DNA of 64,000 nucleotides, from the NCBI GenBank assembly GCA_965243025.1, contig CBDETY010000003.1:6144001-6208000 (forward strand), given 5' to 3'. Both the position numbers and the translations under genes were made by a program. This DNA comes from Candidatus Latescibacterota bacterium (lineage in GTDB: Bacteria; Latescibacterota; UBA2968; UBA8231). Within the stretch, counting starts at the first letter, position 1. The number at the start of each line of letters is the position of its first letter. The notes below the pieces were generated by a model. That model was given only the letters and a program-made list of their open reading frames with translations. It searched no databases and was not told where the DNA came from. This document shows positions 1 to 64,000 of the stretch, piece by piece.

Positions 1-579
1 TTCGTATTCCCCGAGATCGTGGCCAATCCGCTGGTGATCCAGGTCAACACCGCGCTCCTGGGGGAGGGTATCTTCAACAGCTTCTACAACGGCAATACCA
101 ATTGTCCCGGCAGCGTTGCCCAGCCCCTGCACCGGGACGGGCCTCATCTGTGGCCGGGTCACGAGCCCCCCCATCCGGCCGCCTGCGTGGTGGTGAACAT
201 CTCGCCCCACGACGTGACGGAAGAGAACGGGGCAGTGGAGCTGTGGCCGGGCACGCATCTGCACCCCTTTCCCGAAAGCGAAATCGACAGGGAAACCGAA
301 GAGGCGCAAAGAGAGGTTTCTCCTCCCGTGAGCGGGTGCGCGAAAAAGGGAAGCGTGCTGATACGGGATGTGCGGCTCTGGCACAGAGGGGTGCCGAATC
401 GTTCGGACCGGCCGCGGCACATGATTGCGCAGGTCCACTGCATCCGCTGGTACCGCAATCGCGGACCGGTGAAATTCAACACAGGTTGTGAAGATGCCTT
501 CCCCGATGATTGCGGTATGGATCACAATGCGGAATTCACCGGGGATCCGATCGATTATCTGTTGCTGAAACGGGGGTAA
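1..579 (+). CDS. Phytanoyl-CoA dioxygenase (PhyH) family protein, 5'-truncated by window edge
   Basis: Frame open from base 1 (FVFPEIVANP...); QPLHRDG (HxD), ENGAVELWPGTH and LWHRGVPNRSDRPR are PhyH Fe(II)/2OG motifs. Confidence 0.85.
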   Translation, partial: FVFPEIVANPLVIQVNTALLGEGIFNSFYNGNTNCPGSVAQPLHRDGPHLWPGHEPPHPAACVVVNISPHDVTEENGAVELWPGTHLHPFPESEIDRETEEAQREVSPPVSGCAKKGSVLIRDVRLWHRGVPNRSDRPRHMIAQVHCIRWYRNRGPVKFNTGCEDAFPDDCGMDHNAEFTGDPIDYLLLKRG

Positions 580-638
580 GTGATGGATGAGGTGTTGTTG
601 AAGGAATGGATTCCCCCGCGGGAATTGGGGCCGGCGCG

Positions 639-1469
639 ATGACGCCGACCGACGGTTGGATTCCCGCGGAGGGCAGTCCGGCTGGGATTCTGGAACGGTT
701 TCCACGGCCGCTCGAGGCGCTGGTGGCAGGGGAGATTCCCGGCGTTGTCCTTCGTGAAGCTTTCGATCCCGATCACTGCGCCGGCCTCGTGAAGCGGCTC
801 TACGAACGCGGCCTGGCATACGACCCGCGTCCTGCCGGGGAGGGAGAGCGCCCGGTGTACGTCGGTCCCCACCTGGCCGGGCTGAACGCCGACCCGGAGA
901 GGTTCTTCGCATGTGCCGCCGACACTCACCGGCTGTTCGGGAGCCTGTTCGACGGGTACGGCGACCCGGTGAAGACCTTCTACGACTCCCTGTCGGCCCT
1001 GGCCCCCGGCAAGCGGGTGATGACCGCCCGCGAGCCGGACGGGCGCCTCTACGGACCGGCGGTCTTCCGCACCTACTACGCCGGCGCCGGACACGGACCG
1101 CATTTCGACTCGGTGGCAAAGCGGCAGAAGTTGTTCAGCTACGAGGTGTCGAGGTTCCGGAACCAGCTGGCCGGGGTGATGTGCTTCCAGAACTCGGAGC
1201 AGGAAGGGGAGTGCGGAGAGCCCTTCCTCTACAACTGCCCCTGGACTCCCGAGGTGCAGGGGTACATAAGCGAAGGCACGTTCGCGGAGTACGCGGCCGG
1301 GCGGGGCATTCCCAGGGTCCAGATCGAGCTCGAGCCGGGAGACCTCTACTTCTTCTTTTCGGAAAACATCCACGAGGTGCCGCCGGTGACGGGGGAGAGA
1401 CCGCGAATCGTGCTGGCCGCTTTCTTCGGCATGTCCCCGGACGACGAGGAGATTTTCGTCTGGTCGTGA
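639..1469 (+). CDS. 2OG-Fe(II) oxygenase superfamily protein
   Basis: GPHFDS (HxD), distal PGDLYFF..ENIHEV and R in ERPRIVL; start ATG 639 or ATG 606. Confidence 0.7.
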   Translation: MTPTDGWIPAEGSPAGILERFPRPLEALVAGEIPGVVLREAFDPDHCAGLVKRLYERGLAYDPRPAGEGERPVYVGPHLAGLNADPERFFACAADTHRLFGSLFDGYGDPVKTFYDSLSALAPGKRVMTAREPDGRLYGPAVFRTYYAGAGHGPHFDSVAKRQKLFSYEVSRFRNQLAGVMCFQNSEQEGECGEPFLYNCPWTPEVQGYISEGTFAEYAAGRGIPRVQIELEPGDLYFFFSENIHEVPPVTGERPRIVLAAFFGMSPDDEEIFVWS

Positions 1470-1526
1470 GCGGGCAGCTGCCGCGCTCGAAGGCGGAACG
1501 CCCACAGCCAATCAGGAAAGACAGGA

Positions 1527-2624
1527 ATGAAAATTGCGAAAGTCGAAACCTTCCAGATCAAAACCCCGCGCTATTACCAGGAACACCCGGTCCAGACAGG
1601 GGAATGGACCGGCCACGTGGTCGTCAAGCTTCATGTCGAGGACGGACTCGTGGGACTGGGAGAGGCGCCGGACAGCCTGGCCGATGACCTGGGCGCCATC
1701 GCCGCGCGCTACAACGAGCTGCTGGTCGGACGCGACGCCACCCGGATCGGGGAGATCAACGAGTTCCTGCGGGCGCAGGACTTCGCCAGCACGGTGAGCA
1801 ACTCGCACCTGACCGCGGCCATCGACCTGGCGCTCTACGACCTCAACGGCAAGCTGCAGGGAGTTCCGGCCTGTCAGTTGCTGGGCGGAAAAATGCGGGA
1901 GAGCGTGTACTTCTGTTACCCGATCATCGGGCAACACCTGCAGGGAGGTTTCGAGCGGAACGCCAGCTACCTGCAGCGGCTGGTCGACCTGGGGCACCAC
2001 CTGTTCCGCTACTACATCTCGGGCGACAGCGGTCTCGACGACCGTTTCCTGAGCGAGATGAAGGCGCGCTTCGGGGAGAAGATCCGGCTCAAAGCGATCG
2101 ATTTGATCGGGAGCTTTCCGGACTGGGAGTCCGCCCTGCGTTATGCCGAGGTCCTGCGCCGCCACGAACCTCTCAACTTCGAGCAGCCGTCGAACGACCT
2201 GCGGGTGTGCGCCGATTTCGTCAAGCGGGTGGACGTGCCGGTCAGTCAGCACATCGGCAGCCTGGAGGAAGGGCTCGAGGCGATCGAGCGGGGCGCGTGC
2301 ACCGTGCTCAACCTGGCGTGGATCTGGTGGGGGCCCACCTACGTCCGCCGCATGTTCGCGCTGGCCGAAGCCGCCGGTTTCAAGGCCTTCCTGTCCACCG
2401 ATCAGGACTCCACCGTCGGGACGGCCGGGGCCGTTCACCTCGGCGTTTCCGTTCCCAACCTCGACCTTCCCTCCGATCCGGCCGGCCCCCTGCTGTACAC
2501 GGTTTCGCCGGCCAAAGAGCGGATCCGTACCGAGAACAGCCACCTGTATCCCCCCGAGGGTCCCGGGCTGGGGGTCGAGCTGGACGACGACAGGATGAGA
2601 GAGCTGACGTTGGCCTCCGCGTGA
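1527..2624 (+). CDS. Mandelate racemase/muconate lactonizing enzyme family (enolase superfamily)
   Basis: GLVGLGEA, AAIDLALYDLNGK..GVPACQLLGG, FEQP, PEGPGLGVELD; AGGA upstream of ATG. Confidence 0.9.
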   Translation: MKIAKVETFQIKTPRYYQEHPVQTGEWTGHVVVKLHVEDGLVGLGEAPDSLADDLGAIAARYNELLVGRDATRIGEINEFLRAQDFASTVSNSHLTAAIDLALYDLNGKLQGVPACQLLGGKMRESVYFCYPIIGQHLQGGFERNASYLQRLVDLGHHLFRYYISGDSGLDDRFLSEMKARFGEKIRLKAIDLIGSFPDWESALRYAEVLRRHEPLNFEQPSNDLRVCADFVKRVDVPVSQHIGSLEEGLEAIERGACTVLNLAWIWWGPTYVRRMFALAEAAGFKAFLSTDQDSTVGTAGAVHLGVSVPNLDLPSDPAGPLLYTVSPAKERIRTENSHLYPPEGPGLGVELDDDRMRELTLASA

Positions 2625-2824
2625 CTTTCCGGCGCTGCCGGGTGTGGCAGGAAGCATCGGTCCCCCCGGTATGCCTTCAGGAGGCTGGGTACGGTATTGT
2701 CTGGAAGAATGAGATGGGAGCCAGAAAAGGGTGCCCCGGCGTGGATATCCAACCGGGAAGGGACGCACCGTGGGGATTCCGGGCGGATCATGGAGGTTGA
2801 CGGCATGTACCGGGAAGGTTCGAG

Positions 2825-3721
2825 TTGAACGAGAAGCTGGTCAGGGGTATCTGGCCGGCGCTCTGCACGGCCTTCGACGACAGCGGCGCGCGCGTCGACG
2901 CCGGGCGTCAAAGGGCCCTGGTCAGGGCGCTGATCGACACCGGGATTCAGGGATTCTTCGTCTGCGGCGGCACCGGGGAGGGCAGGGCGATGTCCATGCC
3001 TGAGCGTACGGAAGTGGCCGAGATCGTCGCCGAAGAGGTGGCAGGGGCAGTCAGGATCGTCCTGCATGCAGGCGGCACCTCCACGGAAAACGCCGTCGAG
3101 CTGGCGCGGCACGCCGCGGGCCTGAATGGAATCGACGCGGTCGCCTCGGCGGCCCCGGTCGATGCACCCAGCGACCTCGGCGCCGCGGTCGCCCACTACG
3201 CCGCCATCGGAGCGGCCACCGACCTGCCATTCTACGTGTACTGGCTGAGGCGCGAGGCCGATACCGGGGCCACGGCCGACAGCTTTCTCGAAGCGATGCG
3301 GGAGGTTCCGAACTTCGCGGGGGTGAAGTTCACCGACCACAACCTCTACCTCTTCGGCCAGCTCATCGACTGCTCCGGCGGGATAAACGCCATTTCAGGG
3401 CCGGATGAAATGGCCTTGCCGGCGATGGTGATGGGCGCCGACGCCGCCATCGGCACCACCTACAACATCATGCCGGAGATCTTCCTCGGGATGCGCCGCG
3501 CCTTCGATGCCGGCGATCTCGCCGCGGCGCAGGCCTGCCAGCGGCAGGCGAACCGCGTCATCCGCCTGCTGCTCGAGGTCGGTGCGCTGCCGGGAGTAAA
3601 GCAGCTGCTCGCCGACCGCGGCACCCCGGCGGGACCGGCGCGGATCGTTCCGCCTCTGGACCCCGCCGCCAAGATCGCCCTGCGCGCCGGTCTCGAGCAG
3701 CTGGACATCGAAGTTCGCTGA
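2825..3721 (+). CDS. DapA/N-acetylneuraminate lyase family aldolase
   Basis: CGGTGEG, catalytic Tyr (FYVY), Schiff-base Lys in GVKFT, AIGTTYN resembling NanA IGSTYN; TTG start. Confidence 0.85.
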   Translation: MNEKLVRGIWPALCTAFDDSGARVDAGRQRALVRALIDTGIQGFFVCGGTGEGRAMSMPERTEVAEIVAEEVAGAVRIVLHAGGTSTENAVELARHAAGLNGIDAVASAAPVDAPSDLGAAVAHYAAIGAATDLPFYVYWLRREADTGATADSFLEAMREVPNFAGVKFTDHNLYLFGQLIDCSGGINAISGPDEMALPAMVMGADAAIGTTYNIMPEIFLGMRRAFDAGDLAAAQACQRQANRVIRLLLEVGALPGVKQLLADRGTPAGPARIVPPLDPAAKIALRAGLEQLDIEVR

Positions 3722-3875
3722 AGCGCGCAGAACCCCTGACGGCGGCCGCGGTTCGAGTTTTTTCCGGTCGTCAACCCCGGACCGCCCCGACCTCAAAAAA
3801 CTGCTCGAACTGCCGGGCGCCACCGGGATCGGCGGAGACCCGAGAGCAGATAAAACTTCGAACTGGAGGGATTGA

Positions 3876-5816
3876 GTGACTGATGCAGGCTCTTCAAAGA
3901 AGGTGACTGTCCCCGGGTTGGTGGAGGTCGCCGCGACGCAGGTTGCCCCTCCTCCTGGATGGGCCCTCCTGGAACGCCGGCTGATTACGCTGATGGAGGA
4001 TGCCGCCGCCCCGATGGTCGACAAGTACGCGGAGAAAGGGGGCGCGTTCTACTTCGCCGACGACGTCGACGATCTGTACGAAAGGGTGTACAACTGGGGC
4101 CTGTTCTACGCCATGGGGGCCGATCGAAAGGTGCTCGACCTGGCGCTCCAGCAGTGGAATGCCACCACCCGTTTCTTCGCCGACGATATCGTCAGCAGGG
4201 TGCACCCCCGCTTCTGTCCACAGATTCACAACGAGTACTACAACCAGGGTTCACCCGGAGCGAACGAGTGGCACCACCAGGGCGAGGGCAACATGGCCTT
4301 CTACCATTTCGGCCTGGCCGACCCCACGATCTCGGAGAACGTTCGCCGTTCCAGACGGTTCGCGGCGATGTTCATGGACGAGGATCCCGAGGCCCCCAAC
4401 TACGATCCCAAACACAGGATCTTCCGAAGCCCAATGCAGACCAGCGTCGGCCCCATGCGCCGCGCCAGTGCCGCCAATGCGATCATGTGGCTTCAGGGGG
4501 GAATACCGAGCATCGGGGAGTCAAACCGCTACTACGGCGTGCGGGCAACCCTGTACCCGGTGGTCGAGGACCTGGAGCCTGACTGGTTCGAAAACCCCGA
4601 ACGCCGGGACGCGATCCTCGAGCTGTTCGACGACATCGTCCTCAACGGCGACGTCGCCAACAGCCTGGGCGCCACCGCCCTGGTCACCAACGCATACCTG
4701 TACACCGGCGAGGAGAAGTACAGGCAGTGGGTGCTGGAGTACACGCAAGCCTGGATGGAACGGATGCGGCGCAACGGCGGCATCATGCCCGACAACGTCG
4801 GACCGACCGGCAGGATCGGCGAAAACCGCCGGGGCCAGTGGTGGGGCGGGCTCTACGGATGGAACAGCTTCGTCGGCTACAACATAATGTTCAATTCGCT
4901 GACCATCGCCGCCGAATGCGCCGTCCTGCTCACCGGCGACTTCGGCTACCTGGAGCTGCTGCGCTCGCAGATCCGGATCCTCATGGACAATGCCGTCACG
5001 CGGGAGGACGGCCAGCTCCTGCTTCCGGCCCGCTACGGCCCCGGGGGTTGGGAGTACGCCCTGGGGGACCCCGGCAAGCGGCAGCCGGCACCGTTCCGCA
5101 TGCAGGAACTCGCCCACCTGTACCACATCTCCATGGCCGCAGAAGACTACGACCTCATCGCCAGAATCCGGGAGACCGACCAGGAGCGCGACTGGAATCA
5201 CGTTCCCGTCGTCGGAGAAAAGAACTACGGCGACACCGAGCTGGCCCGCTTTCAGTACTACGACGGCAGGAATCCCGACTGGCCCGTCAAAATCCTGCAG
5301 GCCGAGTACGAGAACGCCCGGACCGCTTGCGAGTCGATCCGCAACGAAACCCGCGATGCCCGGGCCCTGATCGCAGACAACCACTGTCCTCCCAATCCCG
5401 TCTACACCAAGGGGTTGACGCAGGTGACCATGGGGGCGCCTCACTCGGTGTACACCGGCGGACTGCTGCGCGCGACCCTGCGCTACTTCGATCCGGACCG
5501 CGCCAGGCCCGGGCTGCCGCCCGGGGTCGCCGCCCTGGTCGACAAGCTGGGGGACGGGACTGCGGGGGTCCACTTGGTCAATCTGGATGCCGGGGAAACG
5601 CGGAACCTGATCGTGCAGGCCGGGGCATTCGCCGAGCACCGGTTCGTCGAACTGACCAGCGGCGGCCGGACCATCCCGGTGGAGTCGAAATACTTCGCGG
5701 TCCGGCTTCCGCCCGGTGCATCCATCCGGCTGGACATGGTCATGCGCCGCTTTGTCAACCGGCCCACCTACGCCTTCCCCTGGCACGGGGAGGAGATCCC
5801 GGTGCCCTACTGCTGA
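3876..5816 (+). CDS. Hypothetical 646-aa Trp/Tyr-rich protein, possibly an alpha/alpha-barrel carbohydrate-active enzyme
   Basis: Long ORF with GGAGG RBS before GTG and typical codon usage; no motif recognised with certainty; no signal peptide. Confidence 0.75.
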   Translation: MTDAGSSKKVTVPGLVEVAATQVAPPPGWALLERRLITLMEDAAAPMVDKYAEKGGAFYFADDVDDLYERVYNWGLFYAMGADRKVLDLALQQWNATTRFFADDIVSRVHPRFCPQIHNEYYNQGSPGANEWHHQGEGNMAFYHFGLADPTISENVRRSRRFAAMFMDEDPEAPNYDPKHRIFRSPMQTSVGPMRRASAANAIMWLQGGIPSIGESNRYYGVRATLYPVVEDLEPDWFENPERRDAILELFDDIVLNGDVANSLGATALVTNAYLYTGEEKYRQWVLEYTQAWMERMRRNGGIMPDNVGPTGRIGENRRGQWWGGLYGWNSFVGYNIMFNSLTIAAECAVLLTGDFGYLELLRSQIRILMDNAVTREDGQLLLPARYGPGGWEYALGDPGKRQPAPFRMQELAHLYHISMAAEDYDLIARIRETDQERDWNHVPVVGEKNYGDTELARFQYYDGRNPDWPVKILQAEYENARTACESIRNETRDARALIADNHCPPNPVYTKGLTQVTMGAPHSVYTGGLLRATLRYFDPDRARPGLPPGVAALVDKLGDGTAGVHLVNLDAGETRNLIVQAGAFAEHRFVELTSGGRTIPVESKYFAVRLPPGASIRLDMVMRRFVNRPTYAFPWHGEEIPVPYC

Positions 5817-5945
5817 CCGGAAGGAAACGACGCGCGAGGCCGATGGATTGCGGGGACTGCTGCTGGTCGATCGGTACAGGCTGCGGGCATTCCAGCCGCA
5901 GAGGTCCTCCAGGGCGGCTCACCAGGCCCGGACTCCCCTGTCGCG

Positions 5946-7040
5946 CTATCCCTTGTACTTTGGGAACAGGGGATCCTCCAGAGCTTCCGCGTAGGTCTGG
6001 GACCGTCCCGACTGGTCGCCTCCGAGCCATCGATAAGGGGTCGGGTAGAGCGTCAGGGAGCGGTCCTCGAGCGGCAGCTTCAGCGGCACGCTGCCCCACA
6101 GCGCCGAGTACTTGGCGGCGATGGCGACTTCGAGCGACTGCCGCAGGTCGTGTCCGGATACGGCGAGCTCGCCGCCATTGGCCACCACGTCGAGAAACGA
6201 CAGGATCGAGGTGCCCAGGTAGGAGAACCGGGGATACTGTTCCGGTGTATACGGCCGGTCCACCCTGACCCGGGCGCCGCTGCCGTCGAAACCCCTGTAG
6301 ATTTCGGGAGTCGCCCAGTTCCAGCGGATCAGGGCGTCGTCGGTCCATACCTCGATGCCGCGGAAAGGGGTTTCCCATCCGAAGACAGGGCAGCCGAGGC
6401 CGTTGCTCAAGCGGAAATGGCCGTTGACGACCAGGCCTTCGTCGCTGTCGCTGCGCAGCGCTTCCTCAGGGGTTCCCCAGGCGATGACCTCGGTCACCTC
6501 GGCCTGGGCGAGGAGCCGCAGCACGGCGATATGCTGGCAGCCGCCGCCGGAGATCTCGCCGGCCCCCCACCGGTGCACGCTGGCGCCGCGCAGCTCCCCG
6601 TAGTCCCCGGCGCGCAGCCAGCCGGCGACCTCCTGGAGGTCGGAAAGCGCCCGCTTGAGGTTGCCCCCCGCAAAGACGACGCCGCGCTCGGCGCACACGT
6701 CGACCATCTCGTCGGCGTCGGCGAGGCAGGCCTCGATCGGCTTGTCGGTGGAGACCCCCTTGACCCCCGCCTGGGCGCTGGCGATCACCGCCTCCTTTAT
6801 GTACTTGCCGGGCAGAACGACCGCGGCGATGTCGGGCACGACCTCCCGGTACATGGCCTCCGCGTCCGGGTAGAGGGCCTCGATGCCGAAGCGTTCCCCG
6901 ACCGCCCGGAGCCGCTCCGGGTTGCGTTCGGCAATTGCGACAAGCTCGGTATCGGGCAGCGTCTGGTACACCTCGGCGTAGTGCTGGCCGAGGCGCCCGC
7001 ACCCGATGATTGCAACTGTGTACCTTGGTTCAGCCTTCAT
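5946..7040 (-). CDS. Gfo/Idh/MocA family oxidoreductase
   Basis: VAIIGCGRLG Rossmann motif, TDKP (EKP equivalent), GGGCQH; AAGGAG RBS before ATG at 7040. Confidence 0.9.
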   Translation of the reverse strand: MKAEPRYTVAIIGCGRLGQHYAEVYQTLPDTELVAIAERNPERLRAVGERFGIEALYPDAEAMYREVVPDIAAVVLPGKYIKEAVIASAQAGVKGVSTDKPIEACLADADEMVDVCAERGVVFAGGNLKRALSDLQEVAGWLRAGDYGELRGASVHRWGAGEISGGGCQHIAVLRLLAQAEVTEVIAWGTPEEALRSDSDEGLVVNGHFRLSNGLGCPVFGWETPFRGIEVWTDDALIRWNWATPEIYRGFDGSGARVRVDRPYTPEQYPRFSYLGTSILSFLDVVANGGELAVSGHDLRQSLEVAIAAKYSALWGSVPLKLPLEDRSLTLYPTPYRWLGGDQSGRSQTYAEALEDPLFPKYKG

Positions 7041-7151
7041 GGGTTGTCTCCTTCCAGTGAAGGATTCCGTCATTCCGGGAATTCAGCAGCAGCATCGCTT
7101 CAGAACAGCCTGGGTTTCCCGGGAAACGAGGTCGCCGCACACGGCGTACAA

Positions 7152-7184
7152 ACGAAAGGGCCGGTCTCATGTCGAAACCGGCCC
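7152..7184 (-). terminator. Intrinsic terminator downstream of tRNA-Arg(ACG)
   Basis: Minus strand GGGCCGGT-TTCGACATGAG-ACCGGCCC followed by TTTCGTTT. Confidence 0.65.
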
Positions 7185-7201
7185 AATGCCGATGAAACAG
7201 A

Positions 7202-7278
7202 TGGTGCACCCATAGGGATTCGAACCCCAAACCTCCTGATCCGTAGTCAGGTGCTCTATCCAATTGAGCTATAGGTGC
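7202..7278 (-). tRNA. tRNA-Arg(ACG)
   Basis: GCACCTATAGCTCAATTGGATAGAGCA-CCTGA-CTACGGA-TCAGG...GTTCGAATC...GGGTGCACCA; cloverleaf with encoded CCA. Confidence 0.97.
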
Positions 7279-7340
7279 ACGCCGCGCTTTCGCGCGCAAG
7301 TCCCAGCAGGCACGTAAGTTAGGCGCCGACGGCGCGGTGG

Positions 7341-8510
7341 TCAACCGGCGCCGAGGGCCTCGAGGTACTTGTACCCGCTTCCCGTGTTGAAGAGAACGAC
7401 GCGGTCGCCGGGGTCGATGAACCCCCGCTCCTCGAGGGCGACGATCCCGGCCAGGGCGGCGCCACCTTCCGGGGCGGCGAAGATGCCGGTGAGCCGCGCC
7501 ATCCGGTGCGTCGCCTCCACCAGCTCGCTGTCGCTGACGGCGATGGCGGTGCCGCCGCTCTCGCGGATCGCCCGCAGCATCAGGAAATCGGCGACCGCGG
7601 CCGGCACCCTCAAGCCGGAGGCAATCGTCGAGGCATCTTCCCAGGGCCGCGCGTCCTCGGTCCCTTCCTCGAAGGCGCGCACGATCGGGGCGCACCCGGA
7701 AGCCTGAACGGAGATCATGCGCGGCCTGGCGGCGCCGATCCAGCCGAGCCGTTCCATTTCGTCGAACGCCTTCCACATGCCGATCAGCCCGGTGCCGCCC
7801 CCGGTGGGGTAGACGATGGCGTCCGGCAGCTCCCAGCCGAGCTGCTCGGCGAGTTCGTACCCCATGGTCTTCTTGCCCTCGACCCTGTACGGCTCCTTCA
7901 GGGTGGACAGATCGAACCATCCTTCCGCTTCCCTGCGCTCGGCGACGATGCGGCCGCAGTCGGTGATCAGCCCGTCGACCAGCTCGAGACGGGCCCCGCA
8001 GGAGCGGCACTCGACCTGGAACGCCGCCGGGGTGTCTGCCGGCATGAACACGTGCGCCTCGAGACCGGCGGCGGCGGCGTAGGCGGCCAGGGCTCCGCCG
8101 GCGTTGCCGGCCGTCGGTATGGCCAGGGCGCGGGCGCCCCGGGCGGCGGCGGCGGTCACCGCGGCGGAGAGGCCGCGCGCCTTGAAGGAGCCTGTGGGGT
8201 TCGTCGATTCGTCCTTGATGTAGAGCCGCCGCAGCCCGGTCTCCGCCCCGAGACGCTGCGCACGGAAAAGCGGGGTGAACCCCTCCCCTAGGGTGACGAT
8301 GTCGTCGCCGGGACGCAGGGGCATCACCTCGCGGTAGCGCCACATGTCGGCGGGGCGGCCGGCGAGGCTGTCCCGCTTCCAGGAGGCGGCGGCCGCGTCG
8401 AGGTCGTAGCGCGCCAGCAGCGGAGCGCCCGCCGCGGAGAGGTTGTGCAGCTCCCCGGCGTCGTACCGCTCTCCCGTGCGGGAGCACTCGAGGTGGGTGA
8501 GGCCGCTCAC
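7341..8510 (-). CDS. thrC: Threonine synthase (fold-type II PLP)
   Basis: TLGEGFTPL, NPTGSFKARG (PLP Lys), TAGNAG, EGKKTMGYEL, PTGGGTG, NTGSGYK; GTG start overlaps nadD stop (GTGA). Confidence 0.88.
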   Translation of the reverse strand: MSGLTHLECSRTGERYDAGELHNLSAAGAPLLARYDLDAAAASWKRDSLAGRPADMWRYREVMPLRPGDDIVTLGEGFTPLFRAQRLGAETGLRRLYIKDESTNPTGSFKARGLSAAVTAAAARGARALAIPTAGNAGGALAAYAAAAGLEAHVFMPADTPAAFQVECRSCGARLELVDGLITDCGRIVAERREAEGWFDLSTLKEPYRVEGKKTMGYELAEQLGWELPDAIVYPTGGGTGLIGMWKAFDEMERLGWIGAARPRMISVQASGCAPIVRAFEEGTEDARPWEDASTIASGLRVPAAVADFLMLRAIRESGGTAIAVSDSELVEATHRMARLTGIFAAPEGGAALAGIVALEERGFIDPGDRVVLFNTGSGYKYLEALGAG

Positions 8511-9091
8511 CGGTAGAGCCCGTTTTCGCGGATGTAGGATTCGACCGGGCGGGGAACCAGCCAGCGGATCGGAAGCCCGGCGCTGACGCGTTCGCGGATG
8601 CCGGTGGAGGAGATGTCGATCACCGGGGTATCGACGAGAGTCACGCGGCCGGCCAGCGGGGAATCCCACGGGGGTCCGGGTCCGGCGCGCGAGCCGGCGA
8701 CCACAGTGCAGAGCTCGAAGATGCCCTCCGGATCGTACCAGGTGTCAAGCTCGGCGACGTTGTCGGCTCCGAGCAGCAGGAACAGCTCGCTGCCGGGGTA
8801 TTGCCGCCGGAGCTGCCGCAGGGTATCGACGGTGTAGGATTTCCCCGGGCGGTCGATCTCGATCCGGCAGGGCTCGAAATCCGGGGAGCCCGCAAGGGCG
8901 GCGCAGACCATCTCCCACCGGTCTTCAACGGGCAGCAGCCCGCCGCCCCGGCTCTCCTTGTGCGGGGGGTCTGCCGCAGGAACGAAAAGCACGCGGTCGA
9001 GAGCGAGGTGTTCCTTGAGAAACTGCGCCAGCAGCAGGTGGCCGGTATGGATCGGGTCGAAGGTCCCGCCCATCATCCCGAGGCGCGGCAC
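8507..9091 (-). CDS. nadD: Nicotinate-nucleotide adenylyltransferase
   Basis: GGTFDPIHTGH, PPHK, SYTVDTL, LGADN, ISSTGIR. Confidence 0.95.
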   Translation of the reverse strand: MPRLGMMGGTFDPIHTGHLLLAQFLKEHLALDRVLFVPAADPPHKESRGGGLLPVEDRWEMVCAALAGSPDFEPCRIEIDRPGKSYTVDTLRQLRRQYPGSELFLLLGADNVAELDTWYDPEGIFELCTVVAGSRAGPGPPWDSPLAGRVTLVDTPVIDISSTGIRERVSAGLPIRWLVPRPVESYIRENGLYR

Positions 9092-9094
9092 GGT

Positions 9095-9886
9095 TCACTC
9101 CTGCCCGGGGTCGCCGACTTCCTCCAGCCACTTCTCGACCTTGCCCCTCAGCTCCTCCTCCTCGCACTCCTCGATGACCTCGCTCCAATGCAGGCGCGCC
9201 GCCTCGAGATCCTCCTCGCGGCGGGCGACGTCGCCGAGCATCGCCTTGCCCCAGCAGTACCAGCGGGTGTCGGGATAGGTGAGAAGCAGGTCTTCGTAGC
9301 AGATGTTGGCCGCCTCGAGAAAGCCCTGCTTCTGGTAGAACCAGCCTGCGAGGTACTGCTTCTTCGCCAGCTGCGAGCGGCAGGCGGCGATGCGGCTGCG
9401 GGCCTCTTCCAGCAGAGGGCTTTGCGGATTGTCCTCGAGGAAACGGCGGAAATGCGTCAGCGCCTCGTAGGTCTCCTTCTGATCGTGCTCCGAACTGCGC
9501 ATCTGCATGAAGTGCGACTCGGCGATCTGGAACTGGGCGCGTTCGAGGTAGCCGCTGTGCGGGTAGGAATCGACCAGCCGCTGGTACTCGAAAACGGCGT
9601 TGACGAAGTCCTCCATGCGGAAGTAGGCCTCGGCGAGGTGGAACTGGGCCTCGGCGACCAGGGCGGAGCCGGGGAAGTTGCTGACCACCCGCTGGAACAT
9701 TTCGACCGCCTGGAGGTAGCGCTTGCGCTCGAGGGCCTTCATCCCCTCCTGGTGGTAGTATTCGACCCCTCTGAGCGCTTCCTCCTTCTTTCCCGCGCAG
9801 GCGGAAATCAGAACCGCGGAAAGGGCGGCCCACAGGAGCGGCAGCGGCCTGCGGCGTCCGGGTTGCCGGGCAGGTAGGAGCCCCAT
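9095..9886 (-). CDS. bamD: Outer membrane protein assembly factor BamD
   Basis: Lipobox ISAC; TPRs with AQFHLAEAYF, DQKETYEAL..F..F...P.S, LAKKQYLAGWFY; ATG overlaps upstream TGA. Confidence 0.88.
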   Translation of the reverse strand: MGLLPARQPGRRRPLPLLWAALSAVLISACAGKKEEALRGVEYYHQEGMKALERKRYLQAVEMFQRVVSNFPGSALVAEAQFHLAEAYFRMEDFVNAVFEYQRLVDSYPHSGYLERAQFQIAESHFMQMRSSEHDQKETYEALTHFRRFLEDNPQSPLLEEARSRIAACRSQLAKKQYLAGWFYQKQGFLEAANICYEDLLLTYPDTRWYCWGKAMLGDVARREEDLEAARLHWSEVIEECEEEELRGKVEKWLEEVGDPGQE

Positions 9887-10500
9887 CAGCGATTGGAGAA
9901 GAAGAGGTAGACGAGGGTGCCGAGAACGCTGGAGACGATGGCCGGTTCGACGAAGCGGCCCCAGGTGCGCTCCTCGAGCTCCAGGTCGGCGAAATCGTAG
10001 GTTTCGTTTTCCAGCACTTCCAGCCTGTTCTTGGGGATGCTGTCGCGAATCTCGGAGGTCGACTCGTGCTGCCAGAACAGCTCGCCGGCGGAAACCAGGC
10101 GCAGGCCGAGGGTCATCCTGCAGCGCCGCCAGACTTCGCCCCCGCGCAGGCCGGACCAGCCCGACATGTGCAGGTCGACGATCCGGTAGTCGAGACGGGG
10201 GGATTCCGGGGCCGCTGCCGAAGTGTCGACCGCGACCGTCAGGTTGCGCTTCAGCAGACCCTCCGCCAGAGAGTATTCGACGATCCAGTTGGCGTCGTGT
10301 TCCGACTGGGCTGTCACCAGAACCGGGAGTTCCCAGTCGATCTCCGAGTGAAGGGTGTCGAGGCCGGAAAGGCATTCGGCCACAGCTTCCTCCGCCGCCT
10401 GGATCGTCAGATCGATGTTGGTGGGAATGTAGGTCGCCGAGGCGGTATCGACGGCCGGAGCGAGGAGGAAACCCCCGGCCAGCAGCAGGAGGATGCTCAC
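9886..10500 (-). CDS. Hypothetical exported protein with C-terminal membrane anchor
   Basis: Hydrophobic N-terminus, C-terminal hydrophobic VEPAIVSSVLGTLVYLFF; translationally coupled on both sides. Confidence 0.75.
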   Translation of the reverse strand: MSILLLLAGGFLLAPAVDTASATYIPTNIDLTIQAAEEAVAECLSGLDTLHSEIDWELPVLVTAQSEHDANWIVEYSLAEGLLKRNLTVAVDTSAAAPESPRLDYRIVDLHMSGWSGLRGGEVWRRCRMTLGLRLVSAGELFWQHESTSEIRDSIPKNRLEVLENETYDFADLELEERTWGRFVEPAIVSSVLGTLVYLFFSNR

Positions 10501-11195
10501 GGGCCCTCGAGGTACCTCATTTCCATGCGGGCAGCCCCGATGTACTCGCTGTCCGGGTATTCCTCGAGGAGTTTCCGGAAGGCGCTGAGGGCGTTCTCCT
10601 TCTCCCCGAGGGCCAGGTAGCAGCGGGCGATCTTGAGCTGGGCGTCGTCGGCTTTCTCGGTCTCCATGTAGCTGAAGACCTTGGTGAACTCGGCCAGCGC
10701 CAGGCGGTATTTCCCCAGGGCGTACTGGCACTCCCCCATCCAGTAGCGGGCGTTGTCGCTCCACTCGCTGTTCGCCGCCCGCGAGACGATTTCGGAATAG
10801 CCGGCAAGCGCCGCTTCGTACTGGAGCTCGCCGTACAGCTGATAGGCCCGGTCGTAGGCGCCCTGGACGTCGAAACTCTCGCTGCCCCGGACAACCCGGA
10901 CCGGTTGCGGTTCGGGTGCAGCCGGGTAGCCGGTGCGCTCATCGGGCCGGGATTCCAACCGCGCGTACCCCTCCTCGAGCCTTTGCAGCCGCTCTGCGAG
11001 GGCCCTCTCGCGGTCGTAGGAAGCCTCGACCGCCCGTTTCAGGGCTTCGATCTCCTCGCGCATCTCGGCATCGGAGGTATCCATGCGCTGCGAAAGCTCG
11101 CTGCCCGGGGCCGCACAGGAGCAGAACGCGGCAACCGCGAGGAGGGTGACAGGGAGGAAAAGCCGGGCGGGAGCCCGGTCCGCGAGTCGGATCAT
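10497..11195 (-). CDS. CpoB/YbgF-like coiled-coil + TPR lipoprotein
   Basis: Cys-containing signal, coiled coil, then SDNARYWMGEC and KADDAQLKIA..Y, EYPDS TPRs typical of YbgF. Confidence 0.8.
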   Translation of the reverse strand: MIRLADRAPARLFLPVTLLAVAAFCSCAAPGSELSQRMDTSDAEMREEIEALKRAVEASYDRERALAERLQRLEEGYARLESRPDERTGYPAAPEPQPVRVVRGSESFDVQGAYDRAYQLYGELQYEAALAGYSEIVSRAANSEWSDNARYWMGECQYALGKYRLALAEFTKVFSYMETEKADDAQLKIARCYLALGEKENALSAFRKLLEEYPDSEYIGAARMEMRYLEGP

Positions 11196-11562
11196 CTGGG
11201 TTTCCAGGTGCTTTTGGGGCAGAAGGACGACTTGGATCTGAACCCGGGAATCGTCGCTGCTGATTGCGTGGATGTCGAGTTCGAGCCTGGGAAAATATAA
11301 AGCAAATGGTGAACCCGGGGCTTGCGGCTTCCACCCGGTCGCTCCGCCCGATTCGGCCAGCTTCGACAGTGCTGTGGACGCCTTGGATGCCCGGGGAGTT
11401 CCGGCGTGATCCCGGGTCAGCCGTGTGCAGAGGCCGTTCGCCTCGACCAGCCGGCCCGGCTTCCGGCAGCACCGGGCGATTGGGAACGTCTGCTTCCGGT
11501 ACCCCCGCACACCTTCCCGGGACTTGCAGGGCGCAACGGCCGGGGACTTTCTCAACGGGCTG

Positions 11563-12090
11563 TCAGAGCTTCAGCCGGCGCACCAGGTCCGACGAAGAGG
11601 CGCCGGTCCGGAGGGACAGGGTGCGGACGGTGCCTCCGGCTTCCTCGACTACCTCGCGGCCGACGACCTCTGCGAGGGAATAGTCTCCTCCCTTAACGAG
11701 AACGTCCGGCAGAAGTTCGGCGACGAGCCCGGCGACGCCCGGTTCGTCGAAAATGCAGACGTAGGAGACGGACCTCAGCTCGCACAGCAGGGCGGCGCGG
11801 TCCCGCTGCGGCATGAGGGGGCGTCCCGGGCCTTTCAGGGCGGCGACGCTGGTGTCGCTGTTGAGGCCGACCATCAGGGCGTCGCCGAGGGTGCGCGCCT
11901 CGCGCAGGTACTCGACGTGGCCCCGGTGAAGCAGGTCGAAGCAGCCGTTGGTGAAGACCACCGTTTTCCCCCCGGCGCGCAGCTGACGCCTGATCTCGAG
12001 CAACCGCGGCCGGGAAACCAGGTTCGACGGGGAGCGGTATCCGGGGTCGGCGATGCGGCTCGACTGGTGGGCTTTTCTCGCTTCCGACAT
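11563..12090 (-). CDS. rfaE2: D-glycero-beta-D-manno-heptose 1-phosphate adenylyltransferase
   Basis: VFTNGCFDLLHRGHV, GLNSD.SV..LKGPGRP, PDVLVKGGDY. Confidence 0.92.
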   Translation of the reverse strand: MSEARKAHQSSRIADPGYRSPSNLVSRPRLLEIRRQLRAGGKTVVFTNGCFDLLHRGHVEYLREARTLGDALMVGLNSDTSVAALKGPGRPLMPQRDRAALLCELRSVSYVCIFDEPGVAGLVAELLPDVLVKGGDYSLAEVVGREVVEEAGGTVRTLSLRTGASSSDLVRRLKL

Positions 12091-12114
12091 CGGGCTCCAC
12101 CGGGGCGAGGGCGG

Positions 12115-12155
12115 CAAGAAGATGGCCTTCCATGGAAACACCCATGGAAGGCCAT
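12115..12155 (-). terminator. Perfect 14-bp hairpin downstream of tRNA-His, likely terminator or processing stem
   Basis: ATGGCCTTCCATGG (12122-12135) / CCATGGAAGGCCAT (12142-12155), followed on the minus strand by CTTCTTG. Confidence 0.55.
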
Positions 12156-12163
12156 GTCATTAG

Positions 12164-12241
12164 TGGGGTGAGTGACGGGAATCGAACCCGCGGCCTCCAG
12201 GGCCACAACCTGGCGCTCTAACCGTCTGAGCTACACCCACC
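12164..12241 (-). tRNA. tRNA-His(GTG) with encoded G-1 and CCA
   Basis: GGTGGGTGTAGCTCAGACGGTTAGAGCG-CCAGG-TTGTGGC-CCTGG...GTTCGATTC...CACTCACCCCA. Confidence 0.97.
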
Positions 12242-12302
12242 ATGCAGCGGCTGCCGGTGCGGACCACCGGGTGCCGCCAGTTCCCTGAAGGGGGGTTTCC
12301 GG

Positions 12303-12376
12303 CGTGCCCAGCAGGACTCGAACCTGCGACATTCTGCTTAGAAGGCAGACGCTCTATCCAGCTGAGCTATGGGCAC
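12303..12376 (-). tRNA. tRNA-Arg(TCT)
   Basis: GTGCCCATAGCTCAGCTGGATAGAGCG-TCTGC-CTTCTAA-GCAGA...GTTCGAGTCC..TGGGCACG; followed by CCG, not CCA. Confidence 0.95.
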
Positions 12377-12555
12377 CGGAAAAGCTCCTAAAGCCCCGCC
12401 TGGCTTGAAGTTACAGCCGAGGTCGAGCGTCGGTAGTAAATAACGGCACAGCCGCAATCATGGCAAATCGAGGGTGTCCCACGCCTTTCGACGCTCGAGG
12501 ATGAACCTGCTCCCGGTACCTTCGCGCACTCCCTCACCGTGGCGCCGGCGGGCCG

Positions 12556-12589
12556 AAACAGGAAAACCTCCGCAAGCAGGTGCGAGGTT
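12556..12589 (-). terminator. Putative terminator after tRNA-Pro
   Basis: Minus strand AACCTCGCA-CCTGCT-TGCGGAGGTT then TTCCTGTTT. Confidence 0.45.
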
Positions 12590-12596
12590 GGATCGA

Positions 12597-12674
12597 TGGT
12601 CGGGGTGGTCGGATTCGAACCGACGACCCCCTGCTCCCAAAGCAGGTGCGCTAACCGGACTGCGCTACACCCCG
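12597..12674 (-). tRNA. tRNA-Pro(TGG)
   Basis: CGGGGTGTAGCGCAGTCCGGTTAGCGCA-CCTGC-TTTGGGA-GCAGG...GTTCGAATCC..CACCCCGACCA. Confidence 0.97.
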
Positions 12675-12809
12675 ACGGCGAAGGGGAAGATAAACTGCGG
12701 GTCCGGATCCGGGAATCACCGGGAGGCTGCCGGAAAATCCTTCCTCGTTTCCCCGGAATCACGTTACGCTGAACCGCTGTCCGGCGATCGAAGCCGGCGG
12801 CCCGGCGAA

Positions 12810-13646
12810 TCACCCGCCGGCGGGACGGGGCCGGTACTGGTTGATTTCCTCCCTCAGGGCGGAGGCCGCGCTGCGGGCAGCCGAAGCGAAATCCTCACCT
12901 GCCGAGGCGTAGAGGATCGAGCGCGAGGCGTTGACGAGGAGGCCGGTTCCGTCGGGGCGCGCCGCGGAGCGGACCGCGGTCTCGAGGTCGCCCCCCTGGG
13001 CGCCGACGCCCGGCATCAGGATGGGAAGTTCCGGGGCCAGCGCCCTTATCGACTGCATGGCCCCGGCCCGGGTGGCTCCCACCACCAGGCCGCAGTTCCC
13101 GGACTCGTTCCACTGAGTCGCCCTGGCGGCGACCTCCTCGTAAACCATTCGTCCCCCCCGAAGCTGCCGCCCCATGATGTCGGCCGCCCCGGGGTTCGAG
13201 GTCAGGCAGAGCAGGAACGTCCCCTTGTCGCGGTAGGCGAGGAACGGCTCCATGGCGTCGCGGCCCATCCAGGGGTTGGCGGTGGCGGCGTCGGCTCCCA
13301 GCTCCTCGAAGAGCATGACGGCATATCTCTCCGCGGTCGAGCCGATGTCTCCCGCCTTGGCGTCGACGACGACAGGAATGCCGTCCGGGACGTGTTCGAT
13401 CGTCGCTTCGAGCGCATCCCATCCCGCCCTGCCGAGAGCGCCGTAGAAGGCGAAGTTCGGCTTGTAGGCGCAGACGAGGTCGCAGGTGGAATCGATGATC
13501 CGGCGATTGAAGGCGAAGACCGGATCCGGCTCGCCGCGGAGGCTCTCGGGAAGCCGCGACGGAACGGGGTCGAGACCGACGCAGACCAGCGAGTCGTTAC
13601 TCGACGTCGCCGCTGCCAGCTTCTCGGAAAAGCTCGTCGAAGTCAC
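12810..13646 (-). CDS. pyrF: Orotidine-5'-phosphate decarboxylase (subfamily 2)
   Basis: LVCVGLDP, AYKPNFAFY, DAKAGDIGST (DxKxxDI), TSNPG, GLVVGAT, PGVGAQGG, NASRSI; GTG start. Confidence 0.95.
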   Translation of the reverse strand: MTSTSFSEKLAAATSSNDSLVCVGLDPVPSRLPESLRGEPDPVFAFNRRIIDSTCDLVCAYKPNFAFYGALGRAGWDALEATIEHVPDGIPVVVDAKAGDIGSTAERYAVMLFEELGADAATANPWMGRDAMEPFLAYRDKGTFLLCLTSNPGAADIMGRQLRGGRMVYEEVAARATQWNESGNCGLVVGATRAGAMQSIRALAPELPILMPGVGAQGGDLETAVRSAARPDGTGLLVNASRSILYASAGEDFASAARSAASALREEINQYRPRPAGG

Positions 13647-14847
13647 CGTATCCCAGGGTATCGGCAAGCGGTGGCAGGGGAGGCCCGGTGCCGAGCAGCC
13701 GGTAGATTTGGAGGTCGTACGGATCTGCGGCAGCAGAATCGGTCAGGGCAGAATCGGTCAGGGCAGAATCCGTCAAGGCAGAATCTGTCAGGATCGAGTC
13801 GGTCAGGCCGGCCGTGAAGGACGAGTCCGTGAAGGCCGAATCCAGACCCGCGGAATCCGCTGCGGCGGCGGTCGCGGTGTCTGCGCGGGTGGTGTCGGGA
13901 ATCAGGACGAACGGCAGGGGTTCGGGCTTCGGGCCCAGAACGAACACCACTCCGCACTGCGACAGGAAATCCCCTTCGATGTCGGCCATCAGGATGCGGG
14001 TGCCGGCGTCCCGGCTGACCTGGACGTCTCCCTTTAACGTTCCCGAGGCCTCCTCCGCCTCGACCACCAGCGGCCGGGCCCTGGCGCCGCCGAGGCCGGG
14101 GCTCCTCGCGGCGCGCTGGAGATCCCTCTCGTACCCCGCGACGCCGTAGTAAACGGCGCAGTTCCTTCCGGCGTGGGCGGCGCTGTAGATGACGCGCCCG
14201 GAAGCGTCGACTATCCGGGGAGCCAGACACGGGCTCATGCCGGTTCCCCTGGCATCGACCACGAGCCCGGTGTACGCCTCGGACCGGGTGAAGAGGAGGA
14301 GGGAATCCGCCGCGGGAACCTCTCCCGGCGGCGGCAGCGCCACGGACGCATCCGCCAGGACGGCGGCGGAGAAACGCCCCCTGAGTTCGAGCTTCAGCGC
14401 CAGACGGTAGAGGCCGGCGCGTTCCTGACGGCTGTCGAGATCGACGCGGGCGGCCTCGATCAACGCCTCGAGCTCCATGCGCACGCCGTCGTCGGCGAGC
14501 GCCGCGGTTCCCACCTTGGTCCGGGAATCCAGGGGGACTTCCCGGGCGATGCCGGCGAGGTTGCGACGGGCCGTCTCCCGGGCCGCCCTGAATCCCGCCA
14601 GGCGGCGCCGGGCGGGATTGGTGGCATCCGCCGGCGCTGCCGCCTCGCCGAACACGGTCAGGGTGCCGTTCGTCCAGTCGATTCTGCCTTTGATAACCCT
14701 CCCGTCCGACATGGCCGACAGGGTTTCGGTGTACTGCCGGGCACTGACGGTCCAGGCGCAGGCAAGCAGCGAGACCGCCATGAGCCAGGAGGAGCTGCGC
14801 AAGGGCAGCGCCGGCGGGGTGGATATCTTGCCGGATGACTGGATCAT
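13597..14847 (-). CDS. Hypothetical exported protein (LPP20-like N-terminal domain) with low-complexity repeat tail
   Basis: Signal-like N-terminus; IDWTNG, AFxAAxxxAxRNL-like segment, YTGLVVDARG..PCLAPRIVD; start may be ATG 14781. Confidence 0.65.
   Translation of the reverse strand: MIQSSGKISTPPALPLRSSSWLMAVSLLACAWTVSARQYTETLSAMSDGRVIKGRIDWTNGTLTVFGEAAAPADATNPARRRLAGFRAARETARRNLAGIAREVPLDSRTKVGTAALADDGVRMELEALIEAARVDLDSRQERAGLYRLALKLELRGRFSAAVLADASVALPPPGEVPAADSLLLFTRSEAYTGLVVDARGTGMSPCLAPRIVDASGRVIYSAAHAGRNCAVYYGVAGYERDLQRAARSPGLGGARARPLVVEAEEASGTLKGDVQVSRDAGTRILMADIEGDFLSQCGVVFVLGPKPEPLPFVLIPDTTRADTATAAAADSAGLDSAFTDSSFTAGLTDSILTDSALTDSALTDSALTDSAAADPYDLQIYRLLGTGPPLPPLADTLGYGDFDELFREAGSGDVE
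13733..13860 (-). repeat. Degenerate 15-bp coding tandem repeat ((DSALT)n)
   Basis: gcagaatcggtcagg twice exactly, then about 6 diverged copies; protein DSAGLDSAFTDSSFT...DSILTDSALTDSALTDSALTDSA. Confidence 0.85.
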
Positions 14848-14863
14848 GCAATGGGGGAAGCAG

Positions 14864-15245
14864 GGCGGAGCGGCTCAGTAAGCCGAGTTCTGTCCGCGCC
14901 TTTCGACGCGGGGCGATCATTCATCTTGGGCGGCGGTTACCCGCAACCTCCTTGCGGCCTACCCGGGAGTCGAACGAGGCGGACCACCTCTCCTCCCCTA
15001 TTCGGCCTTGCTCCGGAAGAGGTTTGCCATGCCGTTTCCGTCGCCGGAAACGCGGTGAGCTCTTACCTCACCATTTCACCCTTACCCGCCGGAACCGCGC
15101 GGGCGGTATCCTTTCTGTTGCACTTTCTGTGAGGTCGCCCTCCCTGGGAGTTACCCAGCATCCTGTCCTGTGGAGCTCGGACTTTCCTCACTCACCCACC
15201 GCGTCAACCGACGGTGGGCGGCGCGATCGCCCGAGCCGCTCCGCC
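14864..15245 (-). ncRNA. rnpB: RNase P RNA, bacterial type A
   Basis: GAGGAAAGTCCGAGC, GAAAGTGCAACAGA, GGTAAGAG, ACAGAACTCGGCTTA; terminal P1 helix GGCGGAGCGGCTC / GAGCCGCTCCGCC. Confidence 0.97.
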
Positions 15246-15345
15246 GAGTCGGGAAGCATCACCACCGGCCGCTACCGCGTCCTGCAGCCGCCTCGGGTGA
15301 TGCAGAGGTTCGGTCAACAGCGCCAGCGCTGCGGAATGGTCACCG

Positions 15346-16056
15346 CTACGAGCTGCTGTCGTCCCAGACGAGAATCGCGCCGCAGTTCTCGCAATGGAGA
15401 ACCCGCTCGTTGCGCCGGACGTTGTTTCTCTGCTGCGGGGGCAACTGGCGGAAGCAGGCGCCGCACGATTCCTTGCGCACCGCGGCAACGCGCGCGCCGC
15501 GGGTACTGCGACTGCGTTCGTAGCTCTGCAGAAGACTCTGGTCGAGGCCGCGAGTCTCCTGTTCGCGGCGGGAGTAAACGCCGTCGACCTCGCCCTGCAG
15601 GGAGTCGAGCTTTTCCTGAAGCTCGTCGATCCTCGCCTGCTGCTCGCCGACGATCTGCTCTACGTCGTTCTCCTCGATGCCGATCTGCTCGCGCAGGAAC
15701 TCGGACTCCTCGATCGCCTGCAGGATGTGCGTTTCGCAATCGGAGATCCTGGTCTTGCAGGCTTCGATCTCCATCTGCAGGGCATCGTACTCCCTGTTGT
15801 TGGTGACCTCGGAGAACCGCTCCTCCTGTTTCTTGAGCTGGTCCCTGGCCACCTCGAGCTCGCGCTCGTGGTGGCGCTGCTGCGATTCGAGCTCGGCGAC
15901 CCGCGCGCTCTTCTCGTCCAACCCCTTGCGGGCTGCCTCGATGTCGTTCTTCCGCCGCGTGATCTCTTCCGGGTACTTGCTCTTGACTTCCTCGAGCGTG
16001 CGCAGCTCCTCGTCGACGTCCTGGATCTTCAACAGCCGCAGCAGATCGTCTTTCAT
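15346..16056 (-). CDS. C4-type zinc ribbon domain coiled-coil protein (DUF164; CT398/HP0958-like)
   Basis: Long coiled coil with NREYDALQMEI, C-terminal CGAC...CENCGAIL; lies upstream of rnpB. Confidence 0.9.
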   Translation of the reverse strand: MKDDLLRLLKIQDVDEELRTLEEVKSKYPEEITRRKNDIEAARKGLDEKSARVAELESQQRHHERELEVARDQLKKQEERFSEVTNNREYDALQMEIEACKTRISDCETHILQAIEESEFLREQIGIEENDVEQIVGEQQARIDELQEKLDSLQGEVDGVYSRREQETRGLDQSLLQSYERSRSTRGARVAAVRKESCGACFRQLPPQQRNNVRRNERVLHCENCGAILVWDDSSS

Positions 16057-16126
16057 GTTCGATCCTGTCTCTCCGTCACCGCTCACAGGTGGGAACCCAG
16101 GCCGCGATCCGCAACGCAGGTCGTCG

Positions 16127-16161
16127 CAAAAAAAGAAAGTGCACCCGAGAGTGCACTTTCT
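16127..16161 (-). terminator. Intrinsic terminator/attenuator upstream of the zinc-ribbon gene
   Basis: AGAAAGTGCAC-TCTCGG-GTGCACTTTCT followed by a T-run on the minus strand. Confidence 0.75.
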
Positions 16162-16204
16162 GGCATTCGAACAGCAGGTTTCCGGACCTCTTCATCACAG
16201 ATAA

Positions 16205-16232
16205 AACTTACCCGCTTTCGACAGTCGGTCAA
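16205..16232 (-). promoter_or_regulatory. Putative sigma70 promoter
   Basis: TTGACC-N16-TAAGTT on the minus strand. Confidence 0.4.
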
Positions 16233-16270
16233 CCCGGTTGCGGCCGTGGAAGCAGGCCATCCCTCCCGCG

Positions 16271-17215
16271 TCAAAGCAACTGTCTGGCGGCCTCGGCCAC
16301 GTGCCGGTCGGTGAGGCCGTACTTGCGCAGCAGATCGTCGTTTGCAGCCGATTCCCCGAAACAGTCCGGTATGCCGACCCGCTTCAACGGGGTGGGAAGG
16401 CGCTCCGAGAGCACCTCGGCGACCGCGCCGCCGAGGCCGCCGATAACGGAGTGGTCCTCCGCGGTGACCACGTGTCCGGTCTTTCCCGCCGCTTCGACGA
16501 TGGCGTCGGCATCGAGAGGCTTGAGCGTAGGCACGTGGAGGACATGGGCGGAAATCCCTTCCCCGGCCAGCAGGTCGGCGGCGGCCAGGGCGCGCGCCGT
16601 CTGCGCTCCCGTCGACATGATGGTCACGTCCGAACCTTCGCGCAGCGTGCAGGTCTCGCCGATGCGGAACCTGTGGCCCTCGCCGAATATCACCGGCTCG
16701 GGATCGCGCGTCAGGCGCACGTACACCGGACCCTCCCAGGCGGTCGCCGCCAGCATGCAGAGTCTCACCTCGACCCCGTCGGCCGGGGCGAGAACGGTCA
16801 TGTTCGGCATCGCCCGCATGACGGCGATGTCGGATACCTCCTGGTGGGTCTTGCCGGTTTTTCCGGTGAGGAGCCCGGTGTAGGCGGCCCCGATCTTGAC
16901 GTTGAGCGAGGGCTGGGCGACGACCACCCGAAGCTGGTCGAGGTCGCGGTTGACCAGGAAGCAGGCGAAGCTGCTCAACCACGGCACGAGGCCGCAGGTG
17001 GCCATGCCGGCGGCCACCCCCATCATGTTCTGCTCGGCGATGCCCATTTCGAGAAAACGCTGCGGTCTTTCCCGGGAGACCTTGTCGGCCTTCGTCGAGT
17101 TGGCCAGGTCGCCGTCGAGGACGTATACGTCCGGGTTGGAGTCGACCAGCTCGATGAGGGTGTCGCCGAAAACGTCGCGCTGGGCCAGCAGCCGCCCGCT
17201 TGCGGTGAGGTTCAC
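16271..17215 (-). CDS. Transketolase, C-terminal subunit
   Basis: EMGIAEQNMMGVAAG, THQ, GPVYVRL, KPLD, EDHSVIGGLG; GTGA overlap with N-terminal subunit. Confidence 0.92.
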   Translation of the reverse strand: MNLTASGRLLAQRDVFGDTLIELVDSNPDVYVLDGDLANSTKADKVSRERPQRFLEMGIAEQNMMGVAAGMATCGLVPWLSSFACFLVNRDLDQLRVVVAQPSLNVKIGAAYTGLLTGKTGKTHQEVSDIAVMRAMPNMTVLAPADGVEVRLCMLAATAWEGPVYVRLTRDPEPVIFGEGHRFRIGETCTLREGSDVTIMSTGAQTARALAAADLLAGEGISAHVLHVPTLKPLDADAIVEAAGKTGHVVTAEDHSVIGGLGGAVAEVLSERLPTPLKRVGIPDCFGESAANDDLLRKYGLTDRHVAEAARQLL

Positions 17216-18090
17216 AGGGCGGCCTCTTGGGCGGCCAGCTCCTCGCGAGCAACCCGCAGGTCCTCGTCGGTTACCGGCTTGCTGTGCCAGTTGAAGTCGT
17301 TCTCCATGTACGAGATCCCCTTGCCTTTGACAGTGCGCGCAACGATCAGGCTCGGACGCCCGCGGTTTTCCCTTGCCCAGGCGCAGGCTCGCAGTATGTC
17401 GCGGAAGTCGTGGCCGTCGATCCCGGTGACTGCCCAGCCGAACGCCTCCCACTTGGCGCGCGGGTTTTCCTGGGCGGGCCTGCGCGTCAGCACCTCGTAG
17501 CCGGCCTCGGTCGCCCATCCGTACTGCTGCAGTCCGTTCCAGTCGAGGATGGCGGTGAGGTTGTCGAGCCCGTAGCGCTCGGCGACGAAGGCGGCCTCCC
17601 AGATCTGGCCTTCCTGGGAATCGCCGTCGCCGATCAGGACCCAGGTGTGGTACTGCTTTCCCTGCAACTTCGCGGCGAGGGCCATGCCGACACCGGGAGA
17701 CAGCCCCTGGCCGAGCGATCCGGTCGACATGTCCAGCGAATCGAGGACCGACATGTCGGGATGTCCCTGCAGCCGGGAGTCGACGTCGTCGAAGGTCTTC
17801 AATTCATCCACCGGGAAGAACCCCCGCAGGGCGAGCACCGCGTAGAGGCCGATCGAGGAGTGTCCCTTCGACATGATGAAGCGGTCGCGGTCCGGATGCC
17901 GCGGGGCATCGGTGCGCACGTCGAGCACCTCGAAATACAGGGAGGTCAGGATCTCGGCGGCCGACATCGGTCCGCCGAGGTGGCCGGCGCCGGCATGGTG
18001 CACCGACTCGACCACCAGGCGGCGCATCGCGATCGCCGTTCTGCGCAGCTCGACGATTCTTTCGTCACTTATTTGACCGTTGGCACTCAT
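17212..18090 (-). CDS. Transketolase, N-terminal subunit
   Basis: GHLGGPMS, DRDRFIMSKGH, LQGHP, TGSLGQG, ThDP motif GDGDSQEG...N, TVKGKG. Confidence 0.92.
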   Translation of the reverse strand: MSANGQISDERIVELRRTAIAMRRLVVESVHHAGAGHLGGPMSAAEILTSLYFEVLDVRTDAPRHPDRDRFIMSKGHSSIGLYAVLALRGFFPVDELKTFDDVDSRLQGHPDMSVLDSLDMSTGSLGQGLSPGVGMALAAKLQGKQYHTWVLIGDGDSQEGQIWEAAFVAERYGLDNLTAILDWNGLQQYGWATEAGYEVLTRRPAQENPRAKWEAFGWAVTGIDGHDFRDILRACAWARENRGRPSLIVARTVKGKGISYMENDFNWHSKPVTDEDLRVAREELAAQEAAL

Positions 18091-18272
18091 GCCTCGATTC
18101 CTCGTTGAAAGAAGCCCCCGCAAAGGGGTACTCCATTGCATCTTGACGCGGCCGCTTCCCGGCGGCCGGATGACCGGCTTCCCTCAGGTGTTTCGCGGGA
18201 TTCCCGGGAGTCCAAGGTACCCGGCCCCGTACGCCGGACGCAAAACCCCGGATGCGGATCCAACAGCCTGTT

Positions 18273-19221
18273 TCACTGGTACCCGGCCATGGCCGCCTCG
18301 CCAAGCCTGGCCACACTGTCCGCCTCGGCGTTCCGGGACGCGGCGGCCAGACTCTCCGACAAAGCTTCGAGAGTGGTGCCCAGTTCGTAATCCGCACCGG
18401 GAACAGAACCGTAAATGCGCGCGGCGCGTTCTAAAAGAGGGACCGCGCTGGCGTGCCGGCTCTGGAAAGCGAGCAGTCGGCCGAGAGCCGAGCTCGTCGC
18501 CGCCAGGTCGGGGTGAAACGGCCCCAGCGATTTCTCCTGGACCGACAGGGCCCGGCGATACATCGACTCGGCCTGCTGGAGGTCGTTGTGGGTGTACGCG
18601 GCGAATCCCCGGGTGTAGAGCTTGAGTCCCATGCCGCGGCTCGACAGGGAATCGGCCCGCTCCAGGTTTCCCCGCGCCCGCGCGACCTTGGCGAGGCCGC
18701 TCACGGTCGCGGCGAGGGCGATGTCGTGGCGCTGCAGCGTGACCTCCCCTTCGTCGCGGCGCTGCAGTATCTGCCGGAAGCGCCATTCCGCGGTGTCGAG
18801 GTCCCCGCGCGCGAGGGCGAGATTTCCCAGGGAACCCAGGGCCTGCAGCAGCTCTTCCCCGGGAGTATCGAGATCGTCGGAGTCCCCTTCGAGCAGGGCG
18901 AGGGCTTCGAGATGCAGGCTGTCGGCCGGCTCCATCAGCCCCTGTACGGCCTTGATGCGGGCCAGGGCCTGCAGGGCCCGCACCCGTGCGAAAGTCCCGG
19001 CCCCGGAGCTGTTCGCTTCGGAAAGGGCGGCGGAATAACGCTCGGTGGCGCGTTCGTACTGCCCGTTTTCGGCGGCCTTCGAGGCCTCGAGCAGGATCTC
19101 CTCCAGTGCGGCAGTATCGGGTTCACCCGTAGATTCGGTAGCCGTGGTATCGCAGCCTGCGCTGGCGGCGACTGCCGCCAGCGGCCATGCGGCAAACCTG
19201 AATGTCTGCAGAATCGATTTC

Positions 19222-19223
<2 letters not shown>
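18273..19223 (-). CDS. TPR (kinesin-light-chain-like) putative lipoprotein
   Basis: Lipobox-like SAGC; TPRs e.g. AESMYRRALSVQEKSLGPFHPDLA. Confidence 0.75.
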
Positions 19224-20910
<1,687 letters not shown>

Positions 20911-20917
20911 GCCGGTG

Positions 20918-22195
20918 CTACGGTGTCGTCCCGTCGGGCGCTGCCGCCGCTGCGGACAGGAGGCGGTCGAATCGAGCCCGCAGCCTGGAATCGGCCGCGG
21001 TGAGGGCTCTGCCCGATTCCAGCTTCTCCAATGCCTCTTCGGTCCGTCCCGCCTTGAGCAGACTGACGCCGTAGGAGAGATGGACGTTTGGATCGGCCGG
21101 CCCCAACAGCAGCGCCCGCCGGTAGCAATCCATGGCTTCCCGGCCGCGGTCGAGAAGGTCGAGAGCGGTCCCGAGATTTGCGATTGCCGGCACGAATGTC
21201 GAGTCCGCGGCAATGGCGTCCTCGAAGTAGGGGATCGCTTCCCCGGGGCGCGAGTTCTGCACGAGCAGGCTGCCGATCTGGTTCAGCCGGTGCGGGTCGC
21301 CGGGAGCGAGGGCGGCGGCGCGGGCGAATTTGTCGAGGGCCTCATCCCAGTATCCCCACCGGGAAAAGAAGGCGCCCAGGGCGTAGTGATGAGCCCCATC
21401 CTCCGGGGCGTTCAGGATCGACGAACGCAGCTTCTTCATCTTTTTGTGGATCTCGGGGTCGTTGCCGATCCGTTGCAGGTGTTCGAAGCGTTCGAGCGCC
21501 GAATCGGCGAGGGCGTGGCGCCCCGACCTCCGGGCAAGCACGGAAAGCCGGTAGAGAGCCTCTTCGAAGCCGATATCGAGATCGGCGGCCTGCCGAAAGG
21601 CGGCCATCGCCGCTTCTTCACGTCCGGCTGTCTCCAGGGAGCGCCCGAGGTAGAATGTCAGGGTCGCGTCCCCGGGAAACAGCCCGATCGCCTTGCGGAT
21701 CGCCTCGACAGCAGCCTCGGGACGCCCGCTCCCCAGGTACAACTCGGCGAGACGCCGATGCACCGAGGACCAGTCCGGCCTGAGCTCGAGCGCTTTTTCA
21801 AGACTTACCTCGACGAGATCGAAGCGCCCCAGCTTGGTGTAGAGGCCGCCGAGGTTGAGGTGCCCCAGGGCGAAGTCGGGGTGATGTCTCAGGGCCCGCT
21901 CCAGGGCGTCGATGGCGGGGCGGTAGCGGCCCTGGGAGGCCTCCGCGGTGGCCAGCAGGTTGTTGAGATCAGCGGAGGTCGAATCGAGGGCGAGCCCCGC
22001 TTCAGCCGCTTTAACGGCAGCGGGGAACTTCCCGGCCCGCACTTGCTCCTGCGCCGCCTGCACGTGTTGTCTCAGGAGACCGTTCGACTCCGCTTCCGAA
22101 GTGCGATCACCGGTCTGGCCGCAGCCGGCACAAGCCAGGGCCGCCAGAAGCCGGCTCCCGCAAACCAGTCTGCCCGCCCTCTTTGACGGTGCCAA
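20918..22195 (-). CDS. TPR-repeat lipoprotein
   Basis: Lipobox LAALACAGC; about 9 TPRs; start TTG 22195 or ATG 22261. Confidence 0.8.
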   Translation of the reverse strand: MAPSKRAGRLVCGSRLLAALACAGCGQTGDRTSEAESNGLLRQHVQAAQEQVRAGKFPAAVKAAEAGLALDSTSADLNNLLATAEASQGRYRPAIDALERALRHHPDFALGHLNLGGLYTKLGRFDLVEVSLEKALELRPDWSSVHRRLAELYLGSGRPEAAVEAIRKAIGLFPGDATLTFYLGRSLETAGREEAAMAAFRQAADLDIGFEEALYRLSVLARRSGRHALADSALERFEHLQRIGNDPEIHKKMKKLRSSILNAPEDGAHHYALGAFFSRWGYWDEALDKFARAAALAPGDPHRLNQIGSLLVQNSRPGEAIPYFEDAIAADSTFVPAIANLGTALDLLDRGREAMDCYRRALLLGPADPNVHLSYGVSLLKAGRTEEALEKLESGRALTAADSRLRARFDRLLSAAAAAPDGTTP

Positions 22196-22261
22196 CCGCC
22201 CCCGCCATATTCGAGCGAAATTCACCTTCAGGATCCGGGATATTTCGACGAGCGAGTTCAT

Positions 22262-23128
22262 ATGATTCTCACGACGGCACAGAAGGATCAGTTTGGAGCG
22301 GAGGGGTACGTCGTGGTCAGGAAGGGCCTGCCCGATGTCGATCTGCACCCGGTCATCTCCGAGTACGAGGAGTTCATCGATCGGCGGGCGCGCGAGCTTC
22401 ATGCCGAAGGGAAAATACAGGACCTGCATGCCTCGGAACCATTCGAGCGGCGCCTGATCCATCTGCACCGGCAGTGCGAAGAGATCTACCCCGATCTCGA
22501 TATCATGCACTTGCGGGGCAGGGCGGTGTTCGAGTTCATGCGCAGCGATTCCCTGCTCGATCTGGTCGAACCCCTGATCGGAACCCCCGAAATAACCTGC
22601 AACCCGATTCAGCACCTGCGCCCGAAACTGCCGGCCCGCGATCCGCATGGAAGGGAACACGTCGCCGAATGGCACCAGGATATGGCGGTCATGCTCCCTG
22701 AGGCTGACCCTGTGTTTATCCTGACGGTGTGGATCGCGTTGGCCGAAGCGACCCCCGAAAACGGCTGCATGCAGATAATCCCGGGGGTGCAGGGGAAGGG
22801 ACTTCTGCACAGGTCCAGCGTCACCCTGTCCCCGGAGGAGATGCCGGGGGAAGAGCCGGTGACTCTACCGATGGGGAGGGGAGATGTCCTGCTCATGCAC
22901 AAGGAGATCCCGCACCGGTCCTTCCCCAACACGTCGGACACGGTTCGCTGGAGCATCGATCTTCGTTTCCAGGCCACCGGCACTCCGACCGGCCGGTCGC
23001 ACTGGCCCGACTTCCCGGTGCGCAGTGCAGCCGACCCGTCCGCCGTTCTTACAGACTACGAAACCTGGTCGGGAATGTGGATCGCAGCCCTGGCCGGAGA
23101 AAATACTCCCTCCTATCGCTGGCGGTGA
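22262..23128 (+). CDS. Phytanoyl-CoA dioxygenase family protein
   Basis: FGAEGYVVV, WHQD, VWIAL..ATPENGCM..IPG, HRSFPNTSDTVRWSIDLR. Confidence 0.9.
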   Translation: MILTTAQKDQFGAEGYVVVRKGLPDVDLHPVISEYEEFIDRRARELHAEGKIQDLHASEPFERRLIHLHRQCEEIYPDLDIMHLRGRAVFEFMRSDSLLDLVEPLIGTPEITCNPIQHLRPKLPARDPHGREHVAEWHQDMAVMLPEADPVFILTVWIALAEATPENGCMQIIPGVQGKGLLHRSSVTLSPEEMPGEEPVTLPMGRGDVLLMHKEIPHRSFPNTSDTVRWSIDLRFQATGTPTGRSHWPDFPVRSAADPSAVLTDYETWSGMWIAALAGENTPSYRWR

Positions 23129-23138
23129 GCCCCGGCGG

Positions 23139-24866
23139 CTAATACCCGACAGAGTGCGGGCCTCCCATCCTCAGAATGCGGCTGGGACCGCCTTGTTCGA
23201 TCACCAGCAGTCGTCCCACCGGCACGTCTCTGACCGTATCGACGCTCCCGTCCGGCCAGAACAGCCGCACTTCTTCGACGAGGCTGCTCTCCCCGACCCC
23301 GAAGTGGGCGCGCAGGTCGTTGTGGGCCAGGTAGCTGAATGCCCCGTTGATCGTCCGCCACTGGGTTTGCCCCCCGGCCCGGACGCGCACCCGCGCACCG
23401 GCGCCGTCGCGGTTGCAGGTGCGGGCAACGACCCGCACCGCCAGCCACGACCCCTTTTCCTCACTCCCGTCGCTGCGCAGGAGTGTCGGGGTATCGTTCA
23501 GGTTTACAACGAAGATGTCGAGGTCTCCGTCGTTGTCGTAGTCGCCGAAAGCGGCTCCTCGACTGACCTTCTCTACCGCCATCCCCGGCCCGGCGATATC
23601 CGATACGTCGCGAAAAACCCCTGTTCCGAGGTTTTCGAAAAGCTGGTTGCGCTGACGGTAGGAGCTGCCGCTCTCGACCAGGTCCACCTGGGGATAGACG
23701 TGGCCGTTGGCGACGAACAGGTCGAGGTCCCCGTCGCCGTCCCAGTCGAAAAACCCCGTACCCCATCCCAGCCTGCTCAAGGTTGGAGCCCCGAGCCCGG
23801 AGCGGGCGGTGATGTCCGTAAAGTTGCCCAGGCCGTCGTTGGCGTAGAGGGTGTTCGACTCCTGGAAGAAATGGGTCACGTACAGATCGGGGTCTCCATC
23901 CAGGTCGTAGTCGCCGGCGGCGACTCCCATGCCCGCTTCCTCGTCCCCGTCTTCGTTGTAGGCTACTCCACCCATGACGGCGACATCGGTGAAGGTGCCG
24001 TCTCCCTCGTTGCGGAACAGGACGTTCGGGGTCTCGTCGTTGGCGACGAACAGGTCGGGATCCCCGTCCAGGTCGAAATCCTCGGGAATGACCCCGAGTC
24101 CGTAGTAGCGGTTCGCAGCCCCGACCCCTGAGGATTCTGTCGCGTCCACGAAGCGCTCGCCCTCGTTGCGGTACAGGCGGTCGGGGGCCCCGACCATGCC
24201 CTTCGGACCGCAGTACACGGTAACTCCCCCGAAGAAAGCGCAGCGTTCCTGCTGGGTGGCGAAGTCGGGCATGTCGTCGATATCGAAGACGACGTAATTG
24301 GCGACGTACAGATCGAGGTCGCCGTCGTGGTCGTAGTCGAAGAAAGCGGCGCTGGCGCTGTATTCGCTCCCGGCGGCGCCCAACCCCGCCCGGGCCTCAT
24401 CGAAAATGCCGTTTCCCCGGTTTCTGTAGAACACGTTGGCCCCGTAGTTGGTCAGGTAGAGGTCGGGATCGCCGTCGTTGTCGGTATCGCCGACCGCGCA
24501 TCCCGCACCCCAGCCGGCGTGTCCGACGCCCGCGCGTTCCGTGGCGTCGACAAAGGTGCCGTCTCCGGAGTTTTCGAAAAGGGTGTTTCCCGGCCCAGAG
24601 AGATCCAGGTAGGTTTCGAAGGTCGATCCGTTTACGATGTAAAGGTCGAGATCCCCGTCGCTGTCGCTGTCGAAGAAACCGGCGCCGCTGCCGTGCGCTT
24701 CAAGGATGAAGCGCTTCTCCGCGCCTCCGAAGTCGTTGTGCACGGAAATGCCGGCCTCTTCGGCAACATCGTGGAAGGGCGGGCCGGCATGGGCCGACGC
24801 GGCGAGACAGAAAATGACTGCGAAGTCCAGCGGCGAGGGCGGAATGGGTTTAGTCGACGACGACGT
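23139..24866 (-). CDS. CRTAC1 family protein (FG-GAP + ASPIC/UnbV), probable non-canonical ACG start
   Basis: FG-GAP repeats and UnbV tail; frame open upstream of GTG 24743 through signal peptide FAVIFCLAASAHA; first plausible start is ACG at 24866 with GGAG 6 nt upstream. Confidence 0.85.
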   Translation of the reverse strand, partial: TSSSTKPIPPSPLDFAVIFCLAASAHAGPPFHDVAEEAGISVHNDFGGAEKRFILEAHGSGAGFFDSDSDGDLDLYIVNGSTFETYLDLSGPGNTLFENSGDGTFVDATERAGVGHAGWGAGCAVGDTDNDGDPDLYLTNYGANVFYRNRGNGIFDEARAGLGAAGSEYSASAAFFDYDHDGDLDLYVANYVVFDIDDMPDFATQQERCAFFGGVTVYCGPKGMVGAPDRLYRNEGERFVDATESSGVGAANRYYGLGVIPEDFDLDGDPDLFVANDETPNVLFRNEGDGTFTDVAVMGGVAYNEDGDEEAGMGVAAGDYDLDGDPDLYVTHFFQESNTLYANDGLGNFTDITARSGLGAPTLSRLGWGTGFFDWDGDGDLDLFVANGHVYPQVDLVESGSSYRQRNQLFENLGTGVFRDVSDIAGPGMAVEKVSRGAAFGDYDNDGDLDIFVVNLNDTPTLLRSDGSEEKGSWLAVRVVARTCNRDGAGARVRVRAGGQTQWRTINGAFSYLAHNDLRAHFGVGESSLVEEVRLFWPDGSVDTVRDVPVGRLLVIEQGGPSRILRMGGPHSVGY

Positions 24867-25701
24867 ATTCGTCTCCGGTCAATTGGTAGAGCGCCTGCCT
24901 CGCCGCTTCGCTGTCCGGGCCATCGCGCGTTTTCAGCACGTCGACGAGATCGTCGACGGCCTGCAGGTCTCCAAGCATGGCCAGGGCATTGGCCGCTTCG
25001 GCTCGTACCCACACACTGGAGTCGAGAAGGGCAAGTCGAAGGCCGGGAGCGGCCCGGTCGACGAAGCGGTTTCCCAGGAGCTGAGCGGCGATGTAGCGGA
25101 CCCTCTCGTCCTCGTCGCCCAGCGCTCCTATCGCCGCATCCTCGGCCGCATCGGTCCAGCGGCGGTGCAGACCGGCCAGAGCGTGGCGGCGGACCACGGC
25201 GGCGGTGTCGGACAGGGATTCGACAAGGTCGGGTACGACGGTCGTGTCGCGCAGGTTCGCCAGGCTTTCCACGGCCGCGCCGCGAACGATGGCCGACGGT
25301 TCCGTCCGCAATATTGCGGCGATCGGCTCCGCGAGATCCGGCATGTCCATCATCCCCAGCGCGAGAACTGCTTCCTTCCGGATGTGGGCGTTGTCGTTCT
25401 TCGCCGCTTCGAGGAGGAAGGGGACGGCCCGGCCGTCGCCGATGCGTCCGAAGATCTGGGCCGCTATGTACTGCAGGCTGTCAGAGCCCGTGCGAGCTGC
25501 CTCGAGCAGTGGCGGGACTGCGGCGGAGCCGATGTCGATCAGCTCGTAGCTTGCTTCGAGGCGGACCTGGGAATCGGAATCGGAGAGGCGGTCGACATGG
25601 TCTTCGGTGAGCATCTCGCCACACCCCGACAATGCAAACAGGCCCGGAACCGCGATCGATTTCACCGCGGTGCGGGCCTGTATCGCGAAACGGGACTGCA
25701 T
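24850..25701 (-). CDS. HEAT-repeat lipoprotein
   Basis: Lipobox LSGC; repeats of L.D....VR..AA..LG. Confidence 0.85.
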   Translation of the reverse strand: MQSRFAIQARTAVKSIAVPGLFALSGCGEMLTEDHVDRLSDSDSQVRLEASYELIDIGSAAVPPLLEAARTGSDSLQYIAAQIFGRIGDGRAVPFLLEAAKNDNAHIRKEAVLALGMMDMPDLAEPIAAILRTEPSAIVRGAAVESLANLRDTTVVPDLVESLSDTAAVVRRHALAGLHRRWTDAAEDAAIGALGDEDERVRYIAAQLLGNRFVDRAAPGLRLALLDSSVWVRAEAANALAMLGDLQAVDDLVDVLKTRDGPDSEAARQALYQLTGDEYVVVD

Positions 25702-25707
25702 TGCGGC

Positions 25708-26895
25708 TCAATTTACCATCTGCATCAGCCGCTGTGTCATCCCGCCTTCCTGGGTGAGGGCGTAAACAATGATGTTGACCGCCATCTGCAGCTGACGGGT
25801 GGCGTCGCCGCTGGCTATGTGATTGCGCCAGCCCCAGCCCTGCCTGGAGGAAACGCCTGCCAGACGGCCCTTGATGTAATAGCCGTGCATTACGTTCCAG
25901 CTGTGCACTCCCTGCTTCCCGCTTCCCAGCGAGGGGCTGTATCCGGCCGGCACCCCACCCCTGAGATCGAAAAAGGCTGAGAACACGGGATGGTCGTTGG
26001 GCAGTCGCTCGGACCAGAAGTCTCTGCCCGAAACCAGGCCGCCGTACTTCTCGAGCGCTTCGCCCCAGGTGCCGCCGAACAGGAACCCGCCCGCCAGCAT
26101 GTACCGGCACAGGGCCTCGAGCTCGCTCTCGTTGGGGGTGCCGAGGGGAATCAGGATCGGCACCTCCATAATGCGCTGGTCGTCGTACATGATGGTACCG
26201 AGGAACTCGGCCTTGATTCCGGTGTACTCGTTCAGCATGTCGCGCAGGATGTCGATGTCGAGGACGCGAATGCTTCCCCAGCCGACCTGTCCGGCAGCTA
26301 CGGAGCGGCTCGACATTACCTGCGCCATCTTTACGAATCCGCTGATCGCCTGGCGGTCGTTCGGATCCTGGATGACCATGGCTCGATAACGGCCCGTGTC
26401 CATGGTAGTTACGTCCAGCATTTCGAGGGCCATGTCGATCCTGTTCTCCGGAGCACGTGTGCCGGTAAGTGATCCGGGAGCGAATGTCCGCGGTTCCAGG
26501 TTGAGCATGGATACGGCCGAACTGCGCGTGAAGTTCACGCTGGGATTGGCGACCTGTCCCAGCACCGCCCCGGTGTTGAACGCAGCCGTAGCCTGGACCT
26601 GATCCATTCTCGCCGCCGCCAGCTTGACCTCGCGTTTGACCATCTGTCGTTTGGGTTGCGGCAGTTTTCGCAGTTCGAGCGGTTTGGTCAGCCGCGGCTC
26701 GCGTTTTATGAACTTCGTCGTCAGCGGCTTGGGTGCCTTGGCCGCCTGTTCTCGAAACGGGTCGATGGCGACGATAACCAGATGCAACAGGACGGCGAGG
26801 CCGAGGCTGGCGACGAAGACCTTGCGCAAACGTGCCAACAGTTCATCCGGTTCGAATCCCGAGGTGGGTGATGCAAAGCGGGAAGACTCGCTCAT
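25708..26895 (-). CDS. Membrane-anchored DUF4159-like protein (paralog A)
   Basis: N-terminal TM with AxxxH, Lys/Pro-rich linker, C-terminal E..AL..Y...GGF, LPNDHPVFSAFFD, MAVNIIVYALT. Confidence 0.75.
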   Translation of the reverse strand: MSESSRFASPTSGFEPDELLARLRKVFVASLGLAVLLHLVIVAIDPFREQAAKAPKPLTTKFIKREPRLTKPLELRKLPQPKRQMVKREVKLAAARMDQVQATAAFNTGAVLGQVANPSVNFTRSSAVSMLNLEPRTFAPGSLTGTRAPENRIDMALEMLDVTTMDTGRYRAMVIQDPNDRQAISGFVKMAQVMSSRSVAAGQVGWGSIRVLDIDILRDMLNEYTGIKAEFLGTIMYDDQRIMEVPILIPLGTPNESELEALCRYMLAGGFLFGGTWGEALEKYGGLVSGRDFWSERLPNDHPVFSAFFDLRGGVPAGYSPSLGSGKQGVHSWNVMHGYYIKGRLAGVSSRQGWGWRNHIASGDATRQLQMAVNIIVYALTQEGGMTQRLMQMVN

Positions 26896-27038
26896 GAATA
26901 ACCTGCCTGTCCCTTGTGGAATGTTTCAGCGGACCGGGAATGGGCCGCCGAGCATAAGGGCCCAACCGCTTCCCGGGTGGAGAATAGGATAAACTTACTC
27001 AACGCGAAAACCAACCTCCTTGCGGCTGTGCAACGGAG

Positions 27039-28088
27039 TCAGGGGATCCAGGTTCGAGCAGGTCGGCGTTTCTTCGAAAAAACGCGATCGCCCACCTCAA
27101 AACCCGCTCCCCTCTTCCGCAGCCATTTCTCGATCTTGCGGCTTTTGGCGGTTGAAAAGAGCGAATCGCACTCGGTGACCTCGATTTCTCCTACCTTCTT
27201 CGTCTCCCCCACCCGGGAGCGCGTGACCTTGAGACGCATTTTCGGAATCGCTCCGTGTCGGAATCCGATGTCGAGGGTCAGCTTCGGCTTGCCCCTCTCA
27301 TTCGTCGGCTCGATCTCCAGGATTTTCCCTGCGAGCGGGAGGTGGCCGTCGAGCTCGCCGAAACTGGACGCTACAGCGCTTTTCAACAGCGATCGAATGG
27401 TTTCGAGGTCGTCCCGGGTCCGGGACACGAACCACCGGTCGGACACATCGAGCATGCGGTCGGCTTGAGGATTACCCAGGCGCAGGCGGGTCAAACCGGA
27501 GTGGTAGCGGTGCAACAGGTCGGGATGGGTGACGCCCGGATATCTGTCCGTGTTGTATAGAAAGACCTGCTTGTCGTAGGGCACGATGGCCGTACTGTCG
27601 ATGATGGAGGACCATATCACGCGATCCCCGGAGTCGCTCAACTCCATCCCGAGCTGGACCACGGCACTCGGCTCGGAGACCACTTCATACGGGAAGTCCT
27701 GCTCCACCTGGGGCTGCACGACGGCGCGAAACAGGTCTCCTTCGCGGAAGTAGAAAACCCGGTTGCGGTATGACTTGCCGGATTTGTGCAAGGTGACCAC
27801 AAGCACGAAATCGAGCGCATTCCTTGCCATTCCACGGGCGCGGGTCTCCTGCAGGTTGAAGACTTTGCAGCGTCCCGTAGCATCGAGCAGTGCACGCACA
27901 TGCCGGGTGAGATCGTCGATTATTATTGGATGAACGCGAAGCAGGTGCGGTGGGAGCTGCTCGGGCAGCAGCTGGTCTTCGACGATGACGCCAACGGCAT
28001 AGGTTTCAGGTTGTCCCCCCGACCGGGACGCAGACAGCAACAGCAGGACGGCGATGACTGCGGCTAGCATACAAGGCGCCATAACCAT
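27039..28088 (-). CDS. Exported hypothetical protein with FlgT C-terminal-like domain
   Basis: Signal peptide; C-terminal GKILEI...LDIGFRHG...VGEIEV..CDSLFSTAK...VGDRV resembles FlgT_C; start may be ATG 28070. Confidence 0.6.
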   Translation of the reverse strand: MVMAPCMLAAVIAVLLLLSASRSGGQPETYAVGVIVEDQLLPEQLPPHLLRVHPIIIDDLTRHVRALLDATGRCKVFNLQETRARGMARNALDFVLVVTLHKSGKSYRNRVFYFREGDLFRAVVQPQVEQDFPYEVVSEPSAVVQLGMELSDSGDRVIWSSIIDSTAIVPYDKQVFLYNTDRYPGVTHPDLLHRYHSGLTRLRLGNPQADRMLDVSDRWFVSRTRDDLETIRSLLKSAVASSFGELDGHLPLAGKILEIEPTNERGKPKLTLDIGFRHGAIPKMRLKVTRSRVGETKKVGEIEVTECDSLFSTAKSRKIEKWLRKRGAGFEVGDRVFSKKRRPARTWIP

Positions 28089-28239
28089 ATGTTTTTATTG
28101 GTCTTGCGGAAAGAAACCAGATCGGGGGGATTCCGGCAAGTATACGAAGCGAGGGGAAAAACACAACCTGCCCGAATTGAAGACTGGTGTGTGTGGAAGG
28201 TCATCACGAGGCCGGGCGATGAGAGCGAAGTTGACGAAG

Positions 28240-28268
28240 TTGACATGGTGGGACCAGTTTCGTATATT
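28240..28268 (+). promoter_or_regulatory. Near-consensus sigma70 promoter of the CBM9-like gene
   Basis: TTGACA (28240-45)-N17-TATATT (28263-68). Confidence 0.7.
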
Positions 28269-28395
28269 CAAAGTTTGTATTCAAATCGGAAGTCGGCCTG
28301 GCCTATGGTGCCGCTCCGCAGCAGGCAACAGTTCAGCCTGTTGATATCCACAAGCTGCCGTCATTAACCACGCAAACACGAGGAGTGAAGAAAAA

Positions 28396-29358
28396 ATGAC
28401 GAAGCGAATTACCGCAGTCCTCGCGGCAGGAGTGCTTGTGATCTCCGCCGGAGCCCTCTTCGCCCAGGAAGTTCCGGAGCGTATCAGGGACATCCCCCGA
28501 TTCGAGGTCCAGCCCGTTCTCGACGGGGACCGGTTCAGCCACACCGACGAGTGGACCGGAGCCTATCACTACGAGTGCTCCATCAGCCAGATTCTGCGAG
28601 AAGGAGCCGAGTACGGGTGGCGTGACGTGGAACTGCAGCGAGGAGAGATCAGCGCCAATCAGCTCAACCAGAGCGAGGGTGAGGACGGTGCCGAGGCCCT
28701 GACCGATGCCGACGTTTCCGGGAACATCTGGCACGGGTGGGACGAGGAAGCCTTTTTCTACATTGCAGAAGTAAGGGACAACGTCCGCGACGTGGTGGGC
28801 GGCGGCGGAAACCCGGTCGCATGGTGGGAGCGCGACAGCATCTCTCTCTACCTCGACGTCCTGAACGAGAAGACCGGCGGCGACATCACCGGAGAGTATA
28901 TCAACCTCAACATCGTCAACTTCGTGGCCGCGCCGATGAACTCGAGCGAGGTCACCCGGACGCTCGAGAACACGGTCCAGGGAGGCCGGGAGCAGACGCA
29001 GGATCCCGACCTGATGGAAGGCCTCGAATACGGCTGGCAGGACCGCGGCGACGAGTACGGCGGCGAAGCGGACTACTCGCTCGAGGGCAAGATCTCCTGG
29101 TCGACCCTGGTGCGGGCGGGAAACCTGCCCCAGGCCCCGAGCGTGGGCTCCGAGATGGGCTTTTCCTGGATCATCCTCGATCCGGACGGCGACGAGGCCT
29201 ACGGAGGCCAGATCCTCTGTGAAGGCTGGGCCTCCGAAGCCGCCAACTACGCGACGATGATCTTCACCGACAATCGCGTAGGCCCCGCGGAAGGAACCGT
29301 TACTGCAGTCGAATCCGATTCCTGGGCGCGAATCAAGGCCAGCTTCGATCGTCAGTAG
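28396..29358 (+). CDS. Secreted CBM9/DOMON-like sugar-binding protein with C-terminal TAVExxSWxxIK tail
   Basis: GAGGAG RBS; signal peptide ending ALFA-Q; PVLDG..EW, WDEEAFF..EVRD, DSISLYLD, YSLEGKISW, GFSW..DPD. Confidence 0.8.
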   Translation: MTKRITAVLAAGVLVISAGALFAQEVPERIRDIPRFEVQPVLDGDRFSHTDEWTGAYHYECSISQILREGAEYGWRDVELQRGEISANQLNQSEGEDGAEALTDADVSGNIWHGWDEEAFFYIAEVRDNVRDVVGGGGNPVAWWERDSISLYLDVLNEKTGGDITGEYINLNIVNFVAAPMNSSEVTRTLENTVQGGREQTQDPDLMEGLEYGWQDRGDEYGGEADYSLEGKISWSTLVRAGNLPQAPSVGSEMGFSWIILDPDGDEAYGGQILCEGWASEAANYATMIFTDNRVGPAEGTVTAVESDSWARIKASFDRQ

Positions 29359-29394
29359 CAGACAGTTCCTTCAGTCCGGATTCGTCCGGTTTTC

Positions 29395-29429
29395 AGGGCC
29401 TTCCCCTCGCGCGGGGGAAGGCCCTTTTT
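29395..29429 (+). terminator. Strong intrinsic terminator
   Basis: AGGGCCTTCCCC-TCGCGCG-GGGGAAGGCCCT followed by TTTT. Confidence 0.9.
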
Positions 29430-29490
29430 CTTGCTTTTATCTCCCCGGGGAGCTGACTGGCCGCTGGATTCCACGAGCCCGAATTTCCGG

Positions 29491-29519
29491 TTGACTGGCT
29501 ATCCCCGGCGGGTTACTTT
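29491..29519 (+). promoter_or_regulatory. Putative sigma70 promoter of the large operon
   Basis: TTGACT-N17-TACTTT about 180 nt before ATG 29700. Confidence 0.55.
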
Positions 29520-29699
29520 TCCGCGACTTGCGGACCCGAATGAGGGTGTTTTCCGAATTGTGAAACCACCATTTTCCGTCGACCGTTGCCCGGCAACGGG
29601 TAACGGCATTTTACCGGTTTGGTTCTGTGATCGCAGTTTGCGGCGGATGGGCCCTGCCTTGAGTTCCCCCCGCCGTCGCTAGTTCTGAAAGGGACAAGC

Positions 29700-32648
29700 A
29701 TGCCACCTGTGCCCGCACTTTCCCGTCTGCTCTGGATTCCGATATGCGTGCCCGGCGCCCTCCTTTTTTTCCAGGCTGATTCCGCGTCCGCCCAGCGCCA
29801 CCCCGAATCGCAGGGGGCCCTGTCTTACTACCGGGACGATCCGACGGTGCTCGTCGAACCCGCGTGGAAGCGGCGCCCGGCTTTTCTCCGCGGTCCCCTG
29901 GACCGGATGGAGCGAGGTCGCTCGCGGCGCTGGCTGGGAACCGAAGATGCTGTTTCCTACCTCAATTACGCCCAGGAGAAATACATCCTCTACCACCGCG
30001 AGTTGACCCCGTGGGCAATCCAGGGAGGCCGGCCCTTCAAGACCCGCAACGTGCACTGGGACCGCGTCGGCAACTACATGGGTTCCGGGTACCAACGGGT
30101 GTTCTCGATCGAGGAATCCCGTTCCAATACCACCGACGTCGGGTTCAGCTACGTCGACCACAAGTTCCACACGATGCGCATCGGCCACTACTCCTACAAG
30201 GATCTTCACTGGACGATGACCGTCGGTGGAGTAGGGGCTCAGAAGGTTCGCACCATCTTTACGCCGCTGACTCTCACCCAGACGCAGATGAGCGTCGCCC
30301 GCCTCGACCTCGACTATCTCGGCCGGGACCGGGCGACGGTTCTGTATTCCCGGGGGGGCCGCGTCGGCACCAACGTGCTGTTCTCCCAGTGGGCTCTGGC
30401 ATCCGGTGACGACTCCTTCGACGAGGCCCCGGTCATGGTCTACGGAGGCCACTGGCAGCGCGACGTCGGCGACTACATGACATTCGGCACCAGTTTCGTA
30501 AACCAGATTCTCAACGATGCCAGTTCCGCCCGCAGCGACGCCTGGCGGGGTGATCTCGGCTATGATATGCTGGGCCCGAGATCGATCTTCGTCCATATAG
30601 CCGACGACTCGCCGCTCGAAACCCGCGCCAACGCCAGGACGTACGGCGTCGACATCTTCATTACCGGGGAACGGGACGGCGAACCGGTCAAGCTGAGTTC
30701 CCAGAGCGATGCTTCGGGTTTCGAGTTCGACAGCCGTCTCGCCGCGACTGTCAGCGGCGGCCGTACGATCACGGGAGGAGGCCGCGAGGCGGTCGTTTAC
30801 GACGATGTGATTTACGAGTTCACCATCCCGGAAGACATTTCGGTCGTATCCGCCAGGTTTGTCGCCGATGTCGCCGACGATTACAAGATCGGGATCCGGC
30901 AGATTCACGATTATCCCGGGGTAGACAGGGATGGCAACCTCAGTCTGTCCGAATCGGAATGGCCGGTGAGCTTCGATGTTCTTCAGGCGGCCTCGCGAAG
31001 ACCTTTCAAGTGGGCGAAGGAAGAGGAGGAAAACCTCTACTACACCGTCGTGCGCTCCTCGGGAAAGGCGAGCGCCGGCGGCAATCGCAAACTCGTTTCC
31101 TTCGACTACGGAATGCCCACCGGTCAGAACCTCGCATCCTTCAACTTCGCGGCAGACCTGGTGGGACTCGAGATCCAGGGGGAGGTGGCGCGCAACCTGC
31201 AGAACTTCATCTACCCGGTCGGGACCAACCTGGGTTCCCGCCACAAGGATGCCGCCCTGGCCTACTGGTTCAAGGGCTTGAAGGACTTGCCTTCCGGTCT
31301 GTCTCTCGGGGGTGAGCTGTTCCGCATGGAACCGGACTACGCCGGCGGTTACGACAGTTGGCGAGGGGGCATGGCGTTTCATCTCGACCAGCAGTCCGGC
31401 AGGCGGGTCAACTCTTTCACGCAGGAGTATCCGCTGCTCGAAGACAACGACGACAACGATCAGTGGCCGGACGAACACGCCAGCGAAAACCCGACGCCGG
31501 GAGATCTCTATCCCGGGTGGCCCAACTCGAGCGTCTACCCCGGCCTGGACCTGAACTCCGACAACATACCCGATCCGGACCGCAACGAGAACTTTATCCC
31601 CGACTGGGAAGAAGCCTTCCTCACCTACGTCTCGGAGCCTCCTGACTTCGTCTACGGCATCGACCTGAACAACAACGCCGTGCCCGATTTCCGCGAGAAC
31701 GACGACCTGCCCGACTTTCCGTATCCGAAGGACCAGAAAGGCTACCACTTGTTCCTGGGGTTCGAGAGACTCGGGGCCTTCGGGAAGAACCTGTCGATAG
31801 GGCGCTACGACACCAGGCAGGTAGCCGGCGGCGGTGAGTCGAAGGCGGTTTACCTGAGGTATTCCCACGATTACGAAAACCCGGGAATCTTCTCCCTGAG
31901 GGTAAACTACGACGTCAAGCAGGTTCAGGACGACATCCTCGACCACACCTTCGTCTGGATCGTGCCGCCTGACGACGTCAATATCGTCGCCTGGATCAAC
32001 CAGCCGGACGGGCCGCCATGGAGCGAGGGACTATTCCGGCCTGCGACTCCCGACAGCTTGTTCATGCGGGACAGTTCGGTTCACACCGGGTTCATCGATA
32101 CCCGTTTCGGAGGTATTGGAGGGCTGAACTTCGACAACGCCCTGCTCTGGATTCGCAACAGTCAAGCCGAGATTCCCGGTTTCGAAGAAGGGGATCCCCT
32201 TGTGCAGCCTGAGGACGTGCGCTCCAAGATCGCCTTGGTCAACAAGGCCGATTACACCCGGCGCCTCGGCAGTTGGGAACTGATCGGCAAGTTCAAGCAC
32301 CGCTTGCGGCATGAGAGCCTCGAAACGGAAGAAGGTGCGCGCGTGAACCAGTCGGAATTCATCCCGATCGCGACGGCGGAGTATTCGCTCACCGCAGGCA
32401 CGCAGTTTCTGTTCGGTGCTCAAGGTATTCCATTTGTCCCTTACAAGATGTGGAATCGCGCCGACGAGAACGGGTCGTTTACGCAGACCGACTACCTCGC
32501 GATGGTAAAAATAACCGCCGAATACTTCGGAATCAGCGGCAACAACCTTTTCATGGGATACCAGCGAACCAATCGCAAATTCGACAAGTTCAGCGACCGC
32601 GATTTCAAATCCACCACCCTTTTCGTCGAACTCGTCTCTCCATTCTAG
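29700..32648 (+). CDS. Large predicted outer-membrane beta-barrel protein with Asp-rich Ca-binding-like insert (paralog A)
   Basis: Signal peptide ending ASA-Q; amphipathic beta segments; ends LFVELVSPF; DNDDNDQWPDE...PGLDLNSDNIPDPDRN block shared with 36738-39650. Confidence 0.75.
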   Translation: MPPVPALSRLLWIPICVPGALLFFQADSASAQRHPESQGALSYYRDDPTVLVEPAWKRRPAFLRGPLDRMERGRSRRWLGTEDAVSYLNYAQEKYILYHRELTPWAIQGGRPFKTRNVHWDRVGNYMGSGYQRVFSIEESRSNTTDVGFSYVDHKFHTMRIGHYSYKDLHWTMTVGGVGAQKVRTIFTPLTLTQTQMSVARLDLDYLGRDRATVLYSRGGRVGTNVLFSQWALASGDDSFDEAPVMVYGGHWQRDVGDYMTFGTSFVNQILNDASSARSDAWRGDLGYDMLGPRSIFVHIADDSPLETRANARTYGVDIFITGERDGEPVKLSSQSDASGFEFDSRLAATVSGGRTITGGGREAVVYDDVIYEFTIPEDISVVSARFVADVADDYKIGIRQIHDYPGVDRDGNLSLSESEWPVSFDVLQAASRRPFKWAKEEEENLYYTVVRSSGKASAGGNRKLVSFDYGMPTGQNLASFNFAADLVGLEIQGEVARNLQNFIYPVGTNLGSRHKDAALAYWFKGLKDLPSGLSLGGELFRMEPDYAGGYDSWRGGMAFHLDQQSGRRVNSFTQEYPLLEDNDDNDQWPDEHASENPTPGDLYPGWPNSSVYPGLDLNSDNIPDPDRNENFIPDWEEAFLTYVSEPPDFVYGIDLNNNAVPDFRENDDLPDFPYPKDQKGYHLFLGFERLGAFGKNLSIGRYDTRQVAGGGESKAVYLRYSHDYENPGIFSLRVNYDVKQVQDDILDHTFVWIVPPDDVNIVAWINQPDGPPWSEGLFRPATPDSLFMRDSSVHTGFIDTRFGGIGGLNFDNALLWIRNSQAEIPGFEEGDPLVQPEDVRSKIALVNKADYTRRLGSWELIGKFKHRLRHESLETEEGARVNQSEFIPIATAEYSLTAGTQFLFGAQGIPFVPYKMWNRADENGSFTQTDYLAMVKITAEYFGISGNNLFMGYQRTNRKFDKFSDRDFKSTTLFVELVSPF

Positions 32649-32664
32649 GTCCTACGGTTTCATC

Positions 32665-33414
32665 ATGCGGATAACACAGATTCTCCTTTTCACGGTTGGC
32701 CTGGGAACGCTGATCGTTGCGGGGTGCACCCCGATCGGCAAACTGGAATACCTGGTCGACGCCAGGCCGATTCTCAGTCCTTCCGACGGTGATTACCATA
32801 TCGACCCGATCGACAGTTCGGTGGTGTGGACCCAGGAAGGAATCTCCGTCAAGGTAAAGTTCTACAACGATCAGATGCTCGACGCGGTGTACGATCCCAG
32901 GACGAGCCCGTACACCCTGACCCCGTGGATCCATCCGGAGCACGGCTACACCCCGCCGCTCTGGACGGTTTTCGACATCACCGTAATCAACCAGACCCGG
33001 GACCGCGTCGAGCTCGATCCCACCAACGCGGTAATTCTGCTCGACAACGGCCGCCGCTTCTTCTGCCGCCAGGGGGTGGGTGTCTGGTACGACCCGACCG
33101 AGTACTACGACTATTCCTACGTGAAGTGGGGAGGGCGGGACGGCGTGACCCACTACCATGCCTCTTTTGACCGCAACGATGTCTGGGGAAAATCGGAATA
33201 CAGGCGGGAGAAGCCTGTAAGGAAGGGACGGACGTACAACGGAAAATTGACGTTTCCTCCACTACCGCCCGAAACAAAGAGCTTCACCCTGCGCATAGAC
33301 CAGTTTATCCTGGCCTTCGACAAGTTCGCGGTCGGATGGGGAAATCCGGTCGAGTTTACGGATATGGCCTTTCGCTTCGATGTCAGCCAGGGCGTACGTG
33401 AAATCGTCGAGTGA
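32665..33414 (+). CDS. Lipoprotein (paralog A), Ig-like
   Basis: Lipobox VAGC; shares SPYT..PE.GY.PP..TVF..TV.N.T...VE.DP..AV with 44644-45414. Confidence 0.8.
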   Translation: MRITQILLFTVGLGTLIVAGCTPIGKLEYLVDARPILSPSDGDYHIDPIDSSVVWTQEGISVKVKFYNDQMLDAVYDPRTSPYTLTPWIHPEHGYTPPLWTVFDITVINQTRDRVELDPTNAVILLDNGRRFFCRQGVGVWYDPTEYYDYSYVKWGGRDGVTHYHASFDRNDVWGKSEYRREKPVRKGRTYNGKLTFPPLPPETKSFTLRIDQFILAFDKFAVGWGNPVEFTDMAFRFDVSQGVREIVE

Positions 33415-33440
33415 GGTTAGGAGTTCGAGAGGGAATTGAG

Positions 33441-34106
33441 ATGCATTTGAGAGTTGTTGCTCCGACATGCCTTGTTGCGCTCGTTGCGTTGTCCTGCGGG
33501 TCTTTGAAGTACGAGCTTCTGAAGGATACATCCCTTCCCAACCCGCCATCCAAGCCGGTAAAGATCTACATCACCGGTTTTCCGGTCACCAGCAAGGCGA
33601 ACATCGTCGACCCCAAGGCGGCAGTGGGCTCGGGCCCCGGCGGATATTCGGGGGGCAACGCTGCAGCTGCGACGAACGAGTTGGCCTCGGTGGGAAACTA
33701 CCTTGCAGTCATATCCCGTCCGACCCGCATTGAGGATCTGTCGGGAGCGATCTTGCGCGAGTTGCGCAAATCCGACGTAAGGGTATTCACCGATCTCGAA
33801 ATGATCTCGGGAATGGACGCTGTAAGGACGATCGGCAATCCCTTCGAACTGGTAGCCGGTTCCGAGGAAGCGGACCTGGAGATCGAGGGCAACGTATTGC
33901 TGATGAGCGAGAGGGTTTCGAAGAAGTTTTCACAGAATACCACGAGTGTGGAAGTGCAGATCACCGTCCGCGACGTTTCTACCGACGCAGTCAGTGGCAA
34001 GAAGCCGCTGAGGGCGGGCATTCAGATGGTGTTCAACTCGCGTGAGCTCGAGGAAGCCATGGCTGTTGCGGCGATCACGGGCATGACCCAAAAAATCCTT
34101 TTTTGA
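33441..34106 (+). CDS. Hypothetical lipoprotein (CsgG/TolB_N-like alpha/beta pattern)
   Basis: Lipobox ALSC; ADLEIEGNV...VEVQITVRDVST pattern. Confidence 0.7.
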   Translation: MHLRVVAPTCLVALVALSCGSLKYELLKDTSLPNPPSKPVKIYITGFPVTSKANIVDPKAAVGSGPGGYSGGNAAAATNELASVGNYLAVISRPTRIEDLSGAILRELRKSDVRVFTDLEMISGMDAVRTIGNPFELVAGSEEADLEIEGNVLLMSERVSKKFSQNTTSVEVQITVRDVSTDAVSGKKPLRAGIQMVFNSRELEEAMAVAAITGMTQKILF

Positions 34107-35761
34107 TCTGGGTTGGGGCATGGCTCATGGCGGCATGGCTGGGCAGCGGTTCCGCGGATGCGGACCTGCTTACGTGGATAGCGGATGACGCTGGGGATTT
34201 TTCTGGTGCGCAAAGCGATGGGGCCCGGATTCACCCTGACAGCCTGGTGATCCTCGCAGCCGTCAAGGATGAGACGAACTTGGCGTTTGGCCAGATTGCA
34301 GTCGACGAATATGACAAAACGGTTCCGTTGACCGATGGCGACACCTCGCTCAGCAGCGAATGGATTTCAGGTACCCCCAATGTCTTCGGGCGTTTTTTCA
34401 CCGTGGATCTGGGAGTCGACAGGGCCATTACCCGGGTGAAGACAAGGGCAGGAGCCACGGCGTTGAGTCAACCGGAATATTTCGTTCGCGGTTACCGCAT
34501 TGAGGCGGCCCGGGCGGCCACTCCGCAGATATGGCACTCGCTGGCGGAGGAAAGGGACAACAGAATCCTGAATTTCGATACGGAAGAGGATTCGACCTGG
34601 GCCGTTTTTGACGTAGATGGATCCCCCGCTCCCGTCATTGGTCGTTTCGTCCGGCTGACGGTGATCCGGCAGGACCGCAGCAACTGGATCACCCTGGGAG
34701 AGATCGAAGTTTTCGGCACCGGCTACACCAGCAGGGGGTGGTTGGAAGACGTGCTGACGAGCGACTCCGAAGTCAATGTCGGCCGGGTTCGATGGCGAGG
34801 GGGGACCCCTGAAAGCACCGCAATGGACCTCCGTTTCGGCCTCGCGGATGATTCATTGACAGGTGCAGTCCCGGCTCAGGCCCGGGAGACCCTGTTCCAG
34901 GGTTCGGAACCGACCCCGGCTGTTCGCTACCGCGTGGACCTGAGCAGTACGTCGCCGTTTTCCACTCCATCCCTGAGCCGTATCGAAGTGGAGTACGACC
35001 CCGTGCTCGTCGCGCGCCGGGTTTCCGGACGTGCGGAACCTGCGGTCGTAACCAAAGGTTCGCGTTCCACTTTCACGTACACGGTTGATCTTGAAATCCA
35101 GGACGGAGACCGGGGAGCGGATTGGCTGCTGATCGAAGGCGTCACTCTCGATATCGCTGAAGTGCGCGTGGACGGCCGCTCGCTGGACCGGGATTTGTCG
35201 CTGGAGTCGGGGTTCAGGTGGAACCTCACCGGGGACAAGGAAGGAAGTATCGTCGAGTTCGCACCATCGGAACGGCTTTCACGGGCATCGACAGTCGAAA
35301 TCGAGGCCACCGCCCTGTTCTTGAGAGACCAGACTACACTGAAGGTTGCGGCCGCAAGCCGGGAACAGGCAGACCGCGATGGCTACGTAAACTGGCAGAA
35401 CGGCGGGGAGAGCCCATTCGGGACATGGACCGTCGAGGCAACCGGAGCACCGCCGAAGCTGGTCGGGAAGGTCGAAGTTACGCCGGAGCCGTTTTCTCCG
35501 TACGCGGAAGGTGTCGCCAGTTTCAGGTTTGTCATCGGCAACATCAGGGAGTCGGCCGACGTCGTAGTCGAGCTTTTCACCCTGGACGGCCGCCGGGTGA
35601 AAAGACTGGTCGAACACGGACGCTCGCGGGAATACGAAATCGAGTGGGACGGGCGCGACAGCGACGGCCGCATTCTCCAACCCGGTTTGTACCTGTACCA
35701 AGTGAGGGTTGCCGGGGTTGCCGGCGGAGCCCGCCGGGGAACGATTGCCCTGGCGTACTGA
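34103..35761 (+). CDS. Secreted discoidin (F5/8 type C)-like protein with C-terminal FlgD-Ig / T9SS-CTD-like domain
   Basis: NLAFG, LTDGD, FTVDLG..RAITRV, GRFVRL..LGEIEVFG; C-terminal PEPFSP...FTLDGRRVK...WDGRDSDG..LQPGLYLYQV. Confidence 0.8.
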   Translation: MIWVGAWLMAAWLGSGSADADLLTWIADDAGDFSGAQSDGARIHPDSLVILAAVKDETNLAFGQIAVDEYDKTVPLTDGDTSLSSEWISGTPNVFGRFFTVDLGVDRAITRVKTRAGATALSQPEYFVRGYRIEAARAATPQIWHSLAEERDNRILNFDTEEDSTWAVFDVDGSPAPVIGRFVRLTVIRQDRSNWITLGEIEVFGTGYTSRGWLEDVLTSDSEVNVGRVRWRGGTPESTAMDLRFGLADDSLTGAVPAQARETLFQGSEPTPAVRYRVDLSSTSPFSTPSLSRIEVEYDPVLVARRVSGRAEPAVVTKGSRSTFTYTVDLEIQDGDRGADWLLIEGVTLDIAEVRVDGRSLDRDLSLESGFRWNLTGDKEGSIVEFAPSERLSRASTVEIEATALFLRDQTTLKVAAASREQADRDGYVNWQNGGESPFGTWTVEATGAPPKLVGKVEVTPEPFSPYAEGVASFRFVIGNIRESADVVVELFTLDGRRVKRLVEHGRSREYEIEWDGRDSDGRILQPGLYLYQVRVAGVAGGARRGTIALAY

Positions 35762-35770
35762 TGGGTCGAT

Positions 35771-36670
35771 GTGCCCGACCGATACTCGATTCTGTCCTGG
35801 AGTGGGGTAATATGTGCAGCAGTGCTGACATGTTCGTCGCCGATTCACTCCGCTTTCGAGCTCACCGGAACGGGAGCGAGGGCTTCTGCCCTGGGAGGGG
35901 CCCAGACTGCGGCGACAGGTACAGCCGACGGAATCTGGTTCAATCCCGCCTCCAACGCCCTGCGGGAAACCTGGCAGATCGGGACTGCGCACGCCCTTCT
36001 GTACCCCGGTCTGGACAAACCTCCGACTCTACACGGGCTGACGGCGGCCATACCGCTTTCGGGGCGGCTGGGCAAGAACAGGGTTCAGGTCGGGATGTCT
36101 TTCCTGAGCGCCAGGAACTGGGACGAGCAGGTGACCGCTCTGGGACTCAGCCGTCCACTCCACCCGCGCATGGCGGTCGGGCTGGCACTGCGGTCGAGTG
36201 CCTGGAGTACGGTGGGTCTGTCGCACCGCGCCTGGGATATGAACGTCGGCGCCACCTACGAAGTCGGGTGGGTTCATCCCGAAGCATATCTGCGCCTCGC
36301 AGGGGTGATGGAAAACCTCCGCGGTTCCAATCGGTCCTCTTCCGGGAAGAAGGCGGGACGTTCGCAGCGAAAGTTCACGGTCGGCGCCAGTCTCGAGTTG
36401 CAGGGGTCTGTTTTCTACCTCGACTGGGAGAACGTGGACGACCGGTTCGAGACGCGTTTCGGGCTGGACTCGGGCAGTGGGCCGGGCGGCGACCTTCGTA
36501 TTCGGGCCGGAGCCAGTGCGGTTTCCTTTCCCTGGGCAGGAAAGGAAGTAACCGCCGGCCTGGGCCATCGGAGTGGACGTTGGAACTACGACTATGCGTA
36601 CGCCTATCCCCTCGAAGCAACGGGTCTTGGGGGGATTCATCGCTTCAGCCTGGCCTACGAGGCGGATTGA
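35771..36670 (+). CDS. PorV/PorQ (FadL-fold)-like outer-membrane beta-barrel
   Basis: GARASALGGA.TA...ADGIWFNPA N-terminal motif and C-terminal YDYAY...GLGGIHRFSLAY. Confidence 0.75.
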   Translation: MPDRYSILSWSGVICAAVLTCSSPIHSAFELTGTGARASALGGAQTAATGTADGIWFNPASNALRETWQIGTAHALLYPGLDKPPTLHGLTAAIPLSGRLGKNRVQVGMSFLSARNWDEQVTALGLSRPLHPRMAVGLALRSSAWSTVGLSHRAWDMNVGATYEVGWVHPEAYLRLAGVMENLRGSNRSSSGKKAGRSQRKFTVGASLELQGSVFYLDWENVDDRFETRFGLDSGSGPGGDLRIRAGASAVSFPWAGKEVTAGLGHRSGRWNYDYAYAYPLEATGLGGIHRFSLAYEAD

Positions 36671-36737
36671 AACAGGAAAGCCGATGCCCTTGCGGTTCGC
36701 ACCGGCATCACACAGCCGATACGATGAGGATTCTGAC

Positions 36738-39650
36738 ATGATATTTTCGAGATCACACCTGGGCCTGCCGGCGATCATCGCGCTGCTTGCTGCGGCAATC
36801 ATCTCGTCCGACGCCGATGCCCAGACCCACCTGCGGAATCGGGCGTTCCTGAACCTTGGAGCCACGGAAGGTTACCTGAACTACGGCCGCAAGGAATACG
36901 ATCCCTATCCGGCGGTAATCAACGCCCGAAACCGGTACGACCGCCTCGGAAACTTTCTGTCCCGCGGTTACAAGGTGTTCACCTGGGAGTTCGAGCGTCC
37001 CGGCTTCAGCGAGATTACCACGCGAACCGCCCAGTACCTCGGGTGGTTCAACAACATGCTGATTCTCTCGGACTCGTACCGGGGCTGGGATTACCGGGTT
37101 ACCATGGGCGAGGACATTCGCACCAAGCTCACCGACCTCACCTACTCGAACCCGCGTTACTTCGGCATACAGTTCGACGGCGCCTCATCGGACAACAAGT
37201 TCACCCTGATGCTCAGCCAGGGCGACGACCTGCTGAATATCCCGAAGTTCTCTCATTTCTCGTCGACAAAGGAACAGTCGTCCGTCCTCGTCTTCGGAGC
37301 CCACTGGGAAACGAGGCTCGGCAGCATGCTTCGCCTCGGGACCACCTACTTCAACCAGCATATGGCGAACGTGACCGCCGCGGACGGTTCCTTCATCAAG
37401 GGCGACACTCCGTACAACATGCTCCCTCCGAACTTCATCGACGTAATTATCGAAGATGATTCACCGGACGAGCCCGGAATAACAGCAACGGTATACGACG
37501 TGAACATTGTAGTGCGGGGCTCTCGCCAGGGAGAGCCGATCGCGATGAGCTGCTGCGGACCCGAAGCGAATCCCGAAATCAGCCGTACGGTAAACGGCGG
37601 AATCACCGTGGCCGACGATGGTCTCCAGGTGGGCGGCCACGGCGACCGGGTCATCTACACATTCCAGCTTCCCGCCTATGATCTCGCCCCTCCGGACCAG
37701 TTCGCAGCAGACGCGGAGTCCGTGCTGCCCGGCCTGACGATCGAGTCAGTGCGGTTTTCAGCGGACGTCGCCGGAGACTACCGGATCTCGGTGCGGCAAA
37801 GGCATCTCTTCTTCGATGAAGGAGTGTACAACAAGAACATCGAGAAGGAGTACCTTCCCGGGAACGACAGGTACGTAAACCCTTACACCGGTTTGCAGGG
37901 GGAGGATGCGTCGAAGACGGTTCAGGAGCTGCTCGACGAGGGAGTGGACGTGTTCAGGAAGTGGCCTGTCGAACCCGACCCCACAATCGCAGCCGTGAAC
38001 CCTTTCATGCAGTACGCATGGGACCTGGAGGATCCCACCTCCATCTCCTACACCGTGCTGCGGTCGGATGGCAAAAACGACGGTGTCGACAATCGCAAAG
38101 TCGTGTCCTTCAACTACGGTATTCCGACGGGACAGGGGTTGTACGGCGCAGACTTCGACCTCACCTTCAAGAATACCAAGATCAAGGGAGAGATCGTAAC
38201 CAACCCGCAGTACTTCATCTTTCCTGTCGGCGTCAACGGCGGCAAAAGGGACGCCAAACGGCGCTGGGCCTATTTCATCAATGCCCAGCGAAAGCTCGGC
38301 TCCGTCGAGTTGGGCGGTGAGTTTTTCCGATTGGATCCCGACTACAGCGGCAACTACGACAGCCGTCGGGGCGGCATCCCCTTCTTCACGGACAAGTGCA
38401 TCACCTGTCCCCAGATGCAGGAGATGAACGTCATGACCGACAACGACGACAACGACCAGTGGCCGGACGAGTTCAACAACGAAAAGCCGAGCGCCGAGAA
38501 GTCCGACTCGGGTGTGTTCCCCGGCCTGGACGAAAACCAGGATCTGGTCCCGGACAGCGACCAGAACTTCAACGGCATCCCCGACTGGACCGAGCCGATC
38601 CTGTTCTACGACGCGGACCCGCCCGAATTCGTCTACGGCATTGACTTCAACAACAACGGGTATGTCGATTTCCGGGAGAATGACGCCTATCCGGACTATC
38701 CGTACCGCCGCGACCGCCGCGGTTGGCACGCGGTGGCGACCAAGGACGGCCTCGGACGCTGGGGCAAGTGGATATCCCTGGGATACTACAGCATGGAGGA
38801 GGAAGCCGGAGGCGGCGAGGCGTCGGCGGTCTACGGCCGCTACCACCACCGTTTCATCTCTCCTTACTTCGGGCGGCTCGAGATCAACGACGACCTCAAG
38901 TTCGTCAAGGACGACATCCCGGACGACGTCTACATATGGGAGGATGTCGGTTTCAACGAGAGAGTTGCCAGCCCGTATCCCCACCTGACCGGGAAGAACA
39001 TCGAACTTCGCGATCTCAATACCCAGTTGCTGCCGCCGGACAAGGATCCGCTGGCGATGCGCAACAGTATGGTCAACACCCTGTTCATCGAATCCGAACT
39101 CAAGGTCGTGTCGGCGCTGAACTTCGTGAACAACCTCCAGTGGGTGCGCAACAGCCAGAGAGAGGATGAATTCGGCGGCGGCCTTTTGCAGTCGGAGAGC
39201 CTCGAATCTACCATCACCATGGTCAACAAGGCCGACTACGACATTCCACTGGGGAATCTCAAAATCAAGCCGATGTTCAAGCATCTGCTGCTGTGGAAAA
39301 ATTCGCAGCGCCAGGAAGACCAGACCGGAGACGGCCGCCTGGCCTCGATCTCGAAGTGGTCGCCGATCATGCGCATCCGGTACGAGTTGACGAACAAGAC
39401 GAACCTGCAGCTCGGATTCCAGGGCTTTCCATTCTTCCGCTACCACGAAACCAACCGGGTCGACGATCTGCGAACTTTCAGGGAGTGGACGCTGGTCCTG
39501 ATGATGAGCAACCGCTCCGACCACTACGGCTACGCGATCTCGACCCAGTTCGGCCTGATAAAGACCGATCGCGTGTACGAAGAAGAGGTCAAACAGGGCG
39601 ACAACTTCAACTCGTCGAAGATGTTCTTCGATGTCGTGGCGGGGTTTTAG
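36738..39650 (+). CDS. Large predicted outer-membrane beta-barrel protein (paralog B)
   Basis: GAGGA RBS, signal peptide ending ADA-Q, ends MFFDVVAGF; collinear motif similarity to 29700-32648. Confidence 0.78.
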   Translation: MIFSRSHLGLPAIIALLAAAIISSDADAQTHLRNRAFLNLGATEGYLNYGRKEYDPYPAVINARNRYDRLGNFLSRGYKVFTWEFERPGFSEITTRTAQYLGWFNNMLILSDSYRGWDYRVTMGEDIRTKLTDLTYSNPRYFGIQFDGASSDNKFTLMLSQGDDLLNIPKFSHFSSTKEQSSVLVFGAHWETRLGSMLRLGTTYFNQHMANVTAADGSFIKGDTPYNMLPPNFIDVIIEDDSPDEPGITATVYDVNIVVRGSRQGEPIAMSCCGPEANPEISRTVNGGITVADDGLQVGGHGDRVIYTFQLPAYDLAPPDQFAADAESVLPGLTIESVRFSADVAGDYRISVRQRHLFFDEGVYNKNIEKEYLPGNDRYVNPYTGLQGEDASKTVQELLDEGVDVFRKWPVEPDPTIAAVNPFMQYAWDLEDPTSISYTVLRSDGKNDGVDNRKVVSFNYGIPTGQGLYGADFDLTFKNTKIKGEIVTNPQYFIFPVGVNGGKRDAKRRWAYFINAQRKLGSVELGGEFFRLDPDYSGNYDSRRGGIPFFTDKCITCPQMQEMNVMTDNDDNDQWPDEFNNEKPSAEKSDSGVFPGLDENQDLVPDSDQNFNGIPDWTEPILFYDADPPEFVYGIDFNNNGYVDFRENDAYPDYPYRRDRRGWHAVATKDGLGRWGKWISLGYYSMEEEAGGGEASAVYGRYHHRFISPYFGRLEINDDLKFVKDDIPDDVYIWEDVGFNERVASPYPHLTGKNIELRDLNTQLLPPDKDPLAMRNSMVNTLFIESELKVVSALNFVNNLQWVRNSQREDEFGGGLLQSESLESTITMVNKADYDIPLGNLKIKPMFKHLLLWKNSQRQEDQTGDGRLASISKWSPIMRIRYELTNKTNLQLGFQGFPFFRYHETNRVDDLRTFREWTLVLMMSNRSDHYGYAISTQFGLIKTDRVYEEEVKQGDNFNSSKMFFDVVAGF

Positions 39651-39714
39651 TCCGGAAGGACACTTGGCGCAGGAAACGAACGGAAGGAAATCTAAAGGGT
39701 AAAGGCAGCCGGAC

Positions 39715-42700
39715 ATGCTATTTGGACTCCTCATCGTCGCTGCTCTCGGTACGACCGTCACCCTGAGCAACCGATTCTTCTCGCCCGCCGAGCTGCAGGA
39801 CAGTTTCGAGAAGGGCCAGAAACTCTACGCTCTGGGTGATTTCGAGAAGGCGATAAAACGCTACATGTCGGTCCTGGAAACCGAGAGCAACGCCACGATC
39901 GACGTCGAACAAGTGGATGTAACCGTCGGCGAGTTCATCCTCCCGGTACGGGTGGCGGCGACCTACCAGCTCGCCAACACGTACAACAAACTCGGTCTGG
40001 AGAAGCTGCAGCGATCCAAGTTCCTTGAAACCGAAGGCAAGGAAGCGGAGTCGAGGCAGCGCTACGGGGAAGCTCGCGACGACCTGGGAAAAAGCCTGGA
40101 GTACTTCGACCGCCTTTTGACCGACCCGAATGTCGAAGAGCGTACCCGGGTGATGGCACAGTACCAGATCCTCGAGACAAACTACGAACTCGAGGATTTC
40201 GACCAGGTCATCATCGAGGCGAACAACCTGATCGAAAACTTCCCCAACAGCCTCTATGAAACCGCCGCCTACTACGATCTGGGATGGGCAAACTACGAGC
40301 AGGCGAATTACCGCGAGGCGATCGAAAACTTCGAGGAGGTCCTCACCCTGGCCCCGAGAGGCTCCCGCTCGGACCGCGCCCTTTTCCAGATCGCCGAATC
40401 GTACGGCAGCCTCGAAGATCACGACCGCGCCCTGATCTATCTCGACCGTCTGATCGACCGCTACGACTTCGACGCGATGACCGAAGAAGAGCTGATCGAG
40501 ATGACCACCCTGAAGATAAAGGGTCTGGTCGAGGAGACGGCGCGTGAGCTGGTTGCCAAGGCGCAGCTGAAAAAGGGGGATATCTTCGCGGGCAGGGGAA
40601 TGGTCGACGAAGCCCTTTCCGCATATGAAGTCGTACCCGAGCGCTACTCCGCCGAGTCAGTCCTCGTCGAGAATTCCCATTACAAGGTGGCGGAGCTGAT
40701 TCACGAAACCCGTGGTCTCGATGCCGCGATCTCATCCTACAAGTCGGCGATAACCAGCGTCGAGTCGCGGCGTTTCCAGGCGAAAACCCAGCTCACCGTG
40801 GCGAGGCTTCTGTTCGACGCAGGTCGCTACGAACAGGCTGCGGAGGAATACCGGGTCTACCTGAGTGCATACCCCGACCAGGCGGCGCGTCTGGGCTTCC
40901 AGGAAGACAAGGTGCTTCTGCGGCTGGCGAACTGTTTTCAGTTCGATGGTCAGGACAGGAAGGCGGAGGACCCGGCCGGTTCGTCCAGTTCACTCGATCA
41001 GGCGGCGTCGTACTACCGCCGTCTGCTGGAGGAATTCCCCGACAGCCCGTTGGTTCAGGACGCGGTGTTCGGACTTGGTTTCACCCACCAGCTGCAGGGC
41101 GACAATGAAGGGGCGCGACAGAATTTCGATCAGCTGGCAGTGAGACATCCAGACCACCCGGCCGCTCCCAACGCGTTGCTGCAGCTCGCCAGAATCGCGT
41201 ATGAACTCGAGGACATGGACGAAGCCAGAAGCAAGTATCTCGCCTTCCTCGAACGGTACGGTTCCTCCGACCTGGTAAACAGCGTTCACATGGAGCTCGG
41301 ACTGACATACGAACGAATCGGCGACTACCCGGCAGCTATCGCCTCTTTCAACAACATCGAGGAGAGCTGGGAGCAGTGGTCGAAGGTCCAGGTCAAGGCA
41401 GCCGAGCTCCACATGGCCAGGCAGGAGTACGACGCGGCGGAAGCGGTTCTCGCCAAGGCGATGGCTCGCGTCGAGGATCCGCACCTCAGCAGTCAACTGC
41501 ACTACATGGCGGGACGGATCAACTTCGTTCAGGGAGAGTACGTCGAGGCGATCGAAGAGCTCAGAAAAACCCTGGAGCTTTCTGCTTCTGACGACATAAT
41601 CGAAAGCGCCCTGCTCGCCAGGGGAAGCGCCCACTACGAGCTCGCCAAGGCCCGCGACGCCGCCAGCCGGACGCTTCCTGCCCGGGCTTCCTACGAGGCC
41701 TCCCTGGAGGACATGCAAGCGCTGCTCGAGCGCGACCCCGATCCCTACATCAAGGACAGTGCCTACCGCACTCTCGGGGCGAGCATGATCAGCCTCGGAA
41801 GGGTGGGAGAAGCGGCCCAGTACTACGATCAGCTCATTGCAGCTACCGCCGACGTGCAGGAGCAGGCGACCTTCCGCATGCTGCTCACCGAGCTGTTGTT
41901 CGAGAACCAGGATTTCCAACGCGCCAAGGACAATGCCCAGGGACTCCTCGACCTCGATTTTCAGGACGACAACGAGGCCGGCTACTATCGAAAAGAGCGC
42001 GCTTACTCGATCATCGGCAACGCCCTTCTTCAGGAAGGCCGGTACAAGGAAGCAAGTGGGGTATTCGCCGAGGGACTGCGTAAATACCCAAACTCCGGAG
42101 AGAGCGCAAACATGGCCTTTTCCGGGGCCTTTGCCCAATTCAGCGGGCAGGAATACCAGGCCGCGGCAAAGAGGTTCAAACGCTATGTCGATCGTTTTCC
42201 GAACGACCGCAACGCTGTGCACGGCCGCTACTACCTGGCCCACAGCTACCAGGCGCTGACCCGGTTCGAGCAGGCCGCAAAGGAGTTTTCCGCACTCGTC
42301 GACAAGTTTCCCGGATCGCTGTACGAGGAAGAAGCCCTCTACCTCATCGGCGAGAACTATTACAACGAACAGGATTTCGCCAATGCGGCGAAGGCCTACC
42401 TCGTCCTTTTGAAACGCTACTTCGGGGAATACAGCGACGAAGCACAGTACGCGCTGGCATGGGCGTACTTCGAGCAGGAGGAGATGGAGGAGGGGGTGTT
42501 GGCGATGGAGGAACTGGTCCGCCGGTTCCCCGATAGTGAATACGCCTCGAAAGCGCAATTCACGATTGGCGATTTCTACTACAACGTGCGCAACTACGAC
42601 CGGGCCCGCGACGCCTACACCCTTCTCGTGGAAAACTACTCCGAGTCGGAAGAGGCGGTGCGTGCCGAACGCCTCATCGGCGAACTCAGCGAGATCCAGG

Positions 42701-42981
42701 CGAGCCTCGAATACAAAGAGGTAATGAAGCTGTTCGAGGCCAAACAGTATGCGGAGGCCGTCGAGGGTTTCAGGACCATCATCAGTAAATACCCGGGGAC
42801 CTACACCGAGTTGGCCGCCTACTGCAACATGGGGCTCTCGTTCGAAATCATGAGAGAATGGTCGAAAGCGGTGGAAAACTACAACACGCTCCTGGAAAAA
42901 GGTGGAGAAGAAGCCCAGAACGCCGATGTGGTCAGCTTCGCAAAGCTGCATCGCGACTGGATCGTTGAAAACAGATTATAG
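39715..42981 (+). CDS. 1088-aa periplasmic TPR protein (BamD/YbgF-type repeats)
   Basis: N-terminal hydrophobic segment; many TPRs with ..FP.S....A.Y.(L/I)G motifs. Confidence 0.88.
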   Translation: MLFGLLIVAALGTTVTLSNRFFSPAELQDSFEKGQKLYALGDFEKAIKRYMSVLETESNATIDVEQVDVTVGEFILPVRVAATYQLANTYNKLGLEKLQRSKFLETEGKEAESRQRYGEARDDLGKSLEYFDRLLTDPNVEERTRVMAQYQILETNYELEDFDQVIIEANNLIENFPNSLYETAAYYDLGWANYEQANYREAIENFEEVLTLAPRGSRSDRALFQIAESYGSLEDHDRALIYLDRLIDRYDFDAMTEEELIEMTTLKIKGLVEETARELVAKAQLKKGDIFAGRGMVDEALSAYEVVPERYSAESVLVENSHYKVAELIHETRGLDAAISSYKSAITSVESRRFQAKTQLTVARLLFDAGRYEQAAEEYRVYLSAYPDQAARLGFQEDKVLLRLANCFQFDGQDRKAEDPAGSSSSLDQAASYYRRLLEEFPDSPLVQDAVFGLGFTHQLQGDNEGARQNFDQLAVRHPDHPAAPNALLQLARIAYELEDMDEARSKYLAFLERYGSSDLVNSVHMELGLTYERIGDYPAAIASFNNIEESWEQWSKVQVKAAELHMARQEYDAAEAVLAKAMARVEDPHLSSQLHYMAGRINFVQGEYVEAIEELRKTLELSASDDIIESALLARGSAHYELAKARDAASRTLPARASYEASLEDMQALLERDPDPYIKDSAYRTLGASMISLGRVGEAAQYYDQLIAATADVQEQATFRMLLTELLFENQDFQRAKDNAQGLLDLDFQDDNEAGYYRKERAYSIIGNALLQEGRYKEASGVFAEGLRKYPNSGESANMAFSGAFAQFSGQEYQAAAKRFKRYVDRFPNDRNAVHGRYYLAHSYQALTRFEQAAKEFSALVDKFPGSLYEEEALYLIGENYYNEQDFANAAKAYLVLLKRYFGEYSDEAQYALAWAYFEQEEMEEGVLAMEELVRRFPDSEYASKAQFTIGDFYYNVRNYDRARDAYTLLVENYSESEEAVRAERLIGELSEIQASLEYKEVMKLFEAKQYAEAVEGFRTIISKYPGTYTELAAYCNMGLSFEIMREWSKAVENYNTLLEKGGEEAQNADVVSFAKLHRDWIVENRL

Positions 42982-43041
42982 CCAACTGGGAAGTCGGCAG
43001 ATAACGACAGGCGCAAGCCTGCTACTAAGCGGAGGGATCCA

Positions 43042-43713
43042 ATGTCGCAGAATTTCTTAGTCGATTCGTTTGTCAAAGGCGGCCCGATGATGTGGCCGCT
43101 GTTGCTGTGCTCGCTCATTGCCCTGGGCGTGATCATCGACAGGTTTCTCAATCTCTTCAGAGTTCCGAGTGAAGAAGAGGCGGAGGCGGAGCTCAACGCC
43201 GCCGAGCAGGTGGTGCAAAGTGAGGGGGAACAGGCCGCTGTGGAGCATTTCAGACAGGGGAGCGGGGTTCTCAATTACGTGTTCGCAGCCGTGCTGAAGC
43301 GCTTCGACACTTTGATTCTCGAGAACCGCACCGATGTCGAGGACATGCGGCAGGAGCTGATTCTGGTGACCGAAGAGGCTGGCGTCGACTACCTTGGCCG
43401 TCTTTTGAACGCCCTGGCCACGATCGGGGTACTCGCACCCCTGATGGGACTTCTGGGTACGATCACGGGAATGATCCGGGCTTTCGACGCGATCGCGCGC
43501 GCCGGGGCCGGAGATCCGGCCGCGGTGGCCAGCGGCATTTCCGAAGCCCTGATCACCACGGCGTCCGGATTGATCGTCGCCATCCCCACCATTGTCTTTC
43601 ACCGCTTCCTTTCATCCCGCGCCGACAAGGTGTTCAAACAGGTCGAGCTTTATTGCCACGCTTTCGCCAATACCCTTCTGGTACGGCACACGTCCCAATC
43701 CAGACAGGCATGA
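43042..43713 (+). CDS. exbB: MotA/TolQ/ExbB proton channel protein
   Basis: GGPMMWPL, APLMGLLGTITGMI.AF, GISEALITTASGL.VAIP; GGAGG RBS. Confidence 0.93.
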   Translation: MSQNFLVDSFVKGGPMMWPLLLCSLIALGVIIDRFLNLFRVPSEEEAEAELNAAEQVVQSEGEQAAVEHFRQGSGVLNYVFAAVLKRFDTLILENRTDVEDMRQELILVTEEAGVDYLGRLLNALATIGVLAPLMGLLGTITGMIRAFDAIARAGAGDPAAVASGISEALITTASGLIVAIPTIVFHRFLSSRADKVFKQVELYCHAFANTLLVRHTSQSRQA

Positions 43714-43740
43714 ATCCGGGAGTCATGAGGAGGCTGCAGA

Positions 43741-44160
43741 ATGGCGAAAAAACGCCTCAGTCATAAGGAATCCCGCTTTGCAGGGGAGACGAATCCCGAC
43801 TTGACCCCCCTGATCAACTGCATGTTCCTGCTGCTGGTCTTTTTCATGGTGGCGACCACCTTCGTAAACCCCAAGGGCCTGAGCGTCGATCTGCCTGGCG
43901 GCCAGGGAGAAGAATCCCGGGCAACCAAGGACATGAACATCGTCATCGAGCAGGACGGAACGCTGACGGTCAATGGCCAATCGACGGCGAAAAACGAACT
44001 GGCGGCACGCATCAAGGAGATCATGGCGGTAGAGAACACCAAGAATGTCATCCTCGAGGCGGCTCGCTCCACAAGCCACGGTGATGTCGTCAAGGTTGTC
44101 GATATCGCCCGCGGGCAGGGGATCGAAGCGGTGGCTTTTGCCAAGGCTTCAGAAGGCTAA
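43741..44160 (+). CDS. exbD: ExbD/TolR family protein with Asn at the conserved TM Asp
   Basis: LTPLINCMFLLLVFFMVATTF, VDLP, HGDVVKVVD.AR..G. Confidence 0.9.
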   Translation: MAKKRLSHKESRFAGETNPDLTPLINCMFLLLVFFMVATTFVNPKGLSVDLPGGQGEESRATKDMNIVIEQDGTLTVNGQSTAKNELAARIKEIMAVENTKNVILEAARSTSHGDVVKVVDIARGQGIEAVAFAKASEG

Positions 44161-44181
44161 AGAAACGGAGGGGTTTACCGC

Positions 44182-44610
44182 ATGGCTGGTAGACGGTCCC
44201 TGGCGGAAGAGGCCGGAAAGGTCGAACTCAATCTCACGTCCCTGATAGATGCGGTGTTCCTGCTGCTGATTTTCTTCATGGTGACGACGGTATTCGTCAA
44301 GTCGACAGCCTTGAGAATCGAGTTGCCCGACGCGGTCAACTACGACCAGATCGAACAGGAGAAGAAACTGAATCTGCGCATCTCCTCGGAAGGAAAGCTG
44401 GAGATGAACAGCAGGCTCGTCGGCATGGGAGAGCTCGGCACGTGGATTCGACAGGAGAAGTTTCGCACCGGCTCGACAACCCTCATCATAACCGCCGACG
44501 ACAAGACTCCTCATGGGTACGTCATCGACGCAATGGAAGCTGCCGTTGGTGCCGGTGTCGAGAAAATCGATCTTGAAACAGAGGAACCCGGAAAGAGCAA
44601 GGCCGGGTAA
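44182..44610 (+). CDS. exbD: ExbD/TolR family protein
   Basis: NLTSLIDAVFLLLIFFMVTT, IELP, ITADDKTPHGYVI.AM.AA..AG. Confidence 0.92.
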   Translation: MAGRRSLAEEAGKVELNLTSLIDAVFLLLIFFMVTTVFVKSTALRIELPDAVNYDQIEQEKKLNLRISSEGKLEMNSRLVGMGELGTWIRQEKFRTGSTTLIITADDKTPHGYVIDAMEAAVGAGVEKIDLETEEPGKSKAG

Positions 44611-44643
44611 TTCGAACCAGAAACCAGGCAGGCTGCAAGGACC

Positions 44644-45414
44644 ATGACTCGAACCGCGATTAGTGGACTGGCACTGGCGGCGCTATTCGGGTGCGCCGGA
44701 CTGATCCCGAAGGACCTGAAATACACCGTCCATATGGAACCGGTGCTTCCCGAAGGCAGGCGCGACTATTTCGTGGATGTCGAAGACAGCTCCTTCGTCT
44801 TCAGCAAGGAGGGGGTGCTCGTCAAAGTCAGGCACATGACCGACGACGAGCTGGATCGCCGCTTCCCGCCGCTGTTCGACGGCCGGCACGTCAACCCCTA
44901 CACGCACAACATGAAAGACCCGGAGACCGGCTACATTCCCCCGCGGTTCACCGTTTTCGAAGTCACCGTCGTCAACCTTACGTACGCGAAGGTCGAGTTC
45001 GATCCCGCCAAGGCGGTGCTGTTGACCGACACCGGTGAAGAGCACAAGTACTACGATCCGGGACGGCAGGGAGCCGGCCCGCTCGGTGGAAACACCTTTG
45101 CGAAATACTACAAGACCGAGCTCGGGATATCCGGAAACGAAAAGGAAATCGCGTTGGAGCGCATGGGAATCGTCTACAAGACGATATACCACCGCGAACG
45201 CCCGGTCTTCAAGGGAGATCAACGGTCCGGAATGCTCGTCTTCGATCCTTTGCGCAAGGAGAACAAGGAGATCGCCCTCTCCATCTCGGACTTCGTGCTG
45301 TCTTTCGATGCGAGTGGCAATCCCGAAAGCACCGTCGACATCAGGTACGTACTGGAAGTTGACCAGGGCGTTGTGGAGCTCTCCGCGAAACAGACCGCCA
45401 TGGCTGGTGGTTAG
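44644..45414 (+). CDS. Lipoprotein (paralog B)
   Basis: Lipobox LFGC; paralog of 32665-33414. Confidence 0.8.
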   Translation: MTRTAISGLALAALFGCAGLIPKDLKYTVHMEPVLPEGRRDYFVDVEDSSFVFSKEGVLVKVRHMTDDELDRRFPPLFDGRHVNPYTHNMKDPETGYIPPRFTVFEVTVVNLTYAKVEFDPAKAVLLTDTGEEHKYYDPGRQGAGPLGGNTFAKYYKTELGISGNEKEIALERMGIVYKTIYHRERPVFKGDQRSGMLVFDPLRKENKEIALSISDFVLSFDASGNPESTVDIRYVLEVDQGVVELSAKQTAMAGG

Positions 45415-45492
45415 ACTCGAACATCCCTGAGTTTACCCATCGGCAAGCCAACCACCTTCAGGAGCTGGAACGGGATTCCAGCTCCTGATTCT

Positions 45493-47175
45493 TTGTCGGC
45501 ACTGACGAGGACGGCGGTGACCTCCTTGTTTTTCGCCTGTTCGCAGCCCCAGGATCCATCCATTCTGGCAATTGTCGCCCAATCCCCCATCACCGTTGCC
45601 GATCTGCGCGCCCTCGAACCGGACGACCCGCCGCGGGTGGATGCCGGGGAACGGTTCGAGCGTCTCCGGGAGGATTTACAGACCCTCGTCGACAGGGAAC
45701 TGCTGCTGATCGCCTCCCGGGACCAGGGTCTCGATACCGGGGAGGTGGTTGTCAGCAGGCTGGAACGCAGCGAGGAGGTGCGGCTTGCCCGTACCGCGAT
45801 GGCCGTGGCGGCTGGCGAACGCATCTCCGTTACCAGCGCGGAAATTGCGGAAGTGTACGAAGCGGGGTGGAATGAACGCCTGGAAGCTCTCGAAATATTC
45901 GTCCCGGCCGAGGCGGAAGCCGACCGGGCGGTGCAACGGCTGGAAGCCGGCGGGAGTTTTGCGGATGTAGCGGCTGAATTCGCCGTCGACCCGGTAGTCA
46001 GGGTCCCGTCCGGCGGACCCCGGAAAGCGGCTTACCTGCCATTCCAATCACCGAGAGCGTTGGTCGAAATCCTGTTCGAACTCCAACCGGGCCAAAGGAC
46101 TCCACCGATAGCAGTCGCCGGAGGGTATGTGGTGGCCAAGGTTACGGCCCGCGATACGCTTGCCCTTGAAGAGTTGGAGAACCCCTTGAGGAAGCAGTTG
46201 GAAAAGGAGAAAGCGCAGGTATTCAGAGCCCGATACCTGCGACGTCTCCGCAAGGAGATCTCCCTGCAGGAGGATTCGACGGGATTGCGCGTTGCCGTCG
46301 AGGTCCTGCGGAATGGCACGCCTGTGTCCGACCTCAACCGGGAACAGCTGGATCACCCTGTCTACAGGTCGAGCGATTTTGTTGTCGATGTCGAGGAAGC
46401 CGTGGAGGCTCTGCGCGCAAGCCGTCGTACCTGGAAATCATCGGCGACCCGGCCCGCCGTGATCCAGGCGATTCGGGATCAGATACTGACGGCACGGGTG
46501 CTGGCATGGGATGGAAGGCGCCTGGGTGCCGATCGGACAGAGGAATTCCAGGCATGGCGGAACCGGGAGCTGGAAAAACAGATGATCACCCGGCTTCGGG
46601 AGCGGCTGTTGGCTGATTCCGTCGCGGTCGCCGAGGAGGACATCCAGGCCCACTACGAAACGACGAAACACAGGTTCCGGATTCCCGCCGCGGCGCTCGT
46701 TGCCGAAATACTGGTCGTTGAACCGGATCTCGCCCATCGCCTGCGCAAACGCCTGGAGGAAGGAGAGGACATCGAGGGGCTGGCATCCCGTTTCACGATA
46801 CGAGGGGCCGACCGTATCGAGGGGGCCCGGACGAGGTTCTGGGTCTACGACCTTCAGACTCCCATTTACAGCGAGGAGTGGATGAGAGCCGTCTTCAGCA
46901 CACCACTGCATCGGGTGACAGGGCCGCTGCTCACCAAGGGAGGATACTCGGTCTTTCAGGTACTCGATCGCCGCGGTGAGGAGTATCACCCGCTCGAGCT
47001 GCCGCGGGTCCGCGAGGGGGTGACCCGCGAAGTGCGGGAAATGGAGGGGCGCCGGGTTTTCAACCAGTATGTGAAACGGTTGCGCCGCCAGTACTCATCC
47101 TCGGTGGCGGTTTACGAGGACAATCTCAGGGCCTTCGGGGGCGGCCCCGACAACGCTCTCGCTTCCTCACCCTGA
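45493..47175 (+). CDS. SurA/PrsA-like foldase with two parvulin-type PPIase domains
   Basis: Lipobox FFAC; LVDRELLL..SR.QGLD, L..G.SFA.VA.EF..D, PI....GY.V.KV, second domain EILV....A....L..GE....LA..F; TTG start. Confidence 0.75.
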   Translation: MSALTRTAVTSLFFACSQPQDPSILAIVAQSPITVADLRALEPDDPPRVDAGERFERLREDLQTLVDRELLLIASRDQGLDTGEVVVSRLERSEEVRLARTAMAVAAGERISVTSAEIAEVYEAGWNERLEALEIFVPAEAEADRAVQRLEAGGSFADVAAEFAVDPVVRVPSGGPRKAAYLPFQSPRALVEILFELQPGQRTPPIAVAGGYVVAKVTARDTLALEELENPLRKQLEKEKAQVFRARYLRRLRKEISLQEDSTGLRVAVEVLRNGTPVSDLNREQLDHPVYRSSDFVVDVEEAVEALRASRRTWKSSATRPAVIQAIRDQILTARVLAWDGRRLGADRTEEFQAWRNRELEKQMITRLRERLLADSVAVAEEDIQAHYETTKHRFRIPAAALVAEILVVEPDLAHRLRKRLEEGEDIEGLASRFTIRGADRIEGARTRFWVYDLQTPIYSEEWMRAVFSTPLHRVTGPLLTKGGYSVFQVLDRRGEEYHPLELPRVREGVTREVREMEGRRVFNQYVKRLRRQYSSSVAVYEDNLRAFGGGPDNALASSP

Positions 47176-47191
47176 CGACCGGAACAAGGCG

Positions 47192-49174
47192 ATGGCACGC
47201 GAAGCCCCGGAACGCTTCGACATCGTTCCCGAAGACGCACCGTTCGAGCCCGGGTTCAACCTCAAGACCCTGCTGGCGGCCCTTTTCGTCGGGTTCGTGA
47301 TGCTCCCGGGGGCCATTTACCTGGGGCTGGTAACCGGTCAGAGCACCGCAGGCGGCGCCGAATGGGTCACCCTGATCCTGTTCATCGAGATCACCAAACG
47401 CTCGTTCGTCAGACTGCGAACCCAAGAGATCATAATAATCTACTGGGTTGCCAGCGGACTGGTGATGATGGGAGGCAAGCTCGGAACCAGCGCCGAGCTG
47501 TTCGGCGGTCCTTTCGGCGTGCTGATCTGGGACCAGTACCTGATCCAGTCGCCGCAGGCGGACGGCCTGGCGGAATACATACCGGACTGGGTGGTTCCCC
47601 CGCGGGGATCCCGCGCCCTGCTCGAGCGCACCTTCCTCGACGGCGCCTGGATCAAACCCGTCATAGTACTCATCCTCGCCGTGGTATTGCAGCGCGTCAA
47701 CGCCTTGTCCCTCGGTTACGTGCTTTTTCGCGTGACCGGGGATGTCGAAAAGCTGCCGTTTCCCATGGCCCGCGTTCAGGCCGGGGGCGCCACCGCCCTG
47801 GCTGAAACCTCCGCGAAACAGGAGAGCTGGCGCTGGCACGTGTTCAGTACGGGCACATTCATCGGGGCTTCGTGGGGGGTTCTGTACGTCGTGGTGCCCA
47901 CTTTGTCGGGAGTATTCCTGACCGAAACCGTCTCGATCCTTCCAATCCCGTTCTTCGACTTCACGGTTACGATGAAGGCGGTCCTCCCGGCGACGGTAAT
48001 CGGCATGGCCACCGATCTCGTTCATTTCCTGATTGGCCTGGTCCTGCCCTTCTGGGTCGTGGTGGGGGCATTCTCGTCGTCCATCCTGATCAACCTGGTG
48101 GCCAATCCGATCTTGTACAGCGCCGGGGTGCTCCACACCTGGTCGCCCGGAATGTCGGCCCTGCCGACGATGATTTCGAATCTCTTCGACTTCTGGTTGA
48201 GCTTCTCGATCGGCGGAGCGATCGTGGTCGCCCTCACCGGGTTCTGGTTGGCAGGCAAGGCGATCGGCGCCGGGGGGTTGAGCGGTGCTGCCGCTTTCCG
48301 TTCCTCGACCCCGGAGGGCCGCGGCGACATGCGCATACTCAAGGCGCTGCTCATCTGGGCGGTGACCACTGCCGCCTTCGTCGTCATGGTATACGTGCTG
48401 GTTCCGGACTTTCCCGTCTGGATGACGGCATTCTTCGGGTTTGTCTGGACCCCCATCTACTCGTACATCGGGGCGCGCATGATCGGCATTACGGGCAGCC
48501 CCCAGGGGGTGACTTTTCCCTACCTGCGCGAGGGGAGCTTTTACATGTCCGGGTACCAGGGGGCGTCGATATGGTTCGCTCCGGTGCCGATCTTCCAGTG
48601 GGGCTACGAAGTCCAGGCCTTCAAGCAGCTCGACATGACCCGCACCACCTTCGGCAGCTTCGTCAAGATGACCGCGCTGGCGCTGCTGATCATGATATTC
48701 TGCAGTTTCCTGTTCTGGTCCTGGATCTGGGCCCTCGGAGAGATCCCTTCCTCCGCGTTTCCGTATGTGCAGAAGTTCTGGCCCTTCCACGCGACGATGC
48801 AGTCGTTCTGGGCCAAGTCGACGCTTCCCGGGGCGGAGGGGAGTCTGATCACCGAGATCATCCGCTGGGACTACATCGCCATCGGCGCTGCCTTCAGCGC
48901 CCTGTTCTACGCCGCGGTCAATGTTCTGAACGGCCCTGTAGGGCTATTTTACGGCTTCGTCGGGGGTTTGGGGCAGTGGCCCCATTTCGTCATCCCGAAC
49001 TTCATCGGCGCAATGGTCGGCAAATTCTATCTGCGCCGGAGATTCGGGGACCAGAGGTGGCAGGCCTACGCCCCCATCCTGCTCGCCGGGTATTCGTGCG
49101 GCGTCGGACTTATCGGCATGACGTCCATCGCCATTGCGCTGATTTCGAAAGCGGTCTCGCACGTCTCCTTCTGA
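47192..49174 (+). CDS. OPT-superfamily-like polytopic membrane protein ('peptide transporter')
   Basis: Many TM helices; MLPGAIYLGL..G, AEWVTLILF.E, EKLPFPMA.V.A.GA.ALAE, IPSSAFPY, LLAGY.CG.GL. Confidence 0.75.
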   Translation: MAREAPERFDIVPEDAPFEPGFNLKTLLAALFVGFVMLPGAIYLGLVTGQSTAGGAEWVTLILFIEITKRSFVRLRTQEIIIIYWVASGLVMMGGKLGTSAELFGGPFGVLIWDQYLIQSPQADGLAEYIPDWVVPPRGSRALLERTFLDGAWIKPVIVLILAVVLQRVNALSLGYVLFRVTGDVEKLPFPMARVQAGGATALAETSAKQESWRWHVFSTGTFIGASWGVLYVVVPTLSGVFLTETVSILPIPFFDFTVTMKAVLPATVIGMATDLVHFLIGLVLPFWVVVGAFSSSILINLVANPILYSAGVLHTWSPGMSALPTMISNLFDFWLSFSIGGAIVVALTGFWLAGKAIGAGGLSGAAAFRSSTPEGRGDMRILKALLIWAVTTAAFVVMVYVLVPDFPVWMTAFFGFVWTPIYSYIGARMIGITGSPQGVTFPYLREGSFYMSGYQGASIWFAPVPIFQWGYEVQAFKQLDMTRTTFGSFVKMTALALLIMIFCSFLFWSWIWALGEIPSSAFPYVQKFWPFHATMQSFWAKSTLPGAEGSLITEIIRWDYIAIGAAFSALFYAAVNVLNGPVGLFYGFVGGLGQWPHFVIPNFIGAMVGKFYLRRRFGDQRWQAYAPILLAGYSCGVGLIGMTSIAIALISKAVSHVSF

Positions 49175-49175
49175 G

Positions 49176-50135
49176 GTGGCAACGTTGCCTGGGCCTACAG
49201 ACGACACGCGGACAGCGATCACAATCCCCCTCGCCCACGTGCTGCTGGCGCTTTGTCTTTGCGAGTGGTCGTGCAGCGACGGCGGTTCGACCCCTGCCGG
49301 CCCGGCTGTTTCCGGGGACCCCCCTTCCTCGACGGGGCCGCCGTCGAACGGTTCCGCCCTCTCGGCAGCAGGGAGTGCCCCGGAAACTTCCGCCGCGAAC
49401 CCCGCACCGCAGGAGATCGCAGCCGGGGCCACCCTTTTCGTCTCCCCTGACAGCAGCGCGGCGCACCAGATGGTCCTGGTTTCAGAGGGTCCGTTCCAGA
49501 TGGGCTCCGAGACGGGGTACCCTGCCGAGTCCCCGGTTCACGTGGTGACCCTCGGAGCGTTTTTCATCGATGTCTATGAAGTGACAGTGGCTCAGTACCG
49601 GGCCTGTTTGGAAGCCGGTTTCTGCAGCGAGCCGGCGGACGCGGACCGCTGTGAGTGGACCGAGGGCGGTCCCGACAATCACCCGATCAACTGCGTGTAC
49701 TGGCAGCAGGCATTCGATTACTGCAGCTGGGCGGGGCTGCGCCTGCCGACCGAGGCGGAATGGGAAAAGGCAGCGCGCGGCACGGACGGTCGTACCTATC
49801 CCTGGGGGGAGGAGGAGATCGACCGGGACCGCGCCAACTACAAGGGGACAAACACCGCCAAGCCTGTAGGCAGCTATTCGGAAGGAGTCTCTCCCTACGG
49901 GGCCTACGACATGTCGGGCAATGTCTGGGAGTGGGTCGGGGATTGGTGGGACGAGAACTACTACTCGACCAGCCCCGCCGACAACCCGACGGGTCCCGAC
50001 AGCGGTGAGTTCAAGGTTCTGCGCAGCGGCTCCTGGTGTTTTCTGGAATTCTCGCAGCGTTCCACCCGCAGGGAACCGTACGATCCGCAAGTTACCGACA
50101 TGGACATCGGTTTTCGCTGCGCCCGCGACATATGA
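49176..50135 (+). CDS. Formylglycine-generating enzyme (SUMF1/FGE-sulfatase) domain exported protein
   Basis: FQMGS, YEVT..QY, HPIN.V.W..A..YC.W.G.RLPTEAEWEKAARG, DMSGNVWEW, IGFRCA; P/S/A-rich linker. Confidence 0.9.
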   Translation: MATLPGPTDDTRTAITIPLAHVLLALCLCEWSCSDGGSTPAGPAVSGDPPSSTGPPSNGSALSAAGSAPETSAANPAPQEIAAGATLFVSPDSSAAHQMVLVSEGPFQMGSETGYPAESPVHVVTLGAFFIDVYEVTVAQYRACLEAGFCSEPADADRCEWTEGGPDNHPINCVYWQQAFDYCSWAGLRLPTEAEWEKAARGTDGRTYPWGEEEIDRDRANYKGTNTAKPVGSYSEGVSPYGAYDMSGNVWEWVGDWWDENYYSTSPADNPTGPDSGEFKVLRSGSWCFLEFSQRSTRREPYDPQVTDMDIGFRCARDI

Positions 50136-50180
50136 GCGGGGCGATCCTGTCTCCCGGGTACTCACCTTCACCGTAATCCC

Positions 50181-53100
50181 GTGGCCAAGTTCGCGAGCTT
50201 CTTCTGCCTGACGACGGCGGTGGCGATGATCGGGGTCCTCGCCTTTGGCGATCCCGACAGGATCAACCGCCGGGTCAACGAGCTGTTCGGGTGGCAGCCG
50301 CAGATGCCGGCCGACGTGCGCCTGGTACCGCTCGAAGAAGCATCCTCGATCCGCGAGCTCGCCGGCACCGTCTCCGCCTCGTGGGTGGAGGGGGAATTGA
50401 GGCGCTTTTCCGGCTTCGGATCCCGGGTCACGGGTTACCCCGGGGAAGCTCGTGCCTTCGAGTATCTCGAACGCCGTTTCCGCGAGCTGGGACTCCGGGA
50501 CATCAGGAGCGAAGGGTTCCAGGTTACGGTACCGGTCGACCGCGGCGGCCGGCTGGAAATCGGCGGCCGAACGCTGGCCGTGCACGCCCTGTGGCCCAAC
50601 GGGGTGCGCACTACGACCCTGCCCGGCGAAGGGGTCAGCGGTCCGCTGGTATACGGCGGCAAGGGAGGGCTGGAAGACCTCGACGGGTTGCCGATCGAGG
50701 GCAGCATCGTGCTGCTCGACTTCGACTGCGGCCAGAGCTACCTCAACGCCGCCTCCCTGGGCGCACAGGCCGTTCTCTTCTTCGACAACGGCCTCGTCAA
50801 CCGCGAGCAGGCCGCCGACAAGTTCCTGAAAGTTCCGGTGGACCTTCCACGTTTCTGGGTCGAGCGGCCGCAGGCGGAACTGCTGCTCGCCGAGCTCGAA
50901 GCCGGTCCGGCGCCGGCAAGGCTCAGCGGCCGCATGGACTGGGAAGCCGTCGAGGCGCGCAACCTGTACGGATGGATTCCGGGAACCGACGCCCTGCTGC
51001 CCGAAAACACCCGCGAGCATCCGCAGGCCTGGAAGGAGCAGGTGCTCGTCATCCAGGCTTACTACGACGCGGCTTCCGTAGTGCCGGGCATTGCCCCCGG
51101 CGCCGAGAACGCCGCCGGTATCGTCGCCCTGCTGAAGCTGGCCGAGATGCTGCGGCAGCGGCCGCCGAACTACACGGTCCTGATCCTCGCCACCTCAGGG
51201 CATTTCCAGGGCTTGGCGGGAATCAACGACTTCCTGTATCGCCACAGCCGCCGCAGCGAGTACTTCCGCGAACGCATGCCGGAGAGCGAACGCATCGACT
51301 TCGACCTGATGCTGAGTCTCGACCTCAGCAGCCACGGCCGGCGCACAATCAGTTTCGGCATGGGGACCTTCTACGCCCCCAAGTGGAAGACGGACAACTA
51401 CGTCAAGTTCATGCTGACGCCGTACTCCGCCCGCCTGACCCTGGCGGTCGAGGAGATATTCGGGGACACGACCCGCCACGTCGAAGGGATATCGCCTCAG
51501 AAACGCACGTGGAAAAACTTCATGCCCGTGCGGCTCGCCTTCGACAGCGAGTCAGCCGCCTTCGTCGGCCAGAAATCGCTGGCACTGGCCGCGGCCAACG
51601 ACGCCCGCAGGCGGGTCGACACGCCGGCCGACCTGCCGGAGTACGTCGATGCGGGCAACCTAACCCGCCAGATCGAGACACTGGGTGGCATGGTGCTCTG
51701 GGCGACGCGCGACAGCGGCCTGCTCAAGCCGACGAAGCTCGAGCTGGAAGACTACGGCCACAGCCTGGCGGGGTCGATCTACTGGTTCGACCGCGAGGTC
51801 AACTTCGCCGTGCCCAAGAAGCCGGTCCCCAACGCCCTCGTCACCTACCAGCAACTCGGTCCCAACAGCGTCGCCGGGGTGCGCACCCTGATGATCGAAC
51901 GCGCCGACGAAGAGGGGCGCTTTCAGTTCGACATCATGCGCAACAGGCTCGACAACACGATCAAGGCGTACGAGATCGGGCCGAACGGGGAGATCCTCTC
52001 GGCCCCGGACATGGGCCAGGAAGGGGACGAGACCTATCCGATGGAGCATCCGTGGGGCTGGTGGGAGAACGAGATGCTGCAGGTGGTGTTCAAGTGCCGC
52101 GCGCTCAGCCTGTTCGAGACAGTCGATTCGCAGTACCTGTCGGTCCTCGATCACCTCACCGTCCTCAACGACCGCAACGGGGAGCCGCAGTCCTGGGGGG
52201 CCGACTTCGTCGAGGACCAGAGCACCGAGGAGGGCAAGGTCACCCTGGCGGCGGCGGTCTACGCCGAGCCGGGAAATCGCGTAAAAGCCCTGATGAGCAC
52301 CAGTCTGTTCGGAGTGCGCTACCTGCTCAGCGGCGCGCCGGATGAGTGGGTGGAGCGGCCGGTGAATCCCGAAGAGGTGGACGAGAAGGTAGTCGCCAGG
52401 GCCTACGGAGCCGGTTACGCGGTCGACGACGGGGTCGTGTTGCGTCCTGGGTACGCCGCCGCCAAGGACATGTGGGTGCTCGACGACGTGCGTATCAAGC
52501 AGCTGGCTCGCTACGGCGTCCGCAACCAGAAATTCATGCGCCTGCACGAAGAAGCGCGGCAGTCGCTGCTGGCCGCCAGGGAGCACCTCGCGGCACGGGA
52601 GTACTCGGCCTTCAAGGCCGCAACCCGCCGCGCCTGGGGGCTGGAGGCACGCGGATACCCGGACGTCAAGTCGACGGCGGACGACACCGTGTACGGTGTG
52701 ATCTTCTACTTCGCCCTGCTTCTGCCGTTCTCGTTTTTCTGCGAGCGCCTGCTGTTCTCCCTGCCCGACGTGCGCAAACAGCTGCTCTGCGCATCCGGGT
52801 TCTTCCTCGGCATCTTCCTGGTCATGAGATACATACACCCGGCCTTCAAGCTGAGCAGCTCCCCCTACATCATCTTTCTCGCGTTCGTGATCTTCGCGAT
52901 CGGGGGCACCGCCCTGTTCATGGTTCTGGGGCGTTTCTCCCAATCGGTCAAAGAGCGCAAACGCGCGGTTTCAGGCATGCACGAGGCGGATATCGGCAGG
53001 TTGAGCGCCACGGCCGCGGCGATCAACCTGGGGATCTCCAACCTGCGAAAAAGACCGCTGCGCACCGCCCTGACCGTCGCGACCCTGACCTTGCTCACCT

Positions 53101-54800
53101 TTACCGCCCAGGCGTTCACCTCGGTGCAACCCTACCTGAAGTTTTACCGGATTCCCAGGGACACGGCCCCCGCGTACCAGGGGGCCCTGCTCCGGGACCC
53201 CGGCTGGAAGGGGCTGCAGCTTACGGTGCTCGACTACGCCGCCAGCGCCTTCGCGGACAACGCCAGGGTCCAACCGCGCAGCTGGCTCATCTCCAAGAAC
53301 ATCGGCGAACGCGCCTATATCGACATTCACCGGGACAAGCCATCGCAGGGAAAGACTTCCCGCCGCTCCAGCTTCGCGCACGCCCTGCTCGGACTGACCG
53401 CGGGTGAAACGGACGTCCTGGGGATCGACAGGCACCTGGTCGGAGAGCGGAGCCGCTGGTTCCGGGAGGGAGACTACGACGTCTGCATCCTGCCGCAGGC
53501 GATTGCGGGAATCCTCGGCATCGACGAGGAGGAGATCGGCGAAGCGACCGTGGAGCTGATGGGGGAGCCCCACCGCGTAATCGCCACCTTCGACGGCGAT
53601 GCAGTCGATCGCCTGCGCGATCTCGACGGCGAGAGCCTGATGCCGGTGGACACGGTCGCCGAGGCCAAGAAGATGGAGCAGATGGAGGATCTCGATCCGC
53701 GCCTGCGCGACAGCGCCGCCATCGAGAGCTTCGCCCACCTCGCAGCAGACAACGTAATCCTGCTGCCCTACCGGAAGGTCATCGACCTCGGAGGAACGTT
53801 GCGCTCGCTGGCTCTCGTCGGTTTTTCCGGAGACGAGGCCATGGTCGACCGGGTGGAGGAGTTCGTAACCCGGGTTGCGGTTCCGGTCTTCGTCGGCGAT
53901 GCCGACAAGGTGCGTGTGTACACCTCCATGGGATCGGCCGCCATCTCCGGACTGGGCAACCTCTTCGTGCCGCTTCTGATTGCCGCGCTCATCGTCCTCA
54001 ACACCATGATGGGTGCAGTTTACGAGCGCGACCGGGAGATCGGGGTGTACAGCTCGGTCGGCCTGGCGCCGAGCCACATCTCCGCCCTGTTCGTCGCCGA
54101 GGCGGTGGTCTTCGCCGCGGTGGGGGCGGTTCTCGGCTACCTCCTCGGGCAGTCGGTAACGCTGCTGATGGCGCGCCTGGAGTTCCTCGGCGGCATGTTC
54201 CTCAACTATTCCTCGCTTTCGGCGATCTCGTCGACAGCCATCGTCATGGCGACCGTGATCCTGTCGACCCTGTACCCGGCCCGCAAGGCGGCGGACATGT
54301 CGGTTCCCGACGTGACACGGCGCTGGAAGTTCCCCGAGCCGGAGGGGGACGACTGGCATTTCGATTTCCCGTTCACCATCGGCAACACCGACGCCCTCGG
54401 TATCAGCGCCTACCTGCACCGGGTGTTCTCATCCTACGGAGAGGGTTCGATAGGGGACTTCATGACCGAGGAAGTCGAGCTGACCACCGGCGCGGACCCC
54501 TCGGGTGAAGCGATCTACGTCTTGAGCATGATGGCCTGGCTGGCCCCCTACGATCTGGGAGTCAGCCAGCAGGTAACCCTGCGGTCGCTGCCCAGCGCCG
54601 AGCTCGCCGGTGTGTACCGCATAGAAATAGAACTGCACAGGGTGAGCGGCGACGTCGCCTCGTGGAAGCGGTTGAACACCGGGTTCCTCAATGTATTGCG
54701 CAAGCGGTTCCTGGTCTGGCGCACGATCAGTGGAGAGTTGCGCGAGGAGTATCTCGAAGAGGGCCGCGCGCTGGCGGGGGGACCGGCTGAAACCGCCTGA
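50181..54800 (+). CDS. 1539-aa fusion: PA + degenerate M28 peptidase domain, TM bundle, MacB/FtsX ABC-permease domain
   Basis: SRVTGYPG, GPLVYGGKG (PA), AYYD..PG.APGAEN (M28-like), NLRKRPLRT.LT, LNTMMGAVYER.REIGVYSSVGLAP.HI..LF.AEA (FtsX). Confidence 0.85.
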   Translation: MAKFASFFCLTTAVAMIGVLAFGDPDRINRRVNELFGWQPQMPADVRLVPLEEASSIRELAGTVSASWVEGELRRFSGFGSRVTGYPGEARAFEYLERRFRELGLRDIRSEGFQVTVPVDRGGRLEIGGRTLAVHALWPNGVRTTTLPGEGVSGPLVYGGKGGLEDLDGLPIEGSIVLLDFDCGQSYLNAASLGAQAVLFFDNGLVNREQAADKFLKVPVDLPRFWVERPQAELLLAELEAGPAPARLSGRMDWEAVEARNLYGWIPGTDALLPENTREHPQAWKEQVLVIQAYYDAASVVPGIAPGAENAAGIVALLKLAEMLRQRPPNYTVLILATSGHFQGLAGINDFLYRHSRRSEYFRERMPESERIDFDLMLSLDLSSHGRRTISFGMGTFYAPKWKTDNYVKFMLTPYSARLTLAVEEIFGDTTRHVEGISPQKRTWKNFMPVRLAFDSESAAFVGQKSLALAAANDARRRVDTPADLPEYVDAGNLTRQIETLGGMVLWATRDSGLLKPTKLELEDYGHSLAGSIYWFDREVNFAVPKKPVPNALVTYQQLGPNSVAGVRTLMIERADEEGRFQFDIMRNRLDNTIKAYEIGPNGEILSAPDMGQEGDETYPMEHPWGWWENEMLQVVFKCRALSLFETVDSQYLSVLDHLTVLNDRNGEPQSWGADFVEDQSTEEGKVTLAAAVYAEPGNRVKALMSTSLFGVRYLLSGAPDEWVERPVNPEEVDEKVVARAYGAGYAVDDGVVLRPGYAAAKDMWVLDDVRIKQLARYGVRNQKFMRLHEEARQSLLAAREHLAAREYSAFKAATRRAWGLEARGYPDVKSTADDTVYGVIFYFALLLPFSFFCERLLFSLPDVRKQLLCASGFFLGIFLVMRYIHPAFKLSSSPYIIFLAFVIFAIGGTALFMVLGRFSQSVKERKRAVSGMHEADIGRLSATAAAINLGISNLRKRPLRTALTVATLTLLTFTAQAFTSVQPYLKFYRIPRDTAPAYQGALLRDPGWKGLQLTVLDYAASAFADNARVQPRSWLISKNIGERAYIDIHRDKPSQGKTSRRSSFAHALLGLTAGETDVLGIDRHLVGERSRWFREGDYDVCILPQAIAGILGIDEEEIGEATVELMGEPHRVIATFDGDAVDRLRDLDGESLMPVDTVAEAKKMEQMEDLDPRLRDSAAIESFAHLAADNVILLPYRKVIDLGGTLRSLALVGFSGDEAMVDRVEEFVTRVAVPVFVGDADKVRVYTSMGSAAISGLGNLFVPLLIAALIVLNTMMGAVYERDREIGVYSSVGLAPSHISALFVAEAVVFAAVGAVLGYLLGQSVTLLMARLEFLGGMFLNYSSLSAISSTAIVMATVILSTLYPARKAADMSVPDVTRRWKFPEPEGDDWHFDFPFTIGNTDALGISAYLHRVFSSYGEGSIGDFMTEEVELTTGADPSGEAIYVLSMMAWLAPYDLGVSQQVTLRSLPSAELAGVYRIEIELHRVSGDVASWKRLNTGFLNVLRKRFLVWRTISGELREEYLEEGRALAGGPAETA

Positions 54801-54817
54801 TCCGGAAAGGGCCGCAG

Positions 54818-56719
54818 ATGAGTGTTGAAATCCGCTTCGAGGACCTCGACGGAGACGGGGACCGCGAAGTAGTCGTGGAGAATCCCTGGCTGCGCGCGGT
54901 CCTGCGTTTCCCCGGGCAGGTAGGGGAAGAGTACTACGGCAGGCGCTTCACATGGGGCGGACGCATGCAGTCCCTGGTCTACAAACCGACCCGGCGCGAG
55001 CATTTCATGACCGAGATGCTCGATCCGGAAGATGTGCGCCCCTTCGGGCTGCCGGACGAGCTGTTCGCCTCGTTCCCGTTGGCACCCGGTCCGAACGGAG
55101 AACCGGGGGAGCTCAAAATGGGGGTGGGGGTAACCAGGACCTCGGCCGGGGTTCCCCGGCTCGAGCCCCTGCCCTGGACCTGGCGCGAAGAGAAGGTTGG
55201 CGCCGAGACCGTTGTCGTCTTCCGCCAGGAAGAAGAGGTCGAGCAGTATTCGTACGTCTACGAAAAGCGCTACCGCTTCCGCCCGGACGCTGCCTGGTTC
55301 GCCATGGATGTCGTGTGGGAGAATCGCGGCGAAACCGCGCTGGCGTCCGACTGGGACATCCACTCCTTCCACGTCTCCGGGGCGCCTCCGAACTCCTCCT
55401 GGATGGTTGCTCCCAAGCGCGCCTGGGTATCCTGTGGCAACACCCGCCTGCGCACGGTTCTGAAGGAGGCGAGCCCGATCTTCAGCACTCCGGATGAAAA
55501 CCAGATGGTCGCCGACCTCATCGACTGGAGCCTCGACAGGGAACCGTGGTGGTACGCGCTCGGCCCGGGGGACGGCGACGAGTTCTACCTGTTGCGCGCC
55601 CGTTTCGAGCCCTGCCGCGGGCTCTGGTGGACGGCCTGGGAGGCCTTCACCCCGCAGGGTATCAACCACGTCGAGGTTCCCGCGGGAGACCGCGCGGTGT
55701 GGGGATTCGACGTCACCCTGGGCAGGGGTGGCCGCAACTTCGTGTGCGCCGGCGAGGACTGCGGCCTGACCCTGGACCGACGGGGAAGGGGCGTGTCGGC
55801 AGCCCTGCACGCCGCCGGGGAGCGTTCCGGCAGGCTGGAAGTAACCGTGGTCGACCGGAAAGGGAGGCCGCATGCAAATGCCGCCGCGGAAGGGGGAGCC
55901 CGGCCCCAGGCAGCGCTGAAGGTCGATGCCCCGCTGCCGGAAAAGGGAGAGTATGCGACCGTCGAGGCCGTCTACCGGGAAGGCGAACGCACCCTGCTGC
56001 ACGCGAGCGAGCTGGTAGCCCTGGAGGAGCGGCGGCCCACGGCTCATCTGCCGGCCGACACAGCCGGACTCCGCGTCCTCATCGGCAGCCACCACGATGC
56101 CGGGCTGCCCCACACGGACGGACTGTTCCTCTACAGCCACGCTCTCGAGAGCGGGTGCACGGCGACGTGGGAGAAGGCGGGGGAGCTGAGCGCCGACCCT
56201 GCAGGATACGAGGTCATCTGCCTGGTGGGGGATGCGTGGCCGCCGGGACAGGCAACAATGCTGCGCGAGTGGGTAAACGGCGGCGGCGGCCTGCTGGTGT
56301 GCGCCCCGTTCGGCCACCTGTCGCATGAGCTCGACGATCTGCTTCCGCTGCAGCCGCTGGGCCCGGGGAGTCTGCAGGCGGCCGAGCCCCCGCTGGGGCT
56401 CGAGGCCGGGGCCCGCCACTGGACGAGCGACCGCCTGATGCTGCATCCCGACGGCGAGGCCCGGGTGGGGTTCTGGACACCGGCACGGCCAGCCGGCCAG
56501 GCTGTTGTTTCCCTCTGCTTCGACGACCCCGGCCGCCACCCGGCCGTGGCTGTCGCGGAACGGGGGCGCGGCCGGGTGGCCGGGTGCGCCAGCCGGCCCG
56601 CATGGGGGACCCCGGCCCGCAGCGCCATCTGGTCGGGGTGGGGGCAATATCACCGGTCGCTGTTCGCCGGACTGATCGCCTGGCTGGGGCGGCGCGACCG
56701 CGGAAACGGAACCGGCTGA
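54818..56719 (+). CDS. Hypothetical protein: beta-supersandwich-like N-terminus and class I glutamine amidotransferase-like C-terminus
   Basis: DLDGDGD.EVVVEN..LR; C-terminal YEVICL..LREWVNGGGGLL..LDDLLPL...GRGRV. Confidence 0.65.
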   Translation: MSVEIRFEDLDGDGDREVVVENPWLRAVLRFPGQVGEEYYGRRFTWGGRMQSLVYKPTRREHFMTEMLDPEDVRPFGLPDELFASFPLAPGPNGEPGELKMGVGVTRTSAGVPRLEPLPWTWREEKVGAETVVVFRQEEEVEQYSYVYEKRYRFRPDAAWFAMDVVWENRGETALASDWDIHSFHVSGAPPNSSWMVAPKRAWVSCGNTRLRTVLKEASPIFSTPDENQMVADLIDWSLDREPWWYALGPGDGDEFYLLRARFEPCRGLWWTAWEAFTPQGINHVEVPAGDRAVWGFDVTLGRGGRNFVCAGEDCGLTLDRRGRGVSAALHAAGERSGRLEVTVVDRKGRPHANAAAEGGARPQAALKVDAPLPEKGEYATVEAVYREGERTLLHASELVALEERRPTAHLPADTAGLRVLIGSHHDAGLPHTDGLFLYSHALESGCTATWEKAGELSADPAGYEVICLVGDAWPPGQATMLREWVNGGGGLLVCAPFGHLSHELDDLLPLQPLGPGSLQAAEPPLGLEAGARHWTSDRLMLHPDGEARVGFWTPARPAGQAVVSLCFDDPGRHPAVAVAERGRGRVAGCASRPAWGTPARSAIWSGWGQYHRSLFAGLIAWLGRRDRGNGTG

Positions 56720-56822
56720 GGATTCCCCGGGTGGACCGGGCAAAACTGTCTTTGTCCGGCGGGGGTTATGGAGTAAATTCACTCAGGCATTCGAAGCGGA
56801 CGAACCGAAAGGTCACAACGCC

Positions 56823-58001
56823 ATGAGCCCGTCATCCCGGTTTTCCTCTCCGGTCTCGGGGTTCGATCCCAGTGAACTCCTGGGCCGGCTTCGCAAGCTC
56901 TTCCTGGCCTGTCTCCTCCTTGCCGCCCTGCTGCACCTGGGCCTGGTGGCAGTCGATCCGTTCAAGGAGCAGGCCGCCAAAGCGCCCAAGCCGCTGACTA
57001 CCAAGTTCATCAAGCGCGAGCCGCGGCTGACCAAGCCGCTGGAGCTGCGCAAGATTCCCCAGCCGAAGCGAAAGATGGTGAAGCGCGAGGTGAAACTCGC
57101 CGCCGCCCGCATGGACCAGGTAGAGGCGACCGCTGCTTTCAACACCGGGGCCGTGATCGGCCAGGTGGCCAACCCGAGGGTGGCGCTGTCGCGGGCGTCT
57201 ACTTTCTCGACCGCGAACCTGGAGCCGCGGACGATCGTTCCCGAGATGCTGGCCGGCAGCCGGGCCCCGGAGAACAAGATCGACATGGCGCTGGAAATGA
57301 TGGACGTCAAAAGCATGGACACAGGCCGCTACCGGGCGATGGTGGTGCAGGATCCCAAGGACCGCCAGAACGTGACCGGATTCGTGCGCTTCGCCCATGT
57401 CCAGTCAGCGCGTTCCATCGAGTTCGGCCGCGGGGGAATCAGCAGCTTCTTCATCGATGAAGTTCGGGACGCCCTGAACGAGTACACCGGCATCGAGGCC
57501 AAGTACGAGGGGTACATCACCTACGACGACAGCCGGCTGATGGAGATCCCCATCATCTTCAGCGCGGGGGGCGCCAACGAAAGCGAGCTGGAGATGATAT
57601 GCCGCTACATGCAGGCCGGGGGGTTCGTGTTCGGCGGCGCCAACTTCAAGTCGCTGGAGAAGTACGGCGGGATGGTGTCGGGCCGGGACTTCTGGGCCGA
57701 GCGGCTACAGGACGACCATCCCGTCTTCAGCGCTTTCTTCGACATCCGCGGGGGCGCTCCTTCATCCTACCAGGGGGGCCAGCTCGCCAGCGGCAAGCAG
57801 GGGGTGAACCCCTGGAACAGGACGACAGGGTATTTCGTCAAGGGCCGCCTATCCGGGATCAGCTTTTCCTGGGGTACCGGGCTCGGCAACCGGCGCGAGA
57901 AGGAGGCCGGGCGCAACCGCCAGCTCGTCGTCAACGTGATCATCTACGCCCTGACCCAGGAAGGTTCGATGACCCAGCGGTTGATGCAGATGGTCAATTA
58001 G
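56823..58001 (+). CDS. Membrane-anchored DUF4159-like protein (paralog B)
   Basis: Shares KAPKPLTTKFIKREPRLTKPLELRK, ENxIDMALEM, YALTQEG.MTQRLMQMVN with 25708-26895. Confidence 0.8.
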   Translation: MSPSSRFSSPVSGFDPSELLGRLRKLFLACLLLAALLHLGLVAVDPFKEQAAKAPKPLTTKFIKREPRLTKPLELRKIPQPKRKMVKREVKLAAARMDQVEATAAFNTGAVIGQVANPRVALSRASTFSTANLEPRTIVPEMLAGSRAPENKIDMALEMMDVKSMDTGRYRAMVVQDPKDRQNVTGFVRFAHVQSARSIEFGRGGISSFFIDEVRDALNEYTGIEAKYEGYITYDDSRLMEIPIIFSAGGANESELEMICRYMQAGGFVFGGANFKSLEKYGGMVSGRDFWAERLQDDHPVFSAFFDIRGGAPSSYQGGQLASGKQGVNPWNRTTGYFVKGRLSGISFSWGTGLGNRREKEAGRNRQLVVNVIIYALTQEGSMTQRLMQMVN

Positions 58002-58010
58002 CGGGAAGGA

Positions 58011-60932
58011 CTACATCCCCCCGGGCGGCGTGAGTCGCCCCCCTTCCTCTCCTGCCCGCTTCTCTCCCAGTTTCTCCCGGATCCTGGCGTAGGCCGCCTG
58101 CACGGACTCCCTCGCCGGCCCGGAATCGCCGGCGAGATCCCTGGCCCGGCCGAAAACCTCCAGAGCGAGATCCGCGTTCCCCATCTCGGCGTGCAGGTAG
58201 GCCAGCGACAGAAAGGCCTTGAGGAATCGCGGGGCCGTCTCCGTCAGTCGTTCGAACGTCTCCCGCGCATCTTCCCAGCGCCCTGAACGGGCGTACTCAT
58301 TTCCCAGTCTCCAGCGCACCTCGAAGTCCCGCGGTCGGACGCGCAGATGCGCCTTCATCTGCGAGATCAGCTGATCGCTGAAATGGCGGACGAAGAAGGC
58401 GGCGGTGCGGTCTTCCGGATTGACCGCCAGGGCCTTTCGGTACTCGGCGAGGGCTGCCCTGCCCCGTTTCCGCATGCGCAGGAGATCGGCCTGCAGGACG
58501 TGTCCCCTGCCGAGATGATACGCCTCGAGGCGGCGCTCGATTTCGGCGGCCGGCAGCGGGCCCCGGCCGGCGTTGCGCAACAGGGGAAACACCCGCACGC
58601 GGTGTCCACCCGCCTCCTGAAGAACTTCCCAGCCCGTTTTCCGGAATCCCCGTTCCCCGGCGTAGCTGATGTGAGGCCGGTCGTCGCTGTTCAGAGGCCC
58701 TTCTCCCGTATACTGGCGCAGGGTGCCCGCGTCCATCAGGAAGCAGCTCATGATCGCGAACGGGTCGCCGAGGTCCACCGCTTCGAGGCTGCGCCGGACC
58801 TTCGGGGCGCGCAGCTTCTGCCGCAGTTGATTCCAGTCGAGGAACAGCGGTTTCACGGTGCCGGTAACCACGGTGTAGTCGTTGGTCAGCCACAGTGAAG
58901 CGTGGGGGAACACCGACTGAAAGGTGCGCAGGATGGTCTTGTAATCCTCCGGTGCAAGCCCGTGCAGCGGCAGCCACTGAGCCATGATTCCGTCATCGGC
59001 GAGGTGGTCCCTGCACAGTTCGTAGAAATCGCGCGTGTAGAGCATCCAGCTGTCGGCGCTGGTCGGGTGGGTCGCGTCTCCGGTGATGACGTCGTAGACC
59101 CTGTCGCTGCGAAGCAGGAAGTTGCGGCCGTCGTCGGCGATGATGTCCACGCGGGCGGCTTCGAGGCTGTCGAGGATGTTGTGGTTGAACTCGGCGAAGT
59201 GGTCCCTGGCGGCGTTCATCACCTCCGGGACGATCTCGACACACTCGATGCGCCGCGCCTCGTGCTGGGCGACGCCGCCGAGGGCGATGCCCCCCCCGAA
59301 CGCCACGACGAGGGCGTCCTGCGGATCCGGGTGCAGCAGCATCGGCAGGTGGCCGAGCAACCGGAACAGTTGTACGGAGGCGTAGTCGCTGGGTACCTGG
59401 CCGCCCCCGTTGACCATGAGACGCCGGTACCCGTCCGCCGACCTGTCGACGGTGACGATCCCGGCGATTCCCTCCTCGTAATGGACGAGCTCGGCGTCGC
59501 GGGAGGTGCTCGAGGCGCGCACGAGAACGTCCGGCGGGGTCGTCAGGAGGATCGCCGCGGCCGCCCCCACGGCGATTGTCCCGAAGCCGGATTTCCAGCG
59601 CGGCGAGCGGCGGGGGTGAAGGCCCAGCACGACAAGCCCGATCCCCAGGTTGAGTCCCGCGAGAACGTGCACCGTGCGCTCGGTACCGATGAGCGGCATC
59701 AACACGAACCCGGCTGCAAATGCACCTCCTATGGCACCGAGACTGTTGGCCGCCCCGACGTCCCCGACGCCGCGTCCCACCCGGTCGAGGCCGCTCGTGT
59801 AGATGCGGCTCACCACCGGGAAGGCTGCACCCATCAACAACGCGGGTACCGTGATGATCGCCGCGGAAACGGCAAAGACGCCCCCCCTGAACCCCCACCA
59901 GCTCTCCGCGGAGCGGACCGAGGCGATCCAGGAGGGCAGGGCGGCGAATACCGGAATGGAGAGCAGGGCCAACAGGCCGATGAAGATCTCGACCGCGGCG
60001 AAAGCGAGTGCCAGGTCGCGGATCCGGTCGAGGAAGCGGCTGCAGGCGAAGCTTCCCAGCGACAGCCCCAGGAGAAAAGCGACGAGGATGATGCTGAATT
60101 CGTAGTGCGAGTTGGCGGCAAAGGCGAGGGTCAGCATTCGGGTCCAGGCGACTTCGTACCCGAGCGCGGCGAAACCGGAAAGGGCGAAGCCGGCGAGCAC
60201 CCACTTCACGAGGTTCGCCGGCATGGCCGGGGCAGGGTCCGGGGCATCTTCCGCGACCGCACCGGTGGCGGCCCCGCCTTTTCCTGCCGCCATCGGGGTC
60301 CTGCCGAGCCGGAATGCCAGGCCTCCGACTGCGAGGTTGCCGCACGCCATGGCGTAGCACGTTCCCCTGAGCCCCAGCGCCTCCATAAGGAGGAAGGTCG
60401 CCGCCAGCACTCCGGCGACGGCGCCGAGGGTGTTCACGGCGTACAATCCGCCGACGCCGGCGCCGAGACGGCTGTAGCGGCGCACCAGCATTCGCGACAT
60501 CACCGGCAGAGTAGCCCCCATGAACGACACCGGCACCAGCAGGAGGAGGAAGCTCAAACCGAAACGGACCAGGGAAAGCATGTAGAAGCTCCCCCGCGGA
60601 AGCCACGCGTGCGTGGTCCCGAGAAGGAGTTCGACGAGGTGCGGAAAAACCAGGGCGTACAGCCCGATGCCGATTTCCAGAATTCCGAAAACGCGCAGGG
60701 GACGTTCCCGGGCGTCGATCCACCTGCCGAAGACGAAGCTGCCCAACGCCAGTCCCGCCATGAAGGCGCTGAGCACCGTGCTCACCGCCAGGGAGGTGGT
60801 GCCGAACACGACGCCGAGCATGCGCGCCCATACCACCTGGTAGACGAGGCCGAACGCCCCCGAGGCGAAGAACAGCAGGGGAACTGCCCAGGCCAGTCCC
60901 CGGTCGATCTCCAACTGCCTTTCCCGCGTCAT
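58011..60932 (-). CDS. Fused MFS/spermidine synthase with C-terminal TPRs
   Basis: FFASG..GLVYQVVW.R, GGLYAVNTLGA, second membrane repeat, VEIVPEV, DDGRNFL, LYTRDFY, QWLP; TPR tail. Confidence 0.9.
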   Translation of the reverse strand: MTRERQLEIDRGLAWAVPLLFFASGAFGLVYQVVWARMLGVVFGTTSLAVSTVLSAFMAGLALGSFVFGRWIDARERPLRVFGILEIGIGLYALVFPHLVELLLGTTHAWLPRGSFYMLSLVRFGLSFLLLLVPVSFMGATLPVMSRMLVRRYSRLGAGVGGLYAVNTLGAVAGVLAATFLLMEALGLRGTCYAMACGNLAVGGLAFRLGRTPMAAGKGGAATGAVAEDAPDPAPAMPANLVKWVLAGFALSGFAALGYEVAWTRMLTLAFAANSHYEFSIILVAFLLGLSLGSFACSRFLDRIRDLALAFAAVEIFIGLLALLSIPVFAALPSWIASVRSAESWWGFRGGVFAVSAAIITVPALLMGAAFPVVSRIYTSGLDRVGRGVGDVGAANSLGAIGGAFAAGFVLMPLIGTERTVHVLAGLNLGIGLVVLGLHPRRSPRWKSGFGTIAVGAAAAILLTTPPDVLVRASSTSRDAELVHYEEGIAGIVTVDRSADGYRRLMVNGGGQVPSDYASVQLFRLLGHLPMLLHPDPQDALVVAFGGGIALGGVAQHEARRIECVEIVPEVMNAARDHFAEFNHNILDSLEAARVDIIADDGRNFLLRSDRVYDVITGDATHPTSADSWMLYTRDFYELCRDHLADDGIMAQWLPLHGLAPEDYKTILRTFQSVFPHASLWLTNDYTVVTGTVKPLFLDWNQLRQKLRAPKVRRSLEAVDLGDPFAIMSCFLMDAGTLRQYTGEGPLNSDDRPHISYAGERGFRKTGWEVLQEAGGHRVRVFPLLRNAGRGPLPAAEIERRLEAYHLGRGHVLQADLLRMRKRGRAALAEYRKALAVNPEDRTAAFFVRHFSDQLISQMKAHLRVRPRDFEVRWRLGNEYARSGRWEDARETFERLTETAPRFLKAFLSLAYLHAEMGNADLALEVFGRARDLAGDSGPARESVQAAYARIREKLGEKRAGEEGGRLTPPGGM

Positions 60933-60956
60933 GGAAGCGGTGAAGCCGTGAGGGAA

Positions 60957-62918
60957 TCAGCCGTGCAGAATGAAGTGGCCATTGCCGGGAAAAAAGATCC
61001 AGTCGACGAAAAAGGATATTCCCACCCCGAGGAAGTGACCCAGGATGAGGCCGATGAAAAACGGAGCCGCCCTGCGGTAGAGTTCAAACCCTCCGAAACG
61101 CATGATGATCGACTTGGCCGCCCAGGAGAGGAAGATGGCAGCCGCTATATTGCGGATCATCCACAGCGATGCAACCGTCAACCCGATGGGATGCAACGGC
61201 CACCAGGGAAAACGGTACTGCAGAAAGGTCAAAAGCGACATGGCGGCGGCACCCGCTCCGAAGAAGGCCAGTTTCTGGGGGTGGAGCCCGGCGGGATCCT
61301 TGATCCTTGAGACGACGTCGTTGAACGTCGTGACACCCGCCCCGGAGGAGACCCGGTACACCCACGAGTTGAAGTTCGATGCGCCCAGGTCGTACCCCAT
61401 GTACAGGATGTTGGCGATGGCGAGGGCGAAGCCGGTTATCACCGCAAGGAGGATCGCCGCGCACAGTCCGCGCCCTCTGAGGCGCATGAATCCGTGCAAT
61501 CGCCCGGCGTGAGCCGCGGCGGGCATGAAGATCGACTGCACGTCGCCGAAGAAGGAATAGGTCAGTCCGAGAGCGACCAGCCCCTGCGGGGCGATCGAGG
61601 CTGTCCCCAGGGTCATCATCGTCATGGCCTGGGATACGACAGGTGTCGTCAGGTAGTACAGGCCGGCCTGAATCACCAGGCGTGTGATGCCGAGGTAGGC
61701 GATCAGCACGCCGGCCAGAAACATCGTCGCGACGGCCCACGACATCCCCGCCTGGAGCAGCCAGCACAGCATGTAGGCCAGGCCGAGTATCACCGCCAGA
61801 ACCGCGGTGCGGTAGGAGAGCAACTCCCTTTCGCCGCCGGAACCGCGGGGACGCCACGCCTGCCTCAAAACCTCCAGAAGATGGCGGCGGGCCATCCACA
61901 ACCCCCACAGGACCATGACGACGAAAGCCCCCCAGGACTGCCAGGACACCGACGGCAGGCCCCACACGAACCAGTCGCTTTCCGTAACTCCGAGTCCGAG
62001 GCGGGTAAAGATCCCCTCTTCGAGCATCGACAGGAGAAAGAAGAACCAGATGCTGAACGAAACATTGAGGTTGACGAAATACATGAAACCGACGACGGGG
62101 AAATTCAGCCTGACGTTGAGGGTGGGGAAGGATCTGGCGAGCTGGATCGAATAGTGCCAGTCGATATCGGGGAAGAAGTGGTAGAAGAAGCCGACAATGT
62201 TCCAGAAGACGACGACCAGCGGCACCGCCGCGCCCGCCCACAGGAGGCGGCTCCGCAGGATACCCGGAAGCCGGCCCCCGTCGCTTTCCAACAGGAGCGC
62301 CCTCGGGACCTCCATCAACGGGAAGGCCAGCCGCTCGGTCTCCACCCACTGTTTGCGCAGAATGACGACGAGGCAGAACGAGACCAGGTAGAGGGTCCAT
62401 ATGAAGCTCAGCCACCAGAAAAGCGGCATCGCCCATGCGGACAGCAGCGTCCCCCACGGGATTTCCCGGCCGGGCGGAAGGCCCTCGAAGAACCACGTCA
62501 TCGCCATTCCCTCGTTGCCGGGAACGAGGAACGCCGGCAGGTGGGGAAGTATGTACTGCCCCCATTGATTCTCGGGGGAGGCGAAGTAATGGGGTGTGGT
62601 GGGAATGGCGAGAAGGTAGCCGCAGATGAAAGCGGGGATTCCGGTTGCCACCAGGCCCATCACCATGATGGTGACGAGTTCGGATGGACGCAGGGCCCAG
62701 CTTCGCCGCAGGGTCCCCGCGGCTGCGTTGAGCAGGATCAGGCAGATGAAGGGAAACCCGACGCCGACGGGGAAGAACGACCAGGTGATTTCCGAGGACC
62801 CGAGGGTCCAGATCGAAAACGGGCCACCGACGCAGATGGCGAAGACCAGCAGAAGCCCGATGAGAAGGGAGCGTGCCGTCAAACCTCCGCCCGTGCCGCT
62901 GCTGTCGGGCTCCGCCAT
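60957..62918 (-). CDS. DUF6785/DUF6784 family polytopic membrane protein
   Basis: T.RSLLIG, LRKQWVETERLAFPL..VP, LWMARRHL, RLVIQAG, FPWWPLHPIG, GGFELYRRA.PFFIGLILG. Confidence 0.8.
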   Translation of the reverse strand: MAEPDSSGTGGGLTARSLLIGLLLVFAICVGGPFSIWTLGSSEITWSFFPVGVGFPFICLILLNAAAGTLRRSWALRPSELVTIMVMGLVATGIPAFICGYLLAIPTTPHYFASPENQWGQYILPHLPAFLVPGNEGMAMTWFFEGLPPGREIPWGTLLSAWAMPLFWWLSFIWTLYLVSFCLVVILRKQWVETERLAFPLMEVPRALLLESDGGRLPGILRSRLLWAGAAVPLVVVFWNIVGFFYHFFPDIDWHYSIQLARSFPTLNVRLNFPVVGFMYFVNLNVSFSIWFFFLLSMLEEGIFTRLGLGVTESDWFVWGLPSVSWQSWGAFVVMVLWGLWMARRHLLEVLRQAWRPRGSGGERELLSYRTAVLAVILGLAYMLCWLLQAGMSWAVATMFLAGVLIAYLGITRLVIQAGLYYLTTPVVSQAMTMMTLGTASIAPQGLVALGLTYSFFGDVQSIFMPAAAHAGRLHGFMRLRGRGLCAAILLAVITGFALAIANILYMGYDLGASNFNSWVYRVSSGAGVTTFNDVVSRIKDPAGLHPQKLAFFGAGAAAMSLLTFLQYRFPWWPLHPIGLTVASLWMIRNIAAAIFLSWAAKSIIMRFGGFELYRRAAPFFIGLILGHFLGVGISFFVDWIFFPGNGHFILHG

Positions 62919-62923
62919 TTCCC

Positions 62924-64000
62924 CTACCACGGCACTCCGTGACCGTGACCGAAGAACCAGGTGACATCCACGAAAAAGGAAACACCCACCCCGAAAAAGA
63001 ACCCGGCGACCAGTCCCACGAAAAAGGGCCGCGCCCGGCGGTACGCCGCGATGCCTCCGTAGGCGAGCAGGATGGTCTTGGCCGTCCAGGCCATGAACAC
63101 GGAAAACCCCCCGTACTGGATCATCCACATCGGGGCGAGGGCGATCCCCACCGGATGCAGCGGCCACCAGTGAAAACGGTACTGGCACAGGGCGACCGCG
63201 GAATAGGCGAGCGCTCCGACTGCGGAGTAAAACAGTTTCCCCCAATCGGTTCCGGCAGGGTTGTCCATCTGGCGGATGACGCCGCTGAACGCCATCCTGC
63301 CGATGCCGCCACCGGCTCCGAAGTACCAGGAGCGAAGGTTGCCGGCTCCGTACTCGTGGCAGACGTGCAGGATGTACCAGAAGGCTGATACAAAGCCGAC
63401 CAGGACCGCCGCCGCTATGGCCAGGGACATGAGCCGCCGCCCCCGGGTGATGCGCTCGAGGCGGGAAGCGTGTGCAGCCGAGGGCATGAAGATCGACTGC
63501 ACGTCTCCGTGCCAGGCGTACTGCAGCCCGAGGGGGACGAGGTTGCCGGCTCCCATCGCGGTGCCACTGACCGCGGCGGCGAAGGCCTGGCCGTTCACAG
63601 GGGTGGTCAGGTAGTACATCCCGGTCTGCACGACCAGTCTCGTCATGCCGGTGTAGGCGATCAGCACACCGGCGGTGAACAGGAGCGCGACGTGCAGGTC
63701 GAGACCGGCGGCGCACAGCCAGGCGACGAAGTACGCCAGTCCCAGGATCAGTCCGTACGCGGCAGTCCGGTAACCGAGCATCTCGGAACCGTCGTCGAGG
63801 CGTTTCCCGGGGCTGAAGGTGTGGCGAAATACCGACCGAAGGTGGCGCCTGCCCATCCACAGGCTCCATGCCAGCATTGCGCAGAAAGCGCCCCAGCCCT
63901 GCCACGACAGCGACTGCATGCCCCAGACGAAGGCATCCGGCTGCGTGACGTCATAGCCGATGCGGTTGGTGATTCCCTCCTGGAGGATGGCGACGAGGTA
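62924..64000 (-). CDS. DUF6785/DUF6784 family membrane protein, 5'-truncated by window edge
   Basis: Frame open to 64000; tandem paralog (LWMGRRHL, GDVQSIFMP, FHWWPLHPVG, YRRARPFFVGL). Confidence 0.8.
   Translation of the reverse strand, partial: YLVAILQEGITNRIGYDVTQPDAFVWGMQSLSWQGWGAFCAMLAWSLWMGRRHLRSVFRHTFSPGKRLDDGSEMLGYRTAAYGLILGLAYFVAWLCAAGLDLHVALLFTAGVLIAYTGMTRLVVQTGMYYLTTPVNGQAFAAAVSGTAMGAGNLVPLGLQYAWHGDVQSIFMPSAAHASRLERITRGRRLMSLAIAAAVLVGFVSAFWYILHVCHEYGAGNLRSWYFGAGGGIGRMAFSGVIRQMDNPAGTDWGKLFYSAVGALAYSAVALCQYRFHWWPLHPVGIALAPMWMIQYGGFSVFMAWTAKTILLAYGGIAAYRRARPFFVGLVAGFFFGVGVSFFVDVTWFFGHGHGVPW

Follow-up and report, generated by a model that had tools for sequence, protein, structure and literature searches.

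A modular envelope locus with an unnamed family of outer-membrane barrels in an uncultured marine bacterium, with Ton-like uptake as its candidate function

The locus at positions 28396-58001 of the window (the whole 64,000-nucleotide stretch of DNA analysed here) is a well-conserved example of a modular envelope system that is specific to its lineage, that of an uncultured marine bacterium. It comprises about 17 conserved envelope genes and links a proton-driven ExbB/ExbD motor to outer-membrane barrels. Its two largest barrels, barA and barB, are members of a large, unnamed outer-membrane barrel family. Our tentative reading, held at somewhat less than an even chance, is Ton-like uptake driven by the proton-motive force through this new family, with export or surface display as the main rival. 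ORF calls and translations gave 18 ORFs that fill the locus (Table 1), all on the + strand and with intergenic gaps of -4 to 103 bp, except for 341 bp after g01. This agrees with the initial annotation of about 30 kb of co-oriented, mostly tightly spaced genes. Likewise, Pfam/NCBIfam profile searches of the locus products matched no SprA, GldL/M/N, TonB_C or Plug, as that annotation had stated for the locus itself.

Table 1. Genes of the locus and its divergent upstream neighbour, with window coordinates.
Gene	Position	Strand	Product
upstream DUF4159	25708..26895	-	395 aa, divergent neighbour; Pfam DUF4159 35.3 bits
g01	28396..29358	+	320-aa secreted CBM9-like protein; CBM9_1 35.7 bits, cut-off 23.4
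g02 barA	29700..32648	+	982-aa outer-membrane beta-barrel, unnamed family
g03 lipoA	32665..33414	+	249-aa lipoprotein, lipobox VAGC, lipoB paralog
g04	33411..34106	+	231-aa lipoprotein of unknown family
g05	34103..35761	+	552-aa secreted protein, discoidin-like N-terminal domain, T9SS-CTD-like (FlgD-Ig) tail
g06	35771..36670	+	299-aa small barrel, distant PorV/PorQ-family relative
g07 barB	36738..39650	+	970-aa barrel, barA paralog
g08	39715..42981	+	1088-aa TPR protein, N-terminal hydrophobic anchor, CpoB/BamD-type TPR units
g09	43042..43713	+	ExbB/TolQ-type proton channel; MotA_ExbB 101.4 bits
g10 ExbD1	43741..44160	+	ExbD/TolR, ExbD 96.5 bits; Asn replaces canonical TM Asp
g11 ExbD2	44182..44610	+	ExbD/TolR, ExbD 93.5 bits; TM Asp kept
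g12 lipoB	44644..45414	+	256-aa lipoprotein, lipobox Cys
g13	45493..47175	+	560-aa SurA/PpiD/PrsA-like parvulin PPIase; Rotamase_2 63.4 bits, NCBIfam PPIase matches
g14	47192..49174	+	660-aa polytopic inner-membrane protein, OPT-like (lead only)
g15	49176..50135	+	319-aa FGE-sulfatase-fold protein; FGE-sulfatase 196 bits
g16	50181..54800	+	1539-aa PA / M28-like / FtsX-permease giant
g17	54818..56719	+	633-aa protein, weak DUF4350 match, 21.2 bits vs cut-off 30.4
g18	56823..58001	+	392-aa DUF4159 protein, TonB-like topology; DUF4159 33 bits

The barrels are indeed the paralogous, Phe-ending proteins of about 970 residues first noticed in the sequence, sharing 34% identity (E 7e-156) and Phe as the last residue. 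Their family has no Pfam/NCBIfam name and 0 sequence matches in the PDB; barA has no Pfam or NCBIfam match, and barB has a weak Pfam match to SlpA_C (20.9 bits). The AF2 model of barA (pLDDT 74.6, pTM 0.72) shows a large barrel of about 30 strands after 118 disordered N-terminal residues, and structural comparison returned generic barrel matches only. Two EF-hand-like loops, at residues 627-638 and 655-666, are invariant. No Plug domain was matched in the barrels by sequence or in the AF2 model, in line with the initial annotation, in which no plug-bearing receptor was recognised.

The idea of a single machine did not hold, as this genome carries about 40 barrel-family paralogs in about 22 modular loci. 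The barrels recur beside T9SS-CTD-type discoidin proteins, small lipoproteins, SurA-like PPIases and giant TPR proteins, and also beside ExbB with two ExbD, DUF4159 proteins and OPT-superfamily permeases. In most barrel loci, the CTD-type protein precedes the barrels and the PPIase comes after. Different subsets of the parts (CTD protein, barrels, TPR, DUF4159, lipoB, ExbB/ExbD) are found again in 'full' loci at 79 kb, 146 kb, 3.50 Mb and 6.09 Mb. Most barrel loci are without motor genes, which occur in few of the ~22. Genes for OPT-like or DUF6785/DUF6784 proteins are located within or next to the window locus, that at 6.09 Mb and a mini-locus, as well as at a singleton ExbB locus and a canonical TPR-ExbB-ExbD-ExbD-TonB cluster. 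Additionally, sister loci encode glycan-active folds (Pectate_lyase22/PD40, Beta_helix, BNR).

Among the surface and secreted parts, g01 has a signal peptide read in its translation. The two lipoproteins annotated as paralogs, lipoA and lipoB, share 35% identity (E 5e-42) and a lipobox Cys; lipoA has no Pfam or PDB match, and lipoB, with 8 paralogs in this genome, matched only lineage-specific hypothetical lipoproteins in the Atlas. The single-copy g04 had been called CsgG-like. It is a lipoprotein, with its lipobox Cys invariant in 16/16 sequences, yet the CsgG likeness found no Pfam, NCBIfam or PDB-profile match. The described arrangement of a discoidin/FlgD-Ig protein beside a PorV-like barrel is present, but all three profile scores fall below their cut-offs: F5_F8_type_C 27.6 bits (28.2) and FlgD_ig 22.9 bits (27) for g05, and PorV_fam 32.4 bits (90) for g06. 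Furthermore, g05 scores 30.5 bits against the C-terminal portion of the PorU model, and its paralogs in other loci reach 35-53 bits for FlgD_ig, with sub-cut-off CHU_C/Por_Secre_tail matches. The one paralog of g06 lies in the 3.50 Mb locus and reaches 64.5 bits for PorV_fam.

The 1088-aa TPR protein, with matches to TPR families, and the ExbB-ExbD-ExbD set were confirmed. Eight stretches of the g08 product match tol_pal_ybgF (259 bits); it also matches BamD (175 bits) and has three paralogs in the genome. The best NCBIfam match of g09 is TolQ (97 bits, under cut-off). The motif LINC of ExbD1 is found in 7/7 orthologs, and ExbD2 orthologs have LIDA or MIDA. As strong Pfam members, ExbB and ExbD look like a functional motor. 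The description of the locus as lacking TonB was overstated, since the DUF4159 proteins in and beside it have a TonB-like N-terminal layout. The upstream protein, 67% identical to g18, has a short cytoplasmic tail, a TM helix with a His, a K/R/P-rich linker and a GATase1/ThuA-like C-terminal domain. The AF2 model of g18 has a helix (16-43), a disordered stretch (44-165) and an alpha/beta domain (170-392), whose structural matches are headed by 4i66, followed by GATase1/ThuA folds. The TM-helix His is present in 19/24 aligned sequences and in 10/10 readable own-genome paralogs, and SxxxH is present in the DUF4159 paralogs adjoining ExbBD. Loss of the TM His in 5/24 sequences speaks against uptake, as does g18 itself, which lies 12 kb from the motor at a site that is not kept across the 5 genomes checked.

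Downstream, the SurA/PrsA-like foldase g13 was verified (Table 1), with 16 tblastn matches in the genome, many of them adjoining barrels. The 'OPT-like' label of g14 stands as an Atlas lead, its sole basis (0.98 to 'peptide transporter' clusters, 15-33% of whose members carry OPT), and a Pfam match is absent. The g15 gene, left out of the initial annotation, has a partial GldK match (85 bits vs cut-off 350). For the M28/FtsX giant g16, FtsX (53.7 bits) and Peptidase_M28 (25.7 bits) were recovered, but PA (22.3 bits) fell under its cut-off of 23.9. Judged from the translation, its M28 domain appears to be without the canonical metal and catalytic residues, a further point against uptake. About 7 paralogous copies of g16 exist in the genome; four adjoin an OPT-like gene (window, 1.75, 2.77 and 5.03 Mb), a fifth copy, in the 79 kb locus, is separated from one by about 20 kb. 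Three copies lie near ExbB/ExbD genes (window, 5.02 and 6.09 Mb). Membership of g17 in the system is doubtful; it is single copy and was not seen downstream in the 5 genomes examined.

Comparison with related genomes bore out the genes as a conserved unit. The order CBM9-barA-lipoA-g04-discoidin/CTD-PorV-like-barB-TPR is common to 17-25 related MAG loci. In testable loci, presence was 25/25 for lipoA, 24/24 for g04, 23/23 for g05, 19/19 for g06, 17/17 for barB (with the TPR gene after it in 17/17), 25/27 for the CBM9 gene and 18/20 for the upstream, opposite-strand DUF4159 ortholog. Further downstream, ExbB-ExbD1-ExbD2-lipoB-PPIase-OPT was found in 5/5 genomes checked, including g09 orthologs (77-82% identical) immediately after the TPR gene and g14 orthologs (72-77%); g16 orthologs (68-71%) were present in 4/5 and the FGE-sulfatase gene in 3/5. 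This recurrence of the same gene order places the arrangement far beyond chance, and the order is kept across genomes with proteins only 45-60% identical.

A promoter-like site (28240-28268) precedes g01 and a 13-bp terminator-like hairpin (29395-29425) follows it; g01 is probably its own transcription unit. With a second such hairpin after lipoB (45458-45488), three or more transcription units are suggested, which counts against uptake. In an RNA library, 26 short contigs with 90-99% identity fall on g01, barA, g05, g06, barB, lipoB and other parts, a weak hint of locus expression. Both hairpins also suit an unlikely explanation in which there is no one machine and adjacent separate units merely happen to be syntenic in one lineage. 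These would be the CBM9 gene, an operon for outer-membrane proteins and lipoproteins, a general Ton/Tol-type motor with the TPR protein, and a permease/FtsX operon, the motor serving envelope integrity or the 29 plug-bearing receptors that the genome encodes. The canonical 5.02 Mb cluster has the TPR-ExbB-ExbD-ExbD order with a real TonB_C and adjoins DUF6785, OPT-like and M28/FtsX genes, so the window motor and permease block could be a duplicated Ton unit. In 2/8 orthologous loci (L033, L052), no ExbBD genes separate TPR from lipoB, and no TolB exceeded the cut-off anywhere in the genome, so that one ExbB paralog may have a Tol-like role. However, the barrels, TPR giant, lipoB and DUF4159 also occur together at three other loci in this genome, other genomes hold many paralogous loci with the same parts in shuffled order, and the TPR giant is confined to such loci (4/4 full-length copies, g08 included, in 'full' barrel loci). 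The order conserved at such low protein identity also argues against separate units.

Under the uptake reading, the imported oligomers would be peptides/glycopeptides or oligosaccharides from a host or algal matrix. The discoidin/CTD protein g05, exported by the genome's ordinary T9SS, would be anchored on the cell surface through the PorV/PorQ-like barrel and capture substrate there, perhaps with help from the CBM9 protein g01. Both barA and barB would carry the substrate across the outer membrane, their gate being their lipoproteins or the conserved disordered N-terminal 100 residues; as the barrel model has no plug, this gating is purely what we infer. Energy for the gating would come from ExbB and its heteromeric axle of ExbD1(Asn) and ExbD2(Asp), the DUF4159 proteins could pass the force on, mimicking the TonB layout, the membrane-anchored TPR giant g08 would be a periplasmic scaffold, and the OPT-like and DUF6785 permeases would take the product across the inner membrane. 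The expansion to about 40 barrels in about 22 loci fits substrate-specific uptake. The conserved gene order, the recurrent permeases, the glycan-active folds of sister loci, the functional-looking motor and the layout of the DUF4159 proteins also favour this reading. On the other side, the window has no substrate, enzyme or regulator tying the locus to a nutrient, and the loss of ExbBD from orthologous loci and the motor-free state of most barrel loci in the genome also stand against uptake.

Nearly every barrel has a SurA-like chaperone next to it and the CTD protein always lies upstream, a pattern that export or assembly would explain at least as readily. In this rather unlikely reading, each barrel would be a dedicated outer-membrane anchor or pore for the CTD protein encoded just upstream, the PPIase would chaperone cargo or barrel, and the ExbBD/TPR/DUF4159 module would power the system, perhaps in place of a GldLM motor, which was not detected in the lineage. 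The gene order of most loci suits it, as does the PorV/PorQ-like barrel between the CTD protein and barB. Calling the locus self-contained was also too strong, because SprA, two PorU, several PorV-family proteins, TonB_C, 29 Plug domains and about 48 further CTD-like matches are found elsewhere in the genome; thus, g05 can use an ordinary translocon. The genome search proposed for sprA, gldLM and tonB recovered SprA and TonB_C, and GldL/GldM gave no match in a profile search that had no positive control. SprA is present in 41/41 genomes of the family and GldM exceeds the cut-off in 0/41 (one weak match), but GldM is likewise unmatched in 14 control genomes, so the GldL/GldM result cannot count as absence. 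A partial PorW/SprE match of g08 (96 bits vs cut-off 250) and the GldK match of g15 also point to export, but these are generic TPR and FGE-fold matches far under cut-off. Moreover, barrel homology to SprA is undetectable (hhalign probability 0.7%), the recurrent inner-membrane permeases (OPT-like, DUF6785) are unexpected in an exporter, and just a few of the ~22 barrel loci have motor genes.

Among known systems, PorP/SprF with type-B CTD cargo, or two-partner secretion, would be the analogues of barrel and CTD protein if the locus exports. An Agl-Glt/Nfs-like or Tol-Pal-like mechanical system is a distinctly improbable match, in which the discoidin/CTD protein, as a surface adhesin, or else the outer membrane would be moved or tethered, with no transport of solutes, by a TolQ-like channel, two TolR-like proteins, TPR scaffolds and TonB-like anchors on an outer-membrane barrel platform. 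The part list presumably resembles Myxococcus Agl-Glt in kind: one ExbB/TolQ and two ExbD/TolR with TolQ and TolR as best NCBIfam matches, a very large CpoB-like TPR protein, and outer-membrane barrels, lipoproteins and a surface protein. Yet such a machine would hardly account for forty barrel paralogs and five or more full loci in each genome. The locus is without a TonB_C-like GltG/J equivalent or an OmpA/Pal-type peptidoglycan binder, and the genome has no TolB over cut-off. A gliding role has been raised for a related vWA module (PMC12204202), which favours the mechanical reading. For the uptake that we prefer, the DUF4159 proteins resemble TonB in layout, with a His-bearing TM helix joined through a disordered basic linker to a globular C-terminal domain. 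The claim of an undescribed system was overstated, since a TPR-tolQ-tolR-tolR module whose force transducer is not TonB has been published (PMC12204202); that report makes no mention of these barrels or of DUF4159, and its transducer module provides a precedent for the uptake reading.

The locus comprises 18 open reading frames on one strand (table below), separated by gaps of -4 to 103 bp except for 341 bp after g01, and its G+C content is 57 to 67%. Gene products were scored with Pfam and NCBIfam models against curated cut-offs. Together with open reading frame calls and pairwise comparison, this bore out the gene inventory of the initial annotation, which lacked the FGE-fold protein g15, apart from the description of the lipoprotein g04 as CsgG-like. 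No CsgG match to g04 was found in Pfam at E ≤ 1, in NCBIfam or among PDB sequences searched with a 16-sequence profile, which returned chance-level matches only, and a CsgG identity is thus unsupported by every sequence test. The two large proteins barA and barB are 34% identical, and the lipoproteins lipoA and lipoB 35%. A profile of the lipoprotein family gave a single match among PDB sequences (E 0.25), and lipoB fell among lineage-specific hypothetical clusters in the Atlas, where the nearest named leads, DUF4352 and LssY_C at 0.81, are too weak to name it. The tail of g05 scored 13.5 bits with Por_Secre_tail (cut-off 23) and 22.9 with FlgD_ig (cut-off 27), and g05-like proteins of other loci reached 35 to 53 bits with the latter model. 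The M28-like domain of the giant g16 (residues about 285 to 395), inspected by eye, seems to be missing the metal-binding His/Asp residues and the Glu-Glu pair that we take to be canonical for M28; judged by its residues, g16 is probably not a peptidase.

Positions and assignments of the features discussed (C3: marks coordinates in the organism's own genome)
Feature	Position	Strand	Assignment
Locus, g01 to g18	28396-58001	+	18 open reading frames
g01		+	CBM9-like secreted protein (Pfam)
g02 (barA)		+	982 aa; no family in Pfam/NCBIfam
g03 (lipoA)		+	lipoprotein; no family in Pfam/NCBIfam
g04		+	231-aa lipoprotein; no family in Pfam/NCBIfam
g05 (CTD protein)		+	discoidin-like and FlgD-Ig/CTD-like domains, both narrowly under cut-off
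g06		+	distant PorV/PorQ relative; PorV_fam 32.4 bits, cut-off 90
g07 (barB)	from Met at 36738	+	970 aa; no family in Pfam/NCBIfam
g08		+	1088-aa TPR protein, N-terminal hydrophobic anchor
g09 (ExbB)		+	Pfam member
g10 (ExbD1)	43741-44160	+	Pfam member
g11 (ExbD2)	44182-44610	+	Pfam member
g12 (lipoB)		+	lipoprotein; no family in Pfam/NCBIfam
g13		+	parvulin PPIase
g14 (OPT-like)		+	polytopic membrane protein; no Pfam match; Atlas neighbours are 'peptide transporter' clusters, part carrying OPT
g15		+	FGE-sulfatase fold
g16	50181-54800	+	1539-aa PA/M28-like/FtsX protein
g17		+	weak DUF4350 match
g18		+	DUF4159
Asp-rich segment of barA	~31443-31715	+	residues 582-672
Promoter-like site	28240-28268		near-consensus
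Hairpin after g01	29395-29425	+	terminator-like
Hairpin after lipoB	45458-45488	+	terminator-like
Upstream DUF4159 gene	25708-26895	-	divergent neighbour
Flank genes	58011-60932, 60957-62990, 62924-64000, 23139-24743, 24850-25701	-	MFS/spermidine-synthase/TPR fusion, two DUF6785/DUF6784 membrane proteins, FG-GAP/ASPIC protein, HEAT-repeat protein
SprA	C3:6660469-6665319
PorU, two over cut-off	C3:6052108; C3:3585492
Ton cluster (L091)	C3:5016000-5034000
TonB_C gene	C3:5020256

Consensus scans, whose promoter and terminator calls are not evidence of function, returned the promoter-like site and two strong terminator-like hairpins in + strand gaps, both with 13-bp stems and T-rich tails, and no element of comparable strength in 47000-58600. 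The locus may therefore be read as three units (g01; barA to lipoB; PPIase to DUF4159), the hairpins either splitting it in this way or acting as attenuators.

A barrel profile search recovered 123 relatives, kept as 75 loci, from MAGs titled Latescibacterota, Gemmatimonadota/-etes and Handelsmanbacteria and from one Planctomycetota. An ortholog of barA at ≥45% identity was present in 29 loci, some pairs of which belong to the same MAG. Among the testable loci of this set, lipoA was a neighbour in 25/25, g04 in 24/24, the CTD protein in 23/23, the PorV-like barrel in 19/19, barB in 17/17, the CBM9 protein in 25/27 and the divergent upstream DUF4159 gene in 18/20. The order barB then TPR held in all 17 loci. 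In the five genomes that were extended downstream, ExbB (77 to 82% identical) directly follows the TPR gene and is itself followed by ExbD1, ExbD2, lipoB, the PPIase and the OPT-like gene in every case, with the M28/FtsX giant in four and FGE in three; g17 and g18 were not seen downstream in any of the five. One further locus has the same downstream order. Two of the eight orthologous loci (L033 and L052) pass directly from TPR to lipoB without ExbBD. The barrel family was found in 71 of the 121 genomes of a phylum sample and in 40/40 genomes of the organism's own family; two other families within that class had it in 0/29 and 0/13 genomes. The locus is a real, strongly conserved and modular envelope system.

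Sampled words of 36738-46700 were present at 38 to 49% in runs labelled sponge, coral or marine metagenome, and a coral metagenome run yielded 16 contigs, mostly 95 to 99% identical. In a coral metatranscriptome library (X20), 26 short contigs at 90 to 99% identity fell on g01, barA, g05, g06, barB, lipoB and other parts; DNA carry-over is possible in this library, and stretches left uncovered by such short contigs are uninformative. The contigs from this library hint weakly at transcription of the locus in a close relative.

The initial annotation had proposed one machine. Instead, tblastn of the 18 products against the organism's own 6.8-Mb genome uncovered a modular family whose roughly 40 barrel paralogs are spread over some 22 loci. 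Besides the locus described here, four others are "full" (at 79 kb, 146 kb, 3.50 Mb and 6.09 Mb), each made up of some of the following parts: DUF4159, CTD protein, one to three barrels, TPR giant, ExbB/ExbD, lipoB, M28/FtsX and OPT-like gene. About 16 "mini" loci hold a CTD protein, one to three barrels, a PPIase and, in some cases, a lipoprotein. Paralogous loci of other genomes are composed in the same way. Recurrent neighbours by Pfam are DUF6785/DUF6784 permeases, FG-GAP/ASPIC proteins and Spermine_synth-TPR proteins, all of which also flank the window locus, and sister loci also hold Pectate_lyase22/PD40, Beta_helix and BNR proteins. Among the flank genes in the table, the MFS/spermidine-synthase/TPR, DUF6785/DUF6784 and FG-GAP/ASPIC families recur beside the barrel loci L086, L090, L091 and L093. 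The M28/FtsX giant has about seven paralogous copies, four of them beside an OPT-like gene and a fifth about 20 kb from one; three copies lie near ExbB/ExbD genes.

The same genome holds a canonical Ton cluster with the order M28/FtsX, OPT-like, DUF6785/6784, TPR (405 aa), ExbB, ExbD, ExbD and TonB_C, the last being the only strong TonB_C gene found in it. This order makes the right half of the locus look like a copy, by paralogy, of the Ton unit minus TonB. The cluster adjoins NrdR and ribonucleotide reductase. Motor genes are absent from most barrel loci. The locus might simply comprise adjacent but separate units, a reading that we regard as rather unlikely.

The barrels themselves form an unnamed family. 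No Pfam or NCBIfam model matches barA or barB, and their homologs are likewise without Pfam domains and are named only as "hypothetical". The barrel profile had 859 matches at E ≤ 1e-3 among 1.84 billion representatives, 289 of them at E ≤ 1e-30, and none among PDB sequences. The AF2 model of barA (pLDDT 74.6, pTM 0.72), built from a 41-row alignment, shows a barrel with about 30 strands. Its N-terminal 118 residues are conserved and disordered in the model, and the Asp-rich segment, which has an equivalent in barB, is of low confidence (pLDDT <50). Within this segment, loops of the form DxNxNxxxDxxE (residues 627-638 and 655-666) are fully or almost fully invariant in 41/41 sequences, including paralogs at 23 to 29% identity, and further Asp/Asn clusters of the segment are invariant across the 41 family members. 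These loops are presumably EF-hand-like calcium sites. The last residue is aromatic in 36/41 barrel sequences. Neither Plug nor TonB_dep_Rec matches barA or barB at E ≤ 0.01, and the AF2 model lacks a globular plug; among the structural matches listed, none with a plug covered the barA N-terminus, where VIA scarcely probed residues 1-252. The barrel shares the large transmembrane beta-barrel fold with solved proteins such as MtrB (6r2q), SlpA/SDBC (8ae1 and 7zgx), LptD and the FimD/PapC ushers, and Foldseek and VIA also returned SusC-like proteins and TonB-dependent receptors, the best long match being 7zgx_A (VIA Z 12.3 over 400 residues). However, despite Foldseek E values of 4.5e-8 to 1e-4, TM-scores were 0.13 to 0.25, identities 6 to 11% and rmsd 8 to 30 A, so the likeness is that of a generic barrel and does not name a specific family for barA. 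No relationship to SprA was detected either, hhalign of the barrel profile against the organism's own SprA giving a probability of 0.7%. If the uptake reading proposed below holds, the family would be a major unannotated class of outer-membrane protein in a lineage often met in sponges, corals and sediments.

In contrast to the barrels, the motor genes are clear members of known families: ExbB scored 101.4 bits with PF01618 (MotA_ExbB; cut-off 22.9), under cut-off for the exbB and tolQ equivalogs of NCBIfam, and ExbD1 and ExbD2, which are 33% identical, scored 96.5 and 93.5 bits with PF02472. The transmembrane Asp of ExbD/TolR binds protons and is essential. ExbD1 has Asn at this position in 7/7 orthologs, and ExbD2 keeps the Asp. 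In paralogous loci such as L060 and L062, both ExbD proteins keep it. No TonB_C match was found in any of the 18 locus products, and a non-TonB transducer is suggested instead by the DUF4159 protein g18 and its relatives. From N- to C-terminus these have a short cytoplasmic tail, a transmembrane helix, about 120 Lys/Arg/Pro-rich residues that are disordered in AF2 (pLDDT <50), and an alpha/beta domain. The helix carries a His in 19/24 aligned proteins and in 10/10 readable paralogs of the own genome, where 15 matches to DUF4159 exceed the cut-off; an SxxxH motif is confined to divergent subfamilies, in paralogs adjoining ExbB/ExbD. The head best matches 4i66 (E 8e-9), followed by glutamine-amidotransferase (GATase1)/ThuA folds, and no vWA entry is among the structural matches listed. 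A complex prediction pairing barA 30-135 with the C-terminal domain of a DUF4159 protein (160-392), in search of a TonB-box-like contact, scored 0.00, which speaks neither for nor against binding. From these sequence and model features, the DUF4159 protein is a candidate transducer.

The initial annotation had also held the system to be self-contained, without SprA and GldKLMN. The locus indeed lacks SprA, GldKLMN and PorU, and the barrels are not detectably related to SprA, no defining part of type IX secretion reaching cut-off; its likeness to that system (SprA, PorV, PorU, GldKLMN) lies in the CTD-like tail of g05 adjoining the PorV/PorQ-like barrel g06, a pair that we take to be analogous to a cargo and its cognate PorP/SprF- or PorQ-like anchor. 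However, the own genome encodes SprA, two PorU over cut-off, along with about 48 additional matches that fall on the CTD-like end of the PorU model, and several PorV-family proteins, all elsewhere. The g05 tail can therefore use an ordinary translocon, and the locus is not self-contained in this respect. SprA exceeded the cut-off in 41/41 family genomes. GldL and GldM had no match in the own genome, and GldM exceeded its cut-off in 0/41 family genomes, with one weak match, under a model that was silent in 14/14 control genomes and had no positive control. For GldK, 0/11 own-genome matches exceeded the cut-off, g15 (85 bits, cut-off 350) sharing only the common FGE-sulfatase fold. By these homology searches, this family may have type IX secretion without the known motor. 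With SprA, PorU and PorV in place and no detectable GldLM, what powers type IX secretion here becomes an askable question.

We tentatively favor, at less than an even chance, a Ton-like energized uptake through the new barrels. Discoidin proteins displayed by type IX secretion, together with CBM9, would capture substrate; the barrels would be gated by the lipoproteins or by their conserved N-terminal tail; force from ExbB-ExbD1/ExbD2 would be transmitted by DUF4159 anchors on the TPR scaffold; and OPT-like and DUF6785 permeases would provide passage across the inner membrane. This reading rests on the multiplication of paralogs within a single genome, the permeases that constantly accompany the system, its paralogy with a true Ton cluster and the glycan-active folds in sister loci. 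Against it stand the CTD protein and PPIase that constantly accompany the barrels, the lack of motor genes in most barrel loci and in two of the eight orthologous ones, the imperfect conservation of the His and the absence of a modelled plug. The constant CTD protein and PPIase would suit export or surface display at least as well, the main rival reading, which we consider unlikely. A bolder proposal, to which we give little credence, is a third kind of PMF-coupled outer-membrane machine. In it, an ExbB pentamer with a heteromeric ExbD(Asn)/ExbD(Asp) axle would act, by way of TonB-like anchors with a glutamine-amidotransferase-fold (DUF4159) head and the membrane-anchored 1088-aa TPR scaffold, on Ca2+-binding barrels that have about 30 strands and no plug. 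The module would also take the place of the undetected GldLM, powering or completing type IX secretion and the attachment of CTD proteins to the cell surface.

The TPR, barrel and TonB-like parts presumably resemble those of Agl-Glt/Nfs of Myxococcus (GltA-K/NfsA-H). An Agl-Glt- or Tol-like mechanical system is nevertheless improbable in our view. The full Tol-Pal set was not found: TolQ (97 bits, cut-off 221) and TolR equivalogs (64 and 58.7, cut-off 127) stay under cut-off, the CpoB model matches the 1088-aa g08 only through its repeated TPR units, no TolB exceeds its curated cut-off in the 96%-complete genome, where only PD40-repeat matches occur, and the fourth ExbB locus, at 6.01 Mb, has no Tol-Pal cluster.

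Polysaccharide utilization loci of Bacteroidota (SusC/SusD) likewise occur as many paralogous loci pairing an outer-membrane barrel, a lipoprotein and a surface binding protein, and the lyase-like or beta-helix proteins in some sister loci extend the likeness. In contrast to those loci, whose parts include neither SurA-like PPIases nor TPR giants, the surface protein here has a tail of T9SS type in place of lipidation, and no locus product matches SusC (Plug/TonB_dep_Rec) or SusD in Pfam or NCBIfam.

The Ton system, with ExbB-ExbD-TonB and a plugged 22-strand receptor, and with the operon order TPR-ExbB-ExbD-ExbD-TonB in its FCB-type form, shares with the locus ExbB and two ExbD as clear members, a TPR gene before the motor, as in the own-genome TonB cluster at 5.02 Mb, and an outer-membrane barrel with inner-membrane permeases alongside. 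It differs in that the locus is without TonB_C and Plug (29 Plug domains occur elsewhere in the genome), its barrels, with about 30 strands, are of an unrelated family that has no name, a GATase1/ThuA-like DUF4159 head is borne by the candidate transducer, and ExbD1 has Asn at the proton-binding position.

A module described by Williams-Jones et al. 2025 (PMC12204202) comprises TPR, one tolQ-like and two heterologous tolR-like genes and a "vWA force transducer", in which a transmembrane helix bearing an SHLS/His motif is joined by a linker rich in proline to a vWA head. The genes g08 to g11 have the same order of TPR, one TolQ-like and two unlike TolR-like genes, and the candidate transducer has a comparable layout, with a transmembrane helix that bears His in most of the aligned proteins, a linker rich in Pro and Lys that is disordered in the model, and an alpha/beta globular head, which here is DUF4159 and not vWA. 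The main text of PMC12204202 reports neither barrels nor lipoproteins nor CTD proteins in association with the module, contains no "DUF", "Latescibacter" or "Gemmatimonad", and does not name the lineage studied here. A literature search covering few subscription journals found neither an account of these barrels nor one that treats DUF4159 as a transducer; the name "DUF4159" appears in a Pfam database article. The locus is a variant of the Ton/Tol kind that is partly anticipated in print. If the uptake reading is true, it would extend energized outer-membrane transport beyond plugged TonB-dependent receptors and TonB_C-type transducers, and it would provide, beside the vWA family, a second example of ExbBD/TolQR motors coupled to non-TonB heads, here, unlike the vWA family as the main text of PMC12204202 presents it, with an obvious set of outer-membrane partners at the same locus.
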